DNA of 64,000 nt from positions 7,800 to 71,799 of the forward strand of contig JAQBDA010000315.1 of assembly GCA_032124675.1 (NCBI GenBank), written 5' to 3'. A program made the position numbers and the translations under genes. The DNA is from Chloroflexota bacterium. GTDB taxonomy: Bacteria; Chloroflexota; Anaerolineae; Anaerolineales; UBA4823. A model generated the notes under the pieces. The model searched no databases. It was not told the origin of the DNA and worked only from the letters and a program-made list of their open reading frames with translations. Shown here in pieces: positions 1 to 64,000 of the stretch. Position 1 is the first letter of the stretch, and the number at the start of each line of letters is the position of its first letter.

Positions 1-510
1 CAGGCCCTCATCATAAGGGCGCACCTGCCACACCGAGCGGCGGATGGCTGCGTTGGCATTGTTGCAGAATGGGTGCTGTTGGTCCGGATCAGACTGATCT
101 GGAAACCAGCGCGCCAAGACCTGACCTTCAGAGAATTTCGTGGTCTGATCCCCGCGCTGCTTGCCGTAGGAGAGCGCCACCGCTGGATTATCGAAAGGCG
201 CCAGCAGGTGCTCCAGCCAGTCGGGATAGACCGGGTAGATATGCGCGCTGGCGATAACCACCACTTCGCCGTGGCTGTGGGAGATGCCCAGGTTGAGCGA
301 CCGCCCAAAGGTGAAATCTTCGGGCCGGATGTGCACCACCTGCACCGGGTATCGCCGTGCGATTGCCACGGTGTCATCGGTCGAGCCTGAATCCACCAGG
401 ATGATCTCTGGATCGATGAGAGACTGCTGTTGGATGCCGTCCAGCAGCCGCCCGATGTGTCGGGCTTCGTTATAAGCGCGGATGACGATCGAGCAGGCAG
501 GCGCACCCAT
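1..510 (-). CDS. glycosyltransferase family 2, N-terminal part (gene continues past the left window edge)
   Basis: Own reverse-strand translation from ATG 510-508: MGAPACSIVIRAYNEARHIGRLLDGIQQQSLIDPEIILVDSGSTDDTVAIARRYPVQVVHIRPEDFTFGRSLN...NANAAIRRSVWQVRPYDEGL, open through position 1 (170 codons). GT2 hallmarks (SIVIRAYNE strand, VDSGSTDDT). Not in the ORF track because no stop lies in the window. The ATG directly abuts the stop (511-513) of the upstream gene. Confidence 0.85.
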   Translation of the reverse strand, partial: MGAPACSIVIRAYNEARHIGRLLDGIQQQSLIDPEIILVDSGSTDDTVAIARRYPVQVVHIRPEDFTFGRSLNLGISHSHGEVVVIASAHIYPVYPDWLEHLLAPFDNPAVALSYGKQRGDQTTKFSEGQVLARWFPDQSDPDQQHPFCNNANAAIRRSVWQVRPYDEGL

Positions 511-1368
511 TTACCAGCCAGTATCCTTTTCGTATCCCAACTGGACCAGCAGCTCTCCAGCCACGTCTTTGAACAGCATCTTGTTCTCGGGATTGAAGGC
601 GGTCTTCCATCCCCCGGCTTTGCCGCTGCGGAAGGTGGGTGATCGCTGCGGGTCGATGCTCTCACCCAGGAGGCGCACTGCCTGGCCGCGCTCGAACGCG
701 GCCAGGAAGCCGCGGCTGGCGGCGTGATCGTAGATCGCCCCCAGAGCCTGCTCGCGGTCTGACAGGAAGTCTTCGAAGCGCAGGGTGAGCACCTCGGAGC
801 GTTCCAGCCAACCCAGGTAAGGTTCGAAACGCCGGCGGATGTCGGGGAATGGGATCTGCTCGCCCGGCAGGCCGAGGATGCTGGTGCGCAGGCGCTGGTC
901 GAAGTCCTTCAATTCCTGGGTGTAATAGGCATGGTGGATGTGGTTCGTCTCGATCTCGGTTACGTAATGGACGTGCGACACCACCACATCGCGCGGGTCG
1001 CGCAGGATAAAGTATACGGCCGCGGCAGGCTGGCAGAGAAATTCAGCCACCTCAGGCAATGCGTGCAGGTGTCCATAAGCGATATCCCCGGGGAGCAGGC
1101 GCTCAAGGTCGTTCAAAACCTGGGAGGGTGATCGCTGCCGGCCGGTAATCCCGTCGTATGTCACGACAGCCGGCAGACCGCTGTCCACAGCCGGACCCAG
1201 GCGTGTGAAGCCCTGCAAGACCTGGGTCAGCAAGTGGGTGCCGCTTTTCGGGAAGGAATTGGCGAACAGGACCGGTACGCCGGAGAGGGATATGCGGTGC
1301 CAGCGATACATTGCCTGCCAACGGCGCAGCCGGCGGCGGGCAAGGCGCGACTGAATATAAAGTGTCAT
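511..1368 (-). CDS. sulfotransferase family protein (PAPS-dependent)
   Basis: 285-aa ORF. 5'-phosphosulfate-binding loop FPKSGTHLL and 3'-phosphate-binding block LRDPRDVVVSH. Tandem paralog of 1377-2240 (shared RFEDF and TFRxGKxGxW blocks). Confidence 0.85.
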   Translation of the reverse strand: MTLYIQSRLARRRLRRWQAMYRWHRISLSGVPVLFANSFPKSGTHLLTQVLQGFTRLGPAVDSGLPAVVTYDGITGRQRSPSQVLNDLERLLPGDIAYGHLHALPEVAEFLCQPAAAVYFILRDPRDVVVSHVHYVTEIETNHIHHAYYTQELKDFDQRLRTSILGLPGEQIPFPDIRRRFEPYLGWLERSEVLTLRFEDFLSDREQALGAIYDHAASRGFLAAFERGQAVRLLGESIDPQRSPTFRSGKAGGWKTAFNPENKMLFKDVAGELLVQLGYEKDTGW

Positions 1369-1376
1369 TCTGAGGA

Positions 1377-2240
1377 CTACCAGTCGCTGCCTGTCTCGTA
1401 GCCTAATTTCAGCAGCAGGTCGCTGGTCTTCTCTTTGAACAGATCGATATTGCCCGGTGTGAAATGCTCACGCCAGTTGCCCGGTTTGCCTTTGCGGAAG
1501 GTGCCCGATTTCCGGGGTGAGACGGCTTTCTCCAGGGCATTGACTGCCTCCTGAGTCGGTATCCGGGGCGTGTGCCCGCGCTCTTCCAGGTAGCTCAAGA
1601 GACTACTTAGGGCAGCAGAGCGGTTCAGGATCAGATCCTCGAAGCGCAGGCAGAGCACTTCCGGCTGCTCCAGCCAGCCCAGGTAGCCCTCATAGCGGCG
1701 GCTGATGGGGGTCAGCTCGGAGCCGGGCTGCTCCACACCATTGATAGCAGCGTTGATGCGCGCTTCCATGCTGTCCAGCTCTTGAGTATAGTAGCGGTGC
1801 ATCCAGTGGCTTAGGTGCATTTCGGTGGCGTAAAAAATGTGTGAGACGATCATATCGCGCGGGTCACGGTAGACGAATATCGTCGCCTGTCCGGGTCCGG
1901 CAAGGGTCGATATGAATGGTTCGTTGGCGCTGATATAGCCGTAGCCGATATCCCCCGGCAGCATGCGTAGAATATTATCCAATACTGCCGCCTCCGGGAG
2001 CTTGCTGTTATCCTCGGCCCGGTTGACCGGGGGGAAGCCCGGGTTGACGAAAGGACCCACCCAGGTCAGCCCTTGAAGCACCTGGATGATCAGGTGCGAG
2101 CCGGATTTTGGCATGGCATTGCCCAACACGCTGGGTGTCGAGGATAGGCTGTCGGCACCCCACCGTGCGGCCGCGGCGGCTCGCCTCGCCCGCCAGCGGG
2201 CGAGCTTGAGGCTGTGTTTAATAATGTAGTAAACTTTCAT
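1377..2240 (-). CDS. sulfotransferase family protein (PAPS-dependent)
   Basis: 287-aa ORF. MPKSGSHLI (5'-PSB) and YRDPRDMIVSH (3'-PB) motifs. Paralog of 511-1368. ATGA overlap with the upstream gene at 2237-2240. Confidence 0.85.
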   Translation of the reverse strand: MKVYYIIKHSLKLARWRARRAAAAARWGADSLSSTPSVLGNAMPKSGSHLIIQVLQGLTWVGPFVNPGFPPVNRAEDNSKLPEAAVLDNILRMLPGDIGYGYISANEPFISTLAGPGQATIFVYRDPRDMIVSHIFYATEMHLSHWMHRYYTQELDSMEARINAAINGVEQPGSELTPISRRYEGYLGWLEQPEVLCLRFEDLILNRSAALSSLLSYLEERGHTPRIPTQEAVNALEKAVSPRKSGTFRKGKPGNWREHFTPGNIDLFKEKTSDLLLKLGYETGSDW

Positions 2241-3565
2241 AGATCATAGCTTAACCGCACCAGCTTTTTATCTGCCAGCTGGTTGACCACCTCCCAGGCG
2301 GATTGAAACGGGATCTCCAGCTCGGTAGCGATATCAGCAATGCTGCGCGTTCCATCGCAGTGGTCCATGATATCGAACAGGCGGCGGTGACCTGCCGGGT
2401 TGGTGCTGTGGTCGACCCAGATGCCGTACCCCGAGCAGAAGACCTCGCCCTTGAAATCGTTTACCGCGACCTGGTTCTTCTCCCAGGCATCGATCAGGCT
2501 CAAGACCAGGTCGCGCGAGACCTCCAGCCGCTCCTGGCTGACGATCTCCGGAGTATCCAGGCTGGAATGGTACTGCGGGTATGGCGGTCGCCCGGAGGCT
2601 TTGGGCGCCTCGACCCGCGAAAGCGACAGCATGGGCACGCGCACCCCGGGAGCATTGAACTGGCGTTCATCGTTATCGATGATGCCCCGGAACTCGCCCA
2701 GGTAGCTCTGCGGGTCGAGCTTGTGCAGGGCGCTTCGCAGGCAGCGGTCAGGCTGGCTCTCGGGCTGGAATGAACCCTGCAGAGCATGCGGCGAGTCGTT
2801 GCCCAGCATTTCTAGGAATAAGCCGCCAACCATCTTCGGGATTAAAGCCTCATTGTGGCTGAGATATGCCACCGAGCCGATCGTCTCGGGCAGGAATAAG
2901 ACCCGGTAGGTGTAATGGCGGGGCGGTCCGGCCAGCAGCGCCCGCGCCACTTCCACGCCTACCACCACGCCGGTCAGGTCATCGTTAGCCATCGCCGGGT
3001 GATCCAGGTGGGCGGCGAGCACGAAAGACTCGTCGGTCTCGCCAGGGACCACAACTTCAGCTACTTTCAGCGTGCCTGGCTCGAAGCGGGTGCGGATGAC
3101 AACCTGGTAGGCATTATCCTGCAGAGAATCTCGCAGCTGCTGGGTTGTGCACAACCCCCAGTCGCGGTCGTAATACTTGAATGCGAACGGGATGGCGTCC
3201 GGAAGGTTTGGGTGCACATGCAGGTGGCGAAGCAGCTCATCCCGGCTGACCAGGCCAACATATGGCAGCGAGTATGAGACCACATGCAGGGGATGGTCGG
3301 CGTAATCGATCAGCCTTTCCCCTTCGAGCGTCTCTAGGTAGGCTTCCCGGCAGCTCCATTTCTCGGGTATGTGCCAGGTCCAGCAATTTTCACCGGTCGG
3401 GTATTCGTGGATGGTCATCGGCACTTCATCAGCCAGCCGGGACAGCGACCGGTCGAAATCCTCCGAGACAAGGTCGCGTTTCAGGTACCAGAGTTCGTTG
3501 ATCAGGTCAAGCATGTCAGTCATAATAGATTGTCCTATGGATAGTAAGATGTTGGGGTGAAGCAT
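2237..3565 (-). CDS. DUF4910/DUF2172-type protein (M28 aminopeptidase-like fold with C-terminal winged helix)
   Basis: 442-aa ORF. M28-like metal-ligand-style block HLDHPAMANDDLTG. C-terminal wHTH-like tail (SIADIATELEIPFQSAWEVVNQLADKKLV). Family recalled from COG4310-type proteins found in polysaccharide clusters; not verified by search. Confidence 0.65.
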   Translation of the reverse strand: MLHPNILLSIGQSIMTDMLDLINELWYLKRDLVSEDFDRSLSRLADEVPMTIHEYPTGENCWTWHIPEKWSCREAYLETLEGERLIDYADHPLHVVSYSLPYVGLVSRDELLRHLHVHPNLPDAIPFAFKYYDRDWGLCTTQQLRDSLQDNAYQVVIRTRFEPGTLKVAEVVVPGETDESFVLAAHLDHPAMANDDLTGVVVGVEVARALLAGPPRHYTYRVLFLPETIGSVAYLSHNEALIPKMVGGLFLEMLGNDSPHALQGSFQPESQPDRCLRSALHKLDPQSYLGEFRGIIDNDERQFNAPGVRVPMLSLSRVEAPKASGRPPYPQYHSSLDTPEIVSQERLEVSRDLVLSLIDAWEKNQVAVNDFKGEVFCSGYGIWVDHSTNPAGHRRLFDIMDHCDGTRSIADIATELEIPFQSAWEVVNQLADKKLVRLSYDL

Positions 3566-3644
3566 TTACCGCTGCATTCCCATAAACCAGAAGCGGCGAT
3601 CAGGCAAATGCTTCGCCCGTACCGGGGACAGCTGCGTATGAACT

Positions 3645-4520
3645 TCACCCGTTGACCGGGCGGTTTGTAACCAGCGACCAGGGGTCGTCAGCCAGGAATT
3701 CGTCCACTGCGGCCATGAAATCGACCAGCCGGCAAAGGGCGACATGCCCATAATTCAGCTTCACACTGGACCACAGACCGCGCTCCTGGAGGACTTCCTG
3801 CACCGCGTACAGCTCGATTTTCGGGTCGATCTCCATGTCGCGCACGAACATGCGGTAGGTGCGCTCTTGCCATCCCCGGTCGGTCTTCACCTGCCCGGTG
3901 AAGTCTTTCCAATAGCGGTAAGGGACGGAGGCGCGCTGCTCGCAGTAATGCAGCATGGCGGTTGCCTGGATATCGGCGCCGAGCAGGAGCAGCTTGAAAT
4001 CCAGATCCAGCATGCGCTCGAAGGGCGAACCGGGGTCGAAGGCAGAATGCGTGTCACGCCGGGCAAGGTCAGCGGCGTGCTGCCCCACAGCTGCCAGGGA
4101 CTGCATCGGATGTGGGCTGCGCTGTGCGAACGGGAGCTGGCGTACGTACTCAGAAAAGACGCCCATGCCTGCTGATGGCGTGCTCTGCGGGTCGTAGGCC
4201 TCGCCGCGGGCGAAGGCGAAGTTGAAGGTAGGTACGGCGACTGTACCAGTTTGGAGAGGGGAGATAGGAGCGGCGATTTGCGAATTAGGCGTTGCGAATT
4301 GCGAGTCAGAAGCGGCGAGGGGCGTGTCAGGGGATGGCTCACCTTCCAGGACGGCGTGTAGAGCCCAGTAGTAGATGCCGATGCCCCCCACCGGCTGCCC
4401 CAGGAACTGGATGGCAGAATGCACCAGCAGGCCATCGCCCTGGCGGACCCCGGCTGACTTCAGCGCGGCAGCGATCTGGTTCTGCGTCACAGGCTGCATC
4501 AGGCTACCCGGCGCCTCCAT
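3645..4520 (-). CDS. AAC(3)/Antibiotic_NAT-like N-acyltransferase with a 30-aa low-complexity insertion
   Basis: 291-aa ORF. GDGLLVHSAIQFLG near the N-terminus and later AVPTFNF, DPGSPFERM and KLLLLG blocks resemble the aminoglycoside 3-N-acetyltransferase fold family. Insert EPSPDTPLAASDSQFATPNSQIAAPISPLQ maps to 4251-4340. Alternative start ATG 4499. Confidence 0.7.
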   Translation of the reverse strand: MEAPGSLMQPVTQNQIAAALKSAGVRQGDGLLVHSAIQFLGQPVGGIGIYYWALHAVLEGEPSPDTPLAASDSQFATPNSQIAAPISPLQTGTVAVPTFNFAFARGEAYDPQSTPSAGMGVFSEYVRQLPFAQRSPHPMQSLAAVGQHAADLARRDTHSAFDPGSPFERMLDLDFKLLLLGADIQATAMLHYCEQRASVPYRYWKDFTGQVKTDRGWQERTYRMFVRDMEIDPKIELYAVQEVLQERGLWSSVKLNYGHVALCRLVDFMAAVDEFLADDPWSLVTNRPVNG

Positions 4521-5019
4521 CTCCGTCAGGCTGCTCGTCTACGTACTCATCCCAAAGCAGGCGTCCCACGCGGAATTCAAGCTGGAAGCCCATCCGCTCA
4601 TACAGCTTCCAGCTGGCCTCGTTATCTTTGAGCACCTGGATCTCGATCGAGTGCGCCCCTTGCTGGCGCATCCAATCGATCGCCAGCCGGGAGAGCCGGT
4701 CGCCGATGCCCATACGCCGGGCGCTGGCATCGATCCACATATCGCTCAGCTCACCTACCATTACCCCACCCATATATGACGGCACGCGCTTCAGCCGGCA
4801 GAGCATGAAGCCGACCACACGGTCGTCGACCTCAGCGATGAAGACATTGCTGAAGCGACCCAGCGTGCGCTGGAATGAGTCAAGCCATACCTCACCCACA
4901 TTCTCCGGGTGCGGCAGGCGGTAGCCCATCGAGTAGAAATATGTGTTTAGGTTCTCGTAGAACTCCAGCAGGACCGGCAGGTCGGATTCGGCAACCGTGC
5001 GGTAGGAGACGCTGCTCAT
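4504..5019 (-). CDS. GNAT family N-acetyltransferase
   Basis: The track ORF (4504-5445) has an Arg/Pro-rich N-terminal 142 aa that overlaps the upstream gene in another frame. ATG 5019-5017 overlaps the upstream stop as ATGA. The 171-aa product MSSVSYRTVAESDLPVLLEF... has a GNAT core and an acetyl-CoA-loop-like RRMGIGDRL. Confidence 0.8.
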   Translation of the reverse strand: MSSVSYRTVAESDLPVLLEFYENLNTYFYSMGYRLPHPENVGEVWLDSFQRTLGRFSNVFIAEVDDRVVGFMLCRLKRVPSYMGGVMVGELSDMWIDASARRMGIGDRLSRLAIDWMRQQGAHSIEIQVLKDNEASWKLYERMGFQLEFRVGRLLWDEYVDEQPDGDGGAG

Positions 5020-6206
5020 CTCACTGCCTCCTGTACTGCGGGCGGCCATCCCCCGGGGTCCAGACCGTATTGTGCCAGGAACGCGTAAGCCATGCGCTCC
5101 AGCCCAAAAGCCACACAGCCGGTGTGGGCCGGCGACCCGTCCGGCAAGGTGATATCCAGATGGCGCCCGAAGAAGTTCTGGTGGTAGTTGTACGACCCGA
5201 CCGCCAGGGTGGAGTCCTTGAAAGGCAGGCGGGCGCGGATCTCGAACTTGAGCTGGAAGGCACTCTGGAAGACCGTCTGCTTGCGGAACTCGCCGATGAA
5301 GAAGGGATCGGTAGCGCTCTCCACCCGGTAAGCCAGACCGATCTCTTCGAACACCTGGCGCATGTGCTTGCGGGCGGCTTCCCGGTTGTCGAGCACGAAT
5401 TCCTTGGAGCCGACGAAGATCACTTCGCGCATGGTGAAATTCCACAAGCGCTCCAGAGAGGTCAGGTTGGTTGACTCATAACGGAAGCAGTTGCCAACCG
5501 CAGTGGCGGTGACCTGACCATCCGGGAGCGGTCTATCCGCCAGGGAGAAATATAGATGGTAGCAGACCGCCGGGGAGAGCAGCGCCTGGATGGGCGAGAA
5601 CGAGCCCTCCGGGGTGTTGAGCCCGTGCGCGTCACAGGCGGCGTGCTGAGCGAAGTGATCGATCACATCCAGGTCTTCGCGCAGGTGGGTGGCAAAGGTC
5701 AGCGAGTGCGGGAAGGCGCGGAAGTAGTTCACCCTTTCCAGATAACGGGCGGGGATCAGGGTCGGGAAGCGGTAGGGCTCGGCGCCAAACCTTCCTGCCA
5801 GGTCCAGAAAGCGACCTTCGAAGTATTCCATCACCCTGGTAAGGAGCGGGCCAAAGACGAAAATGCCCTGCGCCTCTTTGGATATCTGCCTGCTAGAGAG
5901 CAGTTCTGGATGCGGGTCGGTGTGGTATGGGACGGGGCGATCAAGGTAGTCTTCCAGCACCTGTATCTTGGGTTTCAAGGTCCCTTCAACCATCGTGGAG
6001 ACCACCCGCTGGACTTTGGCATCGATCTCCTCGCTTTGCTGCGCGGTAACCGGTTGGCTGAGAGCGAGGCTGATCAGGTCTCCTTCTGGAGAGACGCGGG
6101 CGCTGCGGATGCGCTCGTCGACGTAGGCCAGCTTGGACTGCACCTCACCGGTCAGGTAGCCGGGGATATCAATGGAAGGTCTGATATCGAGGCTGTTCTC
6201 AGGCAT
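5016..6206 (-). CDS. amino acid--[acyl-carrier-protein] ligase (class II aaRS catalytic-core homolog without a tRNA-binding domain)
   Basis: Class II synthetase motif 2 GNCFRYES and motif 3 GCVAFGLERMAYAF. About 396 aa with no recognisable anticodon/tRNA-binding domain. ATG 6206 is preceded by GAGGAG (the track start 6221 is TTG). Overlaps the stop of the adjacent carrier-protein gene by 8 nt. Confidence 0.75.
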   Translation of the reverse strand: MPENSLDIRPSIDIPGYLTGEVQSKLAYVDERIRSARVSPEGDLISLALSQPVTAQQSEEIDAKVQRVVSTMVEGTLKPKIQVLEDYLDRPVPYHTDPHPELLSSRQISKEAQGIFVFGPLLTRVMEYFEGRFLDLAGRFGAEPYRFPTLIPARYLERVNYFRAFPHSLTFATHLREDLDVIDHFAQHAACDAHGLNTPEGSFSPIQALLSPAVCYHLYFSLADRPLPDGQVTATAVGNCFRYESTNLTSLERLWNFTMREVIFVGSKEFVLDNREAARKHMRQVFEEIGLAYRVESATDPFFIGEFRKQTVFQSAFQLKFEIRARLPFKDSTLAVGSYNYHQNFFGRHLDITLPDGSPAHTGCVAFGLERMAYAFLAQYGLDPGGWPPAVQEAVR

Positions 6207-6450
6207 GACCGTTCTCCTCAATATAGCTGCAGATCGCCGGAATGCTGGTCAGCTGTTCGATGGTGTCCGTGTTGATATCGATGCCAAACTGCGCCTCCAG
6301 CGCCATCATCACTTCCATATGTCCCATCGAATCCCACTGCGGCAGGTCGCCGAACGCCAGCTCTGGGGCTATCTGCTCAGGGGATATTCGCAGAGCTTCG
6401 CTGAGCGCAGCCTGCACGCGGGCGGTCAGAACCTGGGTATTAACGCTCAT
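6199..6450 (-). CDS. acyl/aminoacyl carrier protein
   Basis: 83 aa, carrier-protein size and pattern with a phosphopantetheine Ser motif LPQWDSMGHMEVMMALE. Adjacent to and overlapping the aaRS-like ligase. Confidence 0.8.
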   Translation of the reverse strand: MSVNTQVLTARVQAALSEALRISPEQIAPELAFGDLPQWDSMGHMEVMMALEAQFGIDINTDTIEQLTSIPAICSYIEENGHA

Positions 6451-7355
6451 ATGTTTTCCTTATCATCTATTTGCTCATTGGATTTTATTTTACAGACGCC
6501 CACCGGCTGGTATTGGGGGGCCCATTTGCCCCACGGCATGCCGTTATCTCCAGACTGGCTGTAAAAAGAGGCCAGACCGTCGCGCAGCTCGGCACAATCG
6601 ACGAGCGCAGCGAACAGATCAGCATACCGGTCGTAGTTGGAGGGGGTGTCCGCGGGCAGCTTGAAACAGCGCCGCAGGCTCTGATCCGAATAGCACCAGC
6701 CATGGGATGGCTCATGGTACCAATCCTGGTCGGAGGCTGCACCGAGAGTAGCCAGCAGCAGGCCACCGGGTTTCAGCACGCGCAGCAGCTCATCTACCAC
6801 CAGCTCCAGGTCGTGGGGTGAGTTGTGTTCCAGGGCAGATACGGCGACGACCGCATCCAGTGAGCTGTCTGGGATATCGGTCAGCTTTTTTAAGTCCTGG
6901 TTGTAAACAACAACCTTGCCTAATGCCTGGTTCCCCTGCAGCGCGGCTGCCAGATCGCGCGCCTGGGAGGTGATTTTCGTCCTCAGTCTGCCGGGAGCGA
7001 GCATTCTCGCCTGGAGCATCTGACCGGTGGGCAGCAAGTCCTGCTCCCGCAACCCGCGGGTGCGGAATCTGCGCCGGAAGCGCAGCGGCAGATCGGCTCG
7101 GCTGGCGCGGTCCACACTGAGCACTTCTGCGCCATGCTCTGCCAGGTACCACTGCATCACGCCCGTCCCGGCACCGGCATCCATGATGCGCTTCCCGCCC
7201 GGCACCCCTAGCTGGCGGATGATCCAGGTCAGATCAAGCAGGTAGTGCCAGCCAAACTCAAGACTCAACGAGCGAGCGATCCGTTTCAGATCATCGACGG
7301 TTGGACGCTCTTCATCGAGCAGGGTGACCGGTAGGATTTCGATTTTATCTGGCAT
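6447..7355 (-). CDS. class I SAM-dependent methyltransferase
   Basis: 302 aa. Motif I IMDAGAGTGV followed by EVLSVD, and a post-II block ALEH. ATGA overlap with the ACP gene. Confidence 0.8.
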   Translation of the reverse strand: MPDKIEILPVTLLDEERPTVDDLKRIARSLSLEFGWHYLLDLTWIIRQLGVPGGKRIMDAGAGTGVMQWYLAEHGAEVLSVDRASRADLPLRFRRRFRTRGLREQDLLPTGQMLQARMLAPGRLRTKITSQARDLAAALQGNQALGKVVVYNQDLKKLTDIPDSSLDAVVAVSALEHNSPHDLELVVDELLRVLKPGGLLLATLGAASDQDWYHEPSHGWCYSDQSLRRCFKLPADTPSNYDRYADLFAALVDCAELRDGLASFYSQSGDNGMPWGKWAPQYQPVGVCKIKSNEQIDDKENI

Positions 7356-7381
7356 AGATTCTGGGGGTCAGCCTTGATCTC

Positions 7382-9058
7382 TTACGCTTCGGGCATCAGG
7401 AACGGCTCGCCCATGGTGATGCCATCCACCAGGATGCGCATGGTGGTGGAATTTTCTGGCAGGAGCTGCTGCCAGCTGAAGCGGCGCAGGTGGATGAAGC
7501 CCATGCGCGGTGCGGCCTGGATGTAATCATCCAGGGGGAGCGAGGCACGGTAGAGCTGGTAGTAGAGGAACCGGCGGGCATTGCGCCGGAACTCCGGCGG
7601 TGCCTGGAGAGAATCTGCCTGGAGGAATTTCTCCGCCCGGTGCGTGAACTCCGCGATGCTCTGAGGGAAGGTGACAATCGGGTATTGAGTGTAGCGCGCC
7701 TTCCCGCCGCACAGCACGCTGGCGCCCATCAACGCTGCCTCCATCCCGATAGAGGAGTTGTAGACGATGACGAACTTGGCGCGCTGTATCAGTTCGTAGG
7801 AGCTGATGAATTCCTGCGGGTCGATGAAGACCACATTGGGCAGGCTGTCAACCTGGTTGTCCTGCACCCACTGGCTCACGCTCTCATTGCTCAGCTTGCG
7901 CGTCCCGGCGCGCAGCTCATCCGGGTGAGCGCGTATGACGAACAGCGTCTCCGGGTGGGTGCGGAAGATGTCCAGCAGAACATCCAGCCAGGCGAACATA
8001 TTGTTGAAGATCACATTGGCATGCACCTGGCTGGTGTCGTAGACTACGTTGGTAAACACCGGTACGACCTGGTCGAACTGGGCGGCTTTGCGTAGTAGTC
8101 CCTCGTCCAGGCCGCGCATCTCCGGCCAGAACTGGATGCCTGCCATGCTGAACTTGCCCTGGAAGCGCTTCTCCAGATACGCATCCAGGCGGGCATTCTG
8201 CTCGTCATCCAGGTCGAAGCTTTCCGGAATGTCGAGCGGGTACGCAGTTGGCTCGCCTTCGGTGAAAAATGTCGAATACTGTTGGAAGCCAACTTCGTGG
8301 GCAACAGGACGCACGCCCATCTGCCGGGCGGTCCAACGAGCGGCTGCCTCCGGGTAGAGCGCGCCGTTGAAGATCACCGCCGTTTGCGGCTGCACCTGTT
8401 CCAATAGGCTTGCGAACTCCACCACGACCCGGTAAGCCGAAAGAATGTACTGGCGCAGCAGGTAGCGGGTGGGTTCGTCATCCGGCAGCGTGTGGCGGCG
8501 CAGCGCCCAGCGGATGGAGGGCAGGATGAGCGAGCCAAGGGGCACCGGGGGCAGGGATGAAGGGGGTAGGGGCGTAGGGGTAAGGGATGGATCGAGCGGT
8601 ATGGTGTACGTGAAGCGGCTCAATTCTTCCACATTCAACCCCTGCAGGGCAGCTTCCAGGTACGGGTCAGGCTGGTAGCCGAATGTGCGTGCATCGGCAC
8701 CGTGGTAGAAACGCTGCGATTGTGCCACACAGGTCTCACAGGGGGGTCTGGAAGTGTAATCAGCCCGGTCCGTGCCCAGCACGCAGGGCTGCAGCCCTGC
8801 CAGGCAGACGAAGTGCAACACAGGTACGCCCGACAGGCGCAGGCTCCAGCCTGCGAGCAGGGCGAAGGCCGCGTTAAGGCTCAGACCGGTCAGGCGGGTA
8901 GAGGCGTTGAAGATCACCACCGGAGGCTGGTCTGGATCTACCCAGGCATGCATGGCAACCTGGCGTGCCAGACCGGCAATTGTCCTGCGCTGCTGTAAGC
9001 TGTCGCCCTTCAGGCGCAGGCGGGTGATGAGAGATTGATTTTGCTGCATTTGGGTCAC
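7382..9058 (-). CDS. Capsule_synth (KpsC/KpsS)-like GT-B transferase with HP motif; candidate ulosonic-acid transferase
   Basis: 558 aa. VIRAHPDE followed by VIVYNSSIGMEAALMGASVLCGGKARY, resembling the HP...S-x-x-G-x-E-A signature of capsule-synthesis/beta-Kdo transferase families. Paralog of 33399-35015. The track start 9058 is GTG; ATG alternative at 9049. Confidence 0.55.
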   Translation of the reverse strand: MTQMQQNQSLITRLRLKGDSLQQRRTIAGLARQVAMHAWVDPDQPPVVIFNASTRLTGLSLNAAFALLAGWSLRLSGVPVLHFVCLAGLQPCVLGTDRADYTSRPPCETCVAQSQRFYHGADARTFGYQPDPYLEAALQGLNVEELSRFTYTIPLDPSLTPTPLPPSSLPPVPLGSLILPSIRWALRRHTLPDDEPTRYLLRQYILSAYRVVVEFASLLEQVQPQTAVIFNGALYPEAAARWTARQMGVRPVAHEVGFQQYSTFFTEGEPTAYPLDIPESFDLDDEQNARLDAYLEKRFQGKFSMAGIQFWPEMRGLDEGLLRKAAQFDQVVPVFTNVVYDTSQVHANVIFNNMFAWLDVLLDIFRTHPETLFVIRAHPDELRAGTRKLSNESVSQWVQDNQVDSLPNVVFIDPQEFISSYELIQRAKFVIVYNSSIGMEAALMGASVLCGGKARYTQYPIVTFPQSIAEFTHRAEKFLQADSLQAPPEFRRNARRFLYYQLYRASLPLDDYIQAAPRMGFIHLRRFSWQQLLPENSTTMRILVDGITMGEPFLMPEA

Positions 9059-9091
9059 TGGGATGCGGATGGGGAGACCGTTTTATGCAAA

Positions 9092-10981
9092 CTATGCCTG
9101 GCGGCGGGCTTCGAAATAGGCCTGTGAGAGCCGCTGTATGGCGATCAGGAAGCCCTCGCCCTGTCGTTGGTGGCCGCGCCAGATCTCAGGGATCATCGTG
9201 CCGTGATAATCACCGATGACCTGGAAGAACTGCACCCAGTCGATGGTGCCTTCGCCGATCTGCAGGCCTTCCCCGTCCAGCCCGGCGCCATCCGCCAGGT
9301 GCAGGTGGCGGATAAAGGGAAGCAGAATCCGCACCTGCTCGTAAAAATCAGCATGCGCCCAGTTGCAGTACAGCTTGGTGTGGGAAGTATCGAAGCACAT
9401 ATTAAGCCCCATGGAAGTGATAAAGTCGCGGATCTCGTGAGCGTCCATGAAGGCGTTGGTCAGCCACTGCCCGCCGAAGTACCAGGGGTGCGGGGGCAGG
9501 TTTTCCAGCAGCAGCTCGACGCCGTCGTAATCCAGCTCGTTCACCGAGCGGCGCAGGTTATCGTAGAGCTTATCGCGCTCCAGGACGGGATGGTCCAGGC
9601 TCATAGCTCCGGGGTGGATGACGACTTTAGGTGTGTCGGTGAAGCAGGGCGCCATCTCGCGAGTCAGGTTGATCGATTTCTGCATCAGCTCGACCGAGTC
9701 ACTGCGCTGGCGTTCGTTCAGCGAGCACAGGTCGACCAGTGTGCGGTCCCAGAATTCGGGGGCGTGCACGACCAGCTTGAGCGCATGTTTCCCACCGGGG
9801 TAATGTTCGTCCAGGTCCTGGTCGGTGAAGTGGTACTCCAGCATGCGCGGTTTATATACCAGCATGTCTTCGTAATCCCGGAAGCGAACGGTGAAACCGT
9901 ATTCCATGGGCAGGATTTGATCGGCATCCAGGGTGATGTGGATGCCCAGGTCGCGCTCCAGAAACGGCTCATCCTGCTCGATCACCCGTTCGGATGTACG
10001 ACCCACCAGCTCCGCGTAGCGCTGCGGGGAGATGCCCAATGCAGGTCCTTTGACCGAGACCAGTTCAGACGTGATCACCTCGCCGGGCTGGATCGTGCGT
10101 GCTGCGACCAGGCTCTTGCCGAGCACCTCACGGTTCAGGATCTCGCCGCGGGAGATGAACTTCTCCTCCCCGGTGCCGAGCGCCATCCCAACCTGGCGGA
10201 TATCGCGCACCAGTTTATTGAAGCCTTGCGGCTCGAGGCTGGCAGCATGGTCCGGCCCGTCCATCGTGCGGTCGAGGGTGACGTGGCGTTCGATGATAGA
10301 TGCTCCCATAGCTGAAGCTACCGTGGAGACGGCAATGCCGCGCTCGTGACCCGAGTAACCTACCGGCACGCCAAAGCGGCGCAGCTGGTGCATGAAGCGC
10401 AGGTTGATGTCTTCGAAGGCAGCCGGATAGGTGCTGTTGCAATGCAGCAGCGCGAACTCCGCCCTGCGTTCTCTCAGGAAGCTGGCAGTGATCTCCACTT
10501 CTTCCATGCGCGACATGCCGGTGGAAAGGATGAGCGGCTTTTTCTTCTTTGCCAGATGAGACAGCAGGGGCAGGTTGGTCAGGTCGGCGGAAGCGACCTT
10601 GTAAGCAGGTATGCCCAACTTATCCAGGAAATCGGCGCTTTCGATGTCGAATGCCGAGCACATGAAGGTGATCTTCCTGGCACGGCAGTAATCGACGATG
10701 CGGTGGTATGCCTCATCGGAAAGCTCCACAGTCTGCAAGATCGGCAGCAGGTAGCGCAGGGTCTTTTCACCGGCGTTGGCGTTCTCCAGGTATTTTTTGG
10801 CATACAGATTGTCCAGGACTCGCTTCTGGAACTTGACCGCGTCAGCGCCCGCTCTGACCGAGACGTCGATTAGCTCGATCGCCAGATCGATCAGACCGTT
10901 GTGGTTGACGCCGATCTCTGCGATGATATATGTGGGCTGTCCATCACCGACCAGCCGGTCGCCGATATGGATCAAAGGCAT
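9092..10981 (-). CDS. NeuB-family nonulosonic acid synthase with SAF domain fused to a C-terminal xylose-isomerase-like TIM-barrel (sugar phosphate isomerase/epimerase) domain
   Basis: IIAEIGVNHNG, KFQKR and GYSGHERG (NeuB). GKSLVAARTIQPGEVITSELVSVKGP (SAF). C-terminal VVHAPEF, VIHPGA, LLLENLP, FDTSHTKLY and HLHLADG pattern (AP_endonuc_2-like TIM barrel). ATG 10981 has GGAGG 5 nt upstream, so the track's extra 15 codons were trimmed. Confidence 0.8.
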   Translation of the reverse strand: MPLIHIGDRLVGDGQPTYIIAEIGVNHNGLIDLAIELIDVSVRAGADAVKFQKRVLDNLYAKKYLENANAGEKTLRYLLPILQTVELSDEAYHRIVDYCRARKITFMCSAFDIESADFLDKLGIPAYKVASADLTNLPLLSHLAKKKKPLILSTGMSRMEEVEITASFLRERRAEFALLHCNSTYPAAFEDINLRFMHQLRRFGVPVGYSGHERGIAVSTVASAMGASIIERHVTLDRTMDGPDHAASLEPQGFNKLVRDIRQVGMALGTGEEKFISRGEILNREVLGKSLVAARTIQPGEVITSELVSVKGPALGISPQRYAELVGRTSERVIEQDEPFLERDLGIHITLDADQILPMEYGFTVRFRDYEDMLVYKPRMLEYHFTDQDLDEHYPGGKHALKLVVHAPEFWDRTLVDLCSLNERQRSDSVELMQKSINLTREMAPCFTDTPKVVIHPGAMSLDHPVLERDKLYDNLRRSVNELDYDGVELLLENLPPHPWYFGGQWLTNAFMDAHEIRDFITSMGLNMCFDTSHTKLYCNWAHADFYEQVRILLPFIRHLHLADGAGLDGEGLQIGEGTIDWVQFFQVIGDYHGTMIPEIWRGHQRQGEGFLIAIQRLSQAYFEARRQA

Positions 10982-11050
10982 GAGTACCTCCACAAGTGAA
11001 TTAAACGATAATGGAAAATCGAGCATCGAGAGTAATGGGTGAACGGTTCT

Positions 11051-11809
11051 CTATTCTCTATCATCGACTCTCTTAATCTCAAATCCCAACCCCTGAAAGG
11101 TGATCTCCCCGCTCTCCAGCAAACGTTCTGCGCGCCGCCAGTCATCAGGCGAGTCAATATCGATCCACTCGCTGGCCTCGATCTCCAGGGGCAGGATGCG
11201 CTCGCCGGTCATCGAGTTCTTCTCTAGAATGGTTTTCGACCAGGCTGCATCCACATAGCCCGTCTGCCAGTATACTTCCTGGAGAGCCTGGCGGGGCAGG
11301 TTGTAGGGCTCGGGATGTTCTATCTGGATCAGGGGGGTCATAAAGCCGTCGTTAGCGATCTGCCACATTTTGAACGGGTTCTGGAACGGCACGCACACCG
11401 TGCGTACGGCGTTCGCTTCAGGGCGATCAAGCAGCCTGTGCACTGCCTGGTCGATGTGCCGGACACGGCGTAAGGGCGAAGTCGGGCGCAGCTGGACGAT
11501 CATCTCGGGACGGTAGCCCTCGTTCTCCCTCAGCCAACGCAGGGCGTGCTGGAAGACCGGCAGGTCGGGGGTATCATCCTGCGAGAATTCTTCCGGGCGC
11601 ATGAAGGGCGTCTCTGCGCCGTACCGGCGGGAGATGGCAGCGATCTGCTCATCGTCAGTGGAGACGACCACCCGGTTGACCGTCTCGGCGGCTAAGCCGG
11701 CGGCGATGCTGTAAGCGATCAGCGGGTGCCCGGCGAAAGGGCGGATATTCTTGCGCGGGATGCTCTTAGAGCCACCGCGGGCGGGGATGATAGCCAGGAC
11801 TTCAGTCAT
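11051..11809 (-). CDS. acylneuraminate (CMP-NulO) cytidylyltransferase family protein
   Basis: 252 aa. N-terminal AIIPARGGSKSIPRKNI signature of the CTP_transf_3/NeuA family. Confidence 0.85.
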   Translation of the reverse strand: MTEVLAIIPARGGSKSIPRKNIRPFAGHPLIAYSIAAGLAAETVNRVVVSTDDEQIAAISRRYGAETPFMRPEEFSQDDTPDLPVFQHALRWLRENEGYRPEMIVQLRPTSPLRRVRHIDQAVHRLLDRPEANAVRTVCVPFQNPFKMWQIANDGFMTPLIQIEHPEPYNLPRQALQEVYWQTGYVDAAWSKTILEKNSMTGERILPLEIEASEWIDIDSPDDWRRAERLLESGEITFQGLGFEIKRVDDRE

Positions 11810-11860
11810 TAAGATTACCGGTTAGCCCAGCTATCAGGTGGCAACCTACCGGGTAGCCAG

Positions 11861-12679
11861 CTACCATGTTGTCCAGCCGCCGTCTACCACCAGGTTGGCA
11901 CCGGTCATGTACGCCGAGGCATCCGAGGCCAGGAAGAGCAGCGCACCGTTCATGTCGTCTTTGTAGGCCATGCGCCCCAATATCGCCTGGGCGGAGTAAG
12001 CGCGCACGAAATCCTGGTCGTGGTCGTTGAAGACACCGCCTGGGGAGAGAGCGTTGATGCGGATATTCTTCCCAGCGAAGTAGGCTGCCAGGTACTGGGT
12101 CAGCCCGATCACGCCGGCCTTGGTCACCGAATAGTAGACCGGCTTGTACTGCGGCGGCTGGCCCTCACGCTGGTACAGGCGCTGGTCGGGAGCGGTCAGC
12201 CCGTAGATGGATGAGAGATTGACCATCACCCCCCGGCCCTGATCCAGCATGGGGCGGGCGGCAGCCTGGCAGCACAGGAACATGCCGGTCAGGTTCACCC
12301 TCAACGCCTGTTCCCAGGCCTCCAGCGGGTAGTCTTCGAAAGAATTGGTATGCCCGCCGTGTTGGGGATCGAATTTCGGGTCCAGCACGGCGCTGTTGAC
12401 CAGGATATCCAGGCTGCCGAACTGGCTCAGGGCGGCGTCCACCATCTGCCCTACGGATTGCGAGTCTGCGACATCCGTGGGTAAGCTGATCGCCTGGTGC
12501 CCATCCTGGGAAAGCGTACCTGCTAGCGAAGCAGCTCGATCCGCATCGATGTCGGCGATCACGACCCGTGCCCCGGCCTGCGCCAGGGTGCGGCAGAACT
12601 CTGCCCCCAGCAGGCCGGCGCCGCCGGTGACCAGCGCTGTGCGATCGCTCAGGTCGAATAATTTTGGTAGATTGGACAT
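11861..12679 (-). CDS. SDR family oxidoreductase
   Basis: 272 aa. TGGAGLLG cofactor loop and catalytic YSVTK (YxxxK). Confidence 0.85.
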   Translation of the reverse strand: MSNLPKLFDLSDRTALVTGGAGLLGAEFCRTLAQAGARVVIADIDADRAASLAGTLSQDGHQAISLPTDVADSQSVGQMVDAALSQFGSLDILVNSAVLDPKFDPQHGGHTNSFEDYPLEAWEQALRVNLTGMFLCCQAAARPMLDQGRGVMVNLSSIYGLTAPDQRLYQREGQPPQYKPVYYSVTKAGVIGLTQYLAAYFAGKNIRINALSPGGVFNDHDQDFVRAYSAQAILGRMAYKDDMNGALLFLASDASAYMTGANLVVDGGWTTW

Positions 12680-12745
12680 AAGAGGGTGGAGAGGCTGGGT
12701 GGCAGCCAGGCACTCCCTACTGCCACCCAGTATGGTTGACGATGA

Positions 12746-14521
12746 TCAGGTTGTTACCGGGGATACCTGCTCCGCCGGTTCCTGTTCCGCATTGCCATTT
12801 CCGTCGGGCATCAAGAAACCGCGCTCTTCCAGATACTTCACAATGATGCGTGCGTTCTCATCGGGAGAAGTCTGCACGGTGTATAGGGTGATCTCCGGGT
12901 TCACCGGCTCTTCATACGGGTCATCCACCCCGGTGAAGCCGGTGATCTGACCGCGGCGGGCACGGGCGTAGAGGCCCTTCACATCACGCTGCTCGCACAC
13001 GTCGATGGGCGTATCCACATACACCTCGATGAAGCGTTCTTCGCCGACCATCTTGCGCGATTCGTTGCGCGTGGAGCGGTAGGGGCTGATGGCGGCGCAG
13101 ATAACTGCCCCGCCGTGGCGGGCGATCTCGCCAGCCACGAAGCCGATACGCAGGATATTGGTATCTCGGTCCTCTGGCGAAAACCCAAGACCTTTCGACA
13201 GGTGTGTGCGGACGACGTCGCCGTCCAGCACGGTAATTTGCTTGCCGCGCTCCAGCAGCAGCGAGGTGAGCACTTCGGCAGTGGTCGATTTTCCCGACCC
13301 GCTCAGACCGGTGAACCAGATGCAGAAGCCCTGTTTGTGGCGCGGCGGGTACATCTGCTGCAGGATGTCCGATGTCTCTCTGCGGGTGAACCACTCGGGC
13401 AGCGAGACGCCTTTGGCGAGGTATTCTTCGCGCACCTGGGTGCCGGAAATCTCGAAGACGCGGGCATCTTCAGGTACCTTGGTATGCTCCTCGTAGCGTT
13501 CGTCATCCGCCAGGTAGACGAGATTTTTGAACTCAAGGGGATGCACGCCTAGCTCTTCCCCATACTGAGACATCATCGCCTGCGCTTCATATGGACCGTA
13601 GAACGGACGACCCTGGCTGTCGCTGCCAGGACCCGCATGGTCGCGCCCGATGATGAAGTAATTGGCGCCATAATTGCGGCGGATGATTGCGTGCCAAAGG
13701 GCTTCTTTTGGTCCCGCCATGCGCATGGCAAGCGGCAGCAGGCTGAGCATGGTTTTGCTTGAATCGTAGTAGTTCTCTACCAGGGCGCGGTAGACACGCA
13801 CCCGGGTGTAATGGTCGACATCGCCGGGCTTGGTCATGCCGACGACCGGGTGGATGAGCAGGCTGCCCTTCACCTCTTCGGCGGCGCGCTTGGTGAGCTC
13901 TTCATGGATGCGGTGCATCGGGTTGCGGGTCTGGAAGGCGACCACATTGGCATTGCCCATGCCATCCAGAGCGCTGCGCACCTGAGCCGGTGTGCGGCGC
14001 AGCTCGATGAAATCGTTATACCTTGGCAGGTCGAGCACTTTCAGCTCTCCGGATACGTAAACCTTGCCCCAACGTCCCATCTCCGAGATCAGTGGGTGGC
14101 GGGAGTCGGTGGTGCCCAGGACCAGGCGCGCCTCCCGCTGCGGATCGTAGTGGTACACCTCTTCGATCTGCATCACGGCGATGGTGTTGTTGCGCGAGTC
14201 GCTGAGCGTGATTTGCTCACCCCAGGTGGGCAGGGCGTTCTCTTCGACCGGCAGCGTCACCGGGATGGGGAACAGGGTGCCGTCGTTGAGGCGCATTTCG
14301 GTCAGCACGCGCTCATAGTCAGCTTTCTTCATAAACCGGTCCAGCGGGGAAAACGCGCCGGTTGCCAGCAGCTCCAGGTCGCACATGGCACGTGCGGAGA
14401 TCTGGACCGAAGGCAGACGCCTGGATCGTTCCTGAAGCTCCTGGCGTTCATCGCCGCTGATCATCAAGTTGACCAATGGTCCTCCATACGGGCTGACCAG
14501 TTTTTTATTCGCTTTTGTCAT
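12746..14521 (-). CDS. sat/cysC: bifunctional sulfate adenylyltransferase / adenylylsulfate kinase (PAPS synthase)
   Basis: 591 aa. ATP-sulfurylase blocks QTRNPMHRIHEEL and GRDHAGPG. C-terminal APS-kinase P-loop FTGLSGSGKST. Confidence 0.9.
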   Translation of the reverse strand: MTKANKKLVSPYGGPLVNLMISGDERQELQERSRRLPSVQISARAMCDLELLATGAFSPLDRFMKKADYERVLTEMRLNDGTLFPIPVTLPVEENALPTWGEQITLSDSRNNTIAVMQIEEVYHYDPQREARLVLGTTDSRHPLISEMGRWGKVYVSGELKVLDLPRYNDFIELRRTPAQVRSALDGMGNANVVAFQTRNPMHRIHEELTKRAAEEVKGSLLIHPVVGMTKPGDVDHYTRVRVYRALVENYYDSSKTMLSLLPLAMRMAGPKEALWHAIIRRNYGANYFIIGRDHAGPGSDSQGRPFYGPYEAQAMMSQYGEELGVHPLEFKNLVYLADDERYEEHTKVPEDARVFEISGTQVREEYLAKGVSLPEWFTRRETSDILQQMYPPRHKQGFCIWFTGLSGSGKSTTAEVLTSLLLERGKQITVLDGDVVRTHLSKGLGFSPEDRDTNILRIGFVAGEIARHGGAVICAAISPYRSTRNESRKMVGEERFIEVYVDTPIDVCEQRDVKGLYARARRGQITGFTGVDDPYEEPVNPEITLYTVQTSPDENARIIVKYLEERGFLMPDGNGNAEQEPAEQVSPVTT

Positions 14522-14573
14522 ATTGCTGATACTCCTGATATTAGATTAGGGTTTTCGAATAATTGCAGCGCAG

Positions 14574-15446
14574 TTAATGATTGCGGCGCAGTTTGTTACG
14601 GGCTTTCATTTCGCTTTCGTATACTTTTTTCTCGCCATCGCCCATGGCGGTCTCGATCACGCGGATGTCGCGTATAAGACGCATCAACCCCCACGGTTCC
14701 ACCGAAGCTGCCTGGTCGCTGCCCCACATCGCCCGGTCCAGGGTGATGTGGCGCTCGATGAAGGCAGCCCCCAGGGTCACGGCGGCGTAGGTGGTCTGCA
14801 GACCGACCTCATGCCCTGAATAGCCAACCGGGCAGTTGAATTCAGCACCCAGGCTGTGGATCATGCGCAGGTTAAGCTCCTCCGGCGGGCAAGGGTAAGT
14901 GCTGGTGCTGTGGGCGATGAGCAGATTCTCGCGTTCGAGCTGACCCACCGCTGCCTTGATCTCATCCATGGTGGACATGCCGGTGGACAGGATTGCCGGT
15001 CTTGCAGTGCGGCGGATCCTCTCCAGCAAAGATGCGTCCGTCAGGCAGGCAGAGGCGATCTTGTAGCAGGGGGGCGAAAACTGCTCGATGAATTCCACCG
15101 AGTCTTCATCCCAGCAGGAGGCAAACCACTGGATGCCTTTCTCCCGGCAGTAGCGATCGATGGCGGCATACCCCTCCTGGCTGAATTCGACCTTGTGACG
15201 GTAATCCAGATAGCTCATCAACCCCCAGGGGGTTTCACGTATCACATTCTGGTATTCTGGGGGTACGGCTTTTATCGGGGTGCGTTTCTGGAATTTGACC
15301 GCATCACAGCCCGCCATCACTGCTACATCGATCAGCCGCCGGGCGATATTCAAATCCCCATTGTGGTTGATGCCGACCTCGGCAATGATAAAGGTCGGGT
15401 TTCCCTCGCCTACCCAGCGCTCTCCAATCTTAATGGCTGCTGCCAT
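14574..15446 (-). CDS. NeuB-family synthase lacking the SAF domain (candidate sugar-phosphate-using NulO-9-P/Kdn-9-P-type synthase)
   Basis: 290 aa. IIAEVGINHNGD, AVKFQKR and GYSGHEVG. Ends shortly after the TIM barrel, with no SAF/antifreeze-like tail. Confidence 0.8.
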   Translation of the reverse strand: MAAAIKIGERWVGEGNPTFIIAEVGINHNGDLNIARRLIDVAVMAGCDAVKFQKRTPIKAVPPEYQNVIRETPWGLMSYLDYRHKVEFSQEGYAAIDRYCREKGIQWFASCWDEDSVEFIEQFSPPCYKIASACLTDASLLERIRRTARPAILSTGMSTMDEIKAAVGQLERENLLIAHSTSTYPCPPEELNLRMIHSLGAEFNCPVGYSGHEVGLQTTYAAVTLGAAFIERHITLDRAMWGSDQAASVEPWGLMRLIRDIRVIETAMGDGEKKVYESEMKARNKLRRNH

Positions 15447-15488
15447 TCGTACTCCTTTTCAGTTTCATCATGCAGGATTGCCTGCCCT

Positions 15489-16664
15489 CTATCTGCCAGC
15501 CTGCATCTCGAGGATCAGCTCGCATATCTCGCGGATAGCCCCATCGCCGCCGCGGTGCTCCAGCACGATATCTGCAACCGCCATCACCTTGGGATAAGCA
15601 TCCGCCGGGGCGACGGCACAGCCCACGCGGGTCATGCAGGGCAGGTCATTGTCATCGTTGCCAACATACACCACAGAAACCGGGTCGATGCTGCGCTCTG
15701 CCAGCCAGGCTTCGAGTGCGGGCCATTTATCTTGAATGTCCTGCAGGCAGGGCAGATCGAGCTTGCCGGCACGGGCGGCGACCACCGGATTGGGTTCGGT
15801 GGAAAGCACCAGCATCGGCAGCCCGCTCTTTTTCAGACGACCGATCCCCCACCCATCGCTGCGGTCGCAGACTACTGCTTCACGCCCATCCTGGAATACG
15901 AGCACCTTGTTATCGGTGAACACGCCGTCGAAATCCAATACCAGAGCGCCGATCTCTTCCGGCAGGGCGCTGGTCTGACGCATGCGCCCCTGCTGGCTGA
16001 CCAGCGCTTCGGCGATGGTGAAATCTACCGGGTTGTCGATCTCCAGGCGGCGTTCGGCGGGCATCTGGTACAGGGCTGTCTTGCCGAAGAAGCGGTGCTG
16101 CGCCTGCAGGAAGCCGGGGACGCGCATTACATAAACCGCGCCGGTCTCCAGGTACTGCGCCTCGCGCTCCTGACGCAGTGGGCGCACAGTTTTGCTGTGG
16201 TTGAGTCCGATGGCATCGCCGGACGGGTCATTCTGCCAGAGAAAGTAATGAAATGGGATCACTGCCAGTCCACTGTCCGCTCCGGCATCCAGCAGCGCCT
16301 GGATGGTTCCGTCGATATCCTCAGCCTGGGTCAGCGGGGATGTGCATTGCAGGAATGCCAACAAGTCGGGCTGGTAGCCCTCGGTCAGGGATAGATACTC
16401 CAGGGCGTGCAGCAGGGCCGACTCGGACGAAGCGCTGTCTCCGCTGATATCTGCCGGGCGCCAGACGACTTCAGCCCCATATTGCTGGGAGATGGCACCG
16501 ATCTCGGTATCATCGGTCGAAACTACCACGCGATCCACCAGGCGAGCCCGCAGTGCCGCCTGGATGCTGTAAGCGACCAGCGGCACCCCTAATAGGGGCA
16601 GAATATTTTTGCGCGGGATGCCCTTAGACCCACCTCGGGCAGGGATAACGAGCACACATTTCAT
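15489..16664 (-). CDS. bifunctional CMP-NulO cytidylyltransferase / HAD-IIIA (KdsC-type) phosphatase
   Basis: N-terminal VIPARGGSKGIPRKNI (NeuA family). C-terminal VLDFDGVFTDNKV ... GNDDNDLPCM (DxD nucleophile and GDxxND of KdsC/YrbI-type phosphatases). ATG 16664 chosen; the track start 16676 is GTG in a GTGA overlap and remains possible. Confidence 0.8.
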   Translation of the reverse strand: MKCVLVIPARGGSKGIPRKNILPLLGVPLVAYSIQAALRARLVDRVVVSTDDTEIGAISQQYGAEVVWRPADISGDSASSESALLHALEYLSLTEGYQPDLLAFLQCTSPLTQAEDIDGTIQALLDAGADSGLAVIPFHYFLWQNDPSGDAIGLNHSKTVRPLRQEREAQYLETGAVYVMRVPGFLQAQHRFFGKTALYQMPAERRLEIDNPVDFTIAEALVSQQGRMRQTSALPEEIGALVLDFDGVFTDNKVLVFQDGREAVVCDRSDGWGIGRLKKSGLPMLVLSTEPNPVVAARAGKLDLPCLQDIQDKWPALEAWLAERSIDPVSVVYVGNDDNDLPCMTRVGCAVAPADAYPKVMAVADIVLEHRGGDGAIREICELILEMQAGR

Positions 16665-16672
16665 CTTATTGC

Positions 16673-17689
16673 TCACAAGTGAACCAATTTACCTTCCTGA
16701 GCGGAGCTCAGTGCTGCCAGCGACAGCCTCAACGCCTGGATGCCATCATCCAGCGAGCACAGCGGCTGCGCTTCTCCCCGGACCACCTGCAGGAAGTGTC
16801 TCATCTGCGATAGGAACAGCTGGTTGCGTTCGAAGCCTGCCGGGGTGGGATGTACCTCCCAGGCCGGTTCTGTTGAATCATCTGCCGCTGTCCGGGAATC
16901 CGGTGCCCGGAAGAGGCGTACCGTGCCATCAGAATTATCCCAGAGCAGGCTGCCGCGGGTCCCGGTAATCTCCAGGCGGTGGGCTGCCGGGCGCTGATTA
17001 TAATCCAGGTGCATGCTGCCCAAGGCACCATCGGCGAACTTAAGGCCGATCTCGGCGGTATCCTCCACATCCAGCGTCAGGTCGCCGCTGCTTCCGGTAA
17101 AAGCCCACACCGCCTCCACCTCTCCAACCAGCCAGCGCAGGTAATCCAGCGGGTGGGATAAGGTCAGCACCACGCCGCCACCCAGATCGCTGCGGGCGCT
17201 GTATCCCTGGCGGTAATCCTCCCAGGGGTGCCACCCGGGCAGGTATTCACCCCAATGGGCGCGCACCGATAGCACCCGCCCAATGGCACTCTCACCCAGC
17301 AGGGCAGCGATTTTTCTCAATCCCGGGTGGAAGCGGAACTGGTAGCCCACCAGCACCTGCCCGCCGCCGCGCTGCACCGCGGCTGCAAGCTCGCTGACCC
17401 GCTCCATGGAATGAGAGACCGGTTTCTCGATCAGCAGGTGGCAGCCGGCTTCGGCGGCAGGGATGGCTGCCTCCAGGTGCATGGCGGTCGGGTTCGAGAC
17501 AATGACTGCATCCGGCTTCCAGGCCAGGGCAGCCTGCGGGTCGGTCTCGACCGGGTAGCCCTCCAGCTCATCCTCAGGCAATGTGGAGCGGTGCGAGCGG
17601 TAGAGCAAGATGTTGCCCTCGCCCAGTGCAGTCAGGTTGCGCAGGTGGCGGCGTCCGATCGATCCCAGGCCGGCGATCAGGAATTTCAT
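16673..17689 (-). CDS. Gfo/Idh/MocA family oxidoreductase
   Basis: 338 aa. N-terminal Rossmann MKFLIAGLGSIGRRH and an EKP motif (LLIEKPV). Confidence 0.85.
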   Translation of the reverse strand: MKFLIAGLGSIGRRHLRNLTALGEGNILLYRSHRSTLPEDELEGYPVETDPQAALAWKPDAVIVSNPTAMHLEAAIPAAEAGCHLLIEKPVSHSMERVSELAAAVQRGGGQVLVGYQFRFHPGLRKIAALLGESAIGRVLSVRAHWGEYLPGWHPWEDYRQGYSARSDLGGGVVLTLSHPLDYLRWLVGEVEAVWAFTGSSGDLTLDVEDTAEIGLKFADGALGSMHLDYNQRPAAHRLEITGTRGSLLWDNSDGTVRLFRAPDSRTAADDSTEPAWEVHPTPAGFERNQLFLSQMRHFLQVVRGEAQPLCSLDDGIQALRLSLAALSSAQEGKLVHL

Positions 17690-17702
17690 CTCGCGCTGAC
17701 CC

Positions 17703-18755
17703 TCACCAACTCACGTCTTTCTCGTAGCCCCAGTCGACCAGGGTCTCCCCGGCTGCCTGTTTGAAGACCTGCCGGTCGTGATCGGTGAAAAGCTCCCGCC
17801 ATGTGCCGCGCTGGCCTTTGTTCAGCGAGCCGGCGATCTCGGCAGCTTTCTCCTGTTGCCAGTCGGCATCTGGATTCTGGCCCAGCTCTGCCTGCAGAGC
17901 GTCTTTCAATCCACCGTCCGAGACGTCCACACCAAGGAATGACCACAATTTGCACATCTCTTCCCAGGCGCGCGCCAGCAAGTCTTCGTAGCGTAGGTGG
18001 ATGTAGCGGTCTTCCAGGAGCTGGCGAGCGGCTCGATCTGTGTCTAGGATGTTATGGCTCCAGCCCTGGGCTGTCTGGCGCAGGCCTTTCTCGGTGAAGA
18101 TCGAGCGCTGACCGGTCAGGTAGGGGGATGGATTATCTGCAAAGCTCTGGCGGATGCGGTTGTCTTCGGGGGACAGGTGCTGCTGGCGGTCGATGAACGC
18201 CTGGAAGCGATGCGAGACAGCCGCATCACGCCCATCGCGCACGATGAAGATCAATTTTGCCTCGGGGAACACCTTGACCAGCTTGTGCACTGCATCGCCG
18301 TCCAGCAGGCTGTTCGGGCTTTTATCACCCACCACACAGCCCGGCCCGGACTTGCCCGCCGAACGGGCATCGCGCTCCATGATGAATTCCGCTGCTGCTC
18401 TCAGCACAAGCGGTGAGAGGTCACGACCCTGGTTCCAGCGGTTGCTGCGCCGGACCAGCCATGCGCCTGTGCTTTCATTGGCGACCAGCGATTCAAGCAG
18501 CGGAGGGCGGGTGAAGAAGTGCCCCTGGTAGTTGCAGTGCACCTGCGGGTGGACACGGATCAGCCGTGTGAGCAGCGTGGTCCCAGAGCGGGCATGACCG
18601 AAGATGAAGAACTTGTCCAGCGGGAAGAAGGCTTTGATCTCCTGCACTTCTTCAGGAGTGATGGGGGGTATCTCTCGGTAGTGCGTGTGTCTGACACTTC
18701 CTTTTCGAAATGCGGAAACTGCAAGTTTCAATCGCTGGATAAATGTATTAGACAT
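17703..18755 (-). CDS. sulfotransferase family protein (third, divergent copy)
   Basis: 350 aa. GHARSGTTLLTRL (5'-PSB) and VRDGRDAAVSH (3'-PB). Confidence 0.8.
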   Translation of the reverse strand: MSNTFIQRLKLAVSAFRKGSVRHTHYREIPPITPEEVQEIKAFFPLDKFFIFGHARSGTTLLTRLIRVHPQVHCNYQGHFFTRPPLLESLVANESTGAWLVRRSNRWNQGRDLSPLVLRAAAEFIMERDARSAGKSGPGCVVGDKSPNSLLDGDAVHKLVKVFPEAKLIFIVRDGRDAAVSHRFQAFIDRQQHLSPEDNRIRQSFADNPSPYLTGQRSIFTEKGLRQTAQGWSHNILDTDRAARQLLEDRYIHLRYEDLLARAWEEMCKLWSFLGVDVSDGGLKDALQAELGQNPDADWQQEKAAEIAGSLNKGQRGTWRELFTDHDRQVFKQAAGETLVDWGYEKDVSW

Positions 18756-18759
18756 TAAT

Positions 18760-18777
18760 CAACCACCAAGGCACCAA
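18760..18777. repeat. left arm of an 18-bp perfect inverted repeat bracketing the GxxExxY cassette (lies within an xCACCAAG x3 octamer array, 18763-18786)
   Basis: caaccaccaaggcaccaa at 18760-18777 is the exact reverse complement of 19194-19211. Confidence 0.9.
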
Positions 18778-18787
18778 GACACCAAGT

Positions 18788-19180
18788 TTATATAACAATT
18801 CGCTTGATACCGTTCTTAATCAATGGTACATTGAAATTGATTAAGTATCCCAGCCGTTTATTCATTAGCTTCAAATAGGTAATGAGCTGGGCGGTGTACA
18901 GGGGGTTTCCCCCTTCAACTGCCTTTAGCTCGCATACAATCAGATCTTCATCAAGTACATCAACCCGAAAACCCTGATCAAACCGTAACCCGTCATAGAG
19001 AATTGGAATAGCGGCCTGTTTCTGGAACGATAGATCGTGTTTATGAAGTTCATGACAAAAACAGATTTCGTAGATGCTTTCGAGGAGTCCCGGTCCAAGA
19101 TTGTGATGCACAGCGAAGGCAGCATCCACAATCTGTTTCCCAATCCGATCTTCTTCTAAAGAAACCTTAGCAAAACTCAT
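18788..19180 (-). CDS. GxxExxY protein (PD-(D/E)xK-like small protein family)
   Basis: 130 aa. Eponymous GLLESIY motif, DVLDEDLIVCELKA core and a C-terminal GYLINFN...GIKRIV tail. Visibly lower GC than its neighbours. Confidence 0.85.
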   Translation of the reverse strand: MSFAKVSLEEDRIGKQIVDAAFAVHHNLGPGLLESIYEICFCHELHKHDLSFQKQAAIPILYDGLRFDQGFRVDVLDEDLIVCELKAVEGGNPLYTAQLITYLKLMNKRLGYLINFNVPLIKNGIKRIVI

Positions 19181-19193
19181 AAATCTCGGTGAT

Positions 19194-19211
19194 TTGGTGC
19201 CTTGGTGGTTG
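19194..19211. repeat. right arm of the 18-bp perfect inverted repeat bracketing the GxxExxY cassette
   Basis: ttggtgccttggtggttg at 19194-19211. Lies 3 nt from the stop codon (19215-19217) of the upstream cluster gene. Confidence 0.9.
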
Positions 19212-19214
19212 GAA

Positions 19215-20642
19215 TCATTCCGTTAAGCTGAGTAACGAGAGGAAAAATTCAGCCGTGCGCTTGCCGGAGCTGCCATCGGTGTAAGTACATTCCCGCTCCA
19301 GGAAGCGGCGCTGAGCGTCCAGGTCGGTTTGAGGGTTTTGCAGATACTCGTTGATCGCATCACATAATTGACTCTCATCCAGCGCCACTTTGCCGGCACC
19401 AGACGTGCGGAAACGGGAATGGGTGGGCCAGACCCCGATCTGCGACATCGGCACCCAGTACTTCCCCGGGTAGCCCTGCTGCGAATCGATGCACACGCTG
19501 ACCGTGGGTCGCCCCTGGAAAGCCGCTTCTACACACATTGTCGAATAAACGGTCAGGAAAATATCCGAATGCGCCATCATCGAAGTGCGTTCGGTCACAT
19601 CCTCGCCGGAATAATGCCCCAACGATCCCAGCGGCACCGGCTCGATGACATGGATATGAGCGTTTTCCTCTGCCAGCTGGCGGATGCGGTCGGCCTCAGC
19701 CACATAATGCCCGCTCATATGGATCGGGTGCAGGCGCACCAGGAGCTGCGCTGGAGCCGACAGCCTGCCGGAGACCACCAGGCTCGCCAGCGCCTCCACA
19801 TTTTGAATGTTGGGCGACCAGCTGACGAAGCTGCTGGCGTAGGACAGCAGAACGCGGTCGGGGTCCAGCCCGTGCTGGCGGAAATAATCCTGCCGCGGCA
19901 GAACCCACTCATCGCGCACGTAGTTATCGTAGGGCGGCATGCCGCCAACATTGACGCCCTCCGGGAGCCAATCGGCGCCGCCCACCAGCTCCTGCTTCTG
20001 GATCTCCGACCAGCAAGTGATCCAGTCCACCTTTGCGCCGGGTAAGCCGTAGCTGCTGGAGCTGTCCCAGCTGATGATGGCGGCCGCGGTCTGTATCCCC
20101 CGGGCAGCCGCCTGGCGCAAGATGAAGCGGTCCTGGCGGAAGCCCGGCGAACCGGCGATCACCAGAGCCGGGCGGTACTTATCGAATAGGTCGGCGTAGA
20201 TATCTGGCGTGAAGCGAGACTGATATGCCTGCAGAGCGCGGCGCAGCGTGTAGGAGCGGCGTATCAGGCGTGCAGCGGCTTCCATCAGAGGGAAGAGCTG
20301 GCGGCGGCGAGCATGGGCTTCACTCTTCACCTGCTGGATATAGCTGTCGACCACCGCCAGGTTGATCCTGCCGGCCGCACCGGCGCGGCGCAAGAAATCC
20401 AGCCACCACTGCACGGTTGGTGAAACCGTTTTGGTGTACTCCTGCACCTGGTCCAGGCGCAGGCCTTCGATAGTCAGCCCGGGTCGTCCAAAGCGAGCGG
20501 CGATCGCCTCTTTGGTATTATCTTCGGTAAATAAAATGACCTCAAATCCGGCATCCAGCAGGTGGGCGACGATATCGCTCTGCAGGAAGTAGAAGGCTGC
20601 CAGCCCGTGGTCAGCGACGATGAATACGCGTTGCGGGGACAT
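19215..20642 (-). CDS. GT-B-like HP-motif transferase (distant Capsule_synth/TagF-like); function uncertain
   Basis: 475 aa. LVRLHPIH followed by SDIFLTVYSTMCVEAAFQGRPTV. N-terminal Rossmann-like VFIVADHG. Architecture parallels 7382-9058 and 33399-35015, but similarity is weak. Confidence 0.45.
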   Translation of the reverse strand: MSPQRVFIVADHGLAAFYFLQSDIVAHLLDAGFEVILFTEDNTKEAIAARFGRPGLTIEGLRLDQVQEYTKTVSPTVQWWLDFLRRAGAAGRINLAVVDSYIQQVKSEAHARRRQLFPLMEAAARLIRRSYTLRRALQAYQSRFTPDIYADLFDKYRPALVIAGSPGFRQDRFILRQAAARGIQTAAAIISWDSSSSYGLPGAKVDWITCWSEIQKQELVGGADWLPEGVNVGGMPPYDNYVRDEWVLPRQDYFRQHGLDPDRVLLSYASSFVSWSPNIQNVEALASLVVSGRLSAPAQLLVRLHPIHMSGHYVAEADRIRQLAEENAHIHVIEPVPLGSLGHYSGEDVTERTSMMAHSDIFLTVYSTMCVEAAFQGRPTVSVCIDSQQGYPGKYWVPMSQIGVWPTHSRFRTSGAGKVALDESQLCDAINEYLQNPQTDLDAQRRFLERECTYTDGSSGKRTAEFFLSLLSLTE

Positions 20643-20717
20643 GTTCAGGACACGGATTTAACAGATATAGCGGATTCTTTAGACAATACGATCAGGCAAC
20701 CCATGAGGGCAAGCATG

Positions 20718-21572
20718 TCAGCCAGCTTTGCGGTACACCATATGGTAGCCGGTGGGGGATTGACTGCGGGCATCTCCCGGAGGGTGGGTTTCCCCAGGGC
20801 CGAGCAGGCTGCGCAGACCACTGGCACTCACTTGCAGCGCCCAAGCGAGGGCACGCCCGGTGTAGTGGCGCACCCCGTGCATTTCCGGCAGCACGGCGTT
20901 CTTCAGGTTGCCGATGCCTTCCCCCAGCAGCGAGACCGGATCATAGTAGCCTTCCAGGTGGGAGACCTCCAGACCGTGCTCCGGAGCGAAACGTACTAGA
21001 GCATAGTGAGTATAGCGGGCGAAGTCGACCGGCACCTGGTGCATCTTGACCAGGAATGGGATGGCGACGATCAATCTGCCGCCGGGCTTCAGCATCTCCA
21101 CCAGCGAAGCCAGCAATGCGTGCGTGTCGTAGACGTGCTCGAGCACGTTCATCAGCAGGATGGCATCCAGGCTTGCCTCACGGAAAGGGTTCGCCTGGGT
21201 CAGGTCGCAGACGATATCCACCTCAGGATAGGGGCAGATATCCAGCGCCAGGTAGTTGCTGTGATCGGTGAACAGATCGGCGAAATCGCCCCGTCCGGCG
21301 CCCACGTCCAGGATGGCTGCCTGGGGATCGAGCGCCCCGACCTGCTCTGCCAGGAAGCGCCAGTTGGCCTGCCGCCAGGGAGTGCCGACGTTTGGACCGC
21401 GCAATAGTTTTTCAGATGGGCGCAGCTCGTCGGGCGGCGCGGTGAACAGCGGGATGCCGTCCTGCAAGAGGATCTCCCGCCCGCAGGTCTGACAGGTCAG
21501 CTCCTGAGCTCCTGCGACCAGCGAGCCGTGACAGCGGTCGCATGTGAGCACTTCCAGCAGGGCGGGTTTCAT
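20718..21572 (-). CDS. class I SAM-dependent methyltransferase with N-terminal Trm112-like zinc ribbon
   Basis: 284 aa. CDRCHGSL...CQTCGREILLQDGIPLF zinc ribbon, then motif I ILDVGAGRGDF. Confidence 0.8.
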   Translation of the reverse strand: MKPALLEVLTCDRCHGSLVAGAQELTCQTCGREILLQDGIPLFTAPPDELRPSEKLLRGPNVGTPWRQANWRFLAEQVGALDPQAAILDVGAGRGDFADLFTDHSNYLALDICPYPEVDIVCDLTQANPFREASLDAILLMNVLEHVYDTHALLASLVEMLKPGGRLIVAIPFLVKMHQVPVDFARYTHYALVRFAPEHGLEVSHLEGYYDPVSLLGEGIGNLKNAVLPEMHGVRHYTGRALAWALQVSASGLRSLLGPGETHPPGDARSQSPTGYHMVYRKAG

Positions 21573-22597
21573 TTCTCCATAGCCTCGCTGTACAGTGCAC
21601 GGAACAGCAGGTTATAGAGGCGCAGGAAGAGCCGGTTGAAGCGCGGGTGCTTCGCCAGCCAGGTCAGGGCGCGCTGTAAGGTGGAGGGCTTCGCGCTTGC
21701 ACGCTCTGGTATGGGCGCAGCCGGGCTCAGGCTTCCGGTGATGCGACCCACTTCTTCCCGCAGCCGCTCATTGACCGTATTGCCCATGTGGAATACATAC
21801 GAATCTGGCGTGGAGAGGTGCAGGTAGCCCAGTTCGTCGATCTTGTAATCGATCGACATGGTCTCCTTGCGCAGCAGCCCTTTGGTGGAGGGCAGCGGCA
21901 CGACCTGACGTGCCACCTCCCGGGGGATCAGGAACTGCATGTGCGAGGCGCCGGTGACCGCCTGGACGCCAGACTCGCGCTCGGTGATGGCGGGCAGTGG
22001 TGTGTTATAGAACTGCGCAGCAAGCTCTTCACTGGCACCAATACCGAAGCAGTACTCGTCGATCGTGTCTATTTTGGGCCAGTAATCGCCGAATTTGTAG
22101 GAGTGGTCTCCCTGCAGCGCCAGGTGGGCTTTACCTTCACCAGCCATGACATCATAGAAGTTGGGCTGGGCACCGATCATGCCTGCCATCGGGAATGCCT
22201 GCAGCACCTGCAGGCTGGCGTCCAGCCAGCCCGGGCGGAAGAGTACATCCGAATCGGTGTAGCAAATTAGCTGGTTGGGCATACTGCTGAATATCCAGTT
22301 CCACGCGCCGGCTTTGCCCATGTTGTGGGCAGACAGGATCAGCCAGTCGATCTTGCGTTGGTCGTACAGTTCTTTCAGTGCAGATACAGCCCGCGGGCAG
22401 CTGCCGTTATCGAAGACCAGCAGGTCGAACGGCTCACCGGTCGCCGCTCGCAGGCTGTCGAGCTGGTATTCGAGGATCTCAAGCGAGTTCTCGAAATACC
22501 CCTCGGTAAAGGGGATGTATACGATCAGCGCTACCCCCAGCCGGTGGGGGGTATAAGCCGGCAGTCCGTCCTTGGCGGGGTTCTTTCCAGTCCTCAT
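21569..22597 (-). CDS. glycosyltransferase family 2
   Basis: 342 aa. LLVFDNGSCPRAV and YTDSDVLFRPGW (DxD). Tandem paralog of 22594-23535. Confidence 0.8.
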   Translation of the reverse strand: MRTGKNPAKDGLPAYTPHRLGVALIVYIPFTEGYFENSLEILEYQLDSLRAATGEPFDLLVFDNGSCPRAVSALKELYDQRKIDWLILSAHNMGKAGAWNWIFSSMPNQLICYTDSDVLFRPGWLDASLQVLQAFPMAGMIGAQPNFYDVMAGEGKAHLALQGDHSYKFGDYWPKIDTIDEYCFGIGASEELAAQFYNTPLPAITERESGVQAVTGASHMQFLIPREVARQVVPLPSTKGLLRKETMSIDYKIDELGYLHLSTPDSYVFHMGNTVNERLREEVGRITGSLSPAAPIPERASAKPSTLQRALTWLAKHPRFNRLFLRLYNLLFRALYSEAMEK

Positions 22598-23535
22598 TGG
22601 TTATAAAGCCTGAATATAGCGTCGTAAAGGCGGAGCAGTGGCTTGCGAATAAAAGGTACATCCGCCAGACGGTTGGCTCGCGATGAAACCGATGCGGCTC
22701 TGGTGACCGTGTCATCCGGCACCTGGTTGCCCATGTGGGTGACCAGCGGTTCGCATGTGGTCAGACGCAAGAATCTGGCCTGGTTGATCTGCTCGTCCAG
22801 CGACCGCACCTGACCCATCGGCCGGTCCATCTTGAATGGAAGGAACTGCCCCAGGTTGGCTTTACGGGCGGTGAACTGAAAGTGGGCCGCGCCGACCAGC
22901 GCCTGGACACCTAGGCGGGTCAAACGCCAATCCGACCGCGACTCGTACCATTCACGCGCCTGCTCCGCTGATGTGCCCAAACTGAGTACATGCTGCAGAT
23001 ACGTTTCCCAGGGAATGTACTGCCCGTTCTCCAGGGAAGCATCCGGCTGGCTGCGCGCCCATTCCAGCGTGGCAGTGTAGAATGCCTCAGGTGTGCGCAT
23101 GGGGCGGGCGGTGACCATGCCTGCCTCAGGGTAGGCCTCCAGTACCGCCAGGCTGTCGGTGAGCCAGCCAGGATAGAAGCGCACGTCGCTGTCAGTGTAG
23201 GCGATATACTCGCCCGGGGCAGCCTGAAAAATAAAATTCCAGGCCCCGCCCTTGCCGACGTTCTTGTCTGACAGCACCAGATACTGGATGCGCTCCTGCC
23301 GCTGCAGTTCGTTCAGGTAGTCTCGGACCTCAGGGCAGCTGGCGTTGTCGAACACCAACAAATCATATGCCTCGCCGGTGTTCTCCCAGATGCTCTCCAG
23401 GCAGACCTTCAGCACGTCCAGACTTTGGGCGTAGTATCCGCTCAGGAAGGGGATATAGGTGACAACAGCTACGGTAACATCGGCAGGCCGGGGCACCGAG
23501 TCGATGGATTTAGCCGGGTTTTGTCCGACGCGCAT
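22594..23535 (-). CDS. glycosyltransferase family 2
   Basis: 313 aa. LLVFDNASCPEV and YTDSDVRFYPGW. ATGA overlap with its paralog. Confidence 0.8.
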   Translation of the reverse strand: MRVGQNPAKSIDSVPRPADVTVAVVTYIPFLSGYYAQSLDVLKVCLESIWENTGEAYDLLVFDNASCPEVRDYLNELQRQERIQYLVLSDKNVGKGGAWNFIFQAAPGEYIAYTDSDVRFYPGWLTDSLAVLEAYPEAGMVTARPMRTPEAFYTATLEWARSQPDASLENGQYIPWETYLQHVLSLGTSAEQAREWYESRSDWRLTRLGVQALVGAAHFQFTARKANLGQFLPFKMDRPMGQVRSLDEQINQARFLRLTTCEPLVTHMGNQVPDDTVTRAASVSSRANRLADVPFIRKPLLRLYDAIFRLYNQ

Positions 23536-23541
23536 ATCGGC

Positions 23542-24447
23542 CTACTGTAGGGATCCGGTCAGCCGGCGGCGTGCCCGGCGAGCAAGGCGAGCCAACGACC
23601 AGCGCATACCGCGGCGCTGCCCATCCGGCGGGGTCAGGCGGGTCTCGATATAGCGCAGGGTGCGCATCCAGGACAACCTTGGAGAGCGCGCTTTACCGTT
23701 GACCAGCTGCTTATCGCTGTCCAATACCATATACAGGTTGGCGGCTCCCCCCGCCAGAGCCTCGTTCTGCTGCGATTCAGGCAGCTCATAATGCGGCTTG
23801 CCACCCGGGAGATGGCTGTAATCGTGGTCCTGGTGGATGGCAATGATGGAGGGCGTGCCATCCACCACGGTATAGCCTTGCTGGCGGGCGTGGTAGATCA
23901 TCCAGTTGTCCCATCCGGCGCGGCCGATGGCGAAATCAGGCATCCTGTTGAACAATGCACGCGGGAAGACGAAGTAATCACTGCCGGCGGGCAGGTGCAG
24001 CCGGCCGCGGCTGTGGACGTCGGCCAGCAAGTGCTGGTCCCAGCCGCTTGAGAATCCCAGTACACGGCGTACGTCAAGGTCCCAGCGCTGACCGATGAGC
24101 AAGAAATGTTCCAATTGCTGTGATACTTGATGTACCGACTCTACGAAGGCCGGAAGCAGCATAACATCGGCGTTGATATAGGTAAACAAATTCGCCTGGC
24201 TGGTCTGGTGTGCCAGGTCGAAGATCGAGCTGACCAGCGGGGTGCCGGCCTCATTGCGCCGCACATCTGTAAGCTGCGGAACCCTATATTCTGCGGCGAT
24301 TGCTGCCATGCCCGGCTCATCACCCACCAGTAGCACGTTTACCTCCTCGCCCAGGTGCAGCCAGGAAAGGATGGCGTTACGCTGGATGGTATCGATATGT
24401 GGATCGGTGAAGGCCTTGGGGGCGGTGAAGATAGTGATCTCAGGCAT
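23542..24447 (-). CDS. putative GT-A-fold nucleotide-sugar transferase (uncharacterised family)
   Basis: 301 aa. N-terminal ITIFTAPKAFTDPHIDTIQRNAILSW pattern recalled from uncharacterised glycosyltransferase-like proteins in polysaccharide loci. YINADVML may be the DxD equivalent. Confidence 0.45.
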   Translation of the reverse strand: MPEITIFTAPKAFTDPHIDTIQRNAILSWLHLGEEVNVLLVGDEPGMAAIAAEYRVPQLTDVRRNEAGTPLVSSIFDLAHQTSQANLFTYINADVMLLPAFVESVHQVSQQLEHFLLIGQRWDLDVRRVLGFSSGWDQHLLADVHSRGRLHLPAGSDYFVFPRALFNRMPDFAIGRAGWDNWMIYHARQQGYTVVDGTPSIIAIHQDHDYSHLPGGKPHYELPESQQNEALAGGAANLYMVLDSDKQLVNGKARSPRLSWMRTLRYIETRLTPPDGQRRGMRWSLARLARRARRRLTGSLQ

Positions 24448-24452
24448 GGGAA

Positions 24453-24505
24453 TAAGGAGTTAGGAGTTAGGAGCTGCGAATCAGGAATTGCGAGTCAGGA
24501 ATTAG
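24453..24505. repeat. heptamer-periodic tandem array (TAAGGAG TTAGGAG TTAGGAG CTGCGAA TCAGGAA TTGCGAG TCAGGAA TTAG)
   Basis: Read directly. It fills the whole 24448-24494 intergenic gap and runs into the 3' end of the upstream CDS. Confidence 0.85.
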
Positions 24506-25394
24506 AAAGGGGGAGCCATGCCTGGCGGGGGAACAGGCGCGTTACAAGGCGGCGGTGGAATAAGCCCCATTTCCGCTTGCGCCGCACGCCTTTCTCCGCC
24601 ACAGGAAACGCGTCTCTCGCTAGGTCGTTTCCCGTGTGGGACGCAACAGGACGTGCCAATGCCGTCAGGTAGAGTGGGATAAGACTAGAGCGCGGCCGAC
24701 CATGGTGCTGTACGCTCAGCAGTTCGAAACCGCTCTTTTCCAGGGTCTGGGCCAGCGTGTGCGGGCTGTAAGATACCAGGTGGGCGACCTCGAAGCAGTC
24801 ATGGGCATACAGGTTAGGCACTTCGACAAGCAGCCAACCGCCGGGAGCCAGCAGCGTCTTTCTCAGGTCAATCAGATATAGGACCGGGTTGGGGATATGC
24901 TCCAGGACATGCGCCATGCTGACCAGGTCAAAGGCCGGCAGCCCGGCAGCTTTGATCTCTTCCAGCGTGGAGAATACGGTCAACCCCTGGTCGCGGGTGT
25001 AGCTGCGGTACGCCTCGCCAGGCTCCAGACCTACGGATTGGCAGCTGAAGCCGAGATTCAAACGCTGCATCAGCAGTCCCGCTGAGCTGCCGATATCCAG
25101 GTGGTTCCGGACTTCCGGGATCCGGTCCTGGATGAAGCTGAAAAGTGCTTCAGCCCGCAGCCGCTGGATTGCCAGGTCTTTCGCTCCCGGTCCGGCGCTG
25201 CCCTGGTATAGCAGGCGGTATTCCTGTTCGTAAAAGGTCTCCAGCTCCTCGTCCGACATGCGCGGTGACTGGTAGACCAGACCACAGGCGGAACAAAGCT
25301 GGTTCGCTACCGTCTGTTCTCGGAAGCTGCGCCGGTCGAATAGACTGCTCCCAATGCTGCCGCACAGCGGGCAGCTCAGGACATCGATGCTCAT
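24495..25394 (-). CDS. class I SAM-dependent methyltransferase with N-terminal Cys4 zinc ribbon
   Basis: 299 aa. CPLCGS...CSACGLVY, then LDIGSSAGLL (motif I) and AHVLEH. Confidence 0.8.
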   Translation of the reverse strand: MSIDVLSCPLCGSIGSSLFDRRSFREQTVANQLCSACGLVYQSPRMSDEELETFYEQEYRLLYQGSAGPGAKDLAIQRLRAEALFSFIQDRIPEVRNHLDIGSSAGLLMQRLNLGFSCQSVGLEPGEAYRSYTRDQGLTVFSTLEEIKAAGLPAFDLVSMAHVLEHIPNPVLYLIDLRKTLLAPGGWLLVEVPNLYAHDCFEVAHLVSYSPHTLAQTLEKSGFELLSVQHHGRPRSSLIPLYLTALARPVASHTGNDLARDAFPVAEKGVRRKRKWGLFHRRLVTRLFPRQAWLPLSNS

Positions 25395-27019
25395 TGCGGT
25401 CGGATGGCGTAAATTACAAAGTTTTCGATGCGCACGATCTCCTCGGCGAAATCGCAGGCAAGGGGGATCTCTTTGCTCTTGAATACCACATGCGTGATGC
25501 CATAATCATCGACCAGTGCCTGGAGCTGCGAGCACTTTTCGGCTCCCCCCGATTTGTAAAATTGGCCGGCACGCTGGACGCGGTCGTACCATTCGAGCAC
25601 TTCCACATCTTTATATGGATGAGATTTCCAGTTGATAAAGGTCGGTACTCCGGTGTACAGGCGGAAGTCGTCGAAATAATTATCTGTCGGCGGGATCATG
25701 TAAAGCTCTCCGGCGCGGCGGTTCTCGCGTACGTAATCCATCATCTGCACCAGACGGCGCTCCCTGCGACCGGAGCCGTACATGTCCTGCAGGTTTAAAC
25801 CACCGCCGACATTGATAAACACCACGTAGAGAGCCAGCGGCAGGAAGACCATCAGGAATTTCGGGTCGTTCATTCTAAGAAGGTCGATGAGACCGGACGC
25901 GATAAAGGCGATGATCAGCGCAGTCGATAGCGGCACCAGCAGGACCGATACGCGCCAGGGAGCCATCAAAGCCAGACTGTCGCTGCTAGTGAGCAGCTGC
26001 ACCAGGCTGACGACCACGCCGCCAACGAACAGCGATAGCATGATGTAAAATAGCCGCCGGTTGCGGAATGCCAGGATCAAACCCACCACCATGATCGCCA
26101 TCTGGAGGTTGGCGGTCGCGTTCCAGAATGATGCCGGAACAGCATGGTGCGGGATGCGCTCGTGCACGATGATATGCAGCGCTGTGCTCGAGGCCTCCGG
26201 CGATGTGGCGCTCAGCGCGGTCTGGTTGTGCAAGATCACAGGCAGCACGAATACCAGAGTGAACAGACCCAAGAATAACGGCTGCCGGGCTGCACGTATA
26301 ACCTTTTCGAGCGAAAACGGCCGCAGTGCCTGGGCATCTCGCAGGTTATCGGCGAATAGGATCAGCAGGTAGGCAATTGTGATCAGGGCTCCGCTCATCA
26401 GGTAAGCGGAGTGGAACAGCGCAGTCACGCCAACCAGGAACGCCGCCAGGTAGTATTTCCTCTTCAAGAAAGTGAAGATCGAGAGCAGCAGCAGGACGCC
26501 GAAGACACTGTTCTGGAACTCGATACCCAGCAGGTACTGCCCGGCTACCCCGGTATGCAGAAACTCGATATTTAAGCCGTAAACTTTCTCAACGCGTACA
26601 ATCGCCCAGCGGGCATGGGCGAGAAAGAACAGGGTGAAAAAAGCCATCTGCTTGGTCAGCGACCACTTGCCTTTATTGATCACTGCCATTATGCCCATGA
26701 TGCTGAATATATAGATACCGAGGATAACAGCATAGTACAGGTAAAACAGGTTTTCATTTAGCAAGGCGGTGGCGTATATCAGGCTGCTGAAGACAGGCAG
26801 CGGGTCGACTGTGTTTGCCAGCCAGTCGGCCGCTAAGTACCCTCTACCGGCCTGCGCCAGCCCGTGCAGGAACTTGGTGTTCTGGTTGCCTTCGTACAGC
26901 GGGGACTGGGTGTAAGCAACCGCAAAGACTGCAGCCACCAGCAGCCATAGGCCGATCCTGGCAATGACCTTCACTACGGGAGGGATCTTGATGTCCGGTG
27001 TGACGGCGTCCATCAGCAT
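25391..27019 (-). CDS. polytopic membrane protein with C-terminal soluble domain (unknown; polymerase/GT-C-like candidate)
   Basis: Many long hydrophobic segments followed by a roughly 150-aa hydrophilic tail. The track start 27085 would overlap the upstream gene by 62 nt, so ATG 27019 (MLMDAVTPD...) is preferred. No family recognised. Confidence 0.6.
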   Translation of the reverse strand: MLMDAVTPDIKIPPVVKVIARIGLWLLVAAVFAVAYTQSPLYEGNQNTKFLHGLAQAGRGYLAADWLANTVDPLPVFSSLIYATALLNENLFYLYYAVILGIYIFSIMGIMAVINKGKWSLTKQMAFFTLFFLAHARWAIVRVEKVYGLNIEFLHTGVAGQYLLGIEFQNSVFGVLLLLSIFTFLKRKYYLAAFLVGVTALFHSAYLMSGALITIAYLLILFADNLRDAQALRPFSLEKVIRAARQPLFLGLFTLVFVLPVILHNQTALSATSPEASSTALHIIVHERIPHHAVPASFWNATANLQMAIMVVGLILAFRNRRLFYIMLSLFVGGVVVSLVQLLTSSDSLALMAPWRVSVLLVPLSTALIIAFIASGLIDLLRMNDPKFLMVFLPLALYVVFINVGGGLNLQDMYGSGRRERRLVQMMDYVRENRRAGELYMIPPTDNYFDDFRLYTGVPTFINWKSHPYKDVEVLEWYDRVQRAGQFYKSGGAEKCSQLQALVDDYGITHVVFKSKEIPLACDFAEEIVRIENFVIYAIRPQ

Positions 27020-27023
27020 ATAC

Positions 27024-27848
27024 TTAGCCACCGACCCCGTTCCTCGCATCGATAGTTCGATAGTCTTTGGGCTGGACGAGAGCATTGATCTGTGCCAGGT
27101 CCGGGTTGTCCTTTGCGAACTCCAGCACTTCCAGCCAGGTGAAATCGTCCCGCCAGTCGAAGTGGGCGGCGATCGATCTCAGCAGTTCCAGATCCTGAGC
27201 GGTATCGACCGTCCAGCGCAGATCGCCGTGATCGTTATCGTGGTTCAGCAGCCGGATGCGGAAACGCTCGGGCTGTTCGTAAAAGAAGGGCATCACATGC
27301 TCGCGCTGGTGGGGCTGGTCCGCCTCGCTCCATGCCAGTTCCAGCCCGGAAAATGAACAGACCTCGATATCCAATCCGACCGGATATGTGCGTCCCCAGG
27401 GCGGCGGCAGGCGGTTAGCGACGAAGTCGTAGGGATATGGCGAGAGCGGTGCGTCGTGGCCTGCGGCTCGGGATTCGCTTCCCTCGGAGCCGGTGAAGGT
27501 AGCGACGGCTTCATCGATCAAGCCCGGATCGATCAGGGGACAGTCAGCAGTGATGCGCACCACGATATCCGCCCGGTGCTGCCGGGCAGCCTGGTAGTAG
27601 CGGTCAAGCACATCAAAGGCACTGCCGCGGTAGACAGGGTAGCCGCGTTCCTGGCAAAGCGCCTGGACAGCATCATCGGAAGGAGCAGTGGTGGTGGCGA
27701 CGATGACTTCAGCCATGCTTTGAGCACGCCGTGTGCGCTCTACAACCCAGGCAAGCATCGGCTTACCCCCGATATCCAACAGCACCTTATCGGGCAGCCG
27801 GGAGGAGGCCATACGGGCCTGGATGATAGCGATTGTTTTGGGTCTCAT
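27024..27848 (-). CDS. SpsF/PseF-like cytidylyltransferase (CTP_transf_3 family)
   Basis: 274 aa. AIIQARMASSRLPDKVL N-terminal signature typical of the SpsF/FlmC-type cytidylyltransferase group. Confidence 0.75.
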   Translation of the reverse strand: MRPKTIAIIQARMASSRLPDKVLLDIGGKPMLAWVVERTRRAQSMAEVIVATTTAPSDDAVQALCQERGYPVYRGSAFDVLDRYYQAARQHRADIVVRITADCPLIDPGLIDEAVATFTGSEGSESRAAGHDAPLSPYPYDFVANRLPPPWGRTYPVGLDIEVCSFSGLELAWSEADQPHQREHVMPFFYEQPERFRIRLLNHDNDHGDLRWTVDTAQDLELLRSIAAHFDWRDDFTWLEVLEFAKDNPDLAQINALVQPKDYRTIDARNGVGG

Positions 27849-27854
27849 AAATAG

Positions 27855-28952
27855 TTATTGGCGGGCAGCGAGTGCCATGTCGTAGGCACGCAGCAGGTGC
27901 TGGAAGTTCTCTTCCCAGTTCGCGCGTTCTTCGGCAATACGGCGGGCGGAGCGACCCATAGCTGCCAGTTGTGAGCGTTGGCTGACAGCGTTCAGGATCG
28001 CTTCTGACAGAGCGTCTGCGGAGCCGTCGGCGAACAACCATCCATTCACGTCTGGCTGTACCCACTCGCGGTTGCCCGGGATGTCGGATACGATGGCTGG
28101 TCTGCCGCAGGCCATCGCCTCCAGGAGAGAGATGGACGTCCCATCGCTGTGCGAGGCACTGATGTACAGGTCGCTGGAGCGGTAGTAACGCGGCAGGTCC
28201 GCCTGGCTGACCTGCCCTGGGAACAGCACCTGTTCATGCACACCGCCTTGCTGGATGACCTGTCTCAGAACAGACGCCTGCGACCCGTTACCGAGCATCA
28301 CCAGGCGCAGCTCCGGGTACTGGCGGGCAGCCTGCACGAAGGCTCTGGCGATCACATCGACGCCGTAGATCTGCTCCCAGCCGCGGGTGGAAAGCAGGGT
28401 GAAGGTCGCTTTGCAACCCGGTTCGGCGCCGGGCGTGTAGCGTTCCAGATCCGCGCCCCAGGGGAAGGTCACGATGCGCTCATCGGGCATGCCGTATGAT
28501 CGTGCCAGCAGGCGGATAATGTCAGAGTCGCCGACCATCACTGCACTGCGCTGCAGGGTGTAGCGCGTTGCCCAGCGCCAAAATGCGTCCCGGCTGGCAT
28601 CCTGGATCAGGTCGTATCCCCAGGAAGCGCTGACCAGCGGTCGGTAGCCGCTCAAGGCTACCAGGAATGCGGAGCGCTGCAGTGGTCCGGCATGCACCAG
28701 GTCGGGTTGAATTTCTTTGAGCACCCGTCGCAGGTCGAGCAGCAGGCGTGGTCCGTCCCGCAGTGTGGCGGGTCCTCTCCCGCCTGCCCACCTGACCTGT
28801 TCGATCTCGGCTGGCAGCGGGCGGTCTTCCAGAGCGTACCCGCGCTGCTCTAACTGGAGATAAAACACCCTGTGCCCGGTTTTCGCCAGTGCAGAGAGAA
28901 AGCGGTGGTCGTGGGTGGTGTAGTCGCGGGTGAAATATAAAATACGTGTCAA
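27855..28952 (-). CDS. glycosyltransferase family 4 (GT-B, Glycos_transf_1)
   Basis: 365 aa. EX7E-region SHSDGTSISLLEAMACGRPAIVSDIPGNREWV. Only a TTG start (28952-28950) is available; an in-frame stop lies 2 codons upstream. Confidence 0.85.
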   Translation of the reverse strand: MTRILYFTRDYTTHDHRFLSALAKTGHRVFYLQLEQRGYALEDRPLPAEIEQVRWAGGRGPATLRDGPRLLLDLRRVLKEIQPDLVHAGPLQRSAFLVALSGYRPLVSASWGYDLIQDASRDAFWRWATRYTLQRSAVMVGDSDIIRLLARSYGMPDERIVTFPWGADLERYTPGAEPGCKATFTLLSTRGWEQIYGVDVIARAFVQAARQYPELRLVMLGNGSQASVLRQVIQQGGVHEQVLFPGQVSQADLPRYYRSSDLYISASHSDGTSISLLEAMACGRPAIVSDIPGNREWVQPDVNGWLFADGSADALSEAILNAVSQRSQLAAMGRSARRIAEERANWEENFQHLLRAYDMALAARQ

Positions 28953-28982
28953 GTGTCAAGTTGCCCGGTGTCAGGTGTCAGG
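28946..28982. repeat. heptamer array GTGTCAA GTGTCAA GTTGCCC GGTGTCA GGTGTCA GG
   Basis: Read directly. It spans the GT4 TTG start codon and the stop codon of the four-helix-bundle gene. Confidence 0.85.
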
Positions 28983-29298
28983 CGGATTTCTTTTTACGAA
29001 GAGCGTGTTTTAGACCGCCGATCAATGCTTTGGTTTTGCCGGCTTGATCGTATTGTTCCTGGAATATATCTTCATTGATGTAACCAGCATCTACCGCAGT
29101 ATAGAGCAAAGATTGGACCTCTCCTGCCGAGCGCCTGGCAATGCCTAAGTAGCGAGCGAACTCGATTTGCGAATCACAGTCAAGGCCTTCGGCGATATTC
29201 GTCATAACAGAAACGGAAGCTCGTCGGATCTGGTCCCGTAAGCCCAAGTCTTTAGCAAATGCTCCAGTTTGTGTCAAGTCGTATATCTGCTTTGTCAA
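28978..29298 (-). CDS. four helix bundle protein (23S rRNA IVS / Avd-like family); probably disrupted by an in-frame TAA, full length 28978-29352
   Basis: The 106-aa TTG-started ORF has RRASVSVMTNIAEG and ARRSAGEVQSLL blocks typical of the family. Own translation upstream, in the same frame: ATG 29352 MPLIKRFEDILAW-TAA(29313-29311)-EARKL joins the ORF. The family normally has W-Q at that point. Low GC. Confidence 0.8.
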   Translation of the reverse strand: MTKQIYDLTQTGAFAKDLGLRDQIRRASVSVMTNIAEGLDCDSQIEFARYLGIARRSAGEVQSLLYTAVDAGYINEDIFQEQYDQAGKTKALIGGLKHALRKKKSA

Positions 29299-29429
29299 TT
29301 TGCGTGCCTCTTACCAGGCAAGAATATCTTCAAATCGCTTAATTAAAGGCATAGATATTCCTACTTATCCGATCTAAAAGATTTTCATCTGTCAGATAAC
29401 ATGACACTTGGCACTGGAACACCTGGCAC

Positions 29430-30500
29430 TTATACACTCGATAAATCTCCCCATCTGATCTCCTTCCCCGCCGGGATGTCCCTGATCGCCTTTGTCCCAA
29501 TCACATCATTGATCTCGTAAGGCGGGATCGCTCCTGGGGTGGCGGGGCGCAGCACATCGATCACCTCCCGGGTAATCAGCTCGCCGGGTTGAATGTCTCG
29601 GGCGGCGCGCAGGCAGCGGCGCTGTACGATTACGGTCTGCCCCTCGTTGCTGCTGACCCGTTTGTCCGCGGAGCCCAGAGCGCGCTCCATCTCGCGGGTG
29701 CGGTCGACCATATCGCGCCAGGTGGCGGGGGTCATAGAAAATGGATGGTCGGGACCGGTGCGGCTGTTGTCGTCGGTGAAGTGCTTCTCGATCACGCGCG
29801 CTCCCAGCGCCACTGCCCCTAACACTGTGGCGTGACCGGGCGTGTGGTCGGAGAGCCCCAGGATCAGCTCTGGGAACATGGCCCGGTACGTATTGAGCAC
29901 CTGCAGGTGGATGTGGTCGAAGTTCTCCAGGCTGGCAGTGTAGTTGGTATTGCACTGCATCAGCACCAACAGAGGGTTGATCTGCAGGATGGTGTGAACG
30001 GCGCGCTGCACTTCGCCGATATCCGAAGCACCGCTGGCAAGGATGACCGGCTTGCCCTTGCGGGCGATATGCTCCAGCATCTCCAGCCAGGTGATATCCC
30101 CTGAGCCGATCTTGTGCGCTGGCACGTGTGGGTCGAGCATATCGACGGCGTCGAAGTCATAGGGAGATGAAAAGTAATCGATGCCCACATCAGCACATTT
30201 TTCTTTCAAGACCGGCGTCCATTCGAATGGGATTGAGGCATCCGCATACACTTGAAAAACCGATTTTTTCCAGGCAGACTGGTGGGAAAGTTGCCCTCCC
30301 ATGCTTTTGAAGCCATAATCCGAGACGATCTGAGGGGCACGGAAATTTTGAAACTTGGCGGCATCCGCCCCGGCTTCTTTCGCCAGATGGATAAGCAGTA
30401 TGGCGCGTTCGATCTCTCCATCGTGGTTGGCGGAGATATCAGCGATGAAATACGTGGGGTGATTTTCGCCGATAGTGTGGGGGCCGATTTGGATATCCAT
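29430..30500 (-). CDS. NeuB-family nonulosonic acid synthase with SAF domain (PseI-like)
   Basis: 356 aa. FIADISANHDGE, AAKFQNF and GLSDHTPGHATVLGAVALGARVIEKHF (close to the PseI pattern). C-terminal SAF (RCLRAARDIQPGELITREVIDVLRP). Confidence 0.85.
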   Translation of the reverse strand: MDIQIGPHTIGENHPTYFIADISANHDGEIERAILLIHLAKEAGADAAKFQNFRAPQIVSDYGFKSMGGQLSHQSAWKKSVFQVYADASIPFEWTPVLKEKCADVGIDYFSSPYDFDAVDMLDPHVPAHKIGSGDITWLEMLEHIARKGKPVILASGASDIGEVQRAVHTILQINPLLVLMQCNTNYTASLENFDHIHLQVLNTYRAMFPELILGLSDHTPGHATVLGAVALGARVIEKHFTDDNSRTGPDHPFSMTPATWRDMVDRTREMERALGSADKRVSSNEGQTVIVQRRCLRAARDIQPGELITREVIDVLRPATPGAIPPYEINDVIGTKAIRDIPAGKEIRWGDLSSV

Positions 30501-30518
30501 GCTTGCTTTCCTTATTAT

Positions 30519-31445
30519 TCAATCAAGACGCTGGGCTGCCATGCGCTGGATGCGCTGTGGATAGCCATCAAGGTACTGCTGGTGGAAACGCTCCAGGCCG
30601 GCGGATATATCCGGCGGTTTCTCGCCCAGGGCGCTGGTCAGCTTATCTGTTCGCAGGGTAAGGTTGGGAGAACGGGCGGCCACCAGACTGCTCTGTTCTA
30701 CCAATACGGGGGTGATCAGAGATGCATCCAGGTGAAACTTGTTGGCTACACGGGTGCCAAACTCGTGCTTGCTGAGGCACTCACGGCTTACCACGTGGTA
30801 CAGTCCGGTCAGCTTGTGCTCCAACATCTTGACCAGGATCGCTGCCAGGTCGGTTGCCAGCAGCGGGCAGAAGAATACATCGGTAAACCCCATGACCTGC
30901 ACCCCTGCCTGCAGATTGCTGACAAAGAATTCGCCCAGGCTGCGCCTGCCGCTCATGCTCCAGCCAAAAAGGTTGACTCGGGCGATGATCGCCTCCGGGT
31001 TGGCGCTGGCTACGCGGCGCTCGCCATCCAGCTTGGTTTGGGCGTACACACCCAGCGGATTGGGTGCATCCTGTTCGGTATATTCCCCGCGACGGCCATC
31101 GAACACAGCATCGGTTGAGATGTGCACCAGGCGCGCTCCGCCCCTGGCGACATTGGCAGCCAGTCGGGCAGGTAGATCGCTATTCGTTTGTTGTGCCAGG
31201 ACCGGGTCGGTCTCGCAGGCATCGACGTTTGCCAGCGCTGCGCAGTGGATCACCCAGTCGGGTTGGGTCTGGTCGAGCACCCGTTCCACTGCTCCCAAGG
31301 CGAGCAGGTCGCTCTGCAGCACAGTGAAGGCGCTGGTGTTTAGAAGGTGGTCCTTGGCAGTTCCATATACTTCGTGCTCCGCCGCAGTCTCCAGGGCCAG
31401 GTTCAGACCGAGCAGACCGCTAGCTCCGGTGATGAGGATACGCAT
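30519..31445 (-). CDS. RmlD-like NAD(P)-dependent sugar reductase (dTDP-4-dehydrorhamnose reductase family)
   Basis: Start trimmed to ATG 31445 (MRILITGASGLLG); the track's 24 extra codons lack support. YAQTK catalytic YxxxK. About 308 aa. Confidence 0.75.
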   Translation of the reverse strand: MRILITGASGLLGLNLALETAAEHEVYGTAKDHLLNTSAFTVLQSDLLALGAVERVLDQTQPDWVIHCAALANVDACETDPVLAQQTNSDLPARLAANVARGGARLVHISTDAVFDGRRGEYTEQDAPNPLGVYAQTKLDGERRVASANPEAIIARVNLFGWSMSGRRSLGEFFVSNLQAGVQVMGFTDVFFCPLLATDLAAILVKMLEHKLTGLYHVVSRECLSKHEFGTRVANKFHLDASLITPVLVEQSSLVAARSPNLTLRTDKLTSALGEKPPDISAGLERFHQQYLDGYPQRIQRMAAQRLD

Positions 31446-31513
31446 GATGGTATTTGTCCGCCAAAAGTCAGCAGTGAAAGCGAATAGTGTTTCACTCCTG
31501 ACCTTTGGGCGCT

Positions 31514-32524
31514 TCACTCATCGCCGGTCCAGCCTCCTTCATTCAGCTCGAAAAGTGCGATCATTTCGCGGATTTGGTCGATTGTCAGCCACTGCGGGTT
31601 GGTATCGCTGGCATAACGGAAACCGTCAGGCAGCTGGCGACCTTTTTCCTGCCATTCGTGCCCAAACCAAAGCTCGGTGGTAGGCTGGACGACGTACATG
31701 TCTTCGGTCTCGATGGTCGTGCGGGCTTCATCCTCGTGGATGAGCACCTCGTGCAGTTTCTCGCCAGGGCGGATGCCTATGACATCGATCTCTGCCTGGG
31801 GAGCGATGGCATTAGCCAGGTCGGTGACTCTCATGCTGGGGATCTTCGGCACGAATACTTCACCGCCGAGCATCTGCTCCGTACCCCGTATCACAAAGCG
31901 CACGCTCTGTTCCAGGGTGAGCCAGAAACGGGTCATGCGCCGGTCGGTGATGGTCAGCTTGCCGTCGTGGCGCTGGCGGATGAAGATCGGGATTACGCTG
32001 CCCCGGCTCCCAACGACATTCCCGTAGCGCACGCAGCTGAACCGGGTCGCCGTACCGGCTGCGTAGGCATTGCTCTGCACCAGCAGCTTCTCCGCGGCCA
32101 GTTTGGTGGTGCCGTAAAGGTTGACCGGGTTGACGGCTTTGTCGGTGCTCAGCGCCATCACCTTTGGGACAGACATGTCCAGGGCCGCCTCGACCAAATT
32201 GCTGCTGCCCAGGATATTGGTCTTAATTGCTTCCATGGGGTTATATTCACAGGCCGGCACCTGCTTCAACGCTGCAGCGTGGATGACCACATCCACGCCG
32301 TGCATGGCGCGCCGCAGGCGGTCGAGATCGCGCACATCGCCGATAAAGTAGCGCAGACTCGGGTGGTCGAAACCGCCCACACGCATTTCGTGCTGCTTGA
32401 GCTCATCGCGGCTGAATATGATCAGCTTGGCTGGCGAGTATTCACGCAGCATGACCTCAATGAATTTCTTGCCGAAAGAACCGGTCCCGCCGGTTACTAA
32501 GACGACCTGGTTGCTCCAGTCCAT
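31514..32524 (-). CDS. pseB: UDP-N-acetylglucosamine 4,6-dehydratase (inverting), PseB/FlaA1-type
   Basis: Start trimmed to ATG 32524 (TAATG overlap with the upstream stop). VLVTGGTGSFGKKF, IFSRDELKQHEM, FIGDVRD, STDKAVNPVNLYGTTK, VRYGNVVGSRGSV and MTRFW blocks match recalled H. pylori/C. jejuni PseB almost block for block. Confidence 0.85.
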   Translation of the reverse strand: MDWSNQVVLVTGGTGSFGKKFIEVMLREYSPAKLIIFSRDELKQHEMRVGGFDHPSLRYFIGDVRDLDRLRRAMHGVDVVIHAAALKQVPACEYNPMEAIKTNILGSSNLVEAALDMSVPKVMALSTDKAVNPVNLYGTTKLAAEKLLVQSNAYAAGTATRFSCVRYGNVVGSRGSVIPIFIRQRHDGKLTITDRRMTRFWLTLEQSVRFVIRGTEQMLGGEVFVPKIPSMRVTDLANAIAPQAEIDVIGIRPGEKLHEVLIHEDEARTTIETEDMYVVQPTTELWFGHEWQEKGRQLPDGFRYASDTNPQWLTIDQIREMIALFELNEGGWTGDE

Positions 32525-33402
32525 TATTGTTTTTCCTTTAAAATCACAATCAGCGGGTACTGACCAACCTCCCCGAAATAATGCGGGTAGCGCTCCTCCA
32601 GCCAGTAGAGCAGGCGCAACCAGTAGCGCCCACCCAGCCAGGGGTGGATCAGCGTGCGCAGGAAGCGCACACTTACGCTGCGCCATACGAATATCTCAAG
32701 CGGCATCTCAGCTCCCACTACGGACTGCACCCAGCGAAAATCGTGACGGCTGGTATACGTACCTTTCTGAGTGCTGCCCCCATCAGATTTGGCTTTCCCG
32801 GGTTTGCGCTCCGGACGCGGCTTACCCCGAAGCCGGCTGGCAGCCGAGCGCACCCCCCGGCTGAGGCGCATCAGCGGCTCGAAGGCGCTCATCATCCGGC
32901 TGGAAGGCCAGCCATTTACCACGACAGCCGTGCCGTCCATTGCGAGCAAACGGTTCAGCTCCTGATAAGCCCGCAGGTGCTCGTCTTCCGGTAGGTGGTG
33001 GATGGTGTGTAGGGAGGCGACCGCCTCGAAGGCCTGTTCCTTGAAGGGCAGGTTGGCGATATCGGCGACGACGAACAGTCCGTGGTCCCCGATGCGGGCG
33101 CGCGCTTCCTGCAGTGCGGTGATTGAGATATCGGCACACACCCGGTACCGGTAGCCCTGGGAATATGTCAGATATTCCGGATATTGGATCGGCCCTGATC
33201 CGGCGTCCAGGAAATAACGCCCGGATGGTCTCAGGTGCCGCAGAAGGCGCAAGTGGCAGCGGTGGATGTACTGGCGTGAGACCGGGCGCAGGTCCTCGTA
33301 ATGAGTGTTCTGGTACAGCCCCTCGCTGATCTCCTGCCAGCCAACCTGGTCGTAAAATTCACGCACTTGCTGCTTGATATCTGTCTGGCTGCTCATCATC
33401 AC
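32524..33402 (-). CDS. class I SAM-dependent methyltransferase
   Basis: 292 aa. FLDAGSGP (motif I), VCADIS, and LPFKEQAFEAVASLHTIHHL. Confidence 0.8.
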   Translation of the reverse strand: MMMSSQTDIKQQVREFYDQVGWQEISEGLYQNTHYEDLRPVSRQYIHRCHLRLLRHLRPSGRYFLDAGSGPIQYPEYLTYSQGYRYRVCADISITALQEARARIGDHGLFVVADIANLPFKEQAFEAVASLHTIHHLPEDEHLRAYQELNRLLAMDGTAVVVNGWPSSRMMSAFEPLMRLSRGVRSAASRLRGKPRPERKPGKAKSDGGSTQKGTYTSRHDFRWVQSVVGAEMPLEIFVWRSVSVRFLRTLIHPWLGGRYWLRLLYWLEERYPHYFGEVGQYPLIVILKEKQ

Positions 33403-35015
33403 CGTGCTTCGTGCTCTCTGGCAGCCCAGCCAATCGGGTCGCCGGTCAGGTAGCGGAATGTATCCCCGAACACCGCCTGCCCACCCTCATCGAGCACGCG
33501 CTCGAGCGGCCATTCCTGCAGTTCATCCCAGCAATGCAGCAGGTGCCAGGGGAACGGCTGGGGGTATTCGAAGAAGAAGCGGTATGCGTAATTCCAGGCC
33601 TGGTCAACCTGCTCGCGTGCCAGTCTGAAAGATCCTTGCTCTGCTATGGAAATATCCAGCAGGTCTTGATAAGCATGCCAGGTATGCGGGTCGTACGTGA
33701 AGCCTCTGCCGCGGTAGTGGGTCTGTCCAGCGACGACAACCGGCACGCCGCTCATCGCCATCTCCATGCCAACCGTGGTGGTATATACCAGACCAAAATC
33801 TGCGATATCAATCAAATCATAGGTATTGATCGGATCATCAGCCGCCACCAGGTGAATGTGTACGGGTGGTTCTGGCAGCACCTGGCGCACCACATCGGCC
33901 ACCGACGGCCCGCTGGTATAGCGCTCACCAGGATGAATGCGCACGACGAGCTGGACATCCGGGCGGGTCGAAAAATATCCCACAGTGCGCTGCAGCCATT
34001 CGGTCATGCTGGCGGTAAATATCTGCCGCCCGAGTGTCAGGCTGTCTCCGATCACGTTGGCTGCCAGCAGCACGACCGGTCTGCCGTCGAGACCGACTGT
34101 CGAGCGCACCTGGTCCTCGCCCTGGCTGGGCAGACCCTGCCAGCGGCGGGAGAAGTTCTGCCACAGGTCAGCCTGCTGGCGGGAGGCAAATAAGGCCCGC
34201 GCCTGTTCGACCTGCTCGGCGCTGAGAGGTGCATCCTTGCGCGCCTGCCACATGGCATCCGTCTCCTGGCGCATCACCTCGCCGTTCTGTGCCAGCCAGA
34301 TACGGCCGCGCTGCTCTCCGAATTCGTATGTCACGACCGGGATGCCCAGATAGCGCGCCACCTGGTAGATGGCGCCAAATTCCAGGATGCTGCCGTTAGG
34401 CGTGACGATCACGTCGGGACGGCTGCCTCTCAGGAGTGCGAGCGTGGCTGCGGCAGCCTGCCGGTTGCGCTCGAGGCGCAGGCGATACAGGTCGCTGTCC
34501 AGATCGACATCTTCTTCCTGCAGTGTGTACTGCACGTCGCGGTGTGATACCACCTCGATTGCATTGAGGAGCCCGGCTGGCAGATCATCCGGTCTGGAGC
34601 GCGCGCGAGCATCGATAAGCGATATGCAATCTAGTAGAGGCCCGGTTTGCCCGAGGATATTCTGGCTGTAGGCTATCTGCCGGCGCAGGTCGAAGCGGTT
34701 CAACGGCTTGCGCCAGTTGGTATACGGCAGGTAGGCCAGGCGGACCTGGTGCCCCAGCCCGCCCAGTGCCAGACCCATCAGTACCGCATGCTCGATCCAG
34801 TAGCGCAGGGTGGCAAAGAACAGCACTTTTTTCCCGGACGGGAAACGCTCTGAGGCGGCCTCCGCCTGGCCGCGCCACTGAGGCAGCCATTCTTCGGTGC
34901 GCTGCAGAGAAAAACTCTCGCTGAGCGGCTTGCCGCTGTGCCGTAGCTGCCAGTAGAGTTCAGCGCTGAGCGGAAGCTCGCCCAGGATGCGTTTGACGGT
35001 GGTCTTACTGATCAT
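33399..35015 (-). CDS. Capsule_synth (KpsC/KpsS)-like GT-B transferase with HP motif; candidate ulosonic-acid transferase
   Basis: 538 aa. VVRIHPGE followed by LVYTTTVGMEMAMSGVPVVVAGQTHY. Paralog of 7382-9058. Confidence 0.55.
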   Translation of the reverse strand: MISKTTVKRILGELPLSAELYWQLRHSGKPLSESFSLQRTEEWLPQWRGQAEAASERFPSGKKVLFFATLRYWIEHAVLMGLALGGLGHQVRLAYLPYTNWRKPLNRFDLRRQIAYSQNILGQTGPLLDCISLIDARARSRPDDLPAGLLNAIEVVSHRDVQYTLQEEDVDLDSDLYRLRLERNRQAAAATLALLRGSRPDVIVTPNGSILEFGAIYQVARYLGIPVVTYEFGEQRGRIWLAQNGEVMRQETDAMWQARKDAPLSAEQVEQARALFASRQQADLWQNFSRRWQGLPSQGEDQVRSTVGLDGRPVVLLAANVIGDSLTLGRQIFTASMTEWLQRTVGYFSTRPDVQLVVRIHPGERYTSGPSVADVVRQVLPEPPVHIHLVAADDPINTYDLIDIADFGLVYTTTVGMEMAMSGVPVVVAGQTHYRGRGFTYDPHTWHAYQDLLDISIAEQGSFRLAREQVDQAWNYAYRFFFEYPQPFPWHLLHCWDELQEWPLERVLDEGGQAVFGDTFRYLTGDPIGWAAREHEAR

Positions 35016-36321
35016 GTTTACCGCCTACGCCTATACGATCTCCTTGCGAGTTTAGTTGTGCTATCCGCCACTCAAGTCTCGGGCGTACTGCCCCGAGACG
35101 CGGTTCCAGCCACTGCATACCCGGTGCGCCGGAGGCATCCACCGTGAAAGCCAGGGCATACTCATCCTGGAAGTAGCGGCGCACCCGGAAGGTGCTGGCG
35201 TTAATGCCGATCACGTAGCGCCCTTCGTTCAAGAAATCAGCCGGGATGGTGCAGCGGCTGGTGTAGCGACTGGCAGGTCGAGCACCATACTGCTCGTACT
35301 GGTCCCGGTCATCGGTGTCGAATGATGTGAAGATATGCTCACCGTGGGTGCTCATCAGGTAGATGCCCACCCGCAGCCCGCTGAGGGCTTCTGCCAGGGT
35401 GTACTCGATCTCGATTGTTGCCGGTTCGACAGAGCGGATTGTGTCCACGATCCGACCGCCCTGGTTTCGCACCCGCAGGGCGACAGGACAGAAGGGGGCT
35501 GCTTCAGCAGGGATCTCGTCCGGCTGCCAGTAGTGTTCTCCCGTCCGGGCGAATCCGGAAGTCAGATAGTAATCGACCGCCTGTTGGGAGGCAGCGCGCA
35601 TCACCAGTCTGCCCTTTTCCAGGATGATCGTCTCCTGGGTTAGGCGTAAGATGGCGGACATATTGTGGCTGACGAAGAGCACGGTGCGCCCCTGGCTGGC
35701 GACATCGCTCATCTTGCCAAGGCACTTGCGCTGGAATTCCGCGTCGCCTACCGCCAGTACTTCGTCCACCACCAGGATCTCCGGCTCCATGTGGGCTGCG
35801 ACGGCGAACGCCAGCCGAAGGTACATGCCGCTTGAGTATCGTTTGACTGGAGTGTCAATGAATTTCTCCACGCCGGAGAAATCGACGATCTCGTCGAATT
35901 TGCGCTCGATCTCGGCTCGCTTCATGCCCAGGATCGCGCCGTTCAGGGAGATATTTTCTCTGCCGGTGAGTTCCGGGTGGAAGCCGGTGCCGACTTCCAG
36001 CAGTGAGCCCACCCGCCCGTGGATCTCGGCATACCCCATGCTGGGCTCGGTGACCCGGGAAAGGATCTTCAGCAGCGTGCTCTTACCGGCGCCATTGCGT
36101 CCGATCACGCCGAGGACATCGCCCTTCTTGACCTCGAATGAGACATCCTCCAGCGCCCAGATCGTGTTGTTGGACCTGGCGCGCAGCTCCCCGCGCGCCA
36201 GCTTTGCCGGGAACCTGAATGCGTCGGCAATCGAATCACGCAGCGTGCGGTAGCGATCGATCTCCCCACCGATCTTGTACTGCTTTCCCAGGTTTTCAAC
36301 TTTGATGGCAATCTTGCTCAC
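35005..36321 (-). CDS. wzt: polysaccharide ABC exporter ATP-binding protein (Wzt/TagH-like) with C-terminal substrate-recognition-type extension
   Basis: 438 aa. Walker A GRNGAGKSTLL, signature YSSGMYLRLAFA, Walker B ILVVDE. About 190 extra C-terminal residues rich in beta-strand pattern (Wzt_C-like). GTG start at 36321. Confidence 0.85.
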   Translation of the reverse strand: MSKIAIKVENLGKQYKIGGEIDRYRTLRDSIADAFRFPAKLARGELRARSNNTIWALEDVSFEVKKGDVLGVIGRNGAGKSTLLKILSRVTEPSMGYAEIHGRVGSLLEVGTGFHPELTGRENISLNGAILGMKRAEIERKFDEIVDFSGVEKFIDTPVKRYSSGMYLRLAFAVAAHMEPEILVVDEVLAVGDAEFQRKCLGKMSDVASQGRTVLFVSHNMSAILRLTQETIILEKGRLVMRAASQQAVDYYLTSGFARTGEHYWQPDEIPAEAAPFCPVALRVRNQGGRIVDTIRSVEPATIEIEYTLAEALSGLRVGIYLMSTHGEHIFTSFDTDDRDQYEQYGARPASRYTSRCTIPADFLNEGRYVIGINASTFRVRRYFQDEYALAFTVDASGAPGMQWLEPRLGAVRPRLEWRIAQLNSQGDRIGVGGKHDQ

Positions 36322-36358
36322 TGGATACTCTCGTTATATTCCTTGCTGGATGCAGCAC

Positions 36359-38225
<1,867 letters not shown>

Positions 38226-38242
38226 TTATATAGTAGTGCCGG

Positions 38243-38734
38243 TCATGCCATCTCAGGCATACGCAGCTGCACCTTCATCCCGCGTACTTCGAGGACAGGC
38301 AGGTTTGCAACTGACCCATCCGGGTTGGCTGCCACGTCGATCGCCGCCTCCAGGCAGGTCAGCCGGCAGATGTCGGCGATATCGCCTTCTCCGTCGATGA
38401 TGATCTGCCTATACCCGGTCTCTTTGACATCTGCCAGCAGCTCACGCACCCGCAGGCGCGTGCGCCTGTACAGGTGCATCGAGGTTTCGATATAATTCAC
38501 CGTAAGTCGAGCTCGAAATGCCAGCCCCTCCGGAGTGATGATATAGCGCAGCTTGCGGCGCTGGGCACGCTTTACTTTTACGTAGCCTTTGGCGACAAAG
38601 CGTTTTATATGCCAGTTAACCGTGCCGACGGCGATGCCCAGTGTGGCTGCCAGAGATGCCTGGGTCACGTCCGGGTCACGCTCGATTTGTTCGAGCAGGA
38701 CGAGCTCGCGAGCTGGATCAGGTTGTGTTTCCAT
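38243..38734 (-). CDS. winged helix-turn-helix transcriptional regulator
   Basis: ATG 38734 has GGAG 6 nt upstream (the track start 38746 is TTG). wHTH TQASLAATLGIAVGTVNWHIKRFVAKGYVKV. C-terminal alpha/beta domain of unknown role. Confidence 0.7.
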   Translation of the reverse strand: METQPDPARELVLLEQIERDPDVTQASLAATLGIAVGTVNWHIKRFVAKGYVKVKRAQRRKLRYIITPEGLAFRARLTVNYIETSMHLYRRTRLRVRELLADVKETGYRQIIIDGEGDIADICRLTCLEAAIDVAANPDGSVANLPVLEVRGMKVQLRMPEMA

Positions 38735-38746
38735 AGACGACTCCAA

Positions 38747-38820
38747 AATTCAGTCGCTGAATTATAACCTATATTGATCTGGTTGAGAGGTGATTTTCAA
38801 CCGAGCCCGAGGCGGTTTGA
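38747..38820 (-). promoter_or_regulatory. possible internal promoter region upstream of the wHTH regulator
   Basis: On the minus strand: TATAAT (38766-38761) about 27 nt upstream of the ATG, TTGAAA (38800-38795), and a 7-bp hairpin aattcag/ctgaatt (38746-38762). No -35/-10 pair has good spacing together with good hexamers. Confidence 0.25.
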
Positions 38821-40497
38821 TTAATAAGTGGGGTAGATGCGTGCGTACTCAAGGCCATTCAGATAGATGACTTCTTCGGGAGTTTGGGCTGCGAAGAATT
38901 CCAAAAATACCTGGCTGGGAAGCTGGCGCTGCCATTGATGGGAATACAGGACAACATAATCCGCTTTTGGCAGCTCTTCAGGACTGTCGGGGAAGTCTCG
39001 CTGCAAGGTTTCTCCAGCAAAGAAATAGGAAAAAGGCCCATCCGGGTACCAGGAGGCCACGCGCAGCTTCTCGGCACCCGGCTTGCCGTTCAAATAGCGG
39101 GCTGCCTGATCCAGGCCCTCTCCCCAGCCGATCATCATCACCCGGGGTGCTTTGCGGCTGCCACCAACCAGCGGATTGTAATAGCTTAGATAGTACGGGT
39201 GCGTTCTCCAGGTGCCAAACGCTTGAGCTAGGACCACGACCAGCAGCAGTAAACCGGCTCCGATGCCAGCCCATCTGGCGACAGAAAACCTCGCCGGGGA
39301 GCCAACCCGTACCCTGCTCAACAGCGGGCTTAAGACAGCCACCCATCCCATCCCTGCCAGCAGGTCGAGCGCTGGGAAGACCGGCAGAAGGTAGCGATCG
39401 AACTTCTTTGCCCCAAAGGTCATAAACAGAGTGTAGAAGAGAACATACAGAGCCAAATAGAGTATTGTGCGCCTTTGCTCCCTGATCGACGGGAACCTGC
39501 CTGGCAAGATTAGGGCTGCTGCCAACAGCAGCAGCCCAACCAGCACTGCAGGTGTTGACCGCCAGAAGTAGCTGATGGGGTAGAAGCGCCAGTCCGAGAT
39601 GCCTGCCTGGTGTATCTCGCCATTGAAAAAGGTGATGCTGTCGTGCCCTTCAGATGCGTAGCTGGCAGCCCCGCCGAAGACCTGCTGCAGGGCAGACAGC
39701 GGGTCGGTCCACATCGCAGGCCAGAGCAGGACAAAAACCAGGGCTGCGGTGGCTGTCCAGATCAAAGCCGGTCTGGCAGCTTGCCACAGGGCTCCCCAGA
39801 CAACCTGCCTTTTGATCCTCCAGGCGCGAACTGCCTCGATCAGGCAGGTCAGACCGATGAAAAGCAGCAGGAAAAATGCTGGTGATTTGGTCAGCCAGCT
39901 CAACCCGGCGGCAGCAGCCGAGAGGAAGAGATCCCGCCGCCGCCCTCCGCGCAGCAGGTAATTCAGCCATGCCAGCAGGGAGAGCAGCATCAGCGTGCTC
40001 ACCAGACCGTCCAGATGCAGCAGACGGGAGAGGGCGACCAGGAAAGGATCGAAGGCGATCAGCAGGAATCCGACCAGGGCGGGCAGCAGACCAACCAGCC
40101 TGACCGCTGCCAGATATGCCAGACCCAAGGCAAGCACAATCCCGATGACAACCATCGCTCTTCCGGCGGCCAGCAGCTCGAGCGCATCGACATGGATGCT
40201 GTCCAGGTAGCGTTTGAATCTCTGTGGTCTATCCTGCTGCCCGGGACCCTGAGTTACGTAGGATGGGTAGCGAATGAGAAAGCCGGCTGTCCCGGCCCAC
40301 ATCACCGTGACTCCGGGGTGTTCTTTCTGGAATGTGTTGGGGAGATCTCGCTGCGCGAGGGCCAGGTAGAAATTGGCAGAGCGGGTCAGCCATTTTGGCT
40401 CGTCCGGGGTAACGAACCGGTCCAAATCCAAACTGCGCGGCAGTGCCACAGCAGCCAGTACCAGCATCAAGGAGAGCAGAGTGGGCCAGTTCTTCAT
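38821..40497 (-). CDS. GT-C glycosyltransferase, ArnT/PMT_2 (GT39/GT83-like)
   Basis: 558 aa polytopic. First extracytoplasmic loop carries the DE motif (VTPDEPKWLTRS). Large C-terminal soluble domain. Confidence 0.75.
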   Translation of the reverse strand: MKNWPTLLSLMLVLAAVALPRSLDLDRFVTPDEPKWLTRSANFYLALAQRDLPNTFQKEHPGVTVMWAGTAGFLIRYPSYVTQGPGQQDRPQRFKRYLDSIHVDALELLAAGRAMVVIGIVLALGLAYLAAVRLVGLLPALVGFLLIAFDPFLVALSRLLHLDGLVSTLMLLSLLAWLNYLLRGGRRRDLFLSAAAAGLSWLTKSPAFFLLLFIGLTCLIEAVRAWRIKRQVVWGALWQAARPALIWTATAALVFVLLWPAMWTDPLSALQQVFGGAASYASEGHDSITFFNGEIHQAGISDWRFYPISYFWRSTPAVLVGLLLLAAALILPGRFPSIREQRRTILYLALYVLFYTLFMTFGAKKFDRYLLPVFPALDLLAGMGWVAVLSPLLSRVRVGSPARFSVARWAGIGAGLLLLVVVLAQAFGTWRTHPYYLSYYNPLVGGSRKAPRVMMIGWGEGLDQAARYLNGKPGAEKLRVASWYPDGPFSYFFAGETLQRDFPDSPEELPKADYVVLYSHQWQRQLPSQVFLEFFAAQTPEEVIYLNGLEYARIYPTY

Positions 40498-40512
40498 ACC
40501 GGGTCGATGGCC

Positions 40513-42513
40513 TTATCCCTCACTGGCTGCTGGGCAAGTCCCAGGCACACTGCGTGGTTTGAGCAGCTGGATCTTCAGCTCACGGAATGTCCTGAACGGT
40601 TCGTAATAGCACAGGATCGGCTCAGCGACGTTCTTAACCCAGGCATCATTCTCCTCGCCGAAGCTCTTACCGCTGCCTTTGAAGCGCACCGCCAGCGGCT
40701 CGCTGACGATAAGGTCGTAGCGCTGTTCCTTCAAGTCCTGGTGGAGCTGTCCCAGGTAGGCCGGGTTTCCAGCCATCGCCATTTCCATTAAAAACACCTT
40801 CTCGTAATCCGGCACCAGAGGTACGTCCCGCAGCGTGTCGAAGGTTATCAGCTGTCTTTCTGAGATCATAAGCACTTCGCTGCCATTTTCCCGGGCTGCT
40901 GCTGCCGCCGAGTTTATTGCTTCCAGCGCCCGCTCCAGGCGAGATTGGTCGGCAGGCGGCGTGACCGGACCCAAGAAGATGGTGAAATAGACAGGGACCA
41001 CCAGAATGAACAGGTGTGCAGCCCAGTGAAGCCGCACGGCGGGTTGGCCGGGCTCGGGTGCGCCGGATCTAGAGCGGTCGGGCACAGCTCTGGCGAAGTA
41101 TACCCAGGCGCTGACTACCAGCAGCAGGGTCAGGTATGCATCCAGATTGTGCAGGTTGCTGCCCCCGCCGATCTTTGTGCTTACCACCAGCCCTCCGCTC
41201 AGCAGGACCAACAGGATGGCGGCTATTCCAGCCATACGCAAGGGATGCCAGTCTCGCCAGCGCCCCCTCAAGCTGGCATAGATCGCCCACAGTAGGGGAG
41301 AGGTGAGCAGCAGCAAGGCAGGTAAGACGCCCATCGGGTAAGTGGGGTTGGGCAGCAAGCGGTACCATAACAGATCGGAAGAAAAGCTGGATGTGAACTG
41401 TTCGACCGGGTTGCCGGAGATCAGGGCATAGGCCGATTGAGAGGCAAATGCCGCCAGGGTGCCTGCAGCGACCCATAGAACCGGCTTGAGCAGATATCTC
41501 CAGATCGCGCGCCCGGCTGCAGGTTCTTCCAGGAAATAGATTATCGCCGCCAGCATACCGGGCACCGGGAACCAGTTAATGCGGCTGATACCAGCCCAGA
41601 TGGACGCGATGATGATGGCAGCGCTAGTTTTCCAGAACCTGCTGCGGTCACAGCCAAGCAAAGTGATGATAACGATCACCTGCAGGTGGTAGTAGACCGG
41701 ACCGATAAGCAGGAACAAGAAGCTCCAGGCCAGGAAAACCCAGCTTTTCAGGGCATCGTTGATCGCAAGCCGCCGTGTGAGAAGCGCAGAGCTGGCGAAG
41801 GTCATACCCAGCCATAAGAGAATCTGCCATAAACGGTGCAGCCATAACGGTGAATCAGGTATCAAGAACGGTGCCGCCTGCAGCATATAGCGGCTGGGGT
41901 GCAGCACGGTGGGCGGGATGCTGATGCCGTATATTTGTTTTGAAAAATACAAAGAAGCGTAGTAGTAGCGGCTTGCTTCAGACCACCCCAAAGTCAATGG
42001 AAAATTCGTTATCTCCGGCAAGTAAACTGCAACTTTGTATACAACCGCGGCCAGCATAAGCGATGCCGCAAACAGCTCGAAATATGTCCTTCGCAGCCCA
42101 TAGCCCCACAGAAGCACACTGCTGGCTATGACGACCAGCCAGCAGATCAGCACACGGAAATAAGCTGAATTCAGGTAGCTGATCGGTGATGCGATGACCA
42201 GGTAGGCAAATAATGCCAGCACTCCCCCCAGGACGAGCAGGTTTAGATTTCCCAACCCTCTGAAGAGTTTCAGGATGGATTCGAGCCAGTCGAGCAGCCT
42301 AGTCTGCAGCGAGGTCCAGGTTGCAGCAAGAAGTCCCGCTTCGAGCGCAACCGTCAACCCGAGCAGAGCGGCAAATGCCATGTGGCGCTGCGACGCGAAT
42401 AACAGCCCGGCCCGGTAAGAGCGGGCTGCAAAATGCAGCACAGCCGCAGCCGTCAGCAGGGCAGTGATCGCCAGACAGGCGCGCAGCAGAGTTAGACGGG
42501 GTGCTTGGCTCAT
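40513..42513 (-). CDS. large polytopic membrane protein with C-terminal soluble domain (unknown, GT-C-like candidate)
   Basis: 666 aa with many hydrophobic helices, then a roughly 170-aa hydrophilic C-terminus. No family recognised. Confidence 0.6.
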   Translation of the reverse strand: MSQAPRLTLLRACLAITALLTAAAVLHFAARSYRAGLLFASQRHMAFAALLGLTVALEAGLLAATWTSLQTRLLDWLESILKLFRGLGNLNLLVLGGVLALFAYLVIASPISYLNSAYFRVLICWLVVIASSVLLWGYGLRRTYFELFAASLMLAAVVYKVAVYLPEITNFPLTLGWSEASRYYYASLYFSKQIYGISIPPTVLHPSRYMLQAAPFLIPDSPLWLHRLWQILLWLGMTFASSALLTRRLAINDALKSWVFLAWSFLFLLIGPVYYHLQVIVIITLLGCDRSRFWKTSAAIIIASIWAGISRINWFPVPGMLAAIIYFLEEPAAGRAIWRYLLKPVLWVAAGTLAAFASQSAYALISGNPVEQFTSSFSSDLLWYRLLPNPTYPMGVLPALLLLTSPLLWAIYASLRGRWRDWHPLRMAGIAAILLVLLSGGLVVSTKIGGGSNLHNLDAYLTLLLVVSAWVYFARAVPDRSRSGAPEPGQPAVRLHWAAHLFILVVPVYFTIFLGPVTPPADQSRLERALEAINSAAAAARENGSEVLMISERQLITFDTLRDVPLVPDYEKVFLMEMAMAGNPAYLGQLHQDLKEQRYDLIVSEPLAVRFKGSGKSFGEENDAWVKNVAEPILCYYEPFRTFRELKIQLLKPRSVPGTCPAASEG

Positions 42514-42536
42514 AAGTCGGTCCGGTCAGCCGGGGG

Positions 42537-43553
42537 TCATTCGCCGGAATCGTCCGGGTTGGAAGCTGGTGCGGCGGCCGCCTCTGGCCGGGCGGCTCCC
42601 GCATCCACGCTGCGCGCGGCCATGATCCCAGGCACAAAGGCTGCCCCTGGCAGACTGGCAAGCATGAAAAGGGTGCGGATCAGGATCGCCAGCGAAAGGG
42701 CGCTGGAGGTGGAGATCCCTGCAACCCGCGTGAAGATGAATGCCAGGGACAGCTCTTGCAGCCCGTAGGCATTGATCGATATCGGCAGCAGAGTGATGAA
42801 GTAAACCGCGCTCCACATCCCGGCGATCAGCCAGAAGGACACCGGCTCGCCCATTCCGAGCAGCAGCAGCCAGAGTGAGGCGAACAGGCACAGCATATGC
42901 AGCCATGTGAAACCCAGCGCCTGGAGCAATGATGACGGCTGGCTGACCCACAATTTTAGAGATTGGAGCATGCGCCGGAAGAAGCGGCTCAAGCGCCCCT
43001 GCATCTTGCGAGTGCTTGCCTGCAGGCGCGCTCTGCTCGACCCCCCAGCCGCGCCAATCACCGGGATGGTGAGACCGCTTGCGCCTGATTCCCGCAGAAC
43101 GGCATCGAAGGCAGGCAGCCCGAGAAGCAGCGCCATCGCCATTCCGGCCATGCCAACCAACCGGTCAACCACCAGGGATGCGGCGCTGATGGCGCTGTCG
43201 AAACGCAGCTGTATAGCGCCTGCCAGCCGGACGACATCACCGCCGATGGTGGTAGGCAGGAAGTTCGTGGCGAATAATCCAGCAAAGGTTAGCCGGGTCG
43301 TCTGACCGAACGTTACCGGCAGCTTGGCAGCCCGCAGCAGCACATGCCAGCGAGCGCATACTGCCAGACGCGAGAGGAGCTGCAGCGCCAGCGCCAGCAG
43401 GAACTGCCAGATGGTGATTTTCTTTATCGCCAGCAGGATTTCCTCCCAGCCCTGCTCGCTGAACAGGTATAGAAGCAGTGCCAGCGCGATGATCGTACCC
43501 CCAAGCCTCAGCCAGAAGCCGGTATTGAACTGCTTTCTCGGCGGAGTGGTCAT
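42537..43553 (-). CDS. flippase-like / LPG_synthase_TM (UPF0104) family membrane protein
   Basis: 338 aa polytopic. NFLPTTIGGDVVRLAG block typical of the family. ATGA overlap with the upstream GT2. Confidence 0.65.
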   Translation of the reverse strand: MTTPPRKQFNTGFWLRLGGTIIALALLLYLFSEQGWEEILLAIKKITIWQFLLALALQLLSRLAVCARWHVLLRAAKLPVTFGQTTRLTFAGLFATNFLPTTIGGDVVRLAGAIQLRFDSAISAASLVVDRLVGMAGMAMALLLGLPAFDAVLRESGASGLTIPVIGAAGGSSRARLQASTRKMQGRLSRFFRRMLQSLKLWVSQPSSLLQALGFTWLHMLCLFASLWLLLLGMGEPVSFWLIAGMWSAVYFITLLPISINAYGLQELSLAFIFTRVAGISTSSALSLAILIRTLFMLASLPGAAFVPGIMAARSVDAGAARPEAAAAPASNPDDSGE

Positions 43554-44620
43554 CTTCTTCCTTCAAGCAAGCCCGGTTCTGCATCCGGAATCCATTCGAT
43601 GCCGATCACTCGCCGCACGCTGTAAGTCGGTTTGCGCTGCGACTCGTGATAGGTGCGAACCTGCATCTCCGCGATCAATCCCATCAAGATCGACTGAAAG
43701 CCGAGGATGAAGAACATGGTGCTCATCTGGAATAACGGGGATGAGAGCACCGGGACGTCAAAGAACAGCCGCCGCACCGCCAGGAAGAGGAAGGTCAGGC
43801 TGCTGATCAGCATCAGGATAATTCCCGTCCCGCCGAACAGGTAGATGGGTTTGTTGGCGTAGCTGAGCAGGAATTTGACGGTGAAGAGGTCCAGGATTAC
43901 TTTAATCGTGCGGTTCAACCCGTATTTGGTTTTGCCATACCTGCGCGGGTGGTGCCTGACCTTGACTTCGACCATGCTCGCCCCGACGCTGCTTGCGTAG
44001 GCCGGGATAAAGCGGTGCATTTCACCGTACAGCCTGAAACCGGTAATCACTTCCCTGCGGTAGGCTTTCAACGTGCAGCCATAATCGTGCAGATGGACGC
44101 CGGTGACCGTGGAGATCAGCCAGTTTGCCATGCGGGAAGGCAGGGTGCGGGTGATGAATTTATCCTTGCGGTTGGCACGCCAGCCGCTGACCACATCGTA
44201 TCCCTGGCGAATTTGGTCGATCATCATTGGGATATCTGCCGGATCATTCTGCAGATCAGCATCCATCAGAACGATGGTCTCGCCTGTGGAATGATCGATG
44301 CCTGCGGCAATAGCAGCTGTCTGCCCGAAGTTGCGGCGCAGGTCTACAACTCGCACATGGGTTGGGTCCTCACCCGCTAGCTCTTCGAGCACCTGTATGC
44401 TGTGATCCTGGCTGCCATCGTTGACGTAGATCACCTCCCAGTCTGGTACTGCATCAGATAATGCCCCCTGCAGGGTCTGGTGGAGTGCGGGCAGACTCTC
44501 TTCTTCGTTATAGACGGGTATGACAACAGACAATTCCACGCTCTTCTCCGAGACAGTGCTGATATTTTGCATCATGTTTCCAGGCATACGGTCTTTAATT
44601 GTACTCGCTTTTCTTTTCAC
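43550..44620 (-). CDS. GT2 polyprenyl-phosphate glycosyltransferase (ArnC/GtrB/Dpm1-like) with C-terminal TM helices
   Basis: LSVVIPVYNEEESL, YVNDGSQDHS and MDADLQNDP. Two C-terminal hydrophobic helices. The track start 44620 is GTG; ATG alternatives at 44587, 44575 and 44572. Confidence 0.85.
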   Translation of the reverse strand: MKRKASTIKDRMPGNMMQNISTVSEKSVELSVVIPVYNEEESLPALHQTLQGALSDAVPDWEVIYVNDGSQDHSIQVLEELAGEDPTHVRVVDLRRNFGQTAAIAAGIDHSTGETIVLMDADLQNDPADIPMMIDQIRQGYDVVSGWRANRKDKFITRTLPSRMANWLISTVTGVHLHDYGCTLKAYRREVITGFRLYGEMHRFIPAYASSVGASMVEVKVRHHPRRYGKTKYGLNRTIKVILDLFTVKFLLSYANKPIYLFGGTGIILMLISSLTFLFLAVRRLFFDVPVLSSPLFQMSTMFFILGFQSILMGLIAEMQVRTYHESQRKPTYSVRRVIGIEWIPDAEPGLLEGRR

Positions 44621-44829
44621 CTATAGCATGTCGCCTCGCGGTATGCTTACCAGAGGTGGGTTTCGACAGCAAACTCGCTCGTTCCGCGACTTGTTCTCAT
44701 GCTGTCCGTAGATATATAATGATATATGATGATTGGAGCTGCACGGTTCAACGACAAGTAGGTCATCCCAACAACTGTGTAGAGCTTTAAAGAACAACAT
44801 TGCATAGTCAATGAAAGGAGAATGCTGAA
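44621..44829. promoter_or_regulatory. AT-rich divergent promoter region between the glycan supercluster and the plus-strand membrane-protein gene
   Basis: The only large AT-rich gap at the head of the minus-strand cluster. Plus-strand candidate TTGTTC (44691-44696)-N18-TATAAT (44715-44720). Minus-strand candidates TTGAAC with TATATC/CATTAT are less clear. AGGAGA SD 9 nt before ATG 44830. Confidence 0.4.
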
Positions 44830-45762
44830 ATGGATTATGGAGGAGTACTCTCACGAGCCTGGCAGATCGTGTGGAAGCACAAAGTATTGTGGATTTTTGG
44901 TATCCTGGCGGGGTGCGGCGCTTCTGGGAATGCCGGGAGGTTCAGCTCGTCATATCGGGCCAATGATGTCCCCCCTGGCGTTGAGGATTTCTTCCTGCAG
45001 TTCGAGCGGATTCCAGACTGGCAGATCGCCGCATTGATCGGGGGTCTCATTCTGGTCGTCCTGGTGCTTGTGGTGCTGGCGATCTTCCTGACGACAGTAG
45101 GGAAGATCGGTGTGATCCAGGGTACCCAGAAAGCGGATCAGGGGGCTTCCAGGATGAGATTTGGGGAGCTGTTCAGCGGCAGCCTGCCCTTCTTCTGGCG
45201 GGTATTCCTGCTCAATCTGCTGTTTGGTCTGGCGTTCGCGGCACTGGTCTTCATGCTCGTGATCATATTTACATTTGGGGCGATCCTGACTCTGGGTATT
45301 GCTCTGATATGTATGATCCCGTTGATCTGTTTGTTGGTGCCGGTCTTCTGGCTGCTGTTCCTTGTGCTGGAGCAGGCCAATATCGCCATCGTTGTGGACA
45401 ACCTGGGAATCATGGATGGCCTGCGGCGCGGCTGGCAGGTGTTCAGAGACAATCTTGGCGCGATTATCGTCATGGCTCTGATCCTGGGAATCGGTGTCTC
45501 GCTGATCGGAGGGTTGCTCATCAGCGCTCCATTATTCCTGATCGCAATTCCGGCGATGAGCGCGGTGATGCTGGGCTCGGAGTATGCTATCTGGGGCGGT
45601 TTGCTGGTCGCCGGGCTGTGTTTCCTGGCTTACCTGCCGTTCTGGCTCGTGCTGAATGGCATCCTGACCGCCTACGTTGAATCGTCCTGGACGCTGACTT
45701 ATATGCGCCTGACGCGTCGCCCAACTGCCTTAGAGCTGGTTGCAGAACCGGAGAGTGCCTGA
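44830..45762 (+). CDS. polytopic membrane protein (uncharacterised)
   Basis: 310 aa. N-terminal YGGVLSRAWQIVWKHKVLWIFGILAG, then several long hydrophobic segments. SD present. Confidence 0.7.
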   Translation: MDYGGVLSRAWQIVWKHKVLWIFGILAGCGASGNAGRFSSSYRANDVPPGVEDFFLQFERIPDWQIAALIGGLILVVLVLVVLAIFLTTVGKIGVIQGTQKADQGASRMRFGELFSGSLPFFWRVFLLNLLFGLAFAALVFMLVIIFTFGAILTLGIALICMIPLICLLVPVFWLLFLVLEQANIAIVVDNLGIMDGLRRGWQVFRDNLGAIIVMALILGIGVSLIGGLLISAPLFLIAIPAMSAVMLGSEYAIWGGLLVAGLCFLAYLPFWLVLNGILTAYVESSWTLTYMRLTRRPTALELVAEPESA

Positions 45763-45790
45763 CGCAGACGGTTGGATAATCGTATTCCCG

Positions 45791-45827
45791 ACACCCGCCA
45801 CGGCTGATCCCATTGCCTGGCGGGTGT
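45791..45827 (+). terminator. weak hairpin between membrane-protein gene and FHA gene
   Basis: acacccgcca (45791-45800) pairs with tggcgggtgt (45818-45827). 17-nt loop, no clear U-tract. Confidence 0.25.
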
Positions 45828-45844
45828 TGTGCTAAAATTCAGGC

Positions 45845-47794
45845 ATGTTCAACCACCTGCGCTGGTTGGGTTTGATCCTGATGTGCATGCTGCTGGTTTC
45901 TGTCAGAGCGGCGAATGCCCAAACCTCTACCAGCGCGACGCTGTCTCCCCCAAATACAGATTCTTTCCCCCAGATTCAGGTTTACCTGGATGTACACCGA
46001 GAGGACGGCTCTTTTGTGCACGGGCTGCAAGCTGCTGATCTGCGGGTCATGGAGGATGGGCAGGCTGTAGAGATCAGCGAGTTTTCCGAGCTTCGTTCAG
46101 GGGTCCAGGTTGTATTCGTGGTCAATCCGGGCGATTCTTTTACTGTTCGCAATTCACAGGGGCTTTCACGTTTCGATTATATCTCCAGCGCGCTGAGAAG
46201 CTGGGCAGCTTCCCGCCAGGGTTCGACCGTCGATGACCTGAGCCTGATTGTGACTTCGGGTCCGGGACGCTCACACACGACCGATTCGACAGAAATCCTG
46301 GCATCATTGGAAAGCTATCAGATCGATAGCGCATCCCTCAACCCCGGTCTGGATAGCCTCTCGCAGGCCCTGGATGTCGCTCTTGATCCTGTCTCACGAG
46401 CCGGTATGGAACGGGCAGTATTGTTCATCACCGCGCCACTGCAGGGCGACCTGTCTTCAAGCGTGCAGGATCTGGTAACGCGCGCCCAGCAGCAGGGAGT
46501 GCGGATTTATGTGTGGTATATCGCGCCTGAAGACGTTCTGGATGTGCCCGCTGCCCGGCAATTACAGGAGCTGGCAGCATTCACCGGTGGGGATTATTGG
46601 TCCTTCTCTGACATCGACCAGCTTCCCTCTCCGGAAAGCTTCCTTAATAAGCTGCGTGATATCTACCTGCTGAGCTATGAGACACCGAACGGCTCAGGCG
46701 GCGCGCACCGCATTGTGGTAGAAATCCAGGACGGGGACGCAGACATCGTTACCCCAGAGATGGAATACAATCTGGATCTCCAGCCACCCGATCCTGCCTT
46801 TATATCTCCGGTAGCCGAGATCGATCGCCGGGTCCCAGAAGATCGTGCCAGAGACGTCTGGGTGCAGACCGGTGCGGCTGACCTGGAGCCGGATGAACAC
46901 CCACTGCAGCTGCTGATTGACTTTCCGGATGGCAGGCAGCGTCCATTGACGCTCACCAGGTTGTATGTTGATGGCCTGGTCGTAGCTGAGAATACCGCCC
47001 CGCCGTTTGACCAGTTCACCTGGGATTTAAGCATATACACCACGACTGCCCGGCATGTTCTCCAGGTGGAGGCGCTGGACAGCCTCGGATTGAGTGGAAT
47101 CAGCATCGAGACCCCGGTGGAGGTGAAAGTAGAGCTTCCCGGTGCTAATCCGCTGATACTGCTTATTCGCAAAGCCCCGCTTGCGGTCGGTCTGCTGGTC
47201 TTGCTGGGTGGGGCGCTGGTGATTTTGGCGCTCATCGTCAGCGGGAAAATCAAGCCGCACCCGCTGCGTGTTCCGGCCGGCTTCCGCTATGGCCGCCGGA
47301 AGCAGGGTGAGGTCACGCAGTCGACCCCAGAAAACCCTGCGCCGCTGCGCGCCGAGTCGGATATGCGCCGGTTTTCAGGCTGGGTCAGCCGCTTGCATTG
47401 GCCTCAGCGTCGTCTCACACAGCAGGCGTATGCCTATCTGGTCCCCATCCCCGAATCGGATGCAACCGCGCCTGAGACGCCGATATCGATCGATTCGAGC
47501 GAGATCACGTTGGGGAGCGACAGGAATCAGGCTGTCCTGGCATTCGATGACCCATCAGTAGATGCGCTGCATGCGCGTCTTATACGTATTGAAGATGAGA
47601 CCTTCCTGCTCGCCGACCAGGGCTCCGTAGCTGGGACATGGATCAACTACCAACCGGTCACCAGGGATGGCGCGCCGGTCCAGCACGGCGATATTATCCA
47701 TATCGGGAGGGTGGGATTTCAATTCAAGCTGCGCAATCCCCGGCACCTGCGGAGACCGGTCGTCACTCGCGCGGGGCCATCAGGCCCGGCATAG
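45845..47794 (+). CDS. membrane-anchored FHA domain protein (signal peptide, extracytoplasmic alpha/beta vWA-like region, one TM, cytoplasmic FHA)
   Basis: 649 aa. N-terminal signal-like LILMCMLLVSVRAANA, central TM LAVGLLVLLGGALVILALIV, C-terminal FHA pattern ITLGSDRNQAVLAFDDPSVDALHARL...GSVAGTWINYQPV...GDIIHIGRVGFQF. The vWA assignment is tentative. Confidence 0.75.
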   Translation: MFNHLRWLGLILMCMLLVSVRAANAQTSTSATLSPPNTDSFPQIQVYLDVHREDGSFVHGLQAADLRVMEDGQAVEISEFSELRSGVQVVFVVNPGDSFTVRNSQGLSRFDYISSALRSWAASRQGSTVDDLSLIVTSGPGRSHTTDSTEILASLESYQIDSASLNPGLDSLSQALDVALDPVSRAGMERAVLFITAPLQGDLSSSVQDLVTRAQQQGVRIYVWYIAPEDVLDVPAARQLQELAAFTGGDYWSFSDIDQLPSPESFLNKLRDIYLLSYETPNGSGGAHRIVVEIQDGDADIVTPEMEYNLDLQPPDPAFISPVAEIDRRVPEDRARDVWVQTGAADLEPDEHPLQLLIDFPDGRQRPLTLTRLYVDGLVVAENTAPPFDQFTWDLSIYTTTARHVLQVEALDSLGLSGISIETPVEVKVELPGANPLILLIRKAPLAVGLLVLLGGALVILALIVSGKIKPHPLRVPAGFRYGRRKQGEVTQSTPENPAPLRAESDMRRFSGWVSRLHWPQRRLTQQAYAYLVPIPESDATAPETPISIDSSEITLGSDRNQAVLAFDDPSVDALHARLIRIEDETFLLADQGSVAGTWINYQPVTRDGAPVQHGDIIHIGRVGFQFKLRNPRHLRRPVVTRAGPSGPA

Positions 47795-47800
47795 TCCTGA

Positions 47801-50074
47801 TCAGCGCAGTACAGCGTAATAGACTTGGTTGCCTTCCGCCAGAAATGCGGTGCGGGTGTCAGGGCTGATTGCAAATGCAGTCGCTGGCCCACGCGGTGCT
47901 GAGACCCCAGACGAAGGATCATCCTGCGGGCGGAATTGACCGTAATATGTCAGCACCCGTAGGCTGAAGCGGTACAGTGCTTGCTCCTGGGACTGCAAAT
48001 AATAGAGTGATGGGTCGGGGGGTTGTGTGGCCACCAACTGGGTAAAGGGCGGCTGGATCGCCATTGGCTGGCCCTCACGTCCCGGACGCGAGTCTATATA
48101 GGGCAGCGGGTCGGTACAGCGGGAAGGAGAAACGGACAGGTCGCTGTAGGTGCAGAGCGTGGTATGACCATCTTCATGCAGCAGGTAGAGGTCAGTCTTA
48201 TCAACAACCAGGTCGATGACTGACTGCATCGGGAAATCAGCGACGAAGAACTCTTCCGGTGGCTGCGTATAGGTGCTGTTCCAGTAAATCCAAACAGTGT
48301 TCTTGCCAGAATCCAGCACATATAGGTGACCGAGGTCTACCGTCAAAGCCTGAGGGGTGCCCCAGCCCTTGGTCGGCGCTGCCAGCGGTGTGAACACCGG
48401 CGGCTGACCGGGGATGCAGTGAAGCAGGTTCCCGTTCACATCCAGGGATAACACGGTCGCGCTAAACTCGTTGGTCTTGGACGCCATGGCGATGTCGATC
48501 GGCGCGCTGCTCTGTCCCGCCGGGGTTCCGGCTGCGCACTGGAAGGTCGGGTCGACCTCATAGCCGCTTCCGGTCGACAGGGTTCGGATAACATTGCCGC
48601 CTTCCAAATTTAGCAGATAAAGGTCGCCCTCGGTGGCTACCATGCGGGAGATTTTGGTGCTCTCCGGCAATTTGGTGGTAAGAGCTGGCTGGTAGATCAG
48701 GCGTGTGACCATATTCAGCTGGTCAAAAGCCTGGTTTGCCTCGCCGCGCAGCGCCTGGGTATCCGTATTCTGCTGGTAGCTCTCAGCCTGTTCGACATAA
48801 TTAATAACGGTCTGCCATGCCTCCGCCCTGAGTATGGGATCGCTCTGAGTGCGGGCATAACCCGCAGCCTGGACGGCCTGGGCGTAATAAGCCTGGTATT
48901 GCCCTGTGCGCCCACGCTGGAAGTATACGACAGCCGCAATGGTGACAACTACCAGCGGGACCACGACAGCCACGATGATCATCACTGAAGAGGGCAGGGT
49001 GGACACAGCCTCGCCGGGCAGCATGCGCAGGGCAAAATTGCGCATCCCCAATCCCGCCCTGGCGAGCGCCCCGGATACAGCAAGACTGATGCGAGATAGA
49101 CCATCCCGACCTGGTGTGCGGCGTGCAGGCCGCTCTTTTGGAAGCGCTGCCGCAGGAAGGCTGGCTCCTCCGTCTGCAGTTCCAGGCTCAATATCAGGTT
49201 GGACTGGCGCGGCTGGGGGATACGGCAATGGGTCAGCAGCCGGCTGTTTTATTGGCGCCCCACTGTCTTGCTGCACACTCTGCGCTAAGGCGGCTGCCGG
49301 GATTCCAACTGACAGCGCATCCTCAGACGGGGATGCCCTGCTTTCTTTCCTGGGCTGGACATATGCAACAGTTGGCCCTGGCTTGGGGCGCAGCAGGAAG
49401 ATTTTTCCGGACCCAGGCTGGGTCTGCAGCAGAAAAGCATCCAATGCCGACCCGGCCTGGCTGAGCAGGCTGCGCCTGAGATTTTCCAATCCCTGGTTAT
49501 ACAAGCCACCCAATGTGCTGGCAGTCCACCCGGGAGGCGGTGCAGAGCTGAACACCAGGGTTTCGCCGGGTTTCAGGTCTGCCTGGTAGTAGGATATTGG
49601 CGGGGTGCGGCTTAATCCCAGACCTCGTCCGACAGCCCCGAGATCCTGGATATGATTGGCGCCTGCTGCTGTAATGTGAAAGGCGTGCACCGGACCGCAG
49701 AGCGCCAGATATAAGCGGTCATTGCGGACGGCGATGATGCCGAGCAGTCCAATACCCTGGCGGCCAGTGCTGGCTGCGCGCTGGTTGCGGTCCAGCAAAT
49801 ACTGGTTCAGCGCTTCGGCTGCGGCCTTCTGGGCGGCGGTCACCGAGCCGGATGTTTTATAGAAAGTCTGTGCCAGGTTCGCCAGCAGCTTGGTTTGCTG
49901 TTCGTCGGTCAGCGGAGCGCTGCCTGCGATTGCCAGGTGTAATATCAAGCGGTCGGTCTGGCGTCCCCGGGCTGGACGGCGGGGCTGGGAGGCGATCAGG
50001 AGACCGGATGGCTCCGCGAGTTCTTGTCCCTCCCGGCGGGTCAGTGAAAGGATGTTTAGATCCAATTGGCTCAT
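47801..50074 (-). CDS. hypothetical single-pass membrane protein (N-terminal degenerate PP2C-like region, Pro-rich linker, TM, C-terminal repeat/beta-propeller-like ectodomain)
   Basis: 757 aa. TM MIIVAVVVPLVVVTIAAVVYF. C-terminal recurring strands GDLYLLN, GHLYVLDSG, TDLYLLHEDG and NQVYYAV. The N-terminal domain call is weak. Confidence 0.6.
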   Translation of the reverse strand: MSQLDLNILSLTRREGQELAEPSGLLIASQPRRPARGRQTDRLILHLAIAGSAPLTDEQQTKLLANLAQTFYKTSGSVTAAQKAAAEALNQYLLDRNQRAASTGRQGIGLLGIIAVRNDRLYLALCGPVHAFHITAAGANHIQDLGAVGRGLGLSRTPPISYYQADLKPGETLVFSSAPPPGWTASTLGGLYNQGLENLRRSLLSQAGSALDAFLLQTQPGSGKIFLLRPKPGPTVAYVQPRKESRASPSEDALSVGIPAAALAQSVQQDSGAPIKQPAADPLPYPPAAPVQPDIEPGTADGGASLPAAALPKERPARRTPGRDGLSRISLAVSGALARAGLGMRNFALRMLPGEAVSTLPSSVMIIVAVVVPLVVVTIAAVVYFQRGRTGQYQAYYAQAVQAAGYARTQSDPILRAEAWQTVINYVEQAESYQQNTDTQALRGEANQAFDQLNMVTRLIYQPALTTKLPESTKISRMVATEGDLYLLNLEGGNVIRTLSTGSGYEVDPTFQCAAGTPAGQSSAPIDIAMASKTNEFSATVLSLDVNGNLLHCIPGQPPVFTPLAAPTKGWGTPQALTVDLGHLYVLDSGKNTVWIYWNSTYTQPPEEFFVADFPMQSVIDLVVDKTDLYLLHEDGHTTLCTYSDLSVSPSRCTDPLPYIDSRPGREGQPMAIQPPFTQLVATQPPDPSLYYLQSQEQALYRFSLRVLTYYGQFRPQDDPSSGVSAPRGPATAFAISPDTRTAFLAEGNQVYYAVLR

Positions 50075-50250
50075 AGGTCATCCGCGGATTGCAGGCCGTG
50101 TCCTGCGTGGCAGCTTCCGGTGATACTCGAGGTGTATTTTTGATGCCGGAATGCCTTGAAGACATTATACTGGTAAAATGCAGGATTAGTGAGATATGGT
50201 GGGGTATTTCTGCAGCTCAGAGTGCTTGAGCGAACCCTGATGGAGATATT

Positions 50251-51282
50251 ATGCAGCTTGAAATCATAAAAACCAGAGAACATTTTGATACCCTGGGAAT
50301 CGAGTGGAACCAATTATTAATGCATAGTGCAAGTCACGTGCCGTTTTTGCGTCATGAGTACCTGAGCACCTGGTGGAGCACTCTGGGGGGTGGAGAATGG
50401 AGCCGCGGTGACTTGTGCCTGGTTACAGCACGGTATAGCGATGGGGTCCTGTGCGGGATCGCTCCATTGTTCGTCACCAAAAATCTGGATGGAGAAGCTG
50501 CGCTGATGTTTTTGGGCAGCATTGAAATCTCGGATTATCTGGATGTGATCTGCCGCCGGGAGGATGCAGAGACGTTCGTTACAGCAGCCTTAGACCGCCT
50601 GTTGGAGGCGGATTTGCCTGACTGGCAGGTGCTGGACCTGTACAATATCCTTGAAGATTCTCCGACTCTGCCTGTCCTGGAAGCAGCAGCCAGAAGGCGC
50701 GGTCTGGAGTACAGCCAGGAGAAGAATTATCACTGCCCATTCATCTCGCTCCCAGGGGATTGGGAGAGCTATCTGGCAGGAATTGATAAGAAGCAGCGCC
50801 ATGAGATCCGCCGCAAAATCAGGCGGGCAGAGAATGCAGACTTGCCGGTGCGCTGGTATATCGTCGAAGAAGAATCCAGCCTGGAAGACGAGATCGGGGC
50901 TTTCTTAGGCTTGATGGCACAGGACGCAGACAAACAGGCGTTCTTGACCGACGCAATGCGCACCCAGATGAACAAGGCACTGCGGGCAGCGTTCCGGGAG
51001 GGCTGGCTGCAGCTTGCCTTTCTGGAGGTTGGGGGCGAGAAAGCTGCCGGTTATCTGAATTTCGATTACCGCAACCATATTTGGGTCTACAATTCGGGGA
51101 TCGATTACCGCTTCACTGCCTATTCACCGGGCTGGGTTCTGCTGGGTTATCTGCTTGAATGGGCGAACCAGCAGCAGCGCCAGGCGTTCGATTTTATGCG
51201 CGGCGATGAGGACTACAAATACCGTTTTGGAGCCACCGACCGCTTCGTGGTACGCGCGCAGGTAAGACGTCCGTTAGAATGA
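50251..51282 (+). CDS. GNAT family acyltransferase, CelD/BcsL/FemAB-like
   Basis: 343 aa. C-terminal FDFMRGDEDYKYRFGA block typical of the CelD-type Acetyltransf_6 family. GGAGA SD. Confidence 0.75.
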   Translation: MQLEIIKTREHFDTLGIEWNQLLMHSASHVPFLRHEYLSTWWSTLGGGEWSRGDLCLVTARYSDGVLCGIAPLFVTKNLDGEAALMFLGSIEISDYLDVICRREDAETFVTAALDRLLEADLPDWQVLDLYNILEDSPTLPVLEAAARRRGLEYSQEKNYHCPFISLPGDWESYLAGIDKKQRHEIRRKIRRAENADLPVRWYIVEEESSLEDEIGAFLGLMAQDADKQAFLTDAMRTQMNKALRAAFREGWLQLAFLEVGGEKAAGYLNFDYRNHIWVYNSGIDYRFTAYSPGWVLLGYLLEWANQQQRQAFDFMRGDEDYKYRFGATDRFVVRAQVRRPLE

Positions 51283-52389
51283 TACCGGACGGGGGATACC
51301 GAATCCTCCGATGCGTACTTCTGCCGGCTGGTCGGTCCATACCCCAGGGATGGTTGAGCCGCACTTGCTGCAGGCACCGGACGCGGTCAGATGATACCCC
51401 AGAAGGACATATCCGTGGCGCTCGATGACGGTTGCACCGCACCCCGGGCAGTAAGTGTTCTCATATTCGTTGACGTGCCCGGGCAGGTTGCCAGCATATA
51501 CGAACTTCAAACCAGCCTCCTGACCGATTTCTGCCCCGCGCAGCAGGGTATCCGCGGCGGTGTGCGAAGGACCGGTCATCTTATAATCCGGGTGGAAGGC
51601 GGTCACATGCCAGGGTATCGTCGGTGAGATGGTAGCAATATAGCGTGCGGCATCCATTAACTCTTCCGTGCTGTCGTTGAATCCCGGCACCACCAGGGTG
51701 ACGACTTCTACCCACAGCCCGAGCTCGTGGGCAAGCCGGATGCTGTCCAGCACATGGTTCAAGACGCCGCCCAGCTTCCGGTAGTGGCGGTCCTGCATAG
51801 TCTTCAGATCAATTTTATATCCCACCAGATAAGGACGCAGGTAATTCAGCACTTCCGGCGTGGCATTCCCGTTGGAAATATAAACGCATTTGATGCCCGC
51901 GGAGGCTGCCTGGCGGAATATCTCCACCGACCATTCGGAGGTGATCAGCGGCTCGTTATACGATGAGGCGAGCACTCGGGCGCCTGAGCGATCAGCGTAT
52001 GCCACCAACTGCTCGGCAGAAGCGCGGCGGATCGAGTGTACGGCGATATCCGATTGTGGGTCTCGCAGCGCCTGCGAAGTAATGTGGTTCTGGCAGTAAT
52101 CGCAGTGAAAGTCGCAGCCAAGCATGCCGAAAGTCAGGGCATCGCTACCTGGCAGAATGTGGTTGAACGGCTTTTTCTCAATGGGATCCACCTGTAAAGC
52201 TGCCACATAGCCCCATGGAGCATAAAGCTTTCCATCACGGTTGAAGCGCACTTTACAGATGCCGCGCCGCCCATCCCGGATGAGGCAGCGATGTCCGCAG
52301 GCGTAGCAGCGTACGGCACGATCCTCCAAAGTCTCATAAAGTTCGGCCTCGACGGTCAGGTCGTCGAGGATGTCGGCAAATGCAGCCAT
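51274..52389 (-). CDS. AmmeMemoRadiSam-system-type radical SAM enzyme (PflA-like activase family)
   Basis: 371 aa. CDFHCDYCQNH (CxxxCxxC) after an N-terminal Cys-rich region (CYACGHRC). C-terminal zinc ribbon CPGCGATV...CSKCGS. Confidence 0.75.
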   Translation of the reverse strand: MAAFADILDDLTVEAELYETLEDRAVRCYACGHRCLIRDGRRGICKVRFNRDGKLYAPWGYVAALQVDPIEKKPFNHILPGSDALTFGMLGCDFHCDYCQNHITSQALRDPQSDIAVHSIRRASAEQLVAYADRSGARVLASSYNEPLITSEWSVEIFRQAASAGIKCVYISNGNATPEVLNYLRPYLVGYKIDLKTMQDRHYRKLGGVLNHVLDSIRLAHELGLWVEVVTLVVPGFNDSTEELMDAARYIATISPTIPWHVTAFHPDYKMTGPSHTAADTLLRGAEIGQEAGLKFVYAGNLPGHVNEYENTYCPGCGATVIERHGYVLLGYHLTASGACSKCGSTIPGVWTDQPAEVRIGGFGIPRPVSF

Positions 52390-52467
52390 GACCAGTTGCT
52401 CCTTGCGTAGACAATGCGGAATGATGGGAATGCGCGGGCGGCGCCCGCGCGAACATCCCCGTTCCCC

Positions 52468-52496
52468 TTGTACTGCGCAGTTGCCGAAATTATAAT
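52468..52496 (+). promoter_or_regulatory. candidate sigma70-type promoter giving a leaderless mobA transcript
   Basis: TTGTAC (52468-52473)-N17-TATAAT (52491-52496). The mobA ATG begins at 52503, 7 nt after the -10 box, and there is no SD. Confidence 0.4.
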
Positions 52497-52502
52497 CGTT
52501 AA

Positions 52503-53111
52503 ATGCTGACAGTGGTTATTCAGGCAGGAGGCGAGTCCCGGCGAATGGGGAGAGATAAAGCCCTGCTGCCGTTTCGCGGGCAGCCGCTTGTCGAGCGTGT
52601 GATCGGGAGGGTTGCCCACCTGGCAGATGAGCTCCTGGTTACCACCAACCACCCTCTGGATTATACGTTCCTCGGGCTGCCGCTTCACACCGACCTACAC
52701 CCCGGACGGGGCGCATTGGGCGGGTTGTTTACCGCCCTGAGCGCGGCCAGCCAACAGCTGGTTGCCGTGGTTGCTTGTGATATGCCTTTCGTGAGTGCCG
52801 ACCTGCTGGTTTACCAGCGGGACTTGCTGATTGCAGGTCTGCATGACGCCGCTATTCCCCTTTCCCCAGGTGGTGTAGAGCCATTCCACGCCGTCTACAG
52901 CCGGAGCGCTTGCCTGCCTGCGATTGAAGAGTCGATCCTCGCAGACCGGTGGCGGGTCAACTCATGGTTCGATAGAGTCGATATCCGCTTCCTGTCACCG
53001 GCAGAGGTTGAGTCCCGCGATCCGCACCGGCTGGCATTCCGCAACGTTAATACACCTGAAGAGCTTGCAGAAGCTGAGCAGTTCGCAGAAGGGCTTGATA
53101 ATACGCTCTGA
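52503..53111 (+). CDS. mobA: molybdenum cofactor guanylyltransferase
   Basis: 202 aa. VIQAGGESRRMGRDKALLPF signature. Confidence 0.85.
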   Translation: MLTVVIQAGGESRRMGRDKALLPFRGQPLVERVIGRVAHLADELLVTTNHPLDYTFLGLPLHTDLHPGRGALGGLFTALSAASQQLVAVVACDMPFVSADLLVYQRDLLIAGLHDAAIPLSPGGVEPFHAVYSRSACLPAIEESILADRWRVNSWFDRVDIRFLSPAEVESRDPHRLAFRNVNTPEELAEAEQFAEGLDNTL

Positions 53112-53112
53112 T

Positions 53113-54765
53113 TTACCCAAGCATGGGCATTTTGATCCCATGCCGCCGGGCTGCATCGATCGCCTGCTGGTAGCCCGCATCGGCATGGCGGACAATCCCC
53201 ATACCGGGGTCGCTGGTCAGGACGCGTTCCAGCCGGGCAGCCGCTTCGCGTGTGCCATCGGCAACGATCACCTGTCCGGCATGTTGGCTGAAACCGATGC
53301 CTACACCCCCACCATGGTGGAATGACACCCAGGTCGCTCCGCCCACAGCGTTGATCAAAGCGTTCAGGATAGCCCAATCGCTGACGGCATCACTGCCATC
53401 GAGCATTCCTTCGGTCTCCCGGTTGGGAGATGCAACCGACCCGGCATCAAGATGGTCGCGGCCGATGACGATCGGAGCTTTAACCAAACCTTCGGCAACC
53501 AGGTTGTTGAATGCCTGTCCCGCCTGGCTGCGCTCGCCATATCCCAGCCAGCAAATGCGCGCTGGCAGACCCTGGAAAGGGATTTTCTCGCGCGCCATCC
53601 TCAACCAGCGATGCAGGTGCTCATCATCGGGGAAAAGTTCCATCACGGTTTCATCGGTGGTGTAAATATCCTCGGGATCACCGGATAATGCCACCCAGCG
53701 GAATGGCCCCTTGCCCTCACAGAACAGCGGGCGGATATAGGCGGGGACGAAGCCCGGGAAGTCGAAAGCATCTTTCACTCCCTGCTCGAATGCGCGCTGG
53801 CGCAGGTTGTTGCCGTAGTCGAATACTTCCGCGCCGCGGCGCTGGAATTCGAGCATCGCCTGGATATGGTCTGCCATGGACTGCATGGAGGCGCGTTTAT
53901 AAGTATCGGGATCCCTGGTGCGCAGGCTATTTGCTTCGTCTACATCCATCCCGGCCGGGACATACATGAAAACATCATGGGCCGGGGTCTGGTCTGTGAC
54001 CACATCCGGTGTAACCCCGCGAATGACCAGCTCGGGATAAATCTCTGCTGCGTTGCCGATCAGCCCGATAGACCTTGGTGTCTCGCTCTGACAGGCTTCT
54101 TCGACCAGCGTCATGGCTTCTTCTAACGTGTCTACCACCACATCGATATAGCCCATTTCACGCCGGCGATGAGCGCGCGCCGGGTCAACTTCCACGACCA
54201 GACCAACGCCGTCATTCATGGTGATTGCCAGCGGCTGTGCGCCGCCCATTCCGCCCAACCCGGCTGTCAGCACGAATTTGCCTTTTAGAGAGCTCCAGCC
54301 TCGCTGGCTGGCGAGTGAGCCCAGTGTTTCATAAGTGCCTTGCAGGATGCCCTGTGTGCCGATATAGATCCAAGACCCCGCTGTCATCTGCCCGTACATC
54401 ATCAATCCTCTGGCAGATAGCTCGTCGAAATGTTCCTGGGTCGCCCAGTGCGGGACAAGGTTCGAGTTGGCGATCAGCACCCGCGGGGCATCGGAATGCG
54501 ATCGGAATACAACCACCGGCTTGCCGGATTGGACCAGCAGCGTCTCGTCATTCTCAAGTACGCGCAGCGCAGCCAGGATCGCATCAAAAGCTTCCCAGTT
54601 TCGGGCAGCCTGCCCACGACCGCCGTAAACCACCAGATCCTCTGGCCTTTCGGCAACTTCCGGGTCCAGGTTGTTCTGGATCATGCGGTATACTGCTTCG
54701 GTCAACCAAGATTTGCAGTTCAGCCGGGTCCCCCGGGGCGCACGGACCAGGCGAGCATCAGACAT
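53113..54765 (-). CDS. hutU: urocanate hydratase
   Basis: 550 aa. Full-length urocanase pattern including [12 protein letters not shown] and the NAD-domain blocks. Confidence 0.92.
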
Positions 54766-54874
54766 GATAAGCCTCCTTGTTAAACGAAAACTCCCCTTCC
54801 AATCCTGAGTAATCGGCTGAATGGGTTTTGAATTAACCAGATGGAGATTTTAGCCGATTACTAGCAATTTGCCA

Positions 54875-54927
54875 GCAATTCGCCATATATGATATCGCTT
54901 TTAATAAAGATACTTTCGGCGAATTGC
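54875..54927. promoter_or_regulatory. inverted repeat gcaattcgcc / ggcgaattgc (10 bp arms, 33-nt AT-rich spacer) in the hutU upstream region
   Basis: Arms at 54875-54884 and 54918-54927. The same GCAATTCGC core recurs at 55782-55834. Confidence 0.5.
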
Positions 54928-55037
54928 CTAGCAGGTGAAAAGGGATCAACCCCTCTCCATTAATCTGCGCAATCAATTATACGCTGGAAGGGGAGGCGAA
55001 AGGTCTGTAATTAACGGCTGAAAGGTGCAAACAATGA

Positions 55038-55070
55038 GGCATTGGCTTCGGAAATCCCGAAGCCAATGCC
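55038..55070 (-). terminator. rho-independent-type terminator hairpin downstream of the Rrf2 gene
   Basis: Perfect 14-bp stem ggcattggcttcgg / ccgaagccaatgcc with a 5-nt loop. On the minus strand it is followed by tcattgtttg. Confidence 0.6.
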
Positions 55071-55103
55071 CCACAATATTATCCGGTATGGAAGAGGCGC
55101 AGT

Positions 55104-55535
55104 TTAGTCTGCAGCGACCGCGAGCGCAGATTCTTTCTGGGTGAACTGCCCGAAGGTGGTGTTTTGGAGCCGGCTTACCAGCTCGAATTGAGCATCGCAC
55201 CATATCGGCTGCATGGGGCAAGTTTCACCGAACGTGCAGCTGCCACCGTTATCAGCCACGCACTCATTGAGCAGAATGGGGCCATCAATCGCTTCTACTA
55301 CTTCAAGCATCGATATCTCTTCTGGTGTGCGTGCCAGCGATACGCCGCCACGTGCGCCGCGAGAAGTTTGCAGGATGCCTGCTACGGATAACTGAGAAAC
55401 AATTTTTGCCAAAAAGGATGGCGGTATGCGCTGCTCCTGGGCAATCTGGCTTGTCGCGGCCCGCTGGTCGGAGCCTTTTTGGGCAAGATAGAGCACAGCT
55501 CGAACTGCGTAGTCTGCTTGGCGTGTGATTTGCAT
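55104..55535 (-). CDS. Rrf2 family transcriptional regulator (possible Fe-S cluster-binding)
   Basis: 143 aa. MQITRQADYAVRAVLYLA N-terminus. Cys cluster CVADNGGSCTFGETCP. Confidence 0.85.
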   Translation of the reverse strand: MQITRQADYAVRAVLYLAQKGSDQRAATSQIAQEQRIPPSFLAKIVSQLSVAGILQTSRGARGGVSLARTPEEISMLEVVEAIDGPILLNECVADNGGSCTFGETCPMQPIWCDAQFELVSRLQNTTFGQFTQKESALAVAAD

Positions 55536-55781
55536 GTCTTAATACTCCCTTTCCGGTCTTACGGATAAAATTTATTAGTGATATTTTAGACTGGTTTTAG
55601 CCTATTCACAAGTGACAGACATCATTGCTCAAGGATGACGGTTGTCTCAAGAATGTGACATTTTAGCCAATTCTGCTGCTTTACTAGGCGAGTCCGGATT
55701 CTGTAAACGATTTGTAAGTAGTGGATGGGGTAAGTCGTGCGAGTTTATGGTAAGATTGCTGCGGATGCTTGCTGTTACCTG

Positions 55782-55834
55782 GCAATTCGCTGAAAGAAAT
55801 TTAACAAATTCTTATACTGTTATCAGCGAATTGC
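55782..55834. promoter_or_regulatory. inverted repeat gcaattcgctga / tcagcgaattgc (12 bp arms, 29-nt spacer) in the Rrf2-ugd intergenic region
   Basis: Arms at 55782-55793 and 55823-55834, with the same core as 54875-54927. Confidence 0.5.
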
Positions 55835-56019
55835 TTAAGCAAACCACCATTCAAGCTAATACTTTTTGCAAAGGTTTCTTCGGTGGTTTGCACCGCATAG
55901 CAGGTATATATTTTTCGCTAGGGGTTAATCTGCGAATATTTCAATAATCTCAACCAGGAACAGAGATAGTATGTCACGAGGATGGTCAGTCTCTTAACCA
56001 GTGGAGGGTTAAACTGCTC

Positions 56020-57372
56020 ATGAAACAGATTTGTGTAATTGGTGTTGGTTATGTCGGTATCGTCACTGCAGCCTGTTTTTCGGACCTGGGCAACAGAGTG
56101 ATTGCCCTGGATATCGATGAAAAGAAGATCGATGGGCTGCTGAGGGGAGAAATGCCCATATACGAGCCAGGATTGAAGGAACTGATCGAGCGGAACGTCC
56201 GGTCAGGGCGGCTGTCGTTCACCACTTCCTATACCGAAGGATTGGATGGCAGCGAGTTTGTTTTCATCGCTGTCGGGACTCCTTCTGGGGTAGACGGTGA
56301 GGCAGACCTGCGCTATGTAGCCTCTGCGGCGCGCTCGGTAGCTGAAAATATGACCGCTCCGCTTATTGTGGTCAACAAATCCACAGTCCCGGTTGGTACT
56401 GGGGACTGGGCGGCTGACATTATCAAAAGCCACCAGAAGATGCCGGTACCATTCGCGGTTGTATCCTGTCCGGAGTTCCTGCGGGAAGGCTCCGCGATCA
56501 GCGATTTCATGCAGCCGCACCGCACTGTGCTCGGTTCGCTGGATGCTGAGGCTGCCGACAAAGTAGCCCAGCTGCACCTGCCGCTGCGAGCGCCGATCGT
56601 CATTACCGACCTGCGAACGGCTGAGATGATCAAGTATGCATCGAACGCTTTCCTGGCTACGAAGATCTCTTTTATCAACGAGATTGCCAATATCTGCGAG
56701 GCGCTTGGCGCTGATGTCAAGGAAGTCGCAGCCGGCATGGGCTACGATAACCGTATCGGTTCATCTTTCCTGGAGGCCGGATTGGGTTATGGCGGATCTT
56801 GTTTCCCCAAGGATGTGAAGGCTCTGACCTATATGGCTGCAGAGAAAGGCCGTCACCCACAGCTGTTGAACGCTGTGATGGAAATCAACAACGACCGCCG
56901 TCCGATGGCAGTTGTCCGGCTTACCGAGATGCTGGGTGACCTTTCGGGAAAAGTGATCGGTCTTTTGGGGCTTTCCTTTAAGCCGAATACAGACGATATG
57001 CGCGATGCCCCGGCGATCACCATCTCCGATGCACTCCTGGCGGGCGGTGCAGCCGTGCGGGGATATGACCCGGTGGCTATGAGCGTCGCCAAGGCATCAC
57101 TGCCGAGTGTTGAGATGTGCTCCGATCCATACACAATGGCAGAGGGGTGTGACGCGCTTGTGGTTGTTACTGAATGGAACGAGTTCAAGCAGCTCGACCT
57201 GGAGCGCATCCGCAACCTCATGCGCCGCCCGGTGGTTTTCGATGGGCGCAATATATATGACCCGGCGATTATGCGCCAGCTCGGTTTCGAATATCGCGGT
57301 GTGGGGCGCGGCTTTAATGGCTCTAAGCTCAACCTGGAGCCGAATGATTTCGAGGTCCATGTTCCTGCATAA
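56020..57372 (+). CDS. ugd: UDP-glucose 6-dehydrogenase
   Basis: 450 aa. [17 protein letters not shown], catalytic [16 protein letters not shown]. Confidence 0.92.
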
Positions 57373-57401
57373 GTCGTAGAACTTCGGAAATGCCATTTTC
57401 G

Positions 57402-57450
57402 AAGCACCATCAAGATGGATCGGCAGTTAAGTCCACCCTTGATGGTGCTT
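57402..57450 (+). terminator. hairpin downstream of ugd
   Basis: 13-bp stem aagcaccatcaag / cttgatggtgctt with a 23-nt loop, followed by tggctttgttg. Confidence 0.4.
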
Positions 57451-57515
57451 TGGCTTTGTTGATAAATCCATGATAATCACCCCTGAAGTTATAATAGCAA
57501 CCGCGTGGTTTGAAG

Positions 57516-58409
57516 ATGGCAAATGACCGACCTCCCGTGTGCGATTACGATGGCTCTGACTACCAGACCAGTTTCTGGGAGCAGGGCGGGCGCGCCTACG
57601 AAGATCAGGTCGAAGCAATTGCTTTAGGCCGGTTGCTGCCCACAAGGGGAGATTTGATGCTGGAGATCGGGGCTGGTGCGGGGCGGAACACAGAACGTTA
57701 CCGCCATTTTGGGCGTATTGTGCTGCTGGACTATTCTTATACCCAGCTCCGCCAAGCTCAGGCCCGCCTGGGTGATAGCGATCGCTATATCTATGTCGCT
57801 GCGGATGCCTACCGGCTGCCGTTTGTGCCCGGATTGTTCGATGCGGCGACGATGATCCGCACGCTGCACCACATGGCTGACGCGCCCAGAAGCCTGCACC
57901 AGGTGCGGCAGGTGCTTCAGCCACGTGGAGTGTTCATTCTGGAGTATGCTAACAAGCAGAACTATAAGGCTATCTTGCGCTACTGGATGGGCAGACAAAC
58001 GTGGAGCCCCTTCTCGCTCGAGCCGGTAGAGTTTGCAGAACTGAATTTTGATTTTCACCCGATGGCCGTGCGCACATGGCTCCAAGCAGCGGGGTTCGAC
58101 GTCGCCCGCCAGCTGACGGTCTCTCATTACCGTATTGGCGTGCTCAAGCGCTGGGTGCCGCTGAAGCTGCTGGTCGCCATGGATTCAGCAGCGCAGTTAT
58201 CAGGAGACTGGTGGCAGTTGACCCCCAGCGTTTTCGTTCGAGCCGAGGCGCAGGGGGATGGAGAGGTTGCTGGAGAGGGTGCCTTCTTCCGCTGCCCGGA
58301 GTGCGGTCACCACCCGCTGGAAGAGGTACTACATGGGTTTGTCTGCCCGTCCTGCAAGCGACAATGGCGGCAGCAGGATGGCATCTACGATTTTCGACAA
58401 CCAGTATAG
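57516..58409 (+). CDS. class I SAM-dependent methyltransferase with C-terminal zinc ribbon
   Basis: LEIGAGAGRNT (motif I). C-terminal CPECGH...CPSCKRQWRQQDGIYDF. The track start 57510 is TTG; ATG at 57516. Confidence 0.8.
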   Translation: MANDRPPVCDYDGSDYQTSFWEQGGRAYEDQVEAIALGRLLPTRGDLMLEIGAGAGRNTERYRHFGRIVLLDYSYTQLRQAQARLGDSDRYIYVAADAYRLPFVPGLFDAATMIRTLHHMADAPRSLHQVRQVLQPRGVFILEYANKQNYKAILRYWMGRQTWSPFSLEPVEFAELNFDFHPMAVRTWLQAAGFDVARQLTVSHYRIGVLKRWVPLKLLVAMDSAAQLSGDWWQLTPSVFVRAEAQGDGEVAGEGAFFRCPECGHHPLEEVLHGFVCPSCKRQWRQQDGIYDFRQPV

Positions 58410-58419
58410 CTGCCGGCGA

Positions 58420-59175
58420 TCAACCTTCGATCACCTTCTCGATCACCCAATAATGTGAAAGCCCAAAAACACCCAAGGGCGTTCTCTCCATTCGCAGCAG
58501 CAGCGACCGCAAATTACGCCCCAGGGCAGGCGTGCGGGCGATGATATTGTCGTATGCGCCGAAGATCACCGTTCGCTCGATGTATTTCAGGGGCAGCCCG
58601 GCAAACAGGTGGGATAGATCGCGGCGGGTGTAAACTCGAACATGCGGTGCAAGGCGGTCCCGGATGCTGCGAGGCAGGTAATTAACCAGCGGGATATTCC
58701 CAAAATGATAGCGGCCACGCCAGAAGATGCCGTGCGTCTCGAAGGGATAGCCGCGGTTGGGGACGAACAGCGCCAGCCGTCCACCGGGGCGCAGCACGCG
58801 CAGCATTTCTTGGGCTGCTGATCGATCGTCCAGGACATGTTCCAGCACCTCGTGACTCAGTATGAAATCTATGCTTTCGTCGGGGAAGGGTAAATGCTCG
58901 CCGGCCGCGTTGATGACACGCTCTGACCTCTGCCGGGCTTGTACGGCACGGTCAAGCTCGTATTCCAGACCGATCACCTTTCCTGCGTGGGGTGCCAGAT
59001 GTTCGATATACGTGCCTATCCCGCAGCCGTTTTCGAGCACCAGTCCTGATAGGCGCTTGCCGGCGGCCTGCAGGATCATATTCAAGCGCCGCTCCTGCCC
59101 TGCACGCCAGACATACGAAGGCTCCCCGCGCAGGGCAGCCTTTTCCATATTCCGCTCAGGGTGAGGGAGGGTCAT
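58420..59175 (-). CDS. class I SAM-dependent methyltransferase
   Basis: VLENGCGIGTY (motif I), FILSHEVLEHV. ATG 59175 forms an ATGA overlap with the upstream stop; the longer alternative starts at 59187. Confidence 0.8.
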   Translation of the reverse strand: MTLPHPERNMEKAALRGEPSYVWRAGQERRLNMILQAAGKRLSGLVLENGCGIGTYIEHLAPHAGKVIGLEYELDRAVQARQRSERVINAAGEHLPFPDESIDFILSHEVLEHVLDDRSAAQEMLRVLRPGGRLALFVPNRGYPFETHGIFWRGRYHFGNIPLVNYLPRSIRDRLAPHVRVYTRRDLSHLFAGLPLKYIERTVIFGAYDNIIARTPALGRNLRSLLLRMERTPLGVFGLSHYWVIEKVIEG

Positions 59176-59648
59176 TTGATATCCCATTCCTGTTTAAAAC
59201 CGAACCCCTGGCGGTTATCTACCAGGCGCACCCAGCCCGGGAGAAAGGCATACAGGCGGTTCAGCGCCATGATATCTTTCATTCCAGATACAAAAGGGAA
59301 TTTTTGCAGGTAGGCTTGCCAGGCGATCTCCCATTCCAGTCCATCTTCCACCTGGACGACCTGGCCGCGCATCTGCAGGCCGCGAATATCCTGCCAGTCA
59401 GAGCACTGCGGGTATATGGCAGCCCCAGCGCGCCGTTCATAGGCAAGGTCTTGACCGTGCTGGCTTTTAGGGTCGGAGAAGAAGTAAAATCGCAGGCTTT
59501 CAGGGGGAGAAGTGGGAGTGCCGGTAAGTTGGGCGGCAAAATACACGGGCGCGGCATGCGGCAGCCCGGCTACCCCGGTCGTGGCCAGGGTCATGGTGGA
59601 TAGGGACAGCAGCTCAGTCAGGAGGTCGATTTGTCCATCCCTTTCCAT
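59172..59648 (-). CDS. pyridoxamine 5'-phosphate oxidase-like FMN-binding split-barrel protein
   Basis: 158 aa. TMTLATTGVAGLPHAAPVYF and later GLQMRGQV blocks typical of the PNPOx-like fold. Confidence 0.65.
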   Translation of the reverse strand: MERDGQIDLLTELLSLSTMTLATTGVAGLPHAAPVYFAAQLTGTPTSPPESLRFYFFSDPKSQHGQDLAYERRAGAAIYPQCSDWQDIRGLQMRGQVVQVEDGLEWEIAWQAYLQKFPFVSGMKDIMALNRLYAFLPGWVRLVDNRQGFGFKQEWDIK

Positions 59649-60223
59649 TCCAGGTACTCCTGGTTTTCGATCCCCAGTCGGGCAAGGATTCTACCGGCGG
59701 TGTTGTTGATCACATCCTGCAGGGTTTGCGGCCTGGCATAATAGGCAGGCACAGGCGGGAAGATGATCGCCCCAGCCTCAGCTGCCTGGCTAAGCAAGCG
59801 TATGTGGCCGCGGTGCAGCGGCGTTTCCCGGACGGCAAGCAGCAGCGGGCGGCCTTCTTTCAATGTCACATCAGCAGCACGTGAGATCAGATCATTGGCA
59901 TATGAGTTGGCGATAGCAGAGAGAGTCTTAATCGAACAAGGGACGACGACCATTCCCAGCGTGCTGAACGAGCCGGAGGCGATCGCAGCACCGATATCCT
60001 GGTGGTTGTAATTCACCTGTGCCAGACTCTGTACATCACTGACCTTCCAGGTTGTTTCCTGGGCGATCGTGGCGCGCGCCGCAGGGGAAAGCACCAGATG
60101 GGTCTCGATGCCCCCTGGTGCTAAGATCTCTAGCAGGCGGATGCCGATGATCACGCCAGAAGCCCCTGTAATGCCGATCACCAGGCGGCGCGGCGGGACG
60201 GTTTTGCGTTCATCATTGCTCAT
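59618..60223 (-). CDS. ubiX: UbiX family flavin prenyltransferase
   Basis: 201 aa. LVIGITGASGVIIGIRLLE and VVPCSIKTLSAIANSYA blocks. Confidence 0.9.
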   Translation of the reverse strand: MSNDERKTVPPRRLVIGITGASGVIIGIRLLEILAPGGIETHLVLSPAARATIAQETTWKVSDVQSLAQVNYNHQDIGAAIASGSFSTLGMVVVPCSIKTLSAIANSYANDLISRAADVTLKEGRPLLLAVRETPLHRGHIRLLSQAAEAGAIIFPPVPAYYARPQTLQDVINNTAGRILARLGIENQEYLEWKGMDKSTS

Positions 60224-60924
60224 TTTTTACCCCAATGGATGGCGACTGTGTCCAGCATATAGCGCCGGAAACCGACATTGCGGAATCCTGCCGAGAGCAT
60301 GCGCTCTGCCAACTGCTCGGCAGGCAAGAATGATTCGGTAGAGTCAGGCAGGTAGCGGTAGGCATCTGCTTCACCGCTGATCATCCCCCCTAAGGTGGGG
60401 ATTACGGTATGCAGGTGGAAGTTGATGAACGGCGCTAGGGGACTGCTCGGCGGGCGGGTAGTATCCAGCGCAACCATTACCCCGCCTGGTTTCAGCACCC
60501 GGTGCTGTTGGAACAGGCATCTGCGGATGTCGCTGACGTTGCGCAGCAAGAAGCCCGAGACAACGGCATGGAAGCTCTCATCCGGGTATGGGAGCCACAG
60601 TGCGTCGGCTGCGTTCCAATCGAAGCGGGATGCGCCCAGACGTGCTCTGCCCGCCCGCATCATTCCCAGGGTGAAATCTGCGGCAACCGTGCGGGAATCC
60701 GGATGCTGGCGGATGGCTTCTTGTGCCAGGTCACCGGTACCGGCACCCACATCGAGCAGATTGCCCGCCGGGGGAAGGTCTGCCCTGCGGATCACTTCTC
60801 TACGCCAGCGCACATCCTGCCCGAAGGTCATCAGGCGGTTCATCAGGTCATAGCGGTGGGCGATGCGGTTGAACATTCCCTGCACGTAGCGGGCGCGTTC
60901 GTTGCCAGTGAGATTGGCCATCAT
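60220..60924 (-). CDS. ubiE: demethylmenaquinone/ubiquinone methyltransferase UbiE/MenG
   Basis: 234 aa. MFNRIAHRYDLMNRLMTFGQDVRWRR and LDVGAGTGD. Confidence 0.88.
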   Translation of the reverse strand: MMANLTGNERARYVQGMFNRIAHRYDLMNRLMTFGQDVRWRREVIRRADLPPAGNLLDVGAGTGDLAQEAIRQHPDSRTVAADFTLGMMRAGRARLGASRFDWNAADALWLPYPDESFHAVVSGFLLRNVSDIRRCLFQQHRVLKPGGVMVALDTTRPPSSPLAPFINFHLHTVIPTLGGMISGEADAYRYLPDSTESFLPAEQLAERMLSAGFRNVGFRRYMLDTVAIHWGKK

Positions 60925-62936
60925 TACTGCGCCGTACTCCCCTGGAGCAGGGCAGCGTCTTCTTCCCTGGCGACCCGGCGACCTTCATCGACGTTCACCC
61001 GGGTCAGCAGGTAGCCCCCGATCACGAAGAAAGCGATGATGCTCAATACTGCTGGACGGCTGCTGTTGAATGTGGTGGCAGCAAATGCGAACAGCAATGG
61101 TCCCAGGATGGCAGAGAACTTCTCCATGACACTGAACATACCGAAGAACTCTCCACTCTTGGATGCCGGGGACATGACCGAGAACAGGCTGCGGCTCAGC
61201 GCCTGGCTGCCGCCCTGCACCACAGCCACCATCCAGGCCAGGAACCAGAACTCCACGACCGAGTTAACGAAGAAGCCCCATACGGCGATGACTGCATAGA
61301 CGATTAGAGCCAGCAAGATGCTGTTTTTCGTGTCCATCTGCTCCGCCAGACCCGAAAATAACGGCCGTCCAAGCAAGGCTGACAGCAGCAGCCCGAACAG
61401 CTCGACAGCCAAAATCAGCCCAATGATCAATCCCAGGTTGCTCTCACGCTGCGGGGGCATAACCTCGAACTGCGCCAGGCTCATCTGTGAGCCGCTGGAA
61501 GAAGAGTTTTGATCGCCCGTGTTGATCACAATCAGTGTGTGCTCGCCGGGTTCTTCAGCCTCCACAATCTCGGCTTCGCCATAGCGCAGCGTCGGGTTGT
61601 AAGCGTCGATCGTCAGCGGCTGGTCTGTTTCCGGGTCGATCAAAGGCTGTCCATCCATTTCTGCTGCCCAGATCCCATGATCCGGTCCGGTGCTGTAAGT
61701 GAGCTCGACCCGCCTTCCGTTGAAAACAATCTGGTAGGCTGCCCCAGACTGGTCGGTGGTCCGGTATTCCACGCTCTGGTCTGCTCCGATCTGATTGGCG
61801 GAAATGGTTTCCTCCGCCCAGCTGCCCTGGTATTCTACCGGTGCCTGTTCAACGAGATAGACGCCTTCCCCCAGTGCAGCAGCAGTAGTTGCGTAAGGCG
61901 CAGGGGGCATGCCGCTGACATCTGCCGGCAGCAGCCGGGAACTGGCAATGCCAACCAGCGGCAGAGCCACCATGTTATAGAGTACAAATGCCAGGTAGAA
62001 TGGGCGGCGGGTATCGGTTTTGCCGGGCAGGCGCCCAAATATCAAACTATAAGGGATGGCGACGAACTGGACCAGCAACAGCGCCAGGACCAGCGAAATG
62101 CTGTCGAAGCCAAGTTCTGCGCCATAGATAGCTGCCACTCCGATGATCGTGCCGATGCCATCGGCATAGATCAGGAAGGCGACCAGGAACTTCAACAGCT
62201 CTCGATAACGACCGACATCTTTCAGCGTTTCTATCAGGCGTTTGAAGCTTGCACCCACAATCGAAACACCTGGGGAGAGTTTTACCGTGGCGGAGGGTGG
62301 TTCGGGTACGCGCAGGAAGAGCGGAATGGAGAATACTCCCCACCACAGTGCCACACTGAGGAAGGATAGGCGTGCCCCCCAGGTGCCCGGGAGGAGCTGG
62401 ATCATAGCGATGTTAATCGCCAGCAGCAGACCTCCTCCGAGATAGCCGATAGCAAAACCGCGCGCCGAGACACTATCCCGGTCCTCCTCATTGGCGACAT
62501 GTGGCAGCAAAGCATCGTAAAACACATTTGCACCCGTCCAGCCGATGCGCCCAAAGACGAACAACAGCGAGGCCAGCAGCCAATCACCGGTATCGACCAG
62601 CACCAGCAGCCCTGTTCCCACGATCCCCATACCGAAGAAGATCGCCAGGAAGCGTTTCTTGCCGCGCATCACGTCCGAGATCGTGCCCAGGATAGGCGAG
62701 AGGAGGGCGACGATGAATAGGGAAATGCTCAACCCGGCGCTCCAATACGCCGTTGCAACAGCCGGGCTGGAGAGGGTCGATCCAGCTACCTGGCTGTAAT
62801 AGACGGGAAGAACAGCTGCCAAAATTGTTGTGGCGAAAGCCGAGTTCGCCCAATCGTAGAGAGTCCAGGCACGGATGCGGCGCTTATATTCGCTTTCAGT
62901 AATCCCCTGGGATGCGGTCATGCTGATAGATGCCAT
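60924..62936 (-). CDS. MFS transporter, UMF1/Atg22-like family, with a large soluble insertion
   Basis: 670 aa. N-terminal WTLYDWANSAF signature of UMF1-type MFS. A roughly 165-aa hydrophilic segment (about residues 334-499) lies between hydrophobic halves. Confidence 0.75.
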   Translation of the reverse strand: MASISMTASQGITESEYKRRIRAWTLYDWANSAFATTILAAVLPVYYSQVAGSTLSSPAVATAYWSAGLSISLFIVALLSPILGTISDVMRGKKRFLAIFFGMGIVGTGLLVLVDTGDWLLASLLFVFGRIGWTGANVFYDALLPHVANEEDRDSVSARGFAIGYLGGGLLLAINIAMIQLLPGTWGARLSFLSVALWWGVFSIPLFLRVPEPPSATVKLSPGVSIVGASFKRLIETLKDVGRYRELLKFLVAFLIYADGIGTIIGVAAIYGAELGFDSISLVLALLLVQFVAIPYSLIFGRLPGKTDTRRPFYLAFVLYNMVALPLVGIASSRLLPADVSGMPPAPYATTAAALGEGVYLVEQAPVEYQGSWAEETISANQIGADQSVEYRTTDQSGAAYQIVFNGRRVELTYSTGPDHGIWAAEMDGQPLIDPETDQPLTIDAYNPTLRYGEAEIVEAEEPGEHTLIVINTGDQNSSSSGSQMSLAQFEVMPPQRESNLGLIIGLILAVELFGLLLSALLGRPLFSGLAEQMDTKNSILLALIVYAVIAVWGFFVNSVVEFWFLAWMVAVVQGGSQALSRSLFSVMSPASKSGEFFGMFSVMEKFSAILGPLLFAFAATTFNSSRPAVLSIIAFFVIGGYLLTRVNVDEGRRVAREEDAALLQGSTAQ

Positions 62937-63181
62937 TCTGTTCTCCTTAACCTGGATGTGTGACTGTGGCTCTAACTATGCTGGTTCTGTTGTAGCGGTA
63001 TGTGGTTGGAGATAATTATAGCTGATTCAGCACCCTGAAGATATACCGGATAGTGCCCACCCTCCCTGGTGCCGAGTGAGAAACCAGCTCAGGTAACAAA
63101 TTGTTGCAGGCATCCCCTCCCACCTGGCTTGAATCTGATTTATAATATCAATACACCCTGAAATTTATACTATAGAACCAA

Positions 63182-63255
63182 CGCAGTTGGTGGGTGACGG
63201 GGGTGTTTGGGCGGGCATCGCCCGCCCAAACACCCCCGTCACCCCACCAACTGCG
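63182..63255. repeat. 74-nt GC-rich near-perfect palindrome (about 35-bp stem, 3-nt loop, one bulged C)
   Basis: cgcagttggtgggtgacgggggtgtttgggcgggc-atc-gcccgcccaaacacccccgtcaccccaccaactgcg. Lies 30 nt upstream of the fabF ATG. Confidence 0.85.
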
Positions 63256-63284
63256 AAAATCCAATAAGTATTGGAGGTGGTTGC

Positions 63285-64000
63285 ATGCCGGAAAAAGTAG
63301 TCATCACGGGAATGGGTGCCATCACATCGGTAGGGCACACAGTAGATGAGATCTGGGGTAATATCCTCAATGGCGTCTCCGGGGTCGGTCCGATCACGCT
63401 GTTCGATGACCGCGAATTTGGGGTACATTTTGCATGTGAGGTGAAAGATTTCCATCCTGAGAAGGTAATGAATCCCCGGGAAGCTCGCCGCCGAGACCGC
63501 TACCAGCAGTTCAGCACGGTGGCAGTACAGGCGGCAATCCAGCAGGCAGGATTGGTCGATTCGAGCACACGACCAGAGCGGGTGGCAGTCATTCTGTCCT
63601 CTGCAATTGGGGGTCTGCATACATTATCGGACGCCTTACATACTCTGGCGCAGGACGGGCCGCGACGGCTAAGCCCCTTCGTTATTCCGATGCTGATGTC
63701 GAACGGGGCAGCCGGGCTGGTTGCCATCGATTACGGATTCTCAGGGCCCAGCTTCTCGGTTGCCTCTGCCTGCGCCTCCGGAGCAGATGGGATCGGCACG
63801 GCCTGGAGCTTGCTGCGCACCGGCGTAGCCGATGTAGCCATCACCGGGGCCAGTGAAGCCACGATCACCCCGCTGGGTGTGGGTGCCTTCGACCGCCTGG
63901 GTGCCCTATCACGCAGGAACGAGGATTACTCCATGACCCCACAGCCCTTCGACCTGAACCGTGACGGTCTGGTGATGGGTGAGGGAGCAGCCATATTGGT
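63285..64000 (+). CDS. fabF: beta-ketoacyl-ACP synthase II, 5' part (continues past right edge)
   Basis: Own translation from ATG 63285 (GGAGGTGG SD): MPEKVVITGMGAITSVGHTVDEIWGNILNGVSGVGPITLFD...GPSFSVASACASG (active-site Cys region). Open to the window end. Confidence 0.9.
   Translation, partial: MPEKVVITGMGAITSVGHTVDEIWGNILNGVSGVGPITLFDDREFGVHFACEVKDFHPEKVMNPREARRRDRYQQFSTVAVQAAIQQAGLVDSSTRPERVAVILSSAIGGLHTLSDALHTLAQDGPRRLSPFVIPMLMSNGAAGLVAIDYGFSGPSFSVASACASGADGIGTAWSLLRTGVADVAITGASEATITPLGVGAFDRLGALSRRNEDYSMTPQPFDLNRDGLVMGEGAAIL

Follow-up and report, generated by a model that had tools for sequence, protein, structure and literature searches.

Rhizobia couple dedicated PAPS synthesis to carbohydrate sulfotransferases that act on surface or secreted glycans (NodPQ, NodH and NoeE for Nod factors; LpsS for the LPS of S. 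meliloti; KpsS for the K-antigen of M. loti). In terminator-dependent Wzm/Wzt export, known for O-polysaccharides, the enzymes concerned are WbdD (E. coli O8/O9a) and WbbB (Klebsiella O12/Raoultella). Cobetia marina KMM 1449 possesses a capsule cluster that combines cysNC, cysD and cysQ with sulfotransferases and an ABC transporter; the corresponding polysaccharide was chemically proven to be sulfated (PMC11766843). Polysaccharide clusters that include PAPS genes and sulfotransferases are a known design, found in Cobetia, rhizobia and cyanobacteria. Sulfated nonulosonic (sialic-acid-like) acids (NulO) are known as the O-sulfated sialic acids of vertebrates and echinoderms, where the eukaryotic Golgi enzymes WSCD1/2 are sialate sulfotransferases (PMC9304399). 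Furthermore, in the S-layer N-glycan of Halorubrum sp. PV6, 5-N-formyl-legionaminic acid has as its direct neighbour a hexuronic acid that is either sulfated or phosphorylated (PMC6137143). In our literature searches, no description was found of a bacterium that carries sulfate on or next to nonulosonic acids, in agreement with a reading of the DNA studied here from its sequence only (the sequence-only reading); the Halorubrum glycan, which is archaeal, and the Cobetia polysaccharides are two near-precedents.

Gene calling and Pfam searches in a 64 kb stretch of Anaerolineae DNA (the window, meaning the whole stretch analysed) revealed a large, operon-like, Wzm/Wzt-exported glycan cluster on the minus strand. 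It extends over >45 kb, most of it in the window, whose left edge lies inside the cluster and cuts a GT2 gene. Between 1 and 20642, every gene lies on the same strand, with intergenic gaps of no more than 79 nt. As the sequence-only reading had noticed, the sulfation genes are interleaved on this strand with NulO genes. These comprise three NeuB genes and four CTP_transf_3 cytidylyltransferase genes, of which one has a HAD phosphatase fused to it, and the PAPS synthase and the sulfotransferases are placed among three NeuB/CMP-transferase modules. As in Cobetia, PAPS-synthesis genes and sulfotransferases occur in an ABC-transporter-dependent polysaccharide cluster with KpsS/KpsC-type genes (PMC11766843). 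However, Cobetia, a Gram-negative gammaproteobacterium, uses CysNC/CysD together with CysQ and a sulfate permease, whereas the window encodes a fused Sat-CysC and neither cysQ nor the permease; moreover, Cobetia builds its polysaccharide from rhamnose and mannose (related strains have Kdo) rather than from NeuB-type nonulosonic acids.

Table 1. Features of the glycan cluster (coordinates in the window).
Feature	Coordinates	Strand	Evidence or remark
GT2 glycosyltransferase, cut by window start	1..509	-	Glycos_transf_2, 81 bits; cluster extends past coordinate 1
ST1, PAPS-type sulfotransferase, variable paralogue of ST2	511..1368	-	Sulfotransfer_1 + Sulfotransfer_3
ST2, PAPS-type sulfotransferase, conserved in core module	1377..2240	-	Sulfotransfer_1
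Optional predicted N-aminoacylation block	2237..6450	-	Pfam, NCBIfam
DUF4910/M28-like, part of this block	2237-3565	-	
AAC(3)-like N-acyltransferase, part of this block	3645-4520	-	
GNAT, part of this block	4504-5019	-	
Amino acid:carrier-protein ligase-like, part of this block	5016-6221	-	
Carrier protein, part of this block	6199-6450	-	
MT1, SAM methyltransferase	6447..7355	-	Methyltransf_11, Methyltransf_25; in relatives usually beside CapsSyn1 and ST2
CapsSyn1, KpsS/KpsC-like (Capsule_synth) glycosyltransferase, candidate ulosonic-acid transferase	7382..9058	-	PF05159, 29 bits
NulO module 1	9092..11809	-	Pfam
NeuB-SAF-AP_endonuc_2 fusion, NulO module 1	9092-11026	-	Pfam
CMP-sugar cytidylyltransferase, NulO module 1	11051-11809	-	Pfam
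SDR oxidoreductase	11861..12679	-	adh_short_C2, 171 bits
Bifunctional ATP sulfurylase/APS kinase (PAPS synthase)	12746..14521	-	Pfam, NCBIfam, motifs, structure match
NulO module 2	14574..17689	-	Pfam, NCBIfam
NeuB without SAF domain (NeuB2), NulO module 2	14574-15446	-	
CMP-transferase fused to KdsC-like HAD phosphatase, NulO module 2	15489-16676	-	
GFO/IDH/MocA oxidoreductase, NulO module 2	16673-17689	-	
ST3, divergent PAPS-type sulfotransferase, Sulfotransfer_3 type	17703..18755	-	Pfam
Assembly genes, conserved	19215..28952	-	Pfam
Weakly TagF-like protein, part of the assembly genes	19215-20642	-	
Other assembly genes: MT2, two GT2, unknown 301-aa protein, MT3, DUF6798 membrane protein, CMP-transferase 3, GT4	to 28952		
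NulO module 3	29430..33402	-	Pfam, NCBIfam
NeuB3 with SAF, NulO module 3	29430-30500	-	
RmlD-like reductase, NulO module 3	30519-31517	-	
PseB/FlaA1-like dehydratase, NulO module 3	31514-32686	-	
MT4, NulO module 3	32524-33402	-	
Export genes	33399..37213	-	Pfam
CapsSyn2, export group	33399-35015	-	
Wzt ATPase with Wzt_C carbohydrate-binding domain, export group	35005-36321	-	
Wzm permease, export group	36359-37213	-	

The PAPS synthase (591 aa) had been proposed to be a fused ATP sulfurylase/APS kinase, and its coordinates, domains and motifs were all confirmed. It contains PUA_2, ATP-sulfurylase (265 bits) and APS_kinase (214 bits) domains, scores 847 bits with NCBIfam NF004040 ([quoted passage not shown]; cutoff 669) and has the motifs QTRNPMHRIH (aa 197), GRDHAGPG (292), GLSGSGKST (405), DGDVVR (433) and ISPY (478). 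The top solved structure is the Aquifex aeolicus SAT/APS kinase (2gks; 748 bits, residues 31-570 aligned), which shares the fused architecture and the conserved active-site motifs; unlike the window protein, the Aquifex crystal construct is without the first ~30 residues. The Aquifex enzyme is not known to be linked to sulfotransferases or glycans. This closest relationship, as well as the fact that no other sat/cysC is visible within the 64 kb, would fit a housekeeping enzyme that activates sulfate for cysteine and methionine synthesis and lies in the cluster by chance, the sulfotransferases drawing on the general PAPS pool. However, the intact APS kinase domain is a requirement of sulfation, in many bacteria sulfate assimilation proceeds from APS and needs no APS kinase, and neither cysH, sulfite reductase nor other assimilation genes were found among the window ORFs scanned by profile search.

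The gene neighbourhood of relatives speaks against the housekeeping role as well. Among 144 species-level genomes with an ST2 relative, 80 loci were kept; all 80 belong to Chloroflexota by record title (mostly with an Anaerolineae-type label) and share the gene order. In these, the PAPS synthase is upstream of SDR and occupies, in 7/7 informative genome loci, the slot that separates the ST3/GFO module from the SDR/CMP-transferase/NeuB/CapsSyn/MT/ST2 module; the same slot is found in 3/3 ST3-centred contigs, in which the genes from GT4 to CapsSyn1 stand in the same order as in the window. Wherever the flank is visible in ST2- and ST3-centred relatives, SDR directly follows the PAPS synthase. 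The order of the assembly genes is kept in three loci (L083-L085, 47-89% identity). An independent PAPS-synthase-centred scan (80 metagenome loci kept, 67-99% identity) revealed SDR or CMP-transferase downstream in 38 of 48 informative loci, GFO, ST3 or NeuB2 upstream in 34 of 49, and a sulfotransferase homologue within reach in 31 of 43. The slot between sulfotransferase-bearing modules is kept down to ~68% identity; more distant relatives (PAPS synthase ~69% identical; L151) retain the order SDR, CMP-transferase+HAD, NeuB, sulfotransferase, CapsSyn. Some relatives (L061, L062, L066, L102) lack NeuB2 and the CMP-transferase/HAD gene, and GFO is then the immediate neighbour of the PAPS synthase.

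Between roughly a fifth and a third of the PAPS synthase relatives have other contexts. Six of 14 such exceptions were inspected, and a sulfotransferase is often still adjacent: in L125 and L140 another sulfotransferase gene immediately follows the PAPS synthase. Two others have glycan genes at the locus, namely UDP-glucose dehydrogenase in L117 and Acyl_transf_3 with Wzm/Wzt in L122. The ABC-importer genes (permease, ATPase) immediately upstream of the PAPS synthase in L137 would fit sulfate uptake and thus housekeeping, which we nevertheless regard as quite unlikely here. The PAPS synthase is a conserved part of the cluster because its position and neighbours recur in relatives. This argues that PAPS is supplied specifically for the cluster and that the glycan is sulfated, as the sequence-only reading had predicted. 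The enzyme is probably dedicated to the sulfotransferases of the cluster.

Exactly three PAPS-type sulfotransferases are encoded on the minus strand of the window, a tandem pair (511-2240) and a divergent copy, just as first read from the sequence; a tblastn search of the 64 kb gave no additional copies of a sulfotransferase or of sat/cysC. All three exceed the curated Pfam cutoffs (ST1: Sulfotransfer_1 34.7 bits, Sulfotransfer_3 27.8 bits; ST2: Sulfotransfer_1 40.4 bits; ST3: Sulfotransfer_3 89.8 bits, Sulfotransfer_1 54 bits). Their PAPS-binding motifs are intact, namely 5'-PSB PKSGTH, 3'-PB RDPRDVVVSH and C-terminal RSGKAGGW in ST1, PKSGSH, RDPRDMIVSH and RKGKPGNW in ST2, and ARSGTT, RDGRDAAVSH and NKGQRGTW in ST3. 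ST1 and ST2 are paralogues (42% identity), and ST3 is ~25% identical to them. The low Pfam scores of ST1 and ST2 (35-40 bits) could point to decayed or non-catalytic relics that perform no sulfation. This is highly improbable, as the families are highly conserved (ST2: 2159 clusters at E<=1e-5, the best 120 of 2159 at least 67% identical; ST3: 4079 clusters at E<=1e-5, the best 120 of 4079 at least 62% identical), the ST2 AF2 model is confident (pLDDT 90.8), and the cofactor-binding residues are all invariant: K45, S46, G47, R125, S133, R249 and G251 in 22 aligned sequences (21 ST2-type and ST1), and R56, S57, G58, T59, T60, R173 and S181 in 20 sequences of the ST3 family.

Fold comparison gives no particular pointer to carbohydrates as the acceptors of these enzymes. 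The nearest folds of the ST2 model are cytosolic small-molecule SULTs with bound PAP/PAPS (TM ~0.55), the best solved-structure and fold matches of ST3 are tyrosylprotein sulfotransferases (TM 0.5-0.64), and known carbohydrate sulfotransferases are not the nearest fold for either. ST3 could therefore act on protein tyrosines, e.g. of a secreted or S-layer protein (cf. RaxST, TPSTs), and ST1/ST2 on a small molecule or lipid, with the glycan genes being neighbours or modifiers of the same protein. In fact, two relatives (L001, L002) carry, past GT2, genes for CTP_transf_3, 2-Hacid_dh, SDR, MptE-like and PMT_2 proteins and a further Sulfotransfer_3 protein, and the MptE-like and PMT_2 genes could serve protein glycosylation. 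However, the TM-scores are just ~0.5, so that the acceptor cannot be read from the fold, and NodH and NoeE, which are bacterial carbohydrate sulfotransferases, are members of these Pfam families too. NCBIfam models gave no matches for ST1 or ST2 and for ST3 a weak NoeE match alone (23.8 bits, far under the cutoff of 500). Besides this weak match, the cluster would share with the rhizobial systems a dedicated PAPS synthesis feeding glycan-directed sulfotransferases, whereas it differs from them in the architecture of its enzymes, the phylum of its host and the type of glycan.

Furthermore, both sulfotransferase families form part of glycan sub-modules whose genes are tightly packed and often overlap. 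CapsSyn1 and MT1 adjoin ST2 in nearly all relatives (CapsSyn1 upstream in 48/49 informative ones), a NeuB gene is present in 40/44 informative ST2-centred relatives, the N-aminoacylation block is directly upstream of ST2 in 50/62, the ST3-GFO order is kept, and in distant relatives a sulfotransferase is directly between NeuB and CapsSyn. A contrary case is a complete MAG chromosome (L069, CP070785.1), in which ST2 is accompanied by CapsSyn, a methyltransferase and AP_endonuc_2 as a separate gene, and neither NeuB nor PAPS synthase was found within 10 kb of it. Non-glycan acceptors appear unlikely to us, and the sulfotransferases probably act on the glycan. Up to three sulfation sites had been suggested; the three sulfotransferases agree with this number as an upper bound, since a second ST1/2-family gene downstream of ST2 is present in 52/64 relatives and missing in 12/64.

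We consider it probable that cluster-embedded PAPS synthesis and glycan-directed sulfotransferases produce a sulfated NulO-type polymer of the cell envelope. The bifunctional ATP sulfurylase/APS kinase would convert sulfate and ATP to PAPS, with which ST1-ST3, all soluble with strongly basic N-termini, would add sulfate to the glycan, or to activated precursors of it, at the inner membrane face ahead of export. ST2, along with ST1 in those genomes that have it, would function in a module with the NeuB synthase, CMP-transferase, KpsS-like transferase and methyltransferase, and ST3 in a second module with the GFO oxidoreductase and, in this lineage, the second NeuB and the CMP-transferase/phosphatase. 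The glycopolymer, assembled in the cytoplasm and then exported by the Wzm/Wzt ABC transporter, is predicted to hold one or more nonulosonic acids. NulO module 1 scores under the NCBIfam equivalog cutoffs of both NeuB (348 vs 399.65 bits) and PseI (243 vs 340.25 bits), and CapsSyn1 weakly matches the BFO_1060 family glycosyltransferase. As in the WbdD/WbbB systems, Wzt possesses a Wzt_C domain, and the methyltransferases and KpsS-like ulosonic-acid transferases could cap the chains; one may speculate that sulfate or methyl groups form the cap. Unlike the hosts of these O-polysaccharide systems, the host of the present cluster is generally held to lack LPS.

The sulfate may be placed on or next to a nonulosonic acid. 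This would be the PAPS-dependent chemistry of the WSCD1/2 systems (PMC9304399), a likeness drawn from chemistry rather than from sequence or fold comparison, although for the Anaerolineae cluster NulO sulfation is hypothetical. The Halorubrum glycan, in contrast, is an archaeal N-linked pentasaccharide, and no PAPS or sulfotransferase genes are described for it (PMC6137143). The pairing of the known cluster design with nonulosonic acids in Chloroflexota looks new. If our reading is true, these uncultured Anaerolineae would possess a sulfated cell-surface polymer of a type so far undescribed in bacteria.

The PAPS synthase of the cluster is a fused ATP sulfurylase/APS kinase of 591 amino acids with the Pfam domains PUA_2, ATP-sulfurylase (265 bits) and APS_kinase (214 bits). 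It scores 847 bits with the NCBIfam equivalog model for bifunctional sulfate adenylyltransferase/adenylylsulfate kinase (NF004040; cutoff, 669 bits) and 748 bits with the bifunctional enzyme of Aquifex aeolicus (2gks; residues 31-570 aligned). The active-site motifs of both domains are intact (QTRNPxHRxH and GRDHAG; P-loop GxxGxGKST, DGD and ISP), i.e., the motifs from which the sequence-only reading had deduced this fusion are all present, together with the kinase motifs DGD and ISP. No further sat/cysC copy was found within the 64-kb window. The genes from 45 kb onward are of ordinary housekeeping type (e.g., urocanase, UDP-glucose dehydrogenase, UbiE/UbiX-like genes), with no sulfate-assimilation genes among them. 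The closest metagenome relative of the PAPS synthase (Ga0210366_10007871) is 99% identical.

The three sulfotransferases (ST1, ST2 and ST3) passed the curated Pfam cutoffs of Sulfotransfer_1/Sulfotransfer_3 (34.7 vs 22 bits for ST1, 40.4 vs 22 for ST2, 89.8 vs 27 for ST3). All possess a 5'-phosphosulfate-binding loop of the PKxGT/S type (PKSGTH, PKSGSH and ARSGTT, respectively) and a 3'-phosphate-binding Rx(7)S motif (RDPRDVVVS, RDPRDMIVS and RDGRDAAVS). These motifs can be aligned to those of TPST2 and SULT2A1 and are invariant in the family alignments, so the PAPS-binding residues, whose absence would have spoken against the assignment made from the sequence, are in place. Besides the 3'-phosphate-binding RDxRDxxVS, each protein carries a C-terminal (R/N)xGxxGxW motif. 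ST1, ST2 and ST3 are, as judged from these residues, cofactor-competent predicted sulfotransferases, and the earlier count of three PAPS-type enzymes with both binding motifs holds; no others were found within the window. ST1 and ST2 are paralogues (42% identity), and ST3 is ~25% identical to either of them. The AF2 models of ST2 (pLDDT 90.8) and ST3 (pLDDT 79.3) matched PAP/PAPS-bound sulfotransferases with a Foldseek probability of 1.00 (TM 0.5-0.64), and the two proteins are predicted to have the sulfotransferase alpha/beta fold. The nearest folds were cytosolic small-molecule SULTs for ST2 and tyrosylprotein sulfotransferases (TPSTs) for ST3, at a TM of only ~0.5-0.6. Carbohydrate sulfotransferases (NodH/NoeE/LpsS-like or heparan-type) were not the closest characterised relatives of ST2 or ST3. 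Furthermore, in the NCBIfam search ST1 and ST2 matched no model, and ST3 gave a trace match to the NoeE model (23.8 bits; cutoff, 500). It is thus the gene context that makes a glycan the predicted acceptor. None of the three proteins has transmembrane segments; their 30 N-terminal residues, modelled as helices, carry net charges of +8, +7 and +5 (ST1, ST2 and ST3).

Positions of the sulfation genes and of other features in the window
Feature	Position	Strand	Description
GT2	1-509	-	glycosyltransferase gene, truncated
ST1	511-1368	-	PAPS-type sulfotransferase
ST2	1377-2240	-	PAPS-type sulfotransferase
Aminoacyl block	2237-6450	-	between MT1 and ST2
Ligase of the aminoacyl block	5016-6221	-	amino acid:carrier-protein ligase-like, SerRS-related (NF005479, 169 bits, under cutoff)
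Carrier protein of the aminoacyl block	6199-6450	-	
MT1	6447-7355	-	methyltransferase
CapsSyn1	7382-9058	-	KpsS/KpsC-like glycosyltransferase
NeuB-SAF-AP_endonuc_2	9092-11026	-	NeuB with SAF, fused to AP_endonuc_2
SDR	11861-12679	-	oxidoreductase
PAPS synthase	12746-14521	-	fused ATP sulfurylase/APS kinase
NeuB2	14574-15446	-	NeuB without SAF
GFO	16673-17689	-	GFO/IDH/MocA oxidoreductase
ST3	17703-18755	-	PAPS-type sulfotransferase
Nuclease-family gene	18788-19180	-	PD-(D/E)XK_3
Third NulO module	29430-32686	-	PseB/FlaA1-like dehydratase and RmlD-like reductase
Export segment	33399-37213	-	Wzt with Wzt_C, second KpsS-like protein, methyltransferase
Large ORF	40513-42513	-	666 aa, no Pfam match
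Large ORF	47801-50074	-	757 aa, no Pfam match

Every substantial gene from 1 to 44620 lies on the minus strand, and between 1 and 20642 no two neighbours are more than 79 nt apart, some of them overlapping. The sulfation genes are interleaved on this strand with three NeuB genes and four cytidylyltransferase (CTP_transf_3) genes, as Pfam and the ORF coordinates confirm for the nonulosonic acid (NulO) genes noticed earlier; the only correction is that the window opens inside the cluster, within a truncated GT2 gene. The glycan cluster extends at least to 37213 and further encodes two KpsS/KpsC-like (Capsule_synth) proteins, at least four methyltransferases, GT2 and GT4 glycosyltransferases, a weakly TagF-like protein, a DUF6798 membrane protein, a PseB-like dehydratase, an RmlD-like reductase and a Wzm/Wzt ABC exporter whose ATPase has a Wzt_C carbohydrate-binding domain. 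Apart from the carrier protein and its ligase, the aminoacyl block encodes a GNAT protein, an AAC(3)-like N-acyltransferase and a DUF4910/DUF2172/M28-like protein, a gene content that predicts an aminoacyl substituent on an amino sugar (N-aminoacylation). Recent horizontal transfer was considered and dropped: the base composition is even and tRNA genes are absent, so the region bears no mark of a recent island. Note that the PD-(D/E)XK_3 gene between the TagF-like gene and ST3 has a homologue in the same place in the closest ST3-centred contig (L083; 74% identity, tblastn) and is missing there in L084 and L085; it appears to be an accessory gene inserted into a gene order that is otherwise fixed. 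Note also that one of the two large ORFs without Pfam match (the 666-aa one) lies at the edge of the glycan region, flanked by a PMT_2 GT-C protein and an LPG_synthase_TM/GT2 pair.

Anaerolineae are abundant filament-formers of sediments, soils and wastewater granules, few of which have been cultured. ST2 has many, exceptionally well conserved homologues: they form 2159 clusters (E<=1e-5), with no less than 67% identity throughout the best 120. The few named matches are Chloroflexota MAGs, and the closest relative (ERZ25039600 contig_30715) is 97% identical. A scan of one genome per species revealed ST2 relatives in 144 species. The 80 listed are all Chloroflexota by record title, mostly labelled Anaerolineales, Anaerolineaceae, Anaerolineae or Anaerolinea; the remaining labels among these 80 are only Chloroflexota or uncultured Chloroflexia, with one 'uncultured bacterium'. 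When the proteins of the window were compared with the ST2 loci by tblastn, a recurring order emerged: PAPS synthase, SDR, CMP-transferase, NeuB-SAF-AP_endonuc_2, CapsSyn1, MT1, an optional aminoacyl block, ST2, usually ST1, and GT2. CapsSyn1 precedes ST2 in 48 of the 49 informative ST2-centred loci and NeuB in 40 of 44; the PAPS synthase lies upstream of SDR in all seven informative ones. The aminoacyl block is located directly upstream of ST2 in 50 of 62 informative loci and is missing in the rest, and a second gene of the ST1/2 type follows downstream in 52 of 64. As ST1 is a lineage-variable duplicate, the proposal of up to three distinct sulfation sites stands as an upper bound only. The ST3 family, conserved to an equal degree, comprises 4079 clusters (top 120 at least 62% identical), and three long ST3-centred contigs keep the order of the window, i.e., GT4, ST3, GFO, CMP-transferase/HAD, NeuB2, PAPS synthase and, farther on, CapsSyn1. 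Far from being a one-off, the arrangement is shared and conserved among Anaerolineae-type Chloroflexota.

A minimal ST2 module is present in the complete MAG chromosome CP070785.1 (L069), with a stand-alone AP_endonuc_2 gene, CapsSyn, a methyltransferase, ST2, GT2 and an NTP-transferase. Farther downstream than the window reaches, two relatives (L001, 20402-20864; L002, 18735-19475) encode CTP_transf_3, 2-Hacid_dh, SDR and MptE-like (Maf-type) proteins, PMT_2 GT-C proteins, GT2 and a further Sulfotransfer_3 protein. The additional Sulfotransfer_3 and CTP_transf_3 genes imply that the full cluster may hold four sulfotransferases and a fourth cytidylyltransferase module.

The linkage was also seen from the PAPS synthase alone. 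With this protein as the only query against JGI metagenome contigs, the 80 closest loci (67-99% identity) were kept. SDR or CMP-transferase lay downstream of the PAPS synthase in 38 of the 48 loci with enough flank, and GFO, ST3 or NeuB2 upstream in 34 of 49; a homologue of ST1, ST2 or ST3 was within reach in 31 of 43. Fourteen loci lacked the canonical neighbours, and six of them were looked at. Two (L125, L140) have a different sulfotransferase gene directly after the PAPS synthase; the others have a UDP-glucose dehydrogenase gene beside it (L117), an Acyl_transf_3 gene with Wzm/Wzt farther downstream (L122), a GHMP sugar kinase gene (L127), or genes for an ABC-importer permease and ATPase directly upstream, which would fit sulfate uptake (L137). 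In distant relatives (PAPS synthase ~69% identical) a compact version is found, with a sulfotransferase directly between NeuB and CapsSyn. One of these distant relatives (L151) has a sulfatase-family gene (Sulfatase and SGSH_C; 2931-4451) between the ST3 homologue and GFO; in addition, its PAPS synthase and SDR genes are separated by a GT-C gene of the PMT type. The PAPS synthase and sulfotransferase genes are thus linked in 7/7 and 3/3 genome contigs as well as in the 38/48 and 34/49 metagenome loci, and the scan centred on the PAPS synthase shows that PAPS synthases of this clade usually belong to glycan clusters with sulfotransferase genes. This clade-wide linkage is the strongest available argument for a dedicated PAPS supply. 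With the intact motifs, it supports, as a genomic prediction, the dedicated supply and the sulfated glycan that the sequence-only reading had proposed.

The three NeuB genes (244-281 bits) and four CTP_transf_3 genes in Pfam show that the cluster encodes NulO synthesis. None of the NeuB proteins reached the NCBIfam equivalog cutoffs of NeuB_NnaB and PseI, and these models assigned none of them to the Neu5Ac, Pse or Leg type. One NeuB with a SAF domain is fused to AP_endonuc_2, a xylose-isomerase-like TIM barrel with weak similarity to phosphodiesterases such as CbiR and endonuclease IV; the median identity of the fusion protein in relatives is ~78%. In L069, the AP_endonuc_2 domain is a separate gene (6751-7425) beside CapsSyn, methyltransferase and ST2, with no NeuB nearby. 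The third NulO module contains PseB/FlaA1-like dehydratase and RmlD-like reductase genes, and no DegT-type aminotransferase was present among the window ORFs scanned; from this combination, its product may be an unusual nonulosonic acid, for example a 9-deoxy or mono-amino one.

The exporter is of the Wzm/Wzt type (ABC2_membrane, 72.6 bits; ABC_tran, 72.7 bits; Wzt_C, 33.6 bits, cutoff 30.4). Wzt with its Wzt_C domain is followed by the second KpsS-like protein and a methyltransferase, with overlapping gene boundaries. Terminator-controlled O-polysaccharide export has a similar layout. By analogy, the export signal here may be a chain end capped with methyl, ulosonic acid or sulfate, and a sulfate or methyl cap might be what the carbohydrate-binding domain of Wzt reads. 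NulO clusters typically serve the glycosylation of flagellin or pilin. Neither flagellin nor Maf genes occur in the window, even if relatives go on with an MptE-like gene; with a Wzm/Wzt transporter and many glycosyltransferases, a polymer is the favoured product. An LPS O-antigen was rejected, as Chloroflexota are generally held to have neither LPS nor an outer membrane; little is known about the chemistry of their cell envelope.

The PAPS synthase and the three sulfotransferases are probably co-transcribed with the genes of glycan synthesis and export. The sulfotransferases would act in the cytoplasm, probably at the membrane surface, because this is where glycans that depend on ABC transporters are assembled on a lipid carrier and where PAPS is available. 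Ahead of export by Wzm/Wzt, they would add sulfate to the polymer during its growth or to its sugar precursors, free or CMP-activated. ST2 would be functionally tied to CapsSyn1 and MT1, and ST3 to the GFO oxidoreductase. It is likely that some product of the cluster is sulfated with PAPS made by the cluster. Since every one of the three sulfotransferases lies within a NulO sub-module, the gene order appears to be most simply read as sulfation on or beside a nonulosonic acid; a placement of the sulfate on this acid itself is a tentative proposal that we consider rather unlikely.

PAPS-synthesis genes and sulfotransferases within a polysaccharide cluster with an ABC exporter are an established design. 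Examples are the rhizobial NodPQ/NodH, LpsS and KpsS, the mycobacterial sulfolipids and cyanobacterial synechan. Another is the capsule cluster of Cobetia marina, in which cysNC, cysD, cysQ and genes for a sulfate permease and sulfotransferases accompany kpsETMD; the polymer that it makes is sulfated (PMC11766843). A prokaryotic glycan, that of the archaeon Halorubrum PV6, has next to legionaminic acid a hexuronic acid that is either sulfated or phosphorylated (PMC6137143), and in vertebrates sulfated sialic acids and their sulfotransferases are known (PMC9304399). A study of granular-sludge EPS reported both NulOs and sulfated glycoconjugates, the responsible sulfotransferase genes not being identifiable with known reference sequences (PMC10483923). 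The literature on Anaerolineae/Chloroflexi combined with sulfotransferase, nonulosonic or sialic acid yielded no description of the cluster. In line with the earlier statement that sulfation on or beside nonulosonic acids had not been described in bacteria, our literature search found no paper that links sulfotransferases to NulO genes there. What appears to be new is the joining of cluster-encoded PAPS supply and sulfotransferases to nonulosonic-acid modules in Chloroflexota.

The presence in more than 140 species of a cluster in which PAPS synthesis and three sulfotransferases are combined with several methyltransferases and as many as three NulO modules predicts a specific surface polymer. 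The two highly conserved sulfotransferase families (ST2 and ST3) are candidates for the sulfation of granular-sludge EPS and usable as metagenomic markers. Should the nonulosonic acid be the sugar that carries the sulfate, sulfated sialic-acid chemistry would extend from animals to bacteria. It is possible, though we doubt it, that Anaerolineae make a conserved wall-associated polyanion in which the nonulosonic acid itself is O-sulfated and O-methylated. If so, this would be the first bacterial sulfated sialic-acid-like sugar, a prokaryotic counterpart of the 8-O/9-O-sulfated sialic acids of animals, and the cluster would give a genetic origin to the 'sialylated and sulfated' glycoconjugates that have been measured side by side in granular-sludge EPS; in a phylum held to lack LPS, the polyanion would then serve in place of teichoic acids.

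Follow-up and report, generated by a model that had tools for sequence, protein, structure and literature searches.

The question raised by this locus is what a short gene enclosed by an inverted repeat is doing between two genes of a sugar pathway, and whether it is a mobile or selfish cassette resembling the intervening sequences (IVS) of 23S rRNA, as the first-pass annotation of this DNA had proposed. In the window, that is, the whole stretch of 64 kb that was analysed, a gap of 459 nt separates the stop of a glycosyltransferase gene (19215) from the start of a sulfotransferase gene (18755), both genes being on the minus strand. This gap holds a single ORF that codes for a 130-aa protein of the GxxExxY family. 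Arms included, the cassette is 452 bases long and its GC content is 0.38-0.46 compared with 0.59-0.66 in the flanks, so the low-GC gene is present in the intergenic gap as had been annotated. The features are as follows.

19215..20642, minus strand: upstream flank, 475-aa glycosyltransferase with a weak Glyphos_transf match
19182..19211, minus strand: 5' arm (mRNA sense), clamp CAAC and then three octamer units
19201-19207, 19193-19199 and 19185-19191, minus strand: units of the 5' arm, CACCAAG-G, CACCAAA-T and CACCGAG-A, respectively
18788..19180, minus strand: GxxExxY / PDDEXK_3 ORF of 130 aa with GLLESIY, D74, E84 and K86 intact
18760..18789, minus strand: 3' arm (mRNA sense), three CTTGGTG units and clamp GTTG
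18764-18770, 18772-18778 and 18780-18786, plus strand: units of the 3' arm, read as CACCAAG
17703..18755, minus strand: downstream flank, 350-aa sulfotransferase
28946..29436, minus strand: second cassette of the same design with a four-helix-bundle (PF05635/TIGR02436) pseudogene

The ORF exactly fills the loop between the two inverted arms, each of which consists of three CACNAAG-N octamers and a short variable clamp. The 5' arm begins 3 nt past the glycosyltransferase stop codon and ends 1 nt ahead of the cassette ATG, and the 3' arm overlaps with the stop codon of the cassette ORF, 4 nt lying between the end of this arm and the sulfotransferase ATG. These distances of 3 and 4 nt and the octamer arrays had been pointed out before and are borne out by the sequence, as is the 18-bp perfect repeat, 18760-18777 being the exact reverse complement of 19194-19211. 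The whole inverted repeat (18760-18789 and 19182-19211) is 30 nt at 87% complementarity, 18 nt of which is exact. With up to 3 mismatches allowed the 18-mer was found only at its two known places in the 64-kb window, where 0.02 matches are expected by chance, and all four matches to CACCAAGNCACCAAG with up to 2 mismatches in the window fall in the two arms (0.38 expected). The cassette is present in a single copy in the window. A sequence scan found no promoter above chance and no terminator inside it.

Folding of 18756-19214, which had been suggested as a check, gave the expected structure: in the minimum-free-energy fold of the minus-strand RNA the arms pair over a long range to form a single stem with the whole ORF inside (z = -5.05), and the arm duplex has an energy of -50.1 kcal/mol as against -16 for shuffled arms. 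The arms also covary in ORF-bearing cassettes, with 119 double-sided changes compared with 56.1 +/- 6.6 in shuffles, none of 500 of which exceeded the observed number; for example, CACCAAG/CTTGGTG in the window is CACGAAG/CTTCGTG in the related locus L006, a compensatory change. There was no wobble bias in the arm mismatches when read as sense RNA (54 G.U and 50 A.C), and since G.U is about as frequent as A.C the mismatches give no sign of selection on the sense RNA. Across diverse hosts with a GC content of 0.3-0.7, CAC and AAG are invariant and the N positions are free. No Rfam family reached its gathering score in the window and the region gave only chance-level matches with E of 6 or more. 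A CACNAAG hairpin repeat family was found neither in Rfam nor in the literature searched, which also held no description of a CACNAAG/GxxExxY cassette family, and the HIP1 repeat is not enriched. A cyanobacterial origin is rejected on this count and because the relatives are Anaerolineales/Chloroflexota MAGs.

Genes of the GxxExxY (PF13366) and four-helix-bundle (PF05635) families are annotated by the thousand and have no function assigned to them. The 130-aa protein matches PF13366 PDDEXK_3 with E=6.8e-37 and 126.8 bits (cut-off 22) over profile positions 2-117 of 117, and TIGR04256 GxxExxY with E=3.6e-38 and 130.5 bits (cut-off 35). PDDEXK_3 is the sole Pfam match of the cassette, and Pfam and NCBIfam together give only PDDEXK_3 / GxxExxY. 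The motif that gives the family its name reads GLLESIY at residues 31-37. G31, E34, Y37, D74, E84, and K86 are invariant in 24 homologues, and among these D74, E84, and K86 are catalytic-type PD-(D/E)XK residues. A confident structural model (pLDDT 91.5) shows an alpha-beta core that weakly resembles lambda exonuclease, Cas4, and MGME1. The PDB gave no match to the protein by sequence; the matches by fold were to generic PD-(D/E)XK nucleases and were all weak. PADLOC and PHROG gave no significant family match, and a match to Cas4 at E=0.037 is weak; searches of the PDB and of fold, defence and phage families thus found no relative that is solved or characterised. The window locus is the only one on record for the exact protein. 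Among 8,000 candidates scored, 7,987 were homologues at E<=1e-10, and GxxExxY genes look multi-copy. From its invariant residues and modelled fold, the cassette ORF is predicted to code for a PD-(D/E)XK-type nuclease.

If the cassette is an insertion then empty sites should be found, and a comparison of orthologous clusters had been proposed for this purpose. The order methyltransferase, glycosyltransferase, sulfotransferase, oxidoreductase is kept in 32 orthologous loci of Anaerolineales, and the relatives of the window locus are Anaerolineales/Chloroflexota MAGs. The glycosyltransferase and sulfotransferase genes overlap by 11-20 nt in 15 of the 32 loci and are 16-60 nt apart in nine, L011 not being among the junctions that the overlap/spacing script classed. 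At least 24 orthologous sites, including the 15 with overlapping genes, are therefore empty, which agrees with the earlier claim that the cassette was inserted between two genes of the cluster. A GxxExxY cassette is present at this junction in only three relatives (L005, L006, and L030), while L021 has an ORF-less hairpin at the same junction and L118 has neither of the two cassettes of the window at the corresponding sites. Because the flanking genes overlap in many relatives, they look translationally coupled. Judged from these loci, the cassette is inserted exactly at the junction of two genes that overlap in many relatives.

The ORF itself is being lost. In a 560-nt alignment of the cassette and its edges from four near-identical strains, the only SNP changes Q98 to a stop. 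This CAG-to-TAG nonsense allele is in sister strains and the window copy is intact. Two of the three cassette-bearing relatives also have a broken ORF: the one in L005 has a frameshifting duplication and the one in L030 has an internal deletion, and in L030 the glycosyltransferase reads through the arm into the decayed cassette. These three lesions are what a dispensable, decaying passenger would show and agree with the selfish character that had been suggested for the cassette. As far as these alleles tell, the ORF is now dispensable and decaying and the arms persist, and it is very probable that the feature is an inserted, dispensable cassette.

The second cassette lies 10 kb from the first in the same gene cluster. 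Its pseudogene has an ATG at 29352, an in-frame TAA at 29311-29313 and a stop codon that ends at 28978. Its arms are inverted arrays of GTGYCAN / NTGRCAC units, with the stop codon of a NeuB-like gene inside the 5' arm and the TTG start of a GT4 gene inside the 3' arm. The premature stop is shared with L117, where the ORF is also partly deleted. Only one other four-helix-bundle gene, in L084, was present in the loci examined, and an exact-protein look-up of a widespread four-helix-bundle homologue returned one context sampled repeatedly and not many insertion sites. Four-helix-bundle cassettes, that of the Coxiella 23S IVS included, share the design of the GxxExxY cassette.

The first-pass annotation had called for a search for related copies, which would be lacking if the repeat were a local peculiarity. 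The repeat is unique in the 64-kb window, as stated above, and many related copies exist elsewhere. In a sample of 82 GxxExxY genes, 80 of them from metagenomes, at least three octamer units were found in the flanks of 68, and about two-thirds of the 82 genes are enclosed by inverted CACNAAG-N octamer arrays (arm alignment score of at least 26 in 54 of the cassettes examined), so the cassette is one of a large family in which the arms are alike. GxxExxY loci contain 164 arrays in 290 kb and shuffled sequence contains two; 385 kb of orthologous loci contain seven, six of which are at the L005, L006, and L030 cassettes. In most of 80 loci an A-array, the GxxExxY gene and a B-array follow one another in this order, and the arms abut the start and stop codons of the cassette genes. 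Between co-directional neighbours the ORF is in the sense orientation in 23 cases and antisense in two, and this orientation within host operons implies that the cassettes are transcribed by read-through. Arm type follows the protein phylogeny in 58 of 68 cases, an agreement that is equally explained by simple co-descent and is therefore uninformative. The CACNAAG arrays are tightly tied to GxxExxY genes, and four-helix-bundle genes carry other units. The search that had been called for was to include rRNA operons. An rRNA motif search found no rRNA context at any of the 80 related GxxExxY loci, nor was rRNA found in the window or in the related loci examined.

Besides the ORF-bearing cassettes there are ORF-less CACNAAG hairpins (A...B). 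In 47 of these the N positions pair at 0.06-0.34 compared with 0.28-0.37 by chance, that is, no better than chance, whereas the GC/AC clamp covaries (0.96-1.00 versus 0.45-0.78) and CAC/AAG is invariant. Unpaired N positions together with invariant CAC/AAG point to recognition of the sequence and not of a mere stem. No terminator tail follows the hairpins; because of the outer clamp, several cassettes have a T-run ahead of the hairpin and an A-run behind it, and the same is seen in ORF-less copies. They occur in housekeeping operons, for example at the pstA|pstB junction. A GxxExxY gene and ORF-less hairpins are present together in some loci (L054, L074, L103, and L111), but within the flanks examined of 120 hairpin-rich contigs no GxxExxY gene was found near them, and a link between these hairpins and the nuclease is inferential for this reason.

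We propose that this is a gene cassette of about 450 bp which is selfish and has no promoter of its own, and we put the probability of this explanation as a whole at roughly 0.6. An unlikely alternative is that it is purely an analogue of the IVS at the level of RNA, the stem being selected because it keeps the cistrons apart as a site of RNase III processing or of protection, and the ORF and octamers being incidental. The stem of about 30 bp and -50 kcal/mol that closes the whole cassette, the covariation of the arms in ORF-bearing cassettes, their survival beyond the decay of the ORF, and the ORF-less hairpin at the same junction in L021 would all be accounted for, and the Coxiella and Leptospira IVS stems, which are of the same size as the cassette stem, are cut by RNase III (PMC4990558). 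However, a stem needs only complementarity and would not require CAC/AAG to be conserved over host GC of 0.3-0.7, G.U and A.C mismatches are equally frequent, the unpaired N positions would make the ORF-less hairpins poor RNase III substrates, and at least 24 relatives have no structure at all at this junction. It is still less probable that the arrays are an intergenic repeat of benefit to the host, like REP/BIME or the cyanobacterial STRR, that tunes or stabilises operon mRNA or its translation and in whose loop the GxxExxY gene has lodged. Numerous ORF-less hairpins in which the N letters differ from copy to copy and CAC/AAG is perfect suggest purifying selection at each site, and the lack of terminator tails, the T-run before and A-run after in several cassettes, and the presence of hairpins in housekeeping operons such as at pstA|pstB would also fit. 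Against this, in the lineage of the window the arrays are found around the ORF only, the CACNAAG unit goes with GxxExxY genes whereas four-helix-bundle genes carry other units, and a parasite would account better than a host device for the patchy distribution, the low GC, and the decay of the ORF.

A classical cut-and-paste or replicative transposon or a MITE would also have inverted repeats at its termini, short derivatives that lack the ORF, and a presence that is polymorphic among relatives, but we regard this explanation as very improbable. No target-site duplication was seen in 23 of 35 cassettes and the others have direct repeats of 1-3 nt, no more than chance would give; nothing in the cassette matches any recognised transposase family, PDDEXK_3 being the only match; no identical copies are on record elsewhere; and strict sense orientation with intercistronic placement is not expected from random transposition alone. 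With one copy in the window and the exact protein at one locus only, there is no sign of recent transposition. What stands of the original description as a mobile or selfish IVS-like cassette is the insertion, the dispensable and decaying ORF, the large family, and the IVS-like anatomy. That the gene is an ordinary accessory gene of the cluster, a nuclease of the defence or toxin type beside a chance or local repeat, is hardly credible: PD-(D/E)XK folds are common in defence systems and there is the weak Cas4 match, but the repeat exceeds chance expectation by far and is found again around dozens of homologues, PADLOC and PHROG gave nothing significant, and the single ORF between biosynthetic genes has no partner genes.

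In the selfish cassette that we propose, the octamer arrays would be first of all sequence-specific recognition sites, most likely for the encoded nuclease. From the pattern of conservation we give about an even chance to recognition of the arrays by a protein, and (CACNAAGN)3 is proposed as the candidate target of the 130-aa protein. The arrays may mark the ends of the element for copying or recombination into new intercistronic sites, as REP sequences do around a RAYT gene, and the ORF-less hairpins would be non-autonomous derivatives. Once in an operon transcript the arms would inevitably form the stem, which would sequester the ribosome-binding region and start codon of the cassette and would be a likely RNase III substrate, as IVS stems are. 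Such cleavage would break the coupling of the two flanking cistrons in the RNA; by analogy with the IVS it may take place in vivo, with the odds somewhat against it. More speculatively, and at well below even odds, GxxExxY proteins, which are among the largest small-protein families still uncharacterised, could serve as nucleases for a hitherto undescribed class of hairpin mobile elements with inverted CACNAAG-N arrays as ends, and the four-helix-bundle cassettes could be a sister class with their own units, both colonising any strongly transcribed RNA-coding DNA, with the 23S IVS as the rRNA-resident minority and the ORF-less hairpins as REPIN-like derivatives.

ORF-bearing intervening sequences in rRNA are a curiosity that has lacked an explanation since the early 1990s. 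If this wider view is true, the classical ORF-bearing 23S IVS would be a small part of a much larger population of 'loop-ORF hairpin cassettes' that lie between the cistrons of ordinary operons. Seeing both gene families as promoterless cassettes that are closed by inverted arrays of short units and insert cleanly between the cistrons of ordinary operons gives a testable model, namely, a nuclease with a defined candidate binding site. The model implies that RNase III cuts the operon mRNA at the stem and that IVS and intercistronic cassettes share an origin. In biosynthetic and housekeeping operons such cassettes separate genes that overlap and are presumably coupled, and the low-GC islands that they make can be mistaken for horizontally acquired genes.

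Several known systems share parts of this design. Free-standing homing endonuclease genes of phage operons are also small nuclease genes placed precisely and in sense between conserved genes, with presence or absence at a fixed site among relatives and frequent decay, but they are not known to have conserved inverted arrays at their ends. The Correia/NEMIS elements of Neisseria are transcribed into hairpins that RNase III cleaves and that change how stable the flanking mRNA is, and like the cassette they are small inverted-repeat elements within transcription units; unlike it, they are not known to carry an ORF or to occur outside one genus, and they make TA duplications. REP/REPIN sequences with a RAYT gene ('REPtron') were reportedly described by Nunvar in 2010, Bertels and Rainey in 2011, and Ton-Hoang in 2012. 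There too inverted copies of a short conserved repeat enclose a nuclease gene, intergenic regions contain many hairpin doublets that have no ORF, and target duplications are not known. However, RAYT is an HUH Y1 (IS200/IS605-like) transposase and its repeat is one palindrome with GTAG, whereas the cassette has a PD-(D/E)XK protein and its arms are arrays of three 8-nt units. The apparent multi-copy state of GxxExxY genes is a further difference. The STRR (TAACTGA) of cyanobacteria and Beggiatoaceae are intergenic arrays of 7-8-nt units near start codons and are shared across phyla, but they are mainly direct repeats, have another unit sequence, and are not reported to enclose a gene (PMC4679880).

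The likeness is greatest to the 23S IVS. That of Coxiella burnetii is 428-444 nt long with a 28-bp terminal stem, has three tandem heptamers (GACAGAT x3) ahead of an ORF that is undergoing reductive evolution, and is cleaved by RNase III (PMC4990558). In size, terminal stem, tandem repeats, and decaying ORF it matches the cassette, and with a four-helix-bundle cassette 10 kb away the IVS-like architecture that had been proposed is supported. The two have in common a length of about 430-480 nt, a stem of about 28-30 bp, one ORF of about 120-130 aa, tandem repeats of 7-8 nt just before the ORF, a sporadic distribution, and an ORF that decays while the RNA structure persists. Of the two protein families that had been named as residents of 23S IVS, the four-helix bundle is documented and no source was found for GxxExxY; the S23p/four-helix-bundle ORF of the Coxiella and Leptospira IVS belongs to PF05635, the family of the second cassette in the window. 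The differences are that the cassette lies between protein-coding cistrons and not in helix 25/45 of 23S rRNA, that its ORF is a PD-(D/E)XK GxxExxY gene and its unit the octamer CACNAAG-N, and that excision by RNase III is established for the 23S IVS whereas the cassette is known here from its sequence alone. By this comparison of parts, the Coxiella 23S IVS is the closest described analogue of the cassette.

The first-pass annotation had placed, in a gap between two cluster genes, a single GxxExxY gene bracketed by an 18-nt inverted repeat that sits within octamer arrays and lies 3 and 4 nt from the neighbouring stop and start codons, and every one of these details was found as claimed. The genes concerned, like all genes in this part of the window, are on the minus strand:

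ends at 19215, minus strand: glycosyltransferase (GT), 475 aa, upstream neighbour of the cassette
18788..19180, minus strand: GxxExxY ORF, 130 aa, the sole ORF in the 459-nt GT/sulfotransferase gap
starts at 18755, minus strand: sulfotransferase, 350 aa, downstream neighbour of the cassette

The inverted repeat (18760-18777 and 19194-19211 are exact reverse complements) reaches 30 nt at 87%, and each arm is made of three 8-nt CACCAAG-N units; a search for this unit gave four matches against 0.38 expected, all four of them in the arms. In mRNA sense the 5' arm runs from 3 nt past the GT stop up to the cassette ATG, and the 3' arm runs from within the cassette stop codon to 4 nt before the sulfotransferase ATG. 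The low GC content that had been noted is a drop from ~0.62 in the flanks to ~0.43. When the minus-strand RNA was folded, a check that had been proposed, both arms paired as a single long-range stem (z = -5.05) with a duplex energy of -50.1 kcal/mol; shuffled arms averaged -16. In the cassette interior promoter-like sites were not above chance and no terminator-like sites were found. The ORF belongs, over its full length, to PF13366 PDDEXK_3 (E=6.8e-37) and to TIGR04256 'GxxExxY protein' (E=3.6e-38), and D74, E84 and K86 are kept. Its structure model is confident (pLDDT 91.5), while its structural neighbours, lambda exonuclease, Cas4 SSO0001 and MGME1, are weak (all E>0.02), and comparison with defence and phage families gave no membership.

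The element is a cassette without a promoter, an ORF enclosed in a hairpin, that was inserted between two cistrons, and the window copy is dispensable and decaying. A GT-orthologue profile retrieved 32 loci from Anaerolineales/Chloroflexota MAGs with the common gene order methyltransferase-GT-sulfotransferase-oxidoreductase. Three loci end short of the junction, and one (L011) is left unclassified. In 15 of the 32 the sulfotransferase ATG falls inside the GT gene, 11-20 nt from its end, an overlap that suggests translational coupling, and a gap of 16-60 nt separates the genes in nine; the empty sites that had been sought in orthologous clusters are thus the rule, the junction being compact in most loci. 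Only three of the 32 carry the GxxExxY cassette there, all with arms of the same kind as those of the window. In L005 (GT 89% identical) a short duplication shifts the frame of the ORF, in L006 (GT 85% identical) the ORF is intact and its product just 63% identical to the window protein, and in L030 (GT 75% identical) it has an internal deletion. At L030:8402-8569 the GT frame meets no stop ahead of the cassette and continues across the 5' arm into what is left of the decayed GxxExxY ORF, which lengthens the GT C-terminus by ~50 aa. The cassette is thus a derived, dispensable and decaying insertion. The identical GT protein is also present in MAG GCA_032124095.1 and in two Logan assemblies, and these near-identical strains differ from the window by a single base over 560 aligned nt that take in the cassette and its edges, a CAG to TAG change at codon 98 of the GxxExxY ORF, where Gln is invariant in the family.

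Two other GT loci have different arrangements at this place. In L021 (1210-1294) inverted GACAGGAT units, similar to the GACAGAT heptamers of the Coxiella 23S rRNA intervening sequence (IVS), form an 85-nt hairpin without an ORF exactly at the junction, which suggests that this junction has been struck by more than one hairpin family. In L016 the 42-nt gap (8447-8488) contains ACCACCAA/TTTGGTAG/TTTGGTAA and has the look of a scar left when a CACCAAG cassette was deleted.

The expectation that the repeat would have further copies was borne out in part: the 18-mer is unique in the window, where no further copy was found across 64 kb with up to 3 mismatches allowed (chance expectation 0.02), while related arrays surround GxxExxY genes in metagenome loci. 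A metagenome scan with a GxxExxY profile gave 80 loci, with proteins 48-64% identical to that of the window and host GC from ~0.3 to 0.7. The best inverted match between the 90-nt flanks exceeded every shuffle by a margin in 36 of the 69 testable loci, and with slightly wider flanks 54 cassettes, among the 80 loci, the window and L006, had an arm alignment score of at least 26. The arms directly adjoin the ORF start and stop codons and are nearly always arrays, typically of three units, C[A/G]C-N-AAG-N on the 5' side and the complement on the 3' side; the element is 430-556 nt long (median 482). CACNAAG-N arrays number 164 in 290 kb of GxxExxY loci against 7 in 385 kb of GT loci (six at the L005, L006 and L030 cassettes and one ORF-less) and 2 in shuffled sequence. 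Cassette GC follows host GC but, for most of the 69 loci, is below that of the flank. Neighbouring genes are varied and extend beyond glycan genes. Where the neighbours are co-directional the GxxExxY ORF is in sense 23 times and antisense twice (one-sided binomial ~1e-5), so the family cassettes, including the window copy, are oriented with the host operon and are transcribed along with it. A search of rRNA operons for GxxExxY genes with such flanks had also been proposed, and none of the metagenome loci is in rRNA. Local pile-ups of the element are seen in two other loci: L110 has three GxxExxY copies, one of them broken, inside 2.5 kb (3001-5497), and L111 has one gene amid five or more CACNAAG hairpins in a row (625-1700).

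The main point missed by the first-pass annotation is that the arms are a conserved sequence motif common to a very large family. CAC and AAG are essentially invariant and unit positions 4 and 8 vary freely; the constancy of CAC/AAG across very different hosts speaks for a trans-acting factor that recognises it. The variable positions and an outer clamp of 2-10 nt match as complements far more often within one ORF-bearing cassette than between cassettes (0.70 against a control of 0.29 for the N of unit 1; 0.45-0.88 against 0.25-0.53 for the clamp). Double-sided arm changes numbered 119 against 56.1 +/- 6.6, exceeded in none of 500 shuffles and far above register-shifted controls, and between the window and L006 all three N positions are altered jointly on both arms. 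On the sense strand A.C (50) and G.U (54) mismatches are equally common, so selection on pairing in the sense RNA is not singled out; nothing shows that RNA is preferred, and the pairing would be compatible with selection in DNA or with upkeep by inter-arm conversion.

Viral contigs (IMG/VR) scanned for three perfect units gave at least 120 loci. Most are hairpins without an ORF that read GCCAC(NAAGNCAC)2NAAG, then 13-45 nt of AT-rich loop, then the complement. There are several per contig with N letters differing in each copy, for example on contig L142:

539-599: ORF-less hairpin
1232-1287: ORF-less hairpin
3252-3312: ORF-less hairpin
3996-4059: ORF-less hairpin

Among 47 of these hairpins, covariation of the two clamp bases is almost perfect, while the N positions pair no better than chance; what is conserved is thus the motif and not a perfect helix. 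Stems that are long and near-perfect typify the ORF-bearing form alone. A few viral contigs (L119, L161) have long direct unit arrays of 8-12 copies.

The cluster has a second cassette:

28946-29436: second low-GC cassette, between a NeuB-like gene and a GT4 gene, with a four-helix-bundle gene

This gene (TIGR02436, E=3.2e-25; PF05635 family) has its true start at 29352 and an in-frame TAA at 29311-29313, so it is a pseudogene; the restored protein matches full-length homologues with 70-85% identity. Inverted GTGYCAN arrays bracket the cassette, one spanning the stop codon upstream and the other the TTG start downstream. L117, an 89% relative, has the same stop in the ORF and a further loss of ~150 nt, and L118, a 77% relative, is empty at this site (stop, 13 nt, TTG). 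A homologue with arms of the GTGYCAN unit family lies between pstA and pstB in a phosphate-transporter operon, and the four-helix-bundle gene of L084, another locus, is bracketed by GGGATGA/TCATCCC arrays. The GxxExxY and four-helix-bundle cassettes thus share one design, each ORF family with arm units of its own.

Another intercistronic repeat family of these genomes is the array at 24448-24500, which is direct, not inverted, and lies in a 47-nt gap before the gene 23542..24447. It consists of two 14-nt AATTCCTGAYTCGC units and then AACTCCT repeats; L118 has 6 nt in the corresponding gap, L117 has a longer array (6150-6245), and the 14-mer has a 13/14 match inside the GT/sulfotransferase gap of L018, a GT-orthologue locus. 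Further low-GC pockets (0.44-0.46) at 44501-44920 and 55441-56140 had no short-unit arrays and no convincing small gene. Products of the host cluster (12746-30500) include NeuB-type synthases, CMP-sugar synthetases, a sulfotransferase and an ATP sulfurylase/APS kinase fusion (12746..14521). The cluster, conserved in many Anaerolineales MAGs, probably specifies a pathway for a sulfated nonulosonic-acid glycan.

We propose that a protein, most plausibly the putative PD-(D/E)XK nuclease that the cassette encodes, recognises the octamer arrays, which would mark the element ends for copying or recombination; the ORF-less hairpins would be derivatives of the ORF-bearing element. In the transcript the arms may pair into a stem of 30 bp, masking the start codon and ribosome-binding region of the cassette, and, by analogy with IVS, RNase III may cut this stem.

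No target-site duplications were found beside the repeats of GxxExxY cassettes, and this, with the lack of a transposase, argues against a classical transposon or MITE. No Rfam family covers the CACNAAG arrays or the cassette, and no description of either was found in the searchable literature. REPIN-RAYT systems likewise have a gene between inverted repeats and dispersed ORF-less hairpins, but their nuclease class is not that of the PD-(D/E)XK GxxExxY protein. The closest described system is the ORF-bearing 23S rRNA IVS. That of Coxiella is 428-444 nt long, has three tandem GACAGAT heptamers, strain-variable in copy number, before a four-helix-bundle ORF that is under reductive evolution, and has a 28-bp terminal stem in which RNase III cuts (PMC4990558). 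The present cassettes differ in lying between mRNA cistrons, and the ORF family at the GT/sulfotransferase junction is GxxExxY, for which no confirmation was found in any IVS. The anatomy of the GxxExxY and four-helix-bundle cassettes otherwise agrees point by point with the Coxiella IVS. The earlier reading of a selfish IVS-like cassette in an operon was right in kind.

Follow-up and report, generated by a model that had tools for sequence, protein, structure and literature searches.

The locus considered here raises the question of what a short segment of low GC content (46% versus 60% in the flanks) represents between two genes of an operon for a sialic-acid-like sugar in a Chloroflexota (Anaerolineae-like) bacterium, and whether it reached this position recently. 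Within the whole stretch of 64 kb that was analysed, referred to as the window, all the features described lie on the minus strand. The segment directly follows a neuB-type gene (29430-30500; NeuB and SAF domains, Pfam NeuB E 2e-72), whose TAA stop (29432-29430) abuts it, and it precedes a GT4 glycosyltransferase gene (27855-28952; Pfam Glycos_transf_1 and Glyco_transf_4). The genes between 25391 and 32686 encode sugar-pathway enzymes and a membrane protein, with no reverse transcriptase domain detected by Pfam. The original prediction described the segment as a decaying, or readthrough- or restart-dependent, cassette whose insertion had reshaped the translation start of the GT4 gene. The reading favoured here, to which a probability of roughly 60% can be given, is that of an IVS-type cassette: an S23p/four-helix-bundle gene (PF05635, TIGR02436) placed between inverted 7-nt arrays, lying flush between the neuB stop and the GT4 start, with arrays that probably pair into a stem once the operon is transcribed.

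The frame of the cassette gene opens at ATG 29352-29350 and reads 13 codons (MPLIKRFEDILAW) before a premature TAA at 29313-29311 (5′ part with the stop, 29311-29352), after which it continues as EARKLTKQIYDLT... through residues 15-124 up to a TGA at 28980-28978 (28978-29310). Ahead of the ATG lies an A+T-rich leader (29353-29401) with a weak Shine-Dalgarno-like AGGA (29362-29359) and no promoter-like site. A scan of 28800-29600 found neither a promoter nor a terminator belonging to the cassette, which moreover runs in the same direction as its neighbours and is therefore most likely co-transcribed with the operon. When Gln is put in the place of the in-frame stop, the resulting 124-aa protein matches PF05635 over positions 1-105 of 106 (E 6e-31; 107 bits against a cut-off of 33.8) and, with the same substitution, TIGR02436 over positions 2-108 of 109 (E 2e-28; 98.7 bits against a cut-off of 24), whereas the listed ORF of 106 aa is opened only by TTG 29298. 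The N-terminal helix proposed to lie upstream of that TTG is thus present. Residues 8-122 also match PDB 2GSC, the solved homolog from Xanthomonas (E 2.5e-13). The end-to-end profile matches establish a four-helix-bundle gene of the IVS/S23p type; the Avd half of the 'IVS/Avd-type' label given earlier is not borne out, as the solved structures matched by the sequence do not include Avd and no reverse transcriptase lies close by.

The interrupted codon is a conserved one. Throughout 52 aligned homologs (69-85% identity), all of them intact, W13 is invariant and position 14 is Gln or Arg, with Q14 in 90% or more of them. At the W-Q position, L083, which is the nearest relative (85% identity), reads TGG CAA GAG, in agreement with the single CAA to TAA transition that had been suggested. 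Since the TAA at codon 14 is found in three assemblies, namely the window and two independent Logan assemblies with two nearby SNPs between them, an assembly error is ruled out and the stop is real. An intact frame of ~120 residues is consequently lacking, which makes this a pseudogene or a truncated PF05635/TIGR02436 member.

On both sides the gene is bounded by heptamers. The upstream (5′) arm (29402-29431) begins inside the neuB stop and consists of four degenerate units (GTGCCA, GTGTTC, GTGCCA and GTGTCA). The downstream (3′) arm (28946-28982), for which tandem repeat finder gives a period of 7 and 5.1 copies, reads cTGACAC, cTGACAC, a degenerate unit of 8 nt (CGGGCAAC), TTGACAC and TTGACAC; its first unit contains the TGA stop of the cassette gene and its last one the TTG start of the GT4 gene. 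Both arms are inverted counterparts over 30 nt, with 73% complementarity, and when joined by a short loop they fold with a z of -3.6, a fold equalled by 0 of 200 shuffles. In the predicted stem the UAA stop of neuB is paired with the UUG start of the GT4 gene. As expected of an IVS-type element, inverted repeats with a predicted stem surround the S23p ORF. Counting the heptamer motif gives a weak signal by itself in the 64-kb window (3 hits versus 1.0 expected); chance is ruled out by 80 other loci in which the homologous gene is framed by arrays of the same kind and orientation, and this bears out the inverted flanking arrays of the original prediction. Outward -35 boxes (TTGACA) within the arrays were considered and dropped, CTGACAC being the commonest unit and no promoter-like pair being found. 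No known RNA family in Rfam matched 28700-29700.

In those 80 other genomes the homologous gene carries (GTGTCAN)n upstream and (NTGACAC)n downstream, with 2.3 GTGTCA per locus upstream against 0.35 in the wrong orientation, and 2.0 TGACAC downstream against 0.01. The inverted-repeat score exceeded that of all 100 shuffles in 54 of 75 loci, and in separate clades both arms change their unit together (GTTCCA, GTGCGA, GTGTCG). The heptamer arrays are therefore a conserved part of the cassette and its own termini. They are also closely fitted to the surrounding genes: in 37 of 71 loci the upstream stop and the first unit are 0-3 nt apart, and in 26 of 81 a TGACAC unit provides the TGA that ends the cassette gene. 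In favour of co-transcription, the neighbouring genes run in the direction of the cassette in 69 loci versus 8 on the upstream side and in 64 versus 14 on the downstream side. As for the neuB-GT4 junction, it holds the cassette in ~18 other loci or species, and the cassette proteins cluster by junction, forming junction-specific lineages. The fillers of 452-458 nt found at this junction in L103, L124 and others are not cassettes: they are devoid of arrays, and the ORF of 150 aa that they contain, unrelated and without a Pfam match, overlaps with the stop of neuB.

As had been stated, the only plausible start of the GT4 gene is TTG 28952-28950, inside the last array unit, with an in-frame TGA (28958-28956) two codons upstream; a perfect TTGACAC unit holds both this TTG and codon 2. 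A recent low-GC insertion that replaced the native GT4 start by the TTG of its own repeat would account for this arrangement and for the GC contrast. Arrays do supply coding sequence elsewhere: in 19 of 56 loci the downstream ORF has no possible start ahead of the NTG of the last unit, and the CarB C-half genes of Verrucomicrobiota (L027, L050, L057) have their first residues, MT(H/P)DT, encoded by the arrays. However, in the cassette-free orthologs L089, L090, L092/L093 and L135, the very comparison named beforehand as decisive, the GT4 gene starts at the same TTG (TTG GCG CGC), 2-3 nt after the neuB stop, and it begins at that codon in the two nearest cassette-bearing relatives too. The start form with an extra codon shows no association with the cassette (6 of 12 with it, ~16 of 40 without). 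It may be added that the cassette-free loci sharing the TTG could be secondary losses that retained one unit. Moreover, the GC content of the cassette is below that of its flanks in 75 of 75 loci, old junction-specific lineages included, so that low GC does not date an insertion. Neither the recent arrival nor the reshaped start is upheld by these comparisons, and a recent insertion is improbable; the distribution over so many species rather indicates a long-standing resident of the neuB-GT4 junction. The decay of the reading frame, on the other hand, did stand, the stop being real and another allele being broken too, but it is very recent. The dN/dS of the window against L083 is 0.034, and the 7 unique amino-acid changes versus 15 synonymous ones give a ratio equal to that of the relatives; the ORF is a young pseudogene, with one nonsense change and amino-acid changes not in excess. 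The same species holds a second, diverged and likewise broken allele on contig L087, whose flanks are 98-99% identical to the window and whose cassette is only ~65% identical, with a TAG at the same codon 14 and a frameshift. Two stops at one codon could point to a functional signal, either a leader peptide of 13 residues followed by restart at TTG 29298, which has a GAGG ~9 nt upstream and would yield the 106-aa protein, or readthrough at a low level; the rest of the frame is intact, with no raised ratio of amino-acid to synonymous changes. Yet the frameshift means that the L087 allele is dead, and with ~13 codons lying one transition away from a stop, a chance coincidence is expected in about 1 of 13 cases. 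Other internal stops, in ~95 cassette-bearing loci read from DNA, occur only in L030 and L075 and at different codons. The restarted product would lack half of helix 1, the invariant W13 included, together with 11 positions of the Pfam profile, and the host genes use TAA as a stop. A functional stop is thus unlikely; an intact protein would no longer be made in the window genome, and the shell would stay, only a precise deletion restoring the native junction.

The preferred reading, the IVS-type cassette, would act in the operon transcript. The two arrays are expected to pair into a stem of ~30 bp, in which the neuB UAA faces the GT4 UUG, and such a stem may be an RNase III substrate, as it is in the homologous intervening sequence of the Coxiella 23S rRNA. 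At the least it would bring the neuB stop and the GT4 start together, and the inserted 480 nt would then not uncouple the flanking genes. That the unit is cargo-specific and kept despite saturated synonymous sites suggests that its sequence is read by something, for which the cargo protein is a possible candidate. It counts against the stem model that the arms are only 73% complementary in the window; pairing alone does not explain a fixed, cargo-specific and periodic unit; and cassettes are also seen between convergent genes, where coupling is not needed. Arrays that act on DNA instead would make the cassette a mobile or recombining element of the foldback type, in which hairpins or cruciforms formed by the inverted tandem-repeat ends drive insertion, inversion, exchange and deletion, with the pairing in the transcript being incidental. 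In this regard, the in-phase units of the two arrays vary symmetrically in DNA terms, and the sense and antisense duplex energies of the 110-nt flanks do not differ (p = 0.22, in a noisy measure whose shuffled controls fold strongly as well); no G-U signature specific to RNA is therefore apparent, and a DNA-level role fits equally well. At the convergent junction of methylmalonyl-CoA mutase and phosphofructokinase the cassette occurs in both orientations, even in the sister lineages L039 and L049. Cassette-free junctions keep solo units or short palindromes (L128/L130, GTGTCACGTGACAC; L145, L141, L165), L114 has one unit fused to the 3′ end of an ORF, and L170 and L171 contain tandem empty hairpins. 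However, no transposase or recombinase is linked to the cassette, and no target-site duplication was seen between filled and empty junctions. The strong orientation bias towards the upstream gene (co-directional in 69 loci versus 8) is unexpected for an element working purely on DNA, and the allele swap of L087 has its breakpoints in the flanking genes, which argues for ordinary homologous recombination rather than movement driven by the element. Altogether, a DNA-level element is a candidate, although distinctly less probable than the IVS-type cassette.

The closest described relative found for this cassette is the S23p-encoding IVS in the 23S rRNA of Coxiella burnetii, which has 428 nt, an S23p ORF and an inverted-repeat stem cut by RNase III, and which shows tandem heptamers of variable copy number and an ORF in reductive evolution; IVSs of this kind have also been reported for Leptospira, Xanthomonas and Brucella (PMC4990558). 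The similarities comprise the PF05635/S23p family, the size (~480 nt here), the ORF inside stem-forming inverted repeats, the variable-copy tandem heptamers next to a decay-prone ORF, and the location of the ORF on the sense strand of the host transcript. In contrast, the present cassette is hosted by a protein-coding operon rather than by helix 45 or 25 of a 23S rRNA gene, both of its arms use the unit GTGTCAN and not GACAGAT, it fits exactly between a stop and a start codon, and RNase III cleavage is shown for Coxiella only (PMC4990558). Tandem 7-nt repeats are also found in the STRR or TAACTGA heptamer arrays of cyanobacteria, Beggiatoaceae and Bacteroidetes, which are intergenic, often directly upstream of start codons without Shine-Dalgarno, variable in copy number and patchy across phyla (PMC4679880). 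Unlike the cassette arms, those arrays are mostly direct, enclose no gene and use other units, and that work gives no connection between them and a four-helix-bundle gene. Integron cassettes are similar in carrying a single promoter-less gene transcribed from outside, with an imperfect inverted-repeat site, exchangeable at a fixed position; they differ in that the present cassettes, scattered singly at operon junctions, have no integrase among their neighbours and tandem arrays on both sides instead of an attC at one end. The Correia or NEMIS elements of Neisseria are small, end in inverted repeats and are co-transcribed in operons, where their RNase III-cut hairpins alter the fate of the mRNA. 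They resemble the cassette as small inverted-repeat-ended elements within operons, but have no cargo gene, no tandem repeats at their ends, and TA target duplications. Finally, the Avd protein of diversity-generating retroelements shares a distantly related four-helix-bundle fold, although neither a reverse transcriptase nor template/variable repeats occur nearby (25391 to 32686); pentameric assembly has been reported for Avd as well as for S23p.

The window contains a sister cassette (18760-19213), in which inverted octamer arrays (18760-18786 and 19185-19213) enclose a GxxExxY/PD-(D/E)XK-like gene (18788-19180); this cassette fills the gap between the stop of the gene at 19215-20642 and the ATG of a sulfotransferase gene (17703-18755). 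Its homologs in Chloroflexota and Bacteroidota carry the same octamer arrays, likewise at operon junctions. Both cassettes share one build, with one small gene framed by inverted tandem-repeat arrays, flush boundaries and co-directional neighbours, which confirms the assignment of the four-helix-bundle cassette to the same class as the GxxExxY one. Comparison of the homologous loci indicates that the repeat unit differs between the cargo families and is conserved across phyla within each, that of GxxExxY being an octamer. No further copies were found by tblastn in the 64-kb window, and neither cargo protein matched anti-phage defence models. Two other low-GC spots (~44.4-44.8 kb and 54.8-56 kb) contain no cassette-like ORF when their listed ORFs are read by eye, and they look like ordinary intergenic or regulator regions. 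In the literature, whose coverage was incomplete so that absence is not proven, no description was found of GxxExxY, four-helix-bundle or Chloroflexi heptamer cassettes outside rRNA.

The single stop codon is itself of minor importance. Gene cassettes flanked by repeats, the class to which this one belongs, are widespread but little described, and the rRNA-borne copies are the only ones found described as elements; the non-rRNA copies share that element anatomy, with cargo-specific units conserved across phyla, fixed operon junctions, allele replacement within a species and solo-repeat scars. A broader and much more tentative proposal is that S23p/four-helix-bundle and GxxExxY genes are all carried by a single general class of 'intervening cassettes' for protein-coding DNA, in which inverted arrays of NTGACAC-type units offering TGA stops and NTG starts in all three frames would pair across the insert, each cargo protein recognising its own unit (heptamer for four-helix-bundle, octamer for GxxExxY). 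If true, a cassette could occupy the junction of translationally coupled genes, or even interrupt a gene, while sparing the function of the host, as exemplified by feoB, split by a cassette in L005 and L011, and by the CarB C-half genes that take their first residues from the units. For annotation, care is needed with start and stop codons beside such arrays, and low GC should not be equated here with recent transfer. Chloroflexota, Bacteroidota, Verrucomicrobiota and others have very many annotated PF05635/TIGR02436 and GxxExxY proteins, and recognition of the repeat by its cargo would, if the proposal is true, be the first testable activity for these two large protein families.

The low-GC cassette lying between neuB (29430-30500) and the GT4 gene (27855-28952) carries a four-helix-bundle (4HB; IVS/S23p-type) gene on the minus strand, whose frame opens at ATG 29352 with MPLIKRFEDILAW, is cut by TAA at 29313-29311 and continues with EARKLTKQIYDLT until TGA 28980-28978. 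With the stop read as Gln, the 124-aa product matches PF05635 at positions 1-105 of 106 (E 6e-31) and TIGR02436 (E 2e-28), and its residues 8-122 match the solved Xanthomonas S23p homolog 2GSC (E 2.5e-13); the 106-aa ORF from TTG 29298 lacks the first 8-11 profile positions. A homology search returned 2254 homologs, and the best 120 of these share 69-85% full-length identity and are nearly all 120-131 aa long. An alignment of 52 homologs taken from the best 120 shows no variation at M1, L3, F7, E8, W13 and E15 and has Q14 in at least 90%, which places the TAA at the conserved W-Q position of the family as originally predicted. The nearest relative (P0001, the protein of locus L083; 85%) has TGG CAA GAG at this site, so that the lesion in the window is the single C-to-T transition that had been guessed. 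An assembly error at 29313-29311, which the original prediction had left as a possibility, is ruled out by two independent Logan assemblies (L001 and L002) that have the same TAA and differ from the window at two SNPs (29420, 29395).

Comparison of the window with L083 gives a dN/dS of 0.034 and nearly saturated synonymous sites (pS 0.71). The unique amino-acid versus synonymous changes (7 vs 15 in the window, 9 vs 18 in L083, 12 vs 23 in L084) give no sign of a long relaxation of the window gene. Two of the window-unique changes, F57L and V77G, fall at nearly invariant residues. By these substitution counts the gene is a young pseudogene, which fits its earlier description as decaying. Restart at TTG 29298, which has a GAGG about 9 nt upstream, could possibly still yield a 4HB product despite the TAA, but the restarted protein would miss half of helix 1. 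Internal stops were also found in loci L030 and L075, at codons other than that of the window: the single in-frame stop of L030 stands for the Gln of DQLQR, and that of L075 for a Tyr. Three stops among 81 genome-scan copies, together with the one in metagenome-scan locus L087, indicate a sporadic pseudogenisation of 4HB cassettes, and the stop codon of the window cassette is ordinary in itself.

Locus L087 (metagenome contig Ga0210366_10001302) is from the same species and carries another allele, with flanks 98-99% identical in DNA to the window on both sides (neuB end 114/116, GT4 1046/1066, next gene 816/825). Its segment 120-670, equivalent to window ~28925-29440, is only ~65% identical and contains units of the GTGCGA type. 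The swapped segment reaches into both neighbours, from the final neuB codons to about the eighth codon of GT4 (ATG CGA TTG TTA...), an extent that points to homologous recombination within the conserved ends of these genes as the route of replacement. The 4HB frame of this allele reads GCC TGG TAG GAG, so that its stop falls on the W-Q codon that is hit in the window, and is also frameshifted near its C-terminus. A single transition could turn any of about 13 codons in the frame into a stop, which sets the chance of two stops at one codon near 1 in 13, assuming uniform mutation; a shared hot spot (context GCCTGGCAR) and selection for early inactivation are the alternatives to such a coincidence.

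Inverted tandem heptamers, (GTGTCAN)n upstream of the 4HB gene and (NTGACAC)n downstream, flank the gene in the window in the inverse orientation that had been described. The left array (28946-28982) has a period of 7 and 5.1 copies, and the right arm (29402-29431), its inverted counterpart of 30 nt and 73% complementarity, directly adjoins the neuB stop TAA (29432-29430). The TGA that ends the 4HB gene lies within the first TGACAC unit, and the NTG of the last unit doubles as the TTG 28952 start of GT4, with an in-frame TGA two codons upstream, which confirms that this start is located inside the repeat. Joined through a short loop, both arms are predicted to form a single extended stem (-33 kcal/mol, z = -3.6, 0/200 shuffles as good) that pairs the UAA of neuB with the UUG of GT4. 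No promoter-like or terminator-like sites were found in 28800-29600, and the cassette region has no match in Rfam.

Scanning a single genome for each species gave 80 loci with relatives of the 4HB gene, mostly from Anaerolineae and other Chloroflexota with a few Verrucomicrobiota, which revealed that the arrays are a conserved part of the cassette. On the sense strand, GTGTCA occurs upstream of the gene at 2.3 per locus vs 0.35 for its reverse complement, and TGACAC downstream at 2.0 vs 0.01. The inverted-repeat score exceeded all 100 shuffles in 54/75 loci, with arms of median 25 nt and maximum 72 nt. GC of the 4HB gene was below that of its flanks in all 75 loci with enough flank (mean 9 points), including old junction-specific lineages; low GC is thus a property of the cassette that reflects compositional constraint and is uninformative on age. 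The first unit begins 0-3 nt past the upstream stop in 37/71 loci, the TGA of a TGACAC unit serves as the 4HB stop in 26/81, and the NTG of the last unit is the first possible start of the downstream ORF in 19/56. All three frames contain a TGA within 90 nt on the downstream side in 39/81 loci vs 14/81 on the upstream side, and neighbours are mostly co-directional (69 vs 8 upstream, 64 vs 14 downstream). Arrays elsewhere clearly feed coding sequence. In three Verrucomicrobiota loci (L027, L050, L057), two units just past the 4HB stop (ATGACAC, CTGACAC) encode MT(H/P)DT, the N-terminus of the C-half of CarB (carbamoyl-phosphate synthase large subunit), whose N-terminal half is not adjacent.

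Neighbour clustering, with labels checked by Pfam except for both ABC-type ORFs, revealed recurrent junctions: NeuB to GT4 (~18 loci including the window), aldehyde:ferredoxin oxidoreductase to class-III aminotransferase (~10), an ABC-2 permease-like to an ABC ATPase-like ORF (5; both labels from sequence reading), and the convergent methylmalonyl-CoA mutase/phosphofructokinase junction (~8), besides further ones. Neighbour-joining groups the 4HB proteins by junction and repeat unit, the NeuB-GT4 copies splitting into three or four clades, and in each of the GTTCCA, GTGCGA and GTGTCG clades both arms have switched together. The supposed recent insertion between neuB and GT4 does not agree with this long residence. 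At the convergent junction (L024, L026, L039, L045, L049, L063, L069) both orientations of the cassette are found, and even the sister lineages L039 and L049 differ in this respect, which suggests inversion between arrays or repeated insertion. Two further loci (L005:1993-2361 and L011:3081-3449) have feoB interrupted by a cassette: FeoB_N with part of the cytosolic helical domain precedes it, and a separate ORF downstream encodes the Gate/FeoB_C membrane part. There the cassette behaves as an intervening sequence inside a protein-coding gene.

A second scan, for GT4 relatives, covered 80 metagenome loci; among those with a complete neuB-GT4 junction, 12 have the 4HB cassette and ~40 do not; in the latter, the distance between neuB stop and GT4 start ranges from -4 to +64 nt. 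Solo units fill several of the cassette-free gaps, as in L145 (GTGTCA), L128 (2464-2500) and L130 (GTGTCACGTGACAC, a minimal palindrome), L141, L165, L156 and L147, and L114 (2381-2500) bears a deletion scar in which one unit is joined to the final 4HB codons (IGGFKHSLQ...). An unrelated 150-aa ORF that fills the gap (452-458 nt) in L103, L124 (2039-2491), L134, L136, L140, L143 and L151 overlaps the neuB stop (ATGA) and contains an HxH motif; having no arrays and no Pfam match, it was rejected as a cassette and is an ordinary operon gene. The idea that the insertion reshaped the GT4 start failed on comparison of orthologs, given that cassette-free L089, L090, L092/L093 and L135 use the same TTG (TTG GCG CGC), 2-3 nt past the neuB stop, the outcome that the original prediction had named as refuting. 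The nearest cassette-bearing relatives also start at this codon (L083, TTG GCT CGC; L084, TTG TCT CGC), with the TTG after or outside a perfect unit. An extra-codon form (M-X-R-I-L-Y-F) is no commoner with the cassette (6/12) than without (~16/40); its first 7 nt, NTGRCNC, resemble a unit, so that cassette-free loci could be secondary losses.

The second cassette in the window carries a GxxExxY gene (PD-(D/E)XK-like; 18788-19180; PF13366, E 7e-37) enclosed by octamer arrays in inverted orientation (18760-18786 and 19185-19213); the cassette abuts the stop of a 472-aa gene (19215-20642) on one side and the ATG of a sulfotransferase gene on the other. Homologs in Chloroflexota and Bacteroidota (L167, L168, L170-L173) keep, like the window, the octamers CACCAAGN / CTTGGTGN and close variants. 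Some Chloroflexota have them at the same junction as the window; others lie between methylase (N6_N4_Mtase) and helicase/restriction-type (ResIII) genes in an apparent restriction-modification locus, and those of Bacteroidota separate sufB from a gene for an ABC-type ATPase that takes the place of sufC; L170 and L171 also have tandem 'empty' hairpins of octamer units beside the cassettes. This bears out the assignment of both cassettes to one class, in which each cargo family retains its own repeat unit across phyla. The original interpretation stands for a decaying cassette of the GxxExxY class, and falls for a recent insertion that created the TTG. Two more NeuB-like coding regions were found on the minus strand (~9980-10972 and 14610-15434, with 32% and 31% identity to neuB), and with three such regions the window may encode several nonulosonic-acid pathways.

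The closest described parallel found is the IVS of Coxiella 23S rRNA, a selfish element of 428 nt whose S23p ORF is undergoing reductive evolution; it is closed by an inverted-repeat stem, is excised by RNase III and contains tandem heptamers (GACAGAT) that adjoin the ORF and vary in number by strain (PMC4990558). The window cassette shares protein family, size and layout with this element, but it resides in a protein-coding operon, directly abuts stop and start codons, and is built on another repeat unit. No description of such cassettes outside rRNA was found in an only partial body of papers. The identity, architecture, conservation, orientation bias, turnover and lesion of the cassette are established. 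It would be transcribed together with the operon, where the stem could form and pair the neuB stop with the GT4 start, allowing processing by RNase III, by analogy, or coupling across the stem. As the tests run gave no clear RNA-specific signature in the arrays, action at the DNA level stays a serious rival to this RNA-based mechanism. A fixed, periodic and cargo-specific unit kept despite saturated synonymous sites argues that some factor reads its sequence, and one may speculate that the reader is the cargo protein, as no other component changes along with the unit. Beyond the single stop codon, this class of cassettes outside rRNA merits follow-up.
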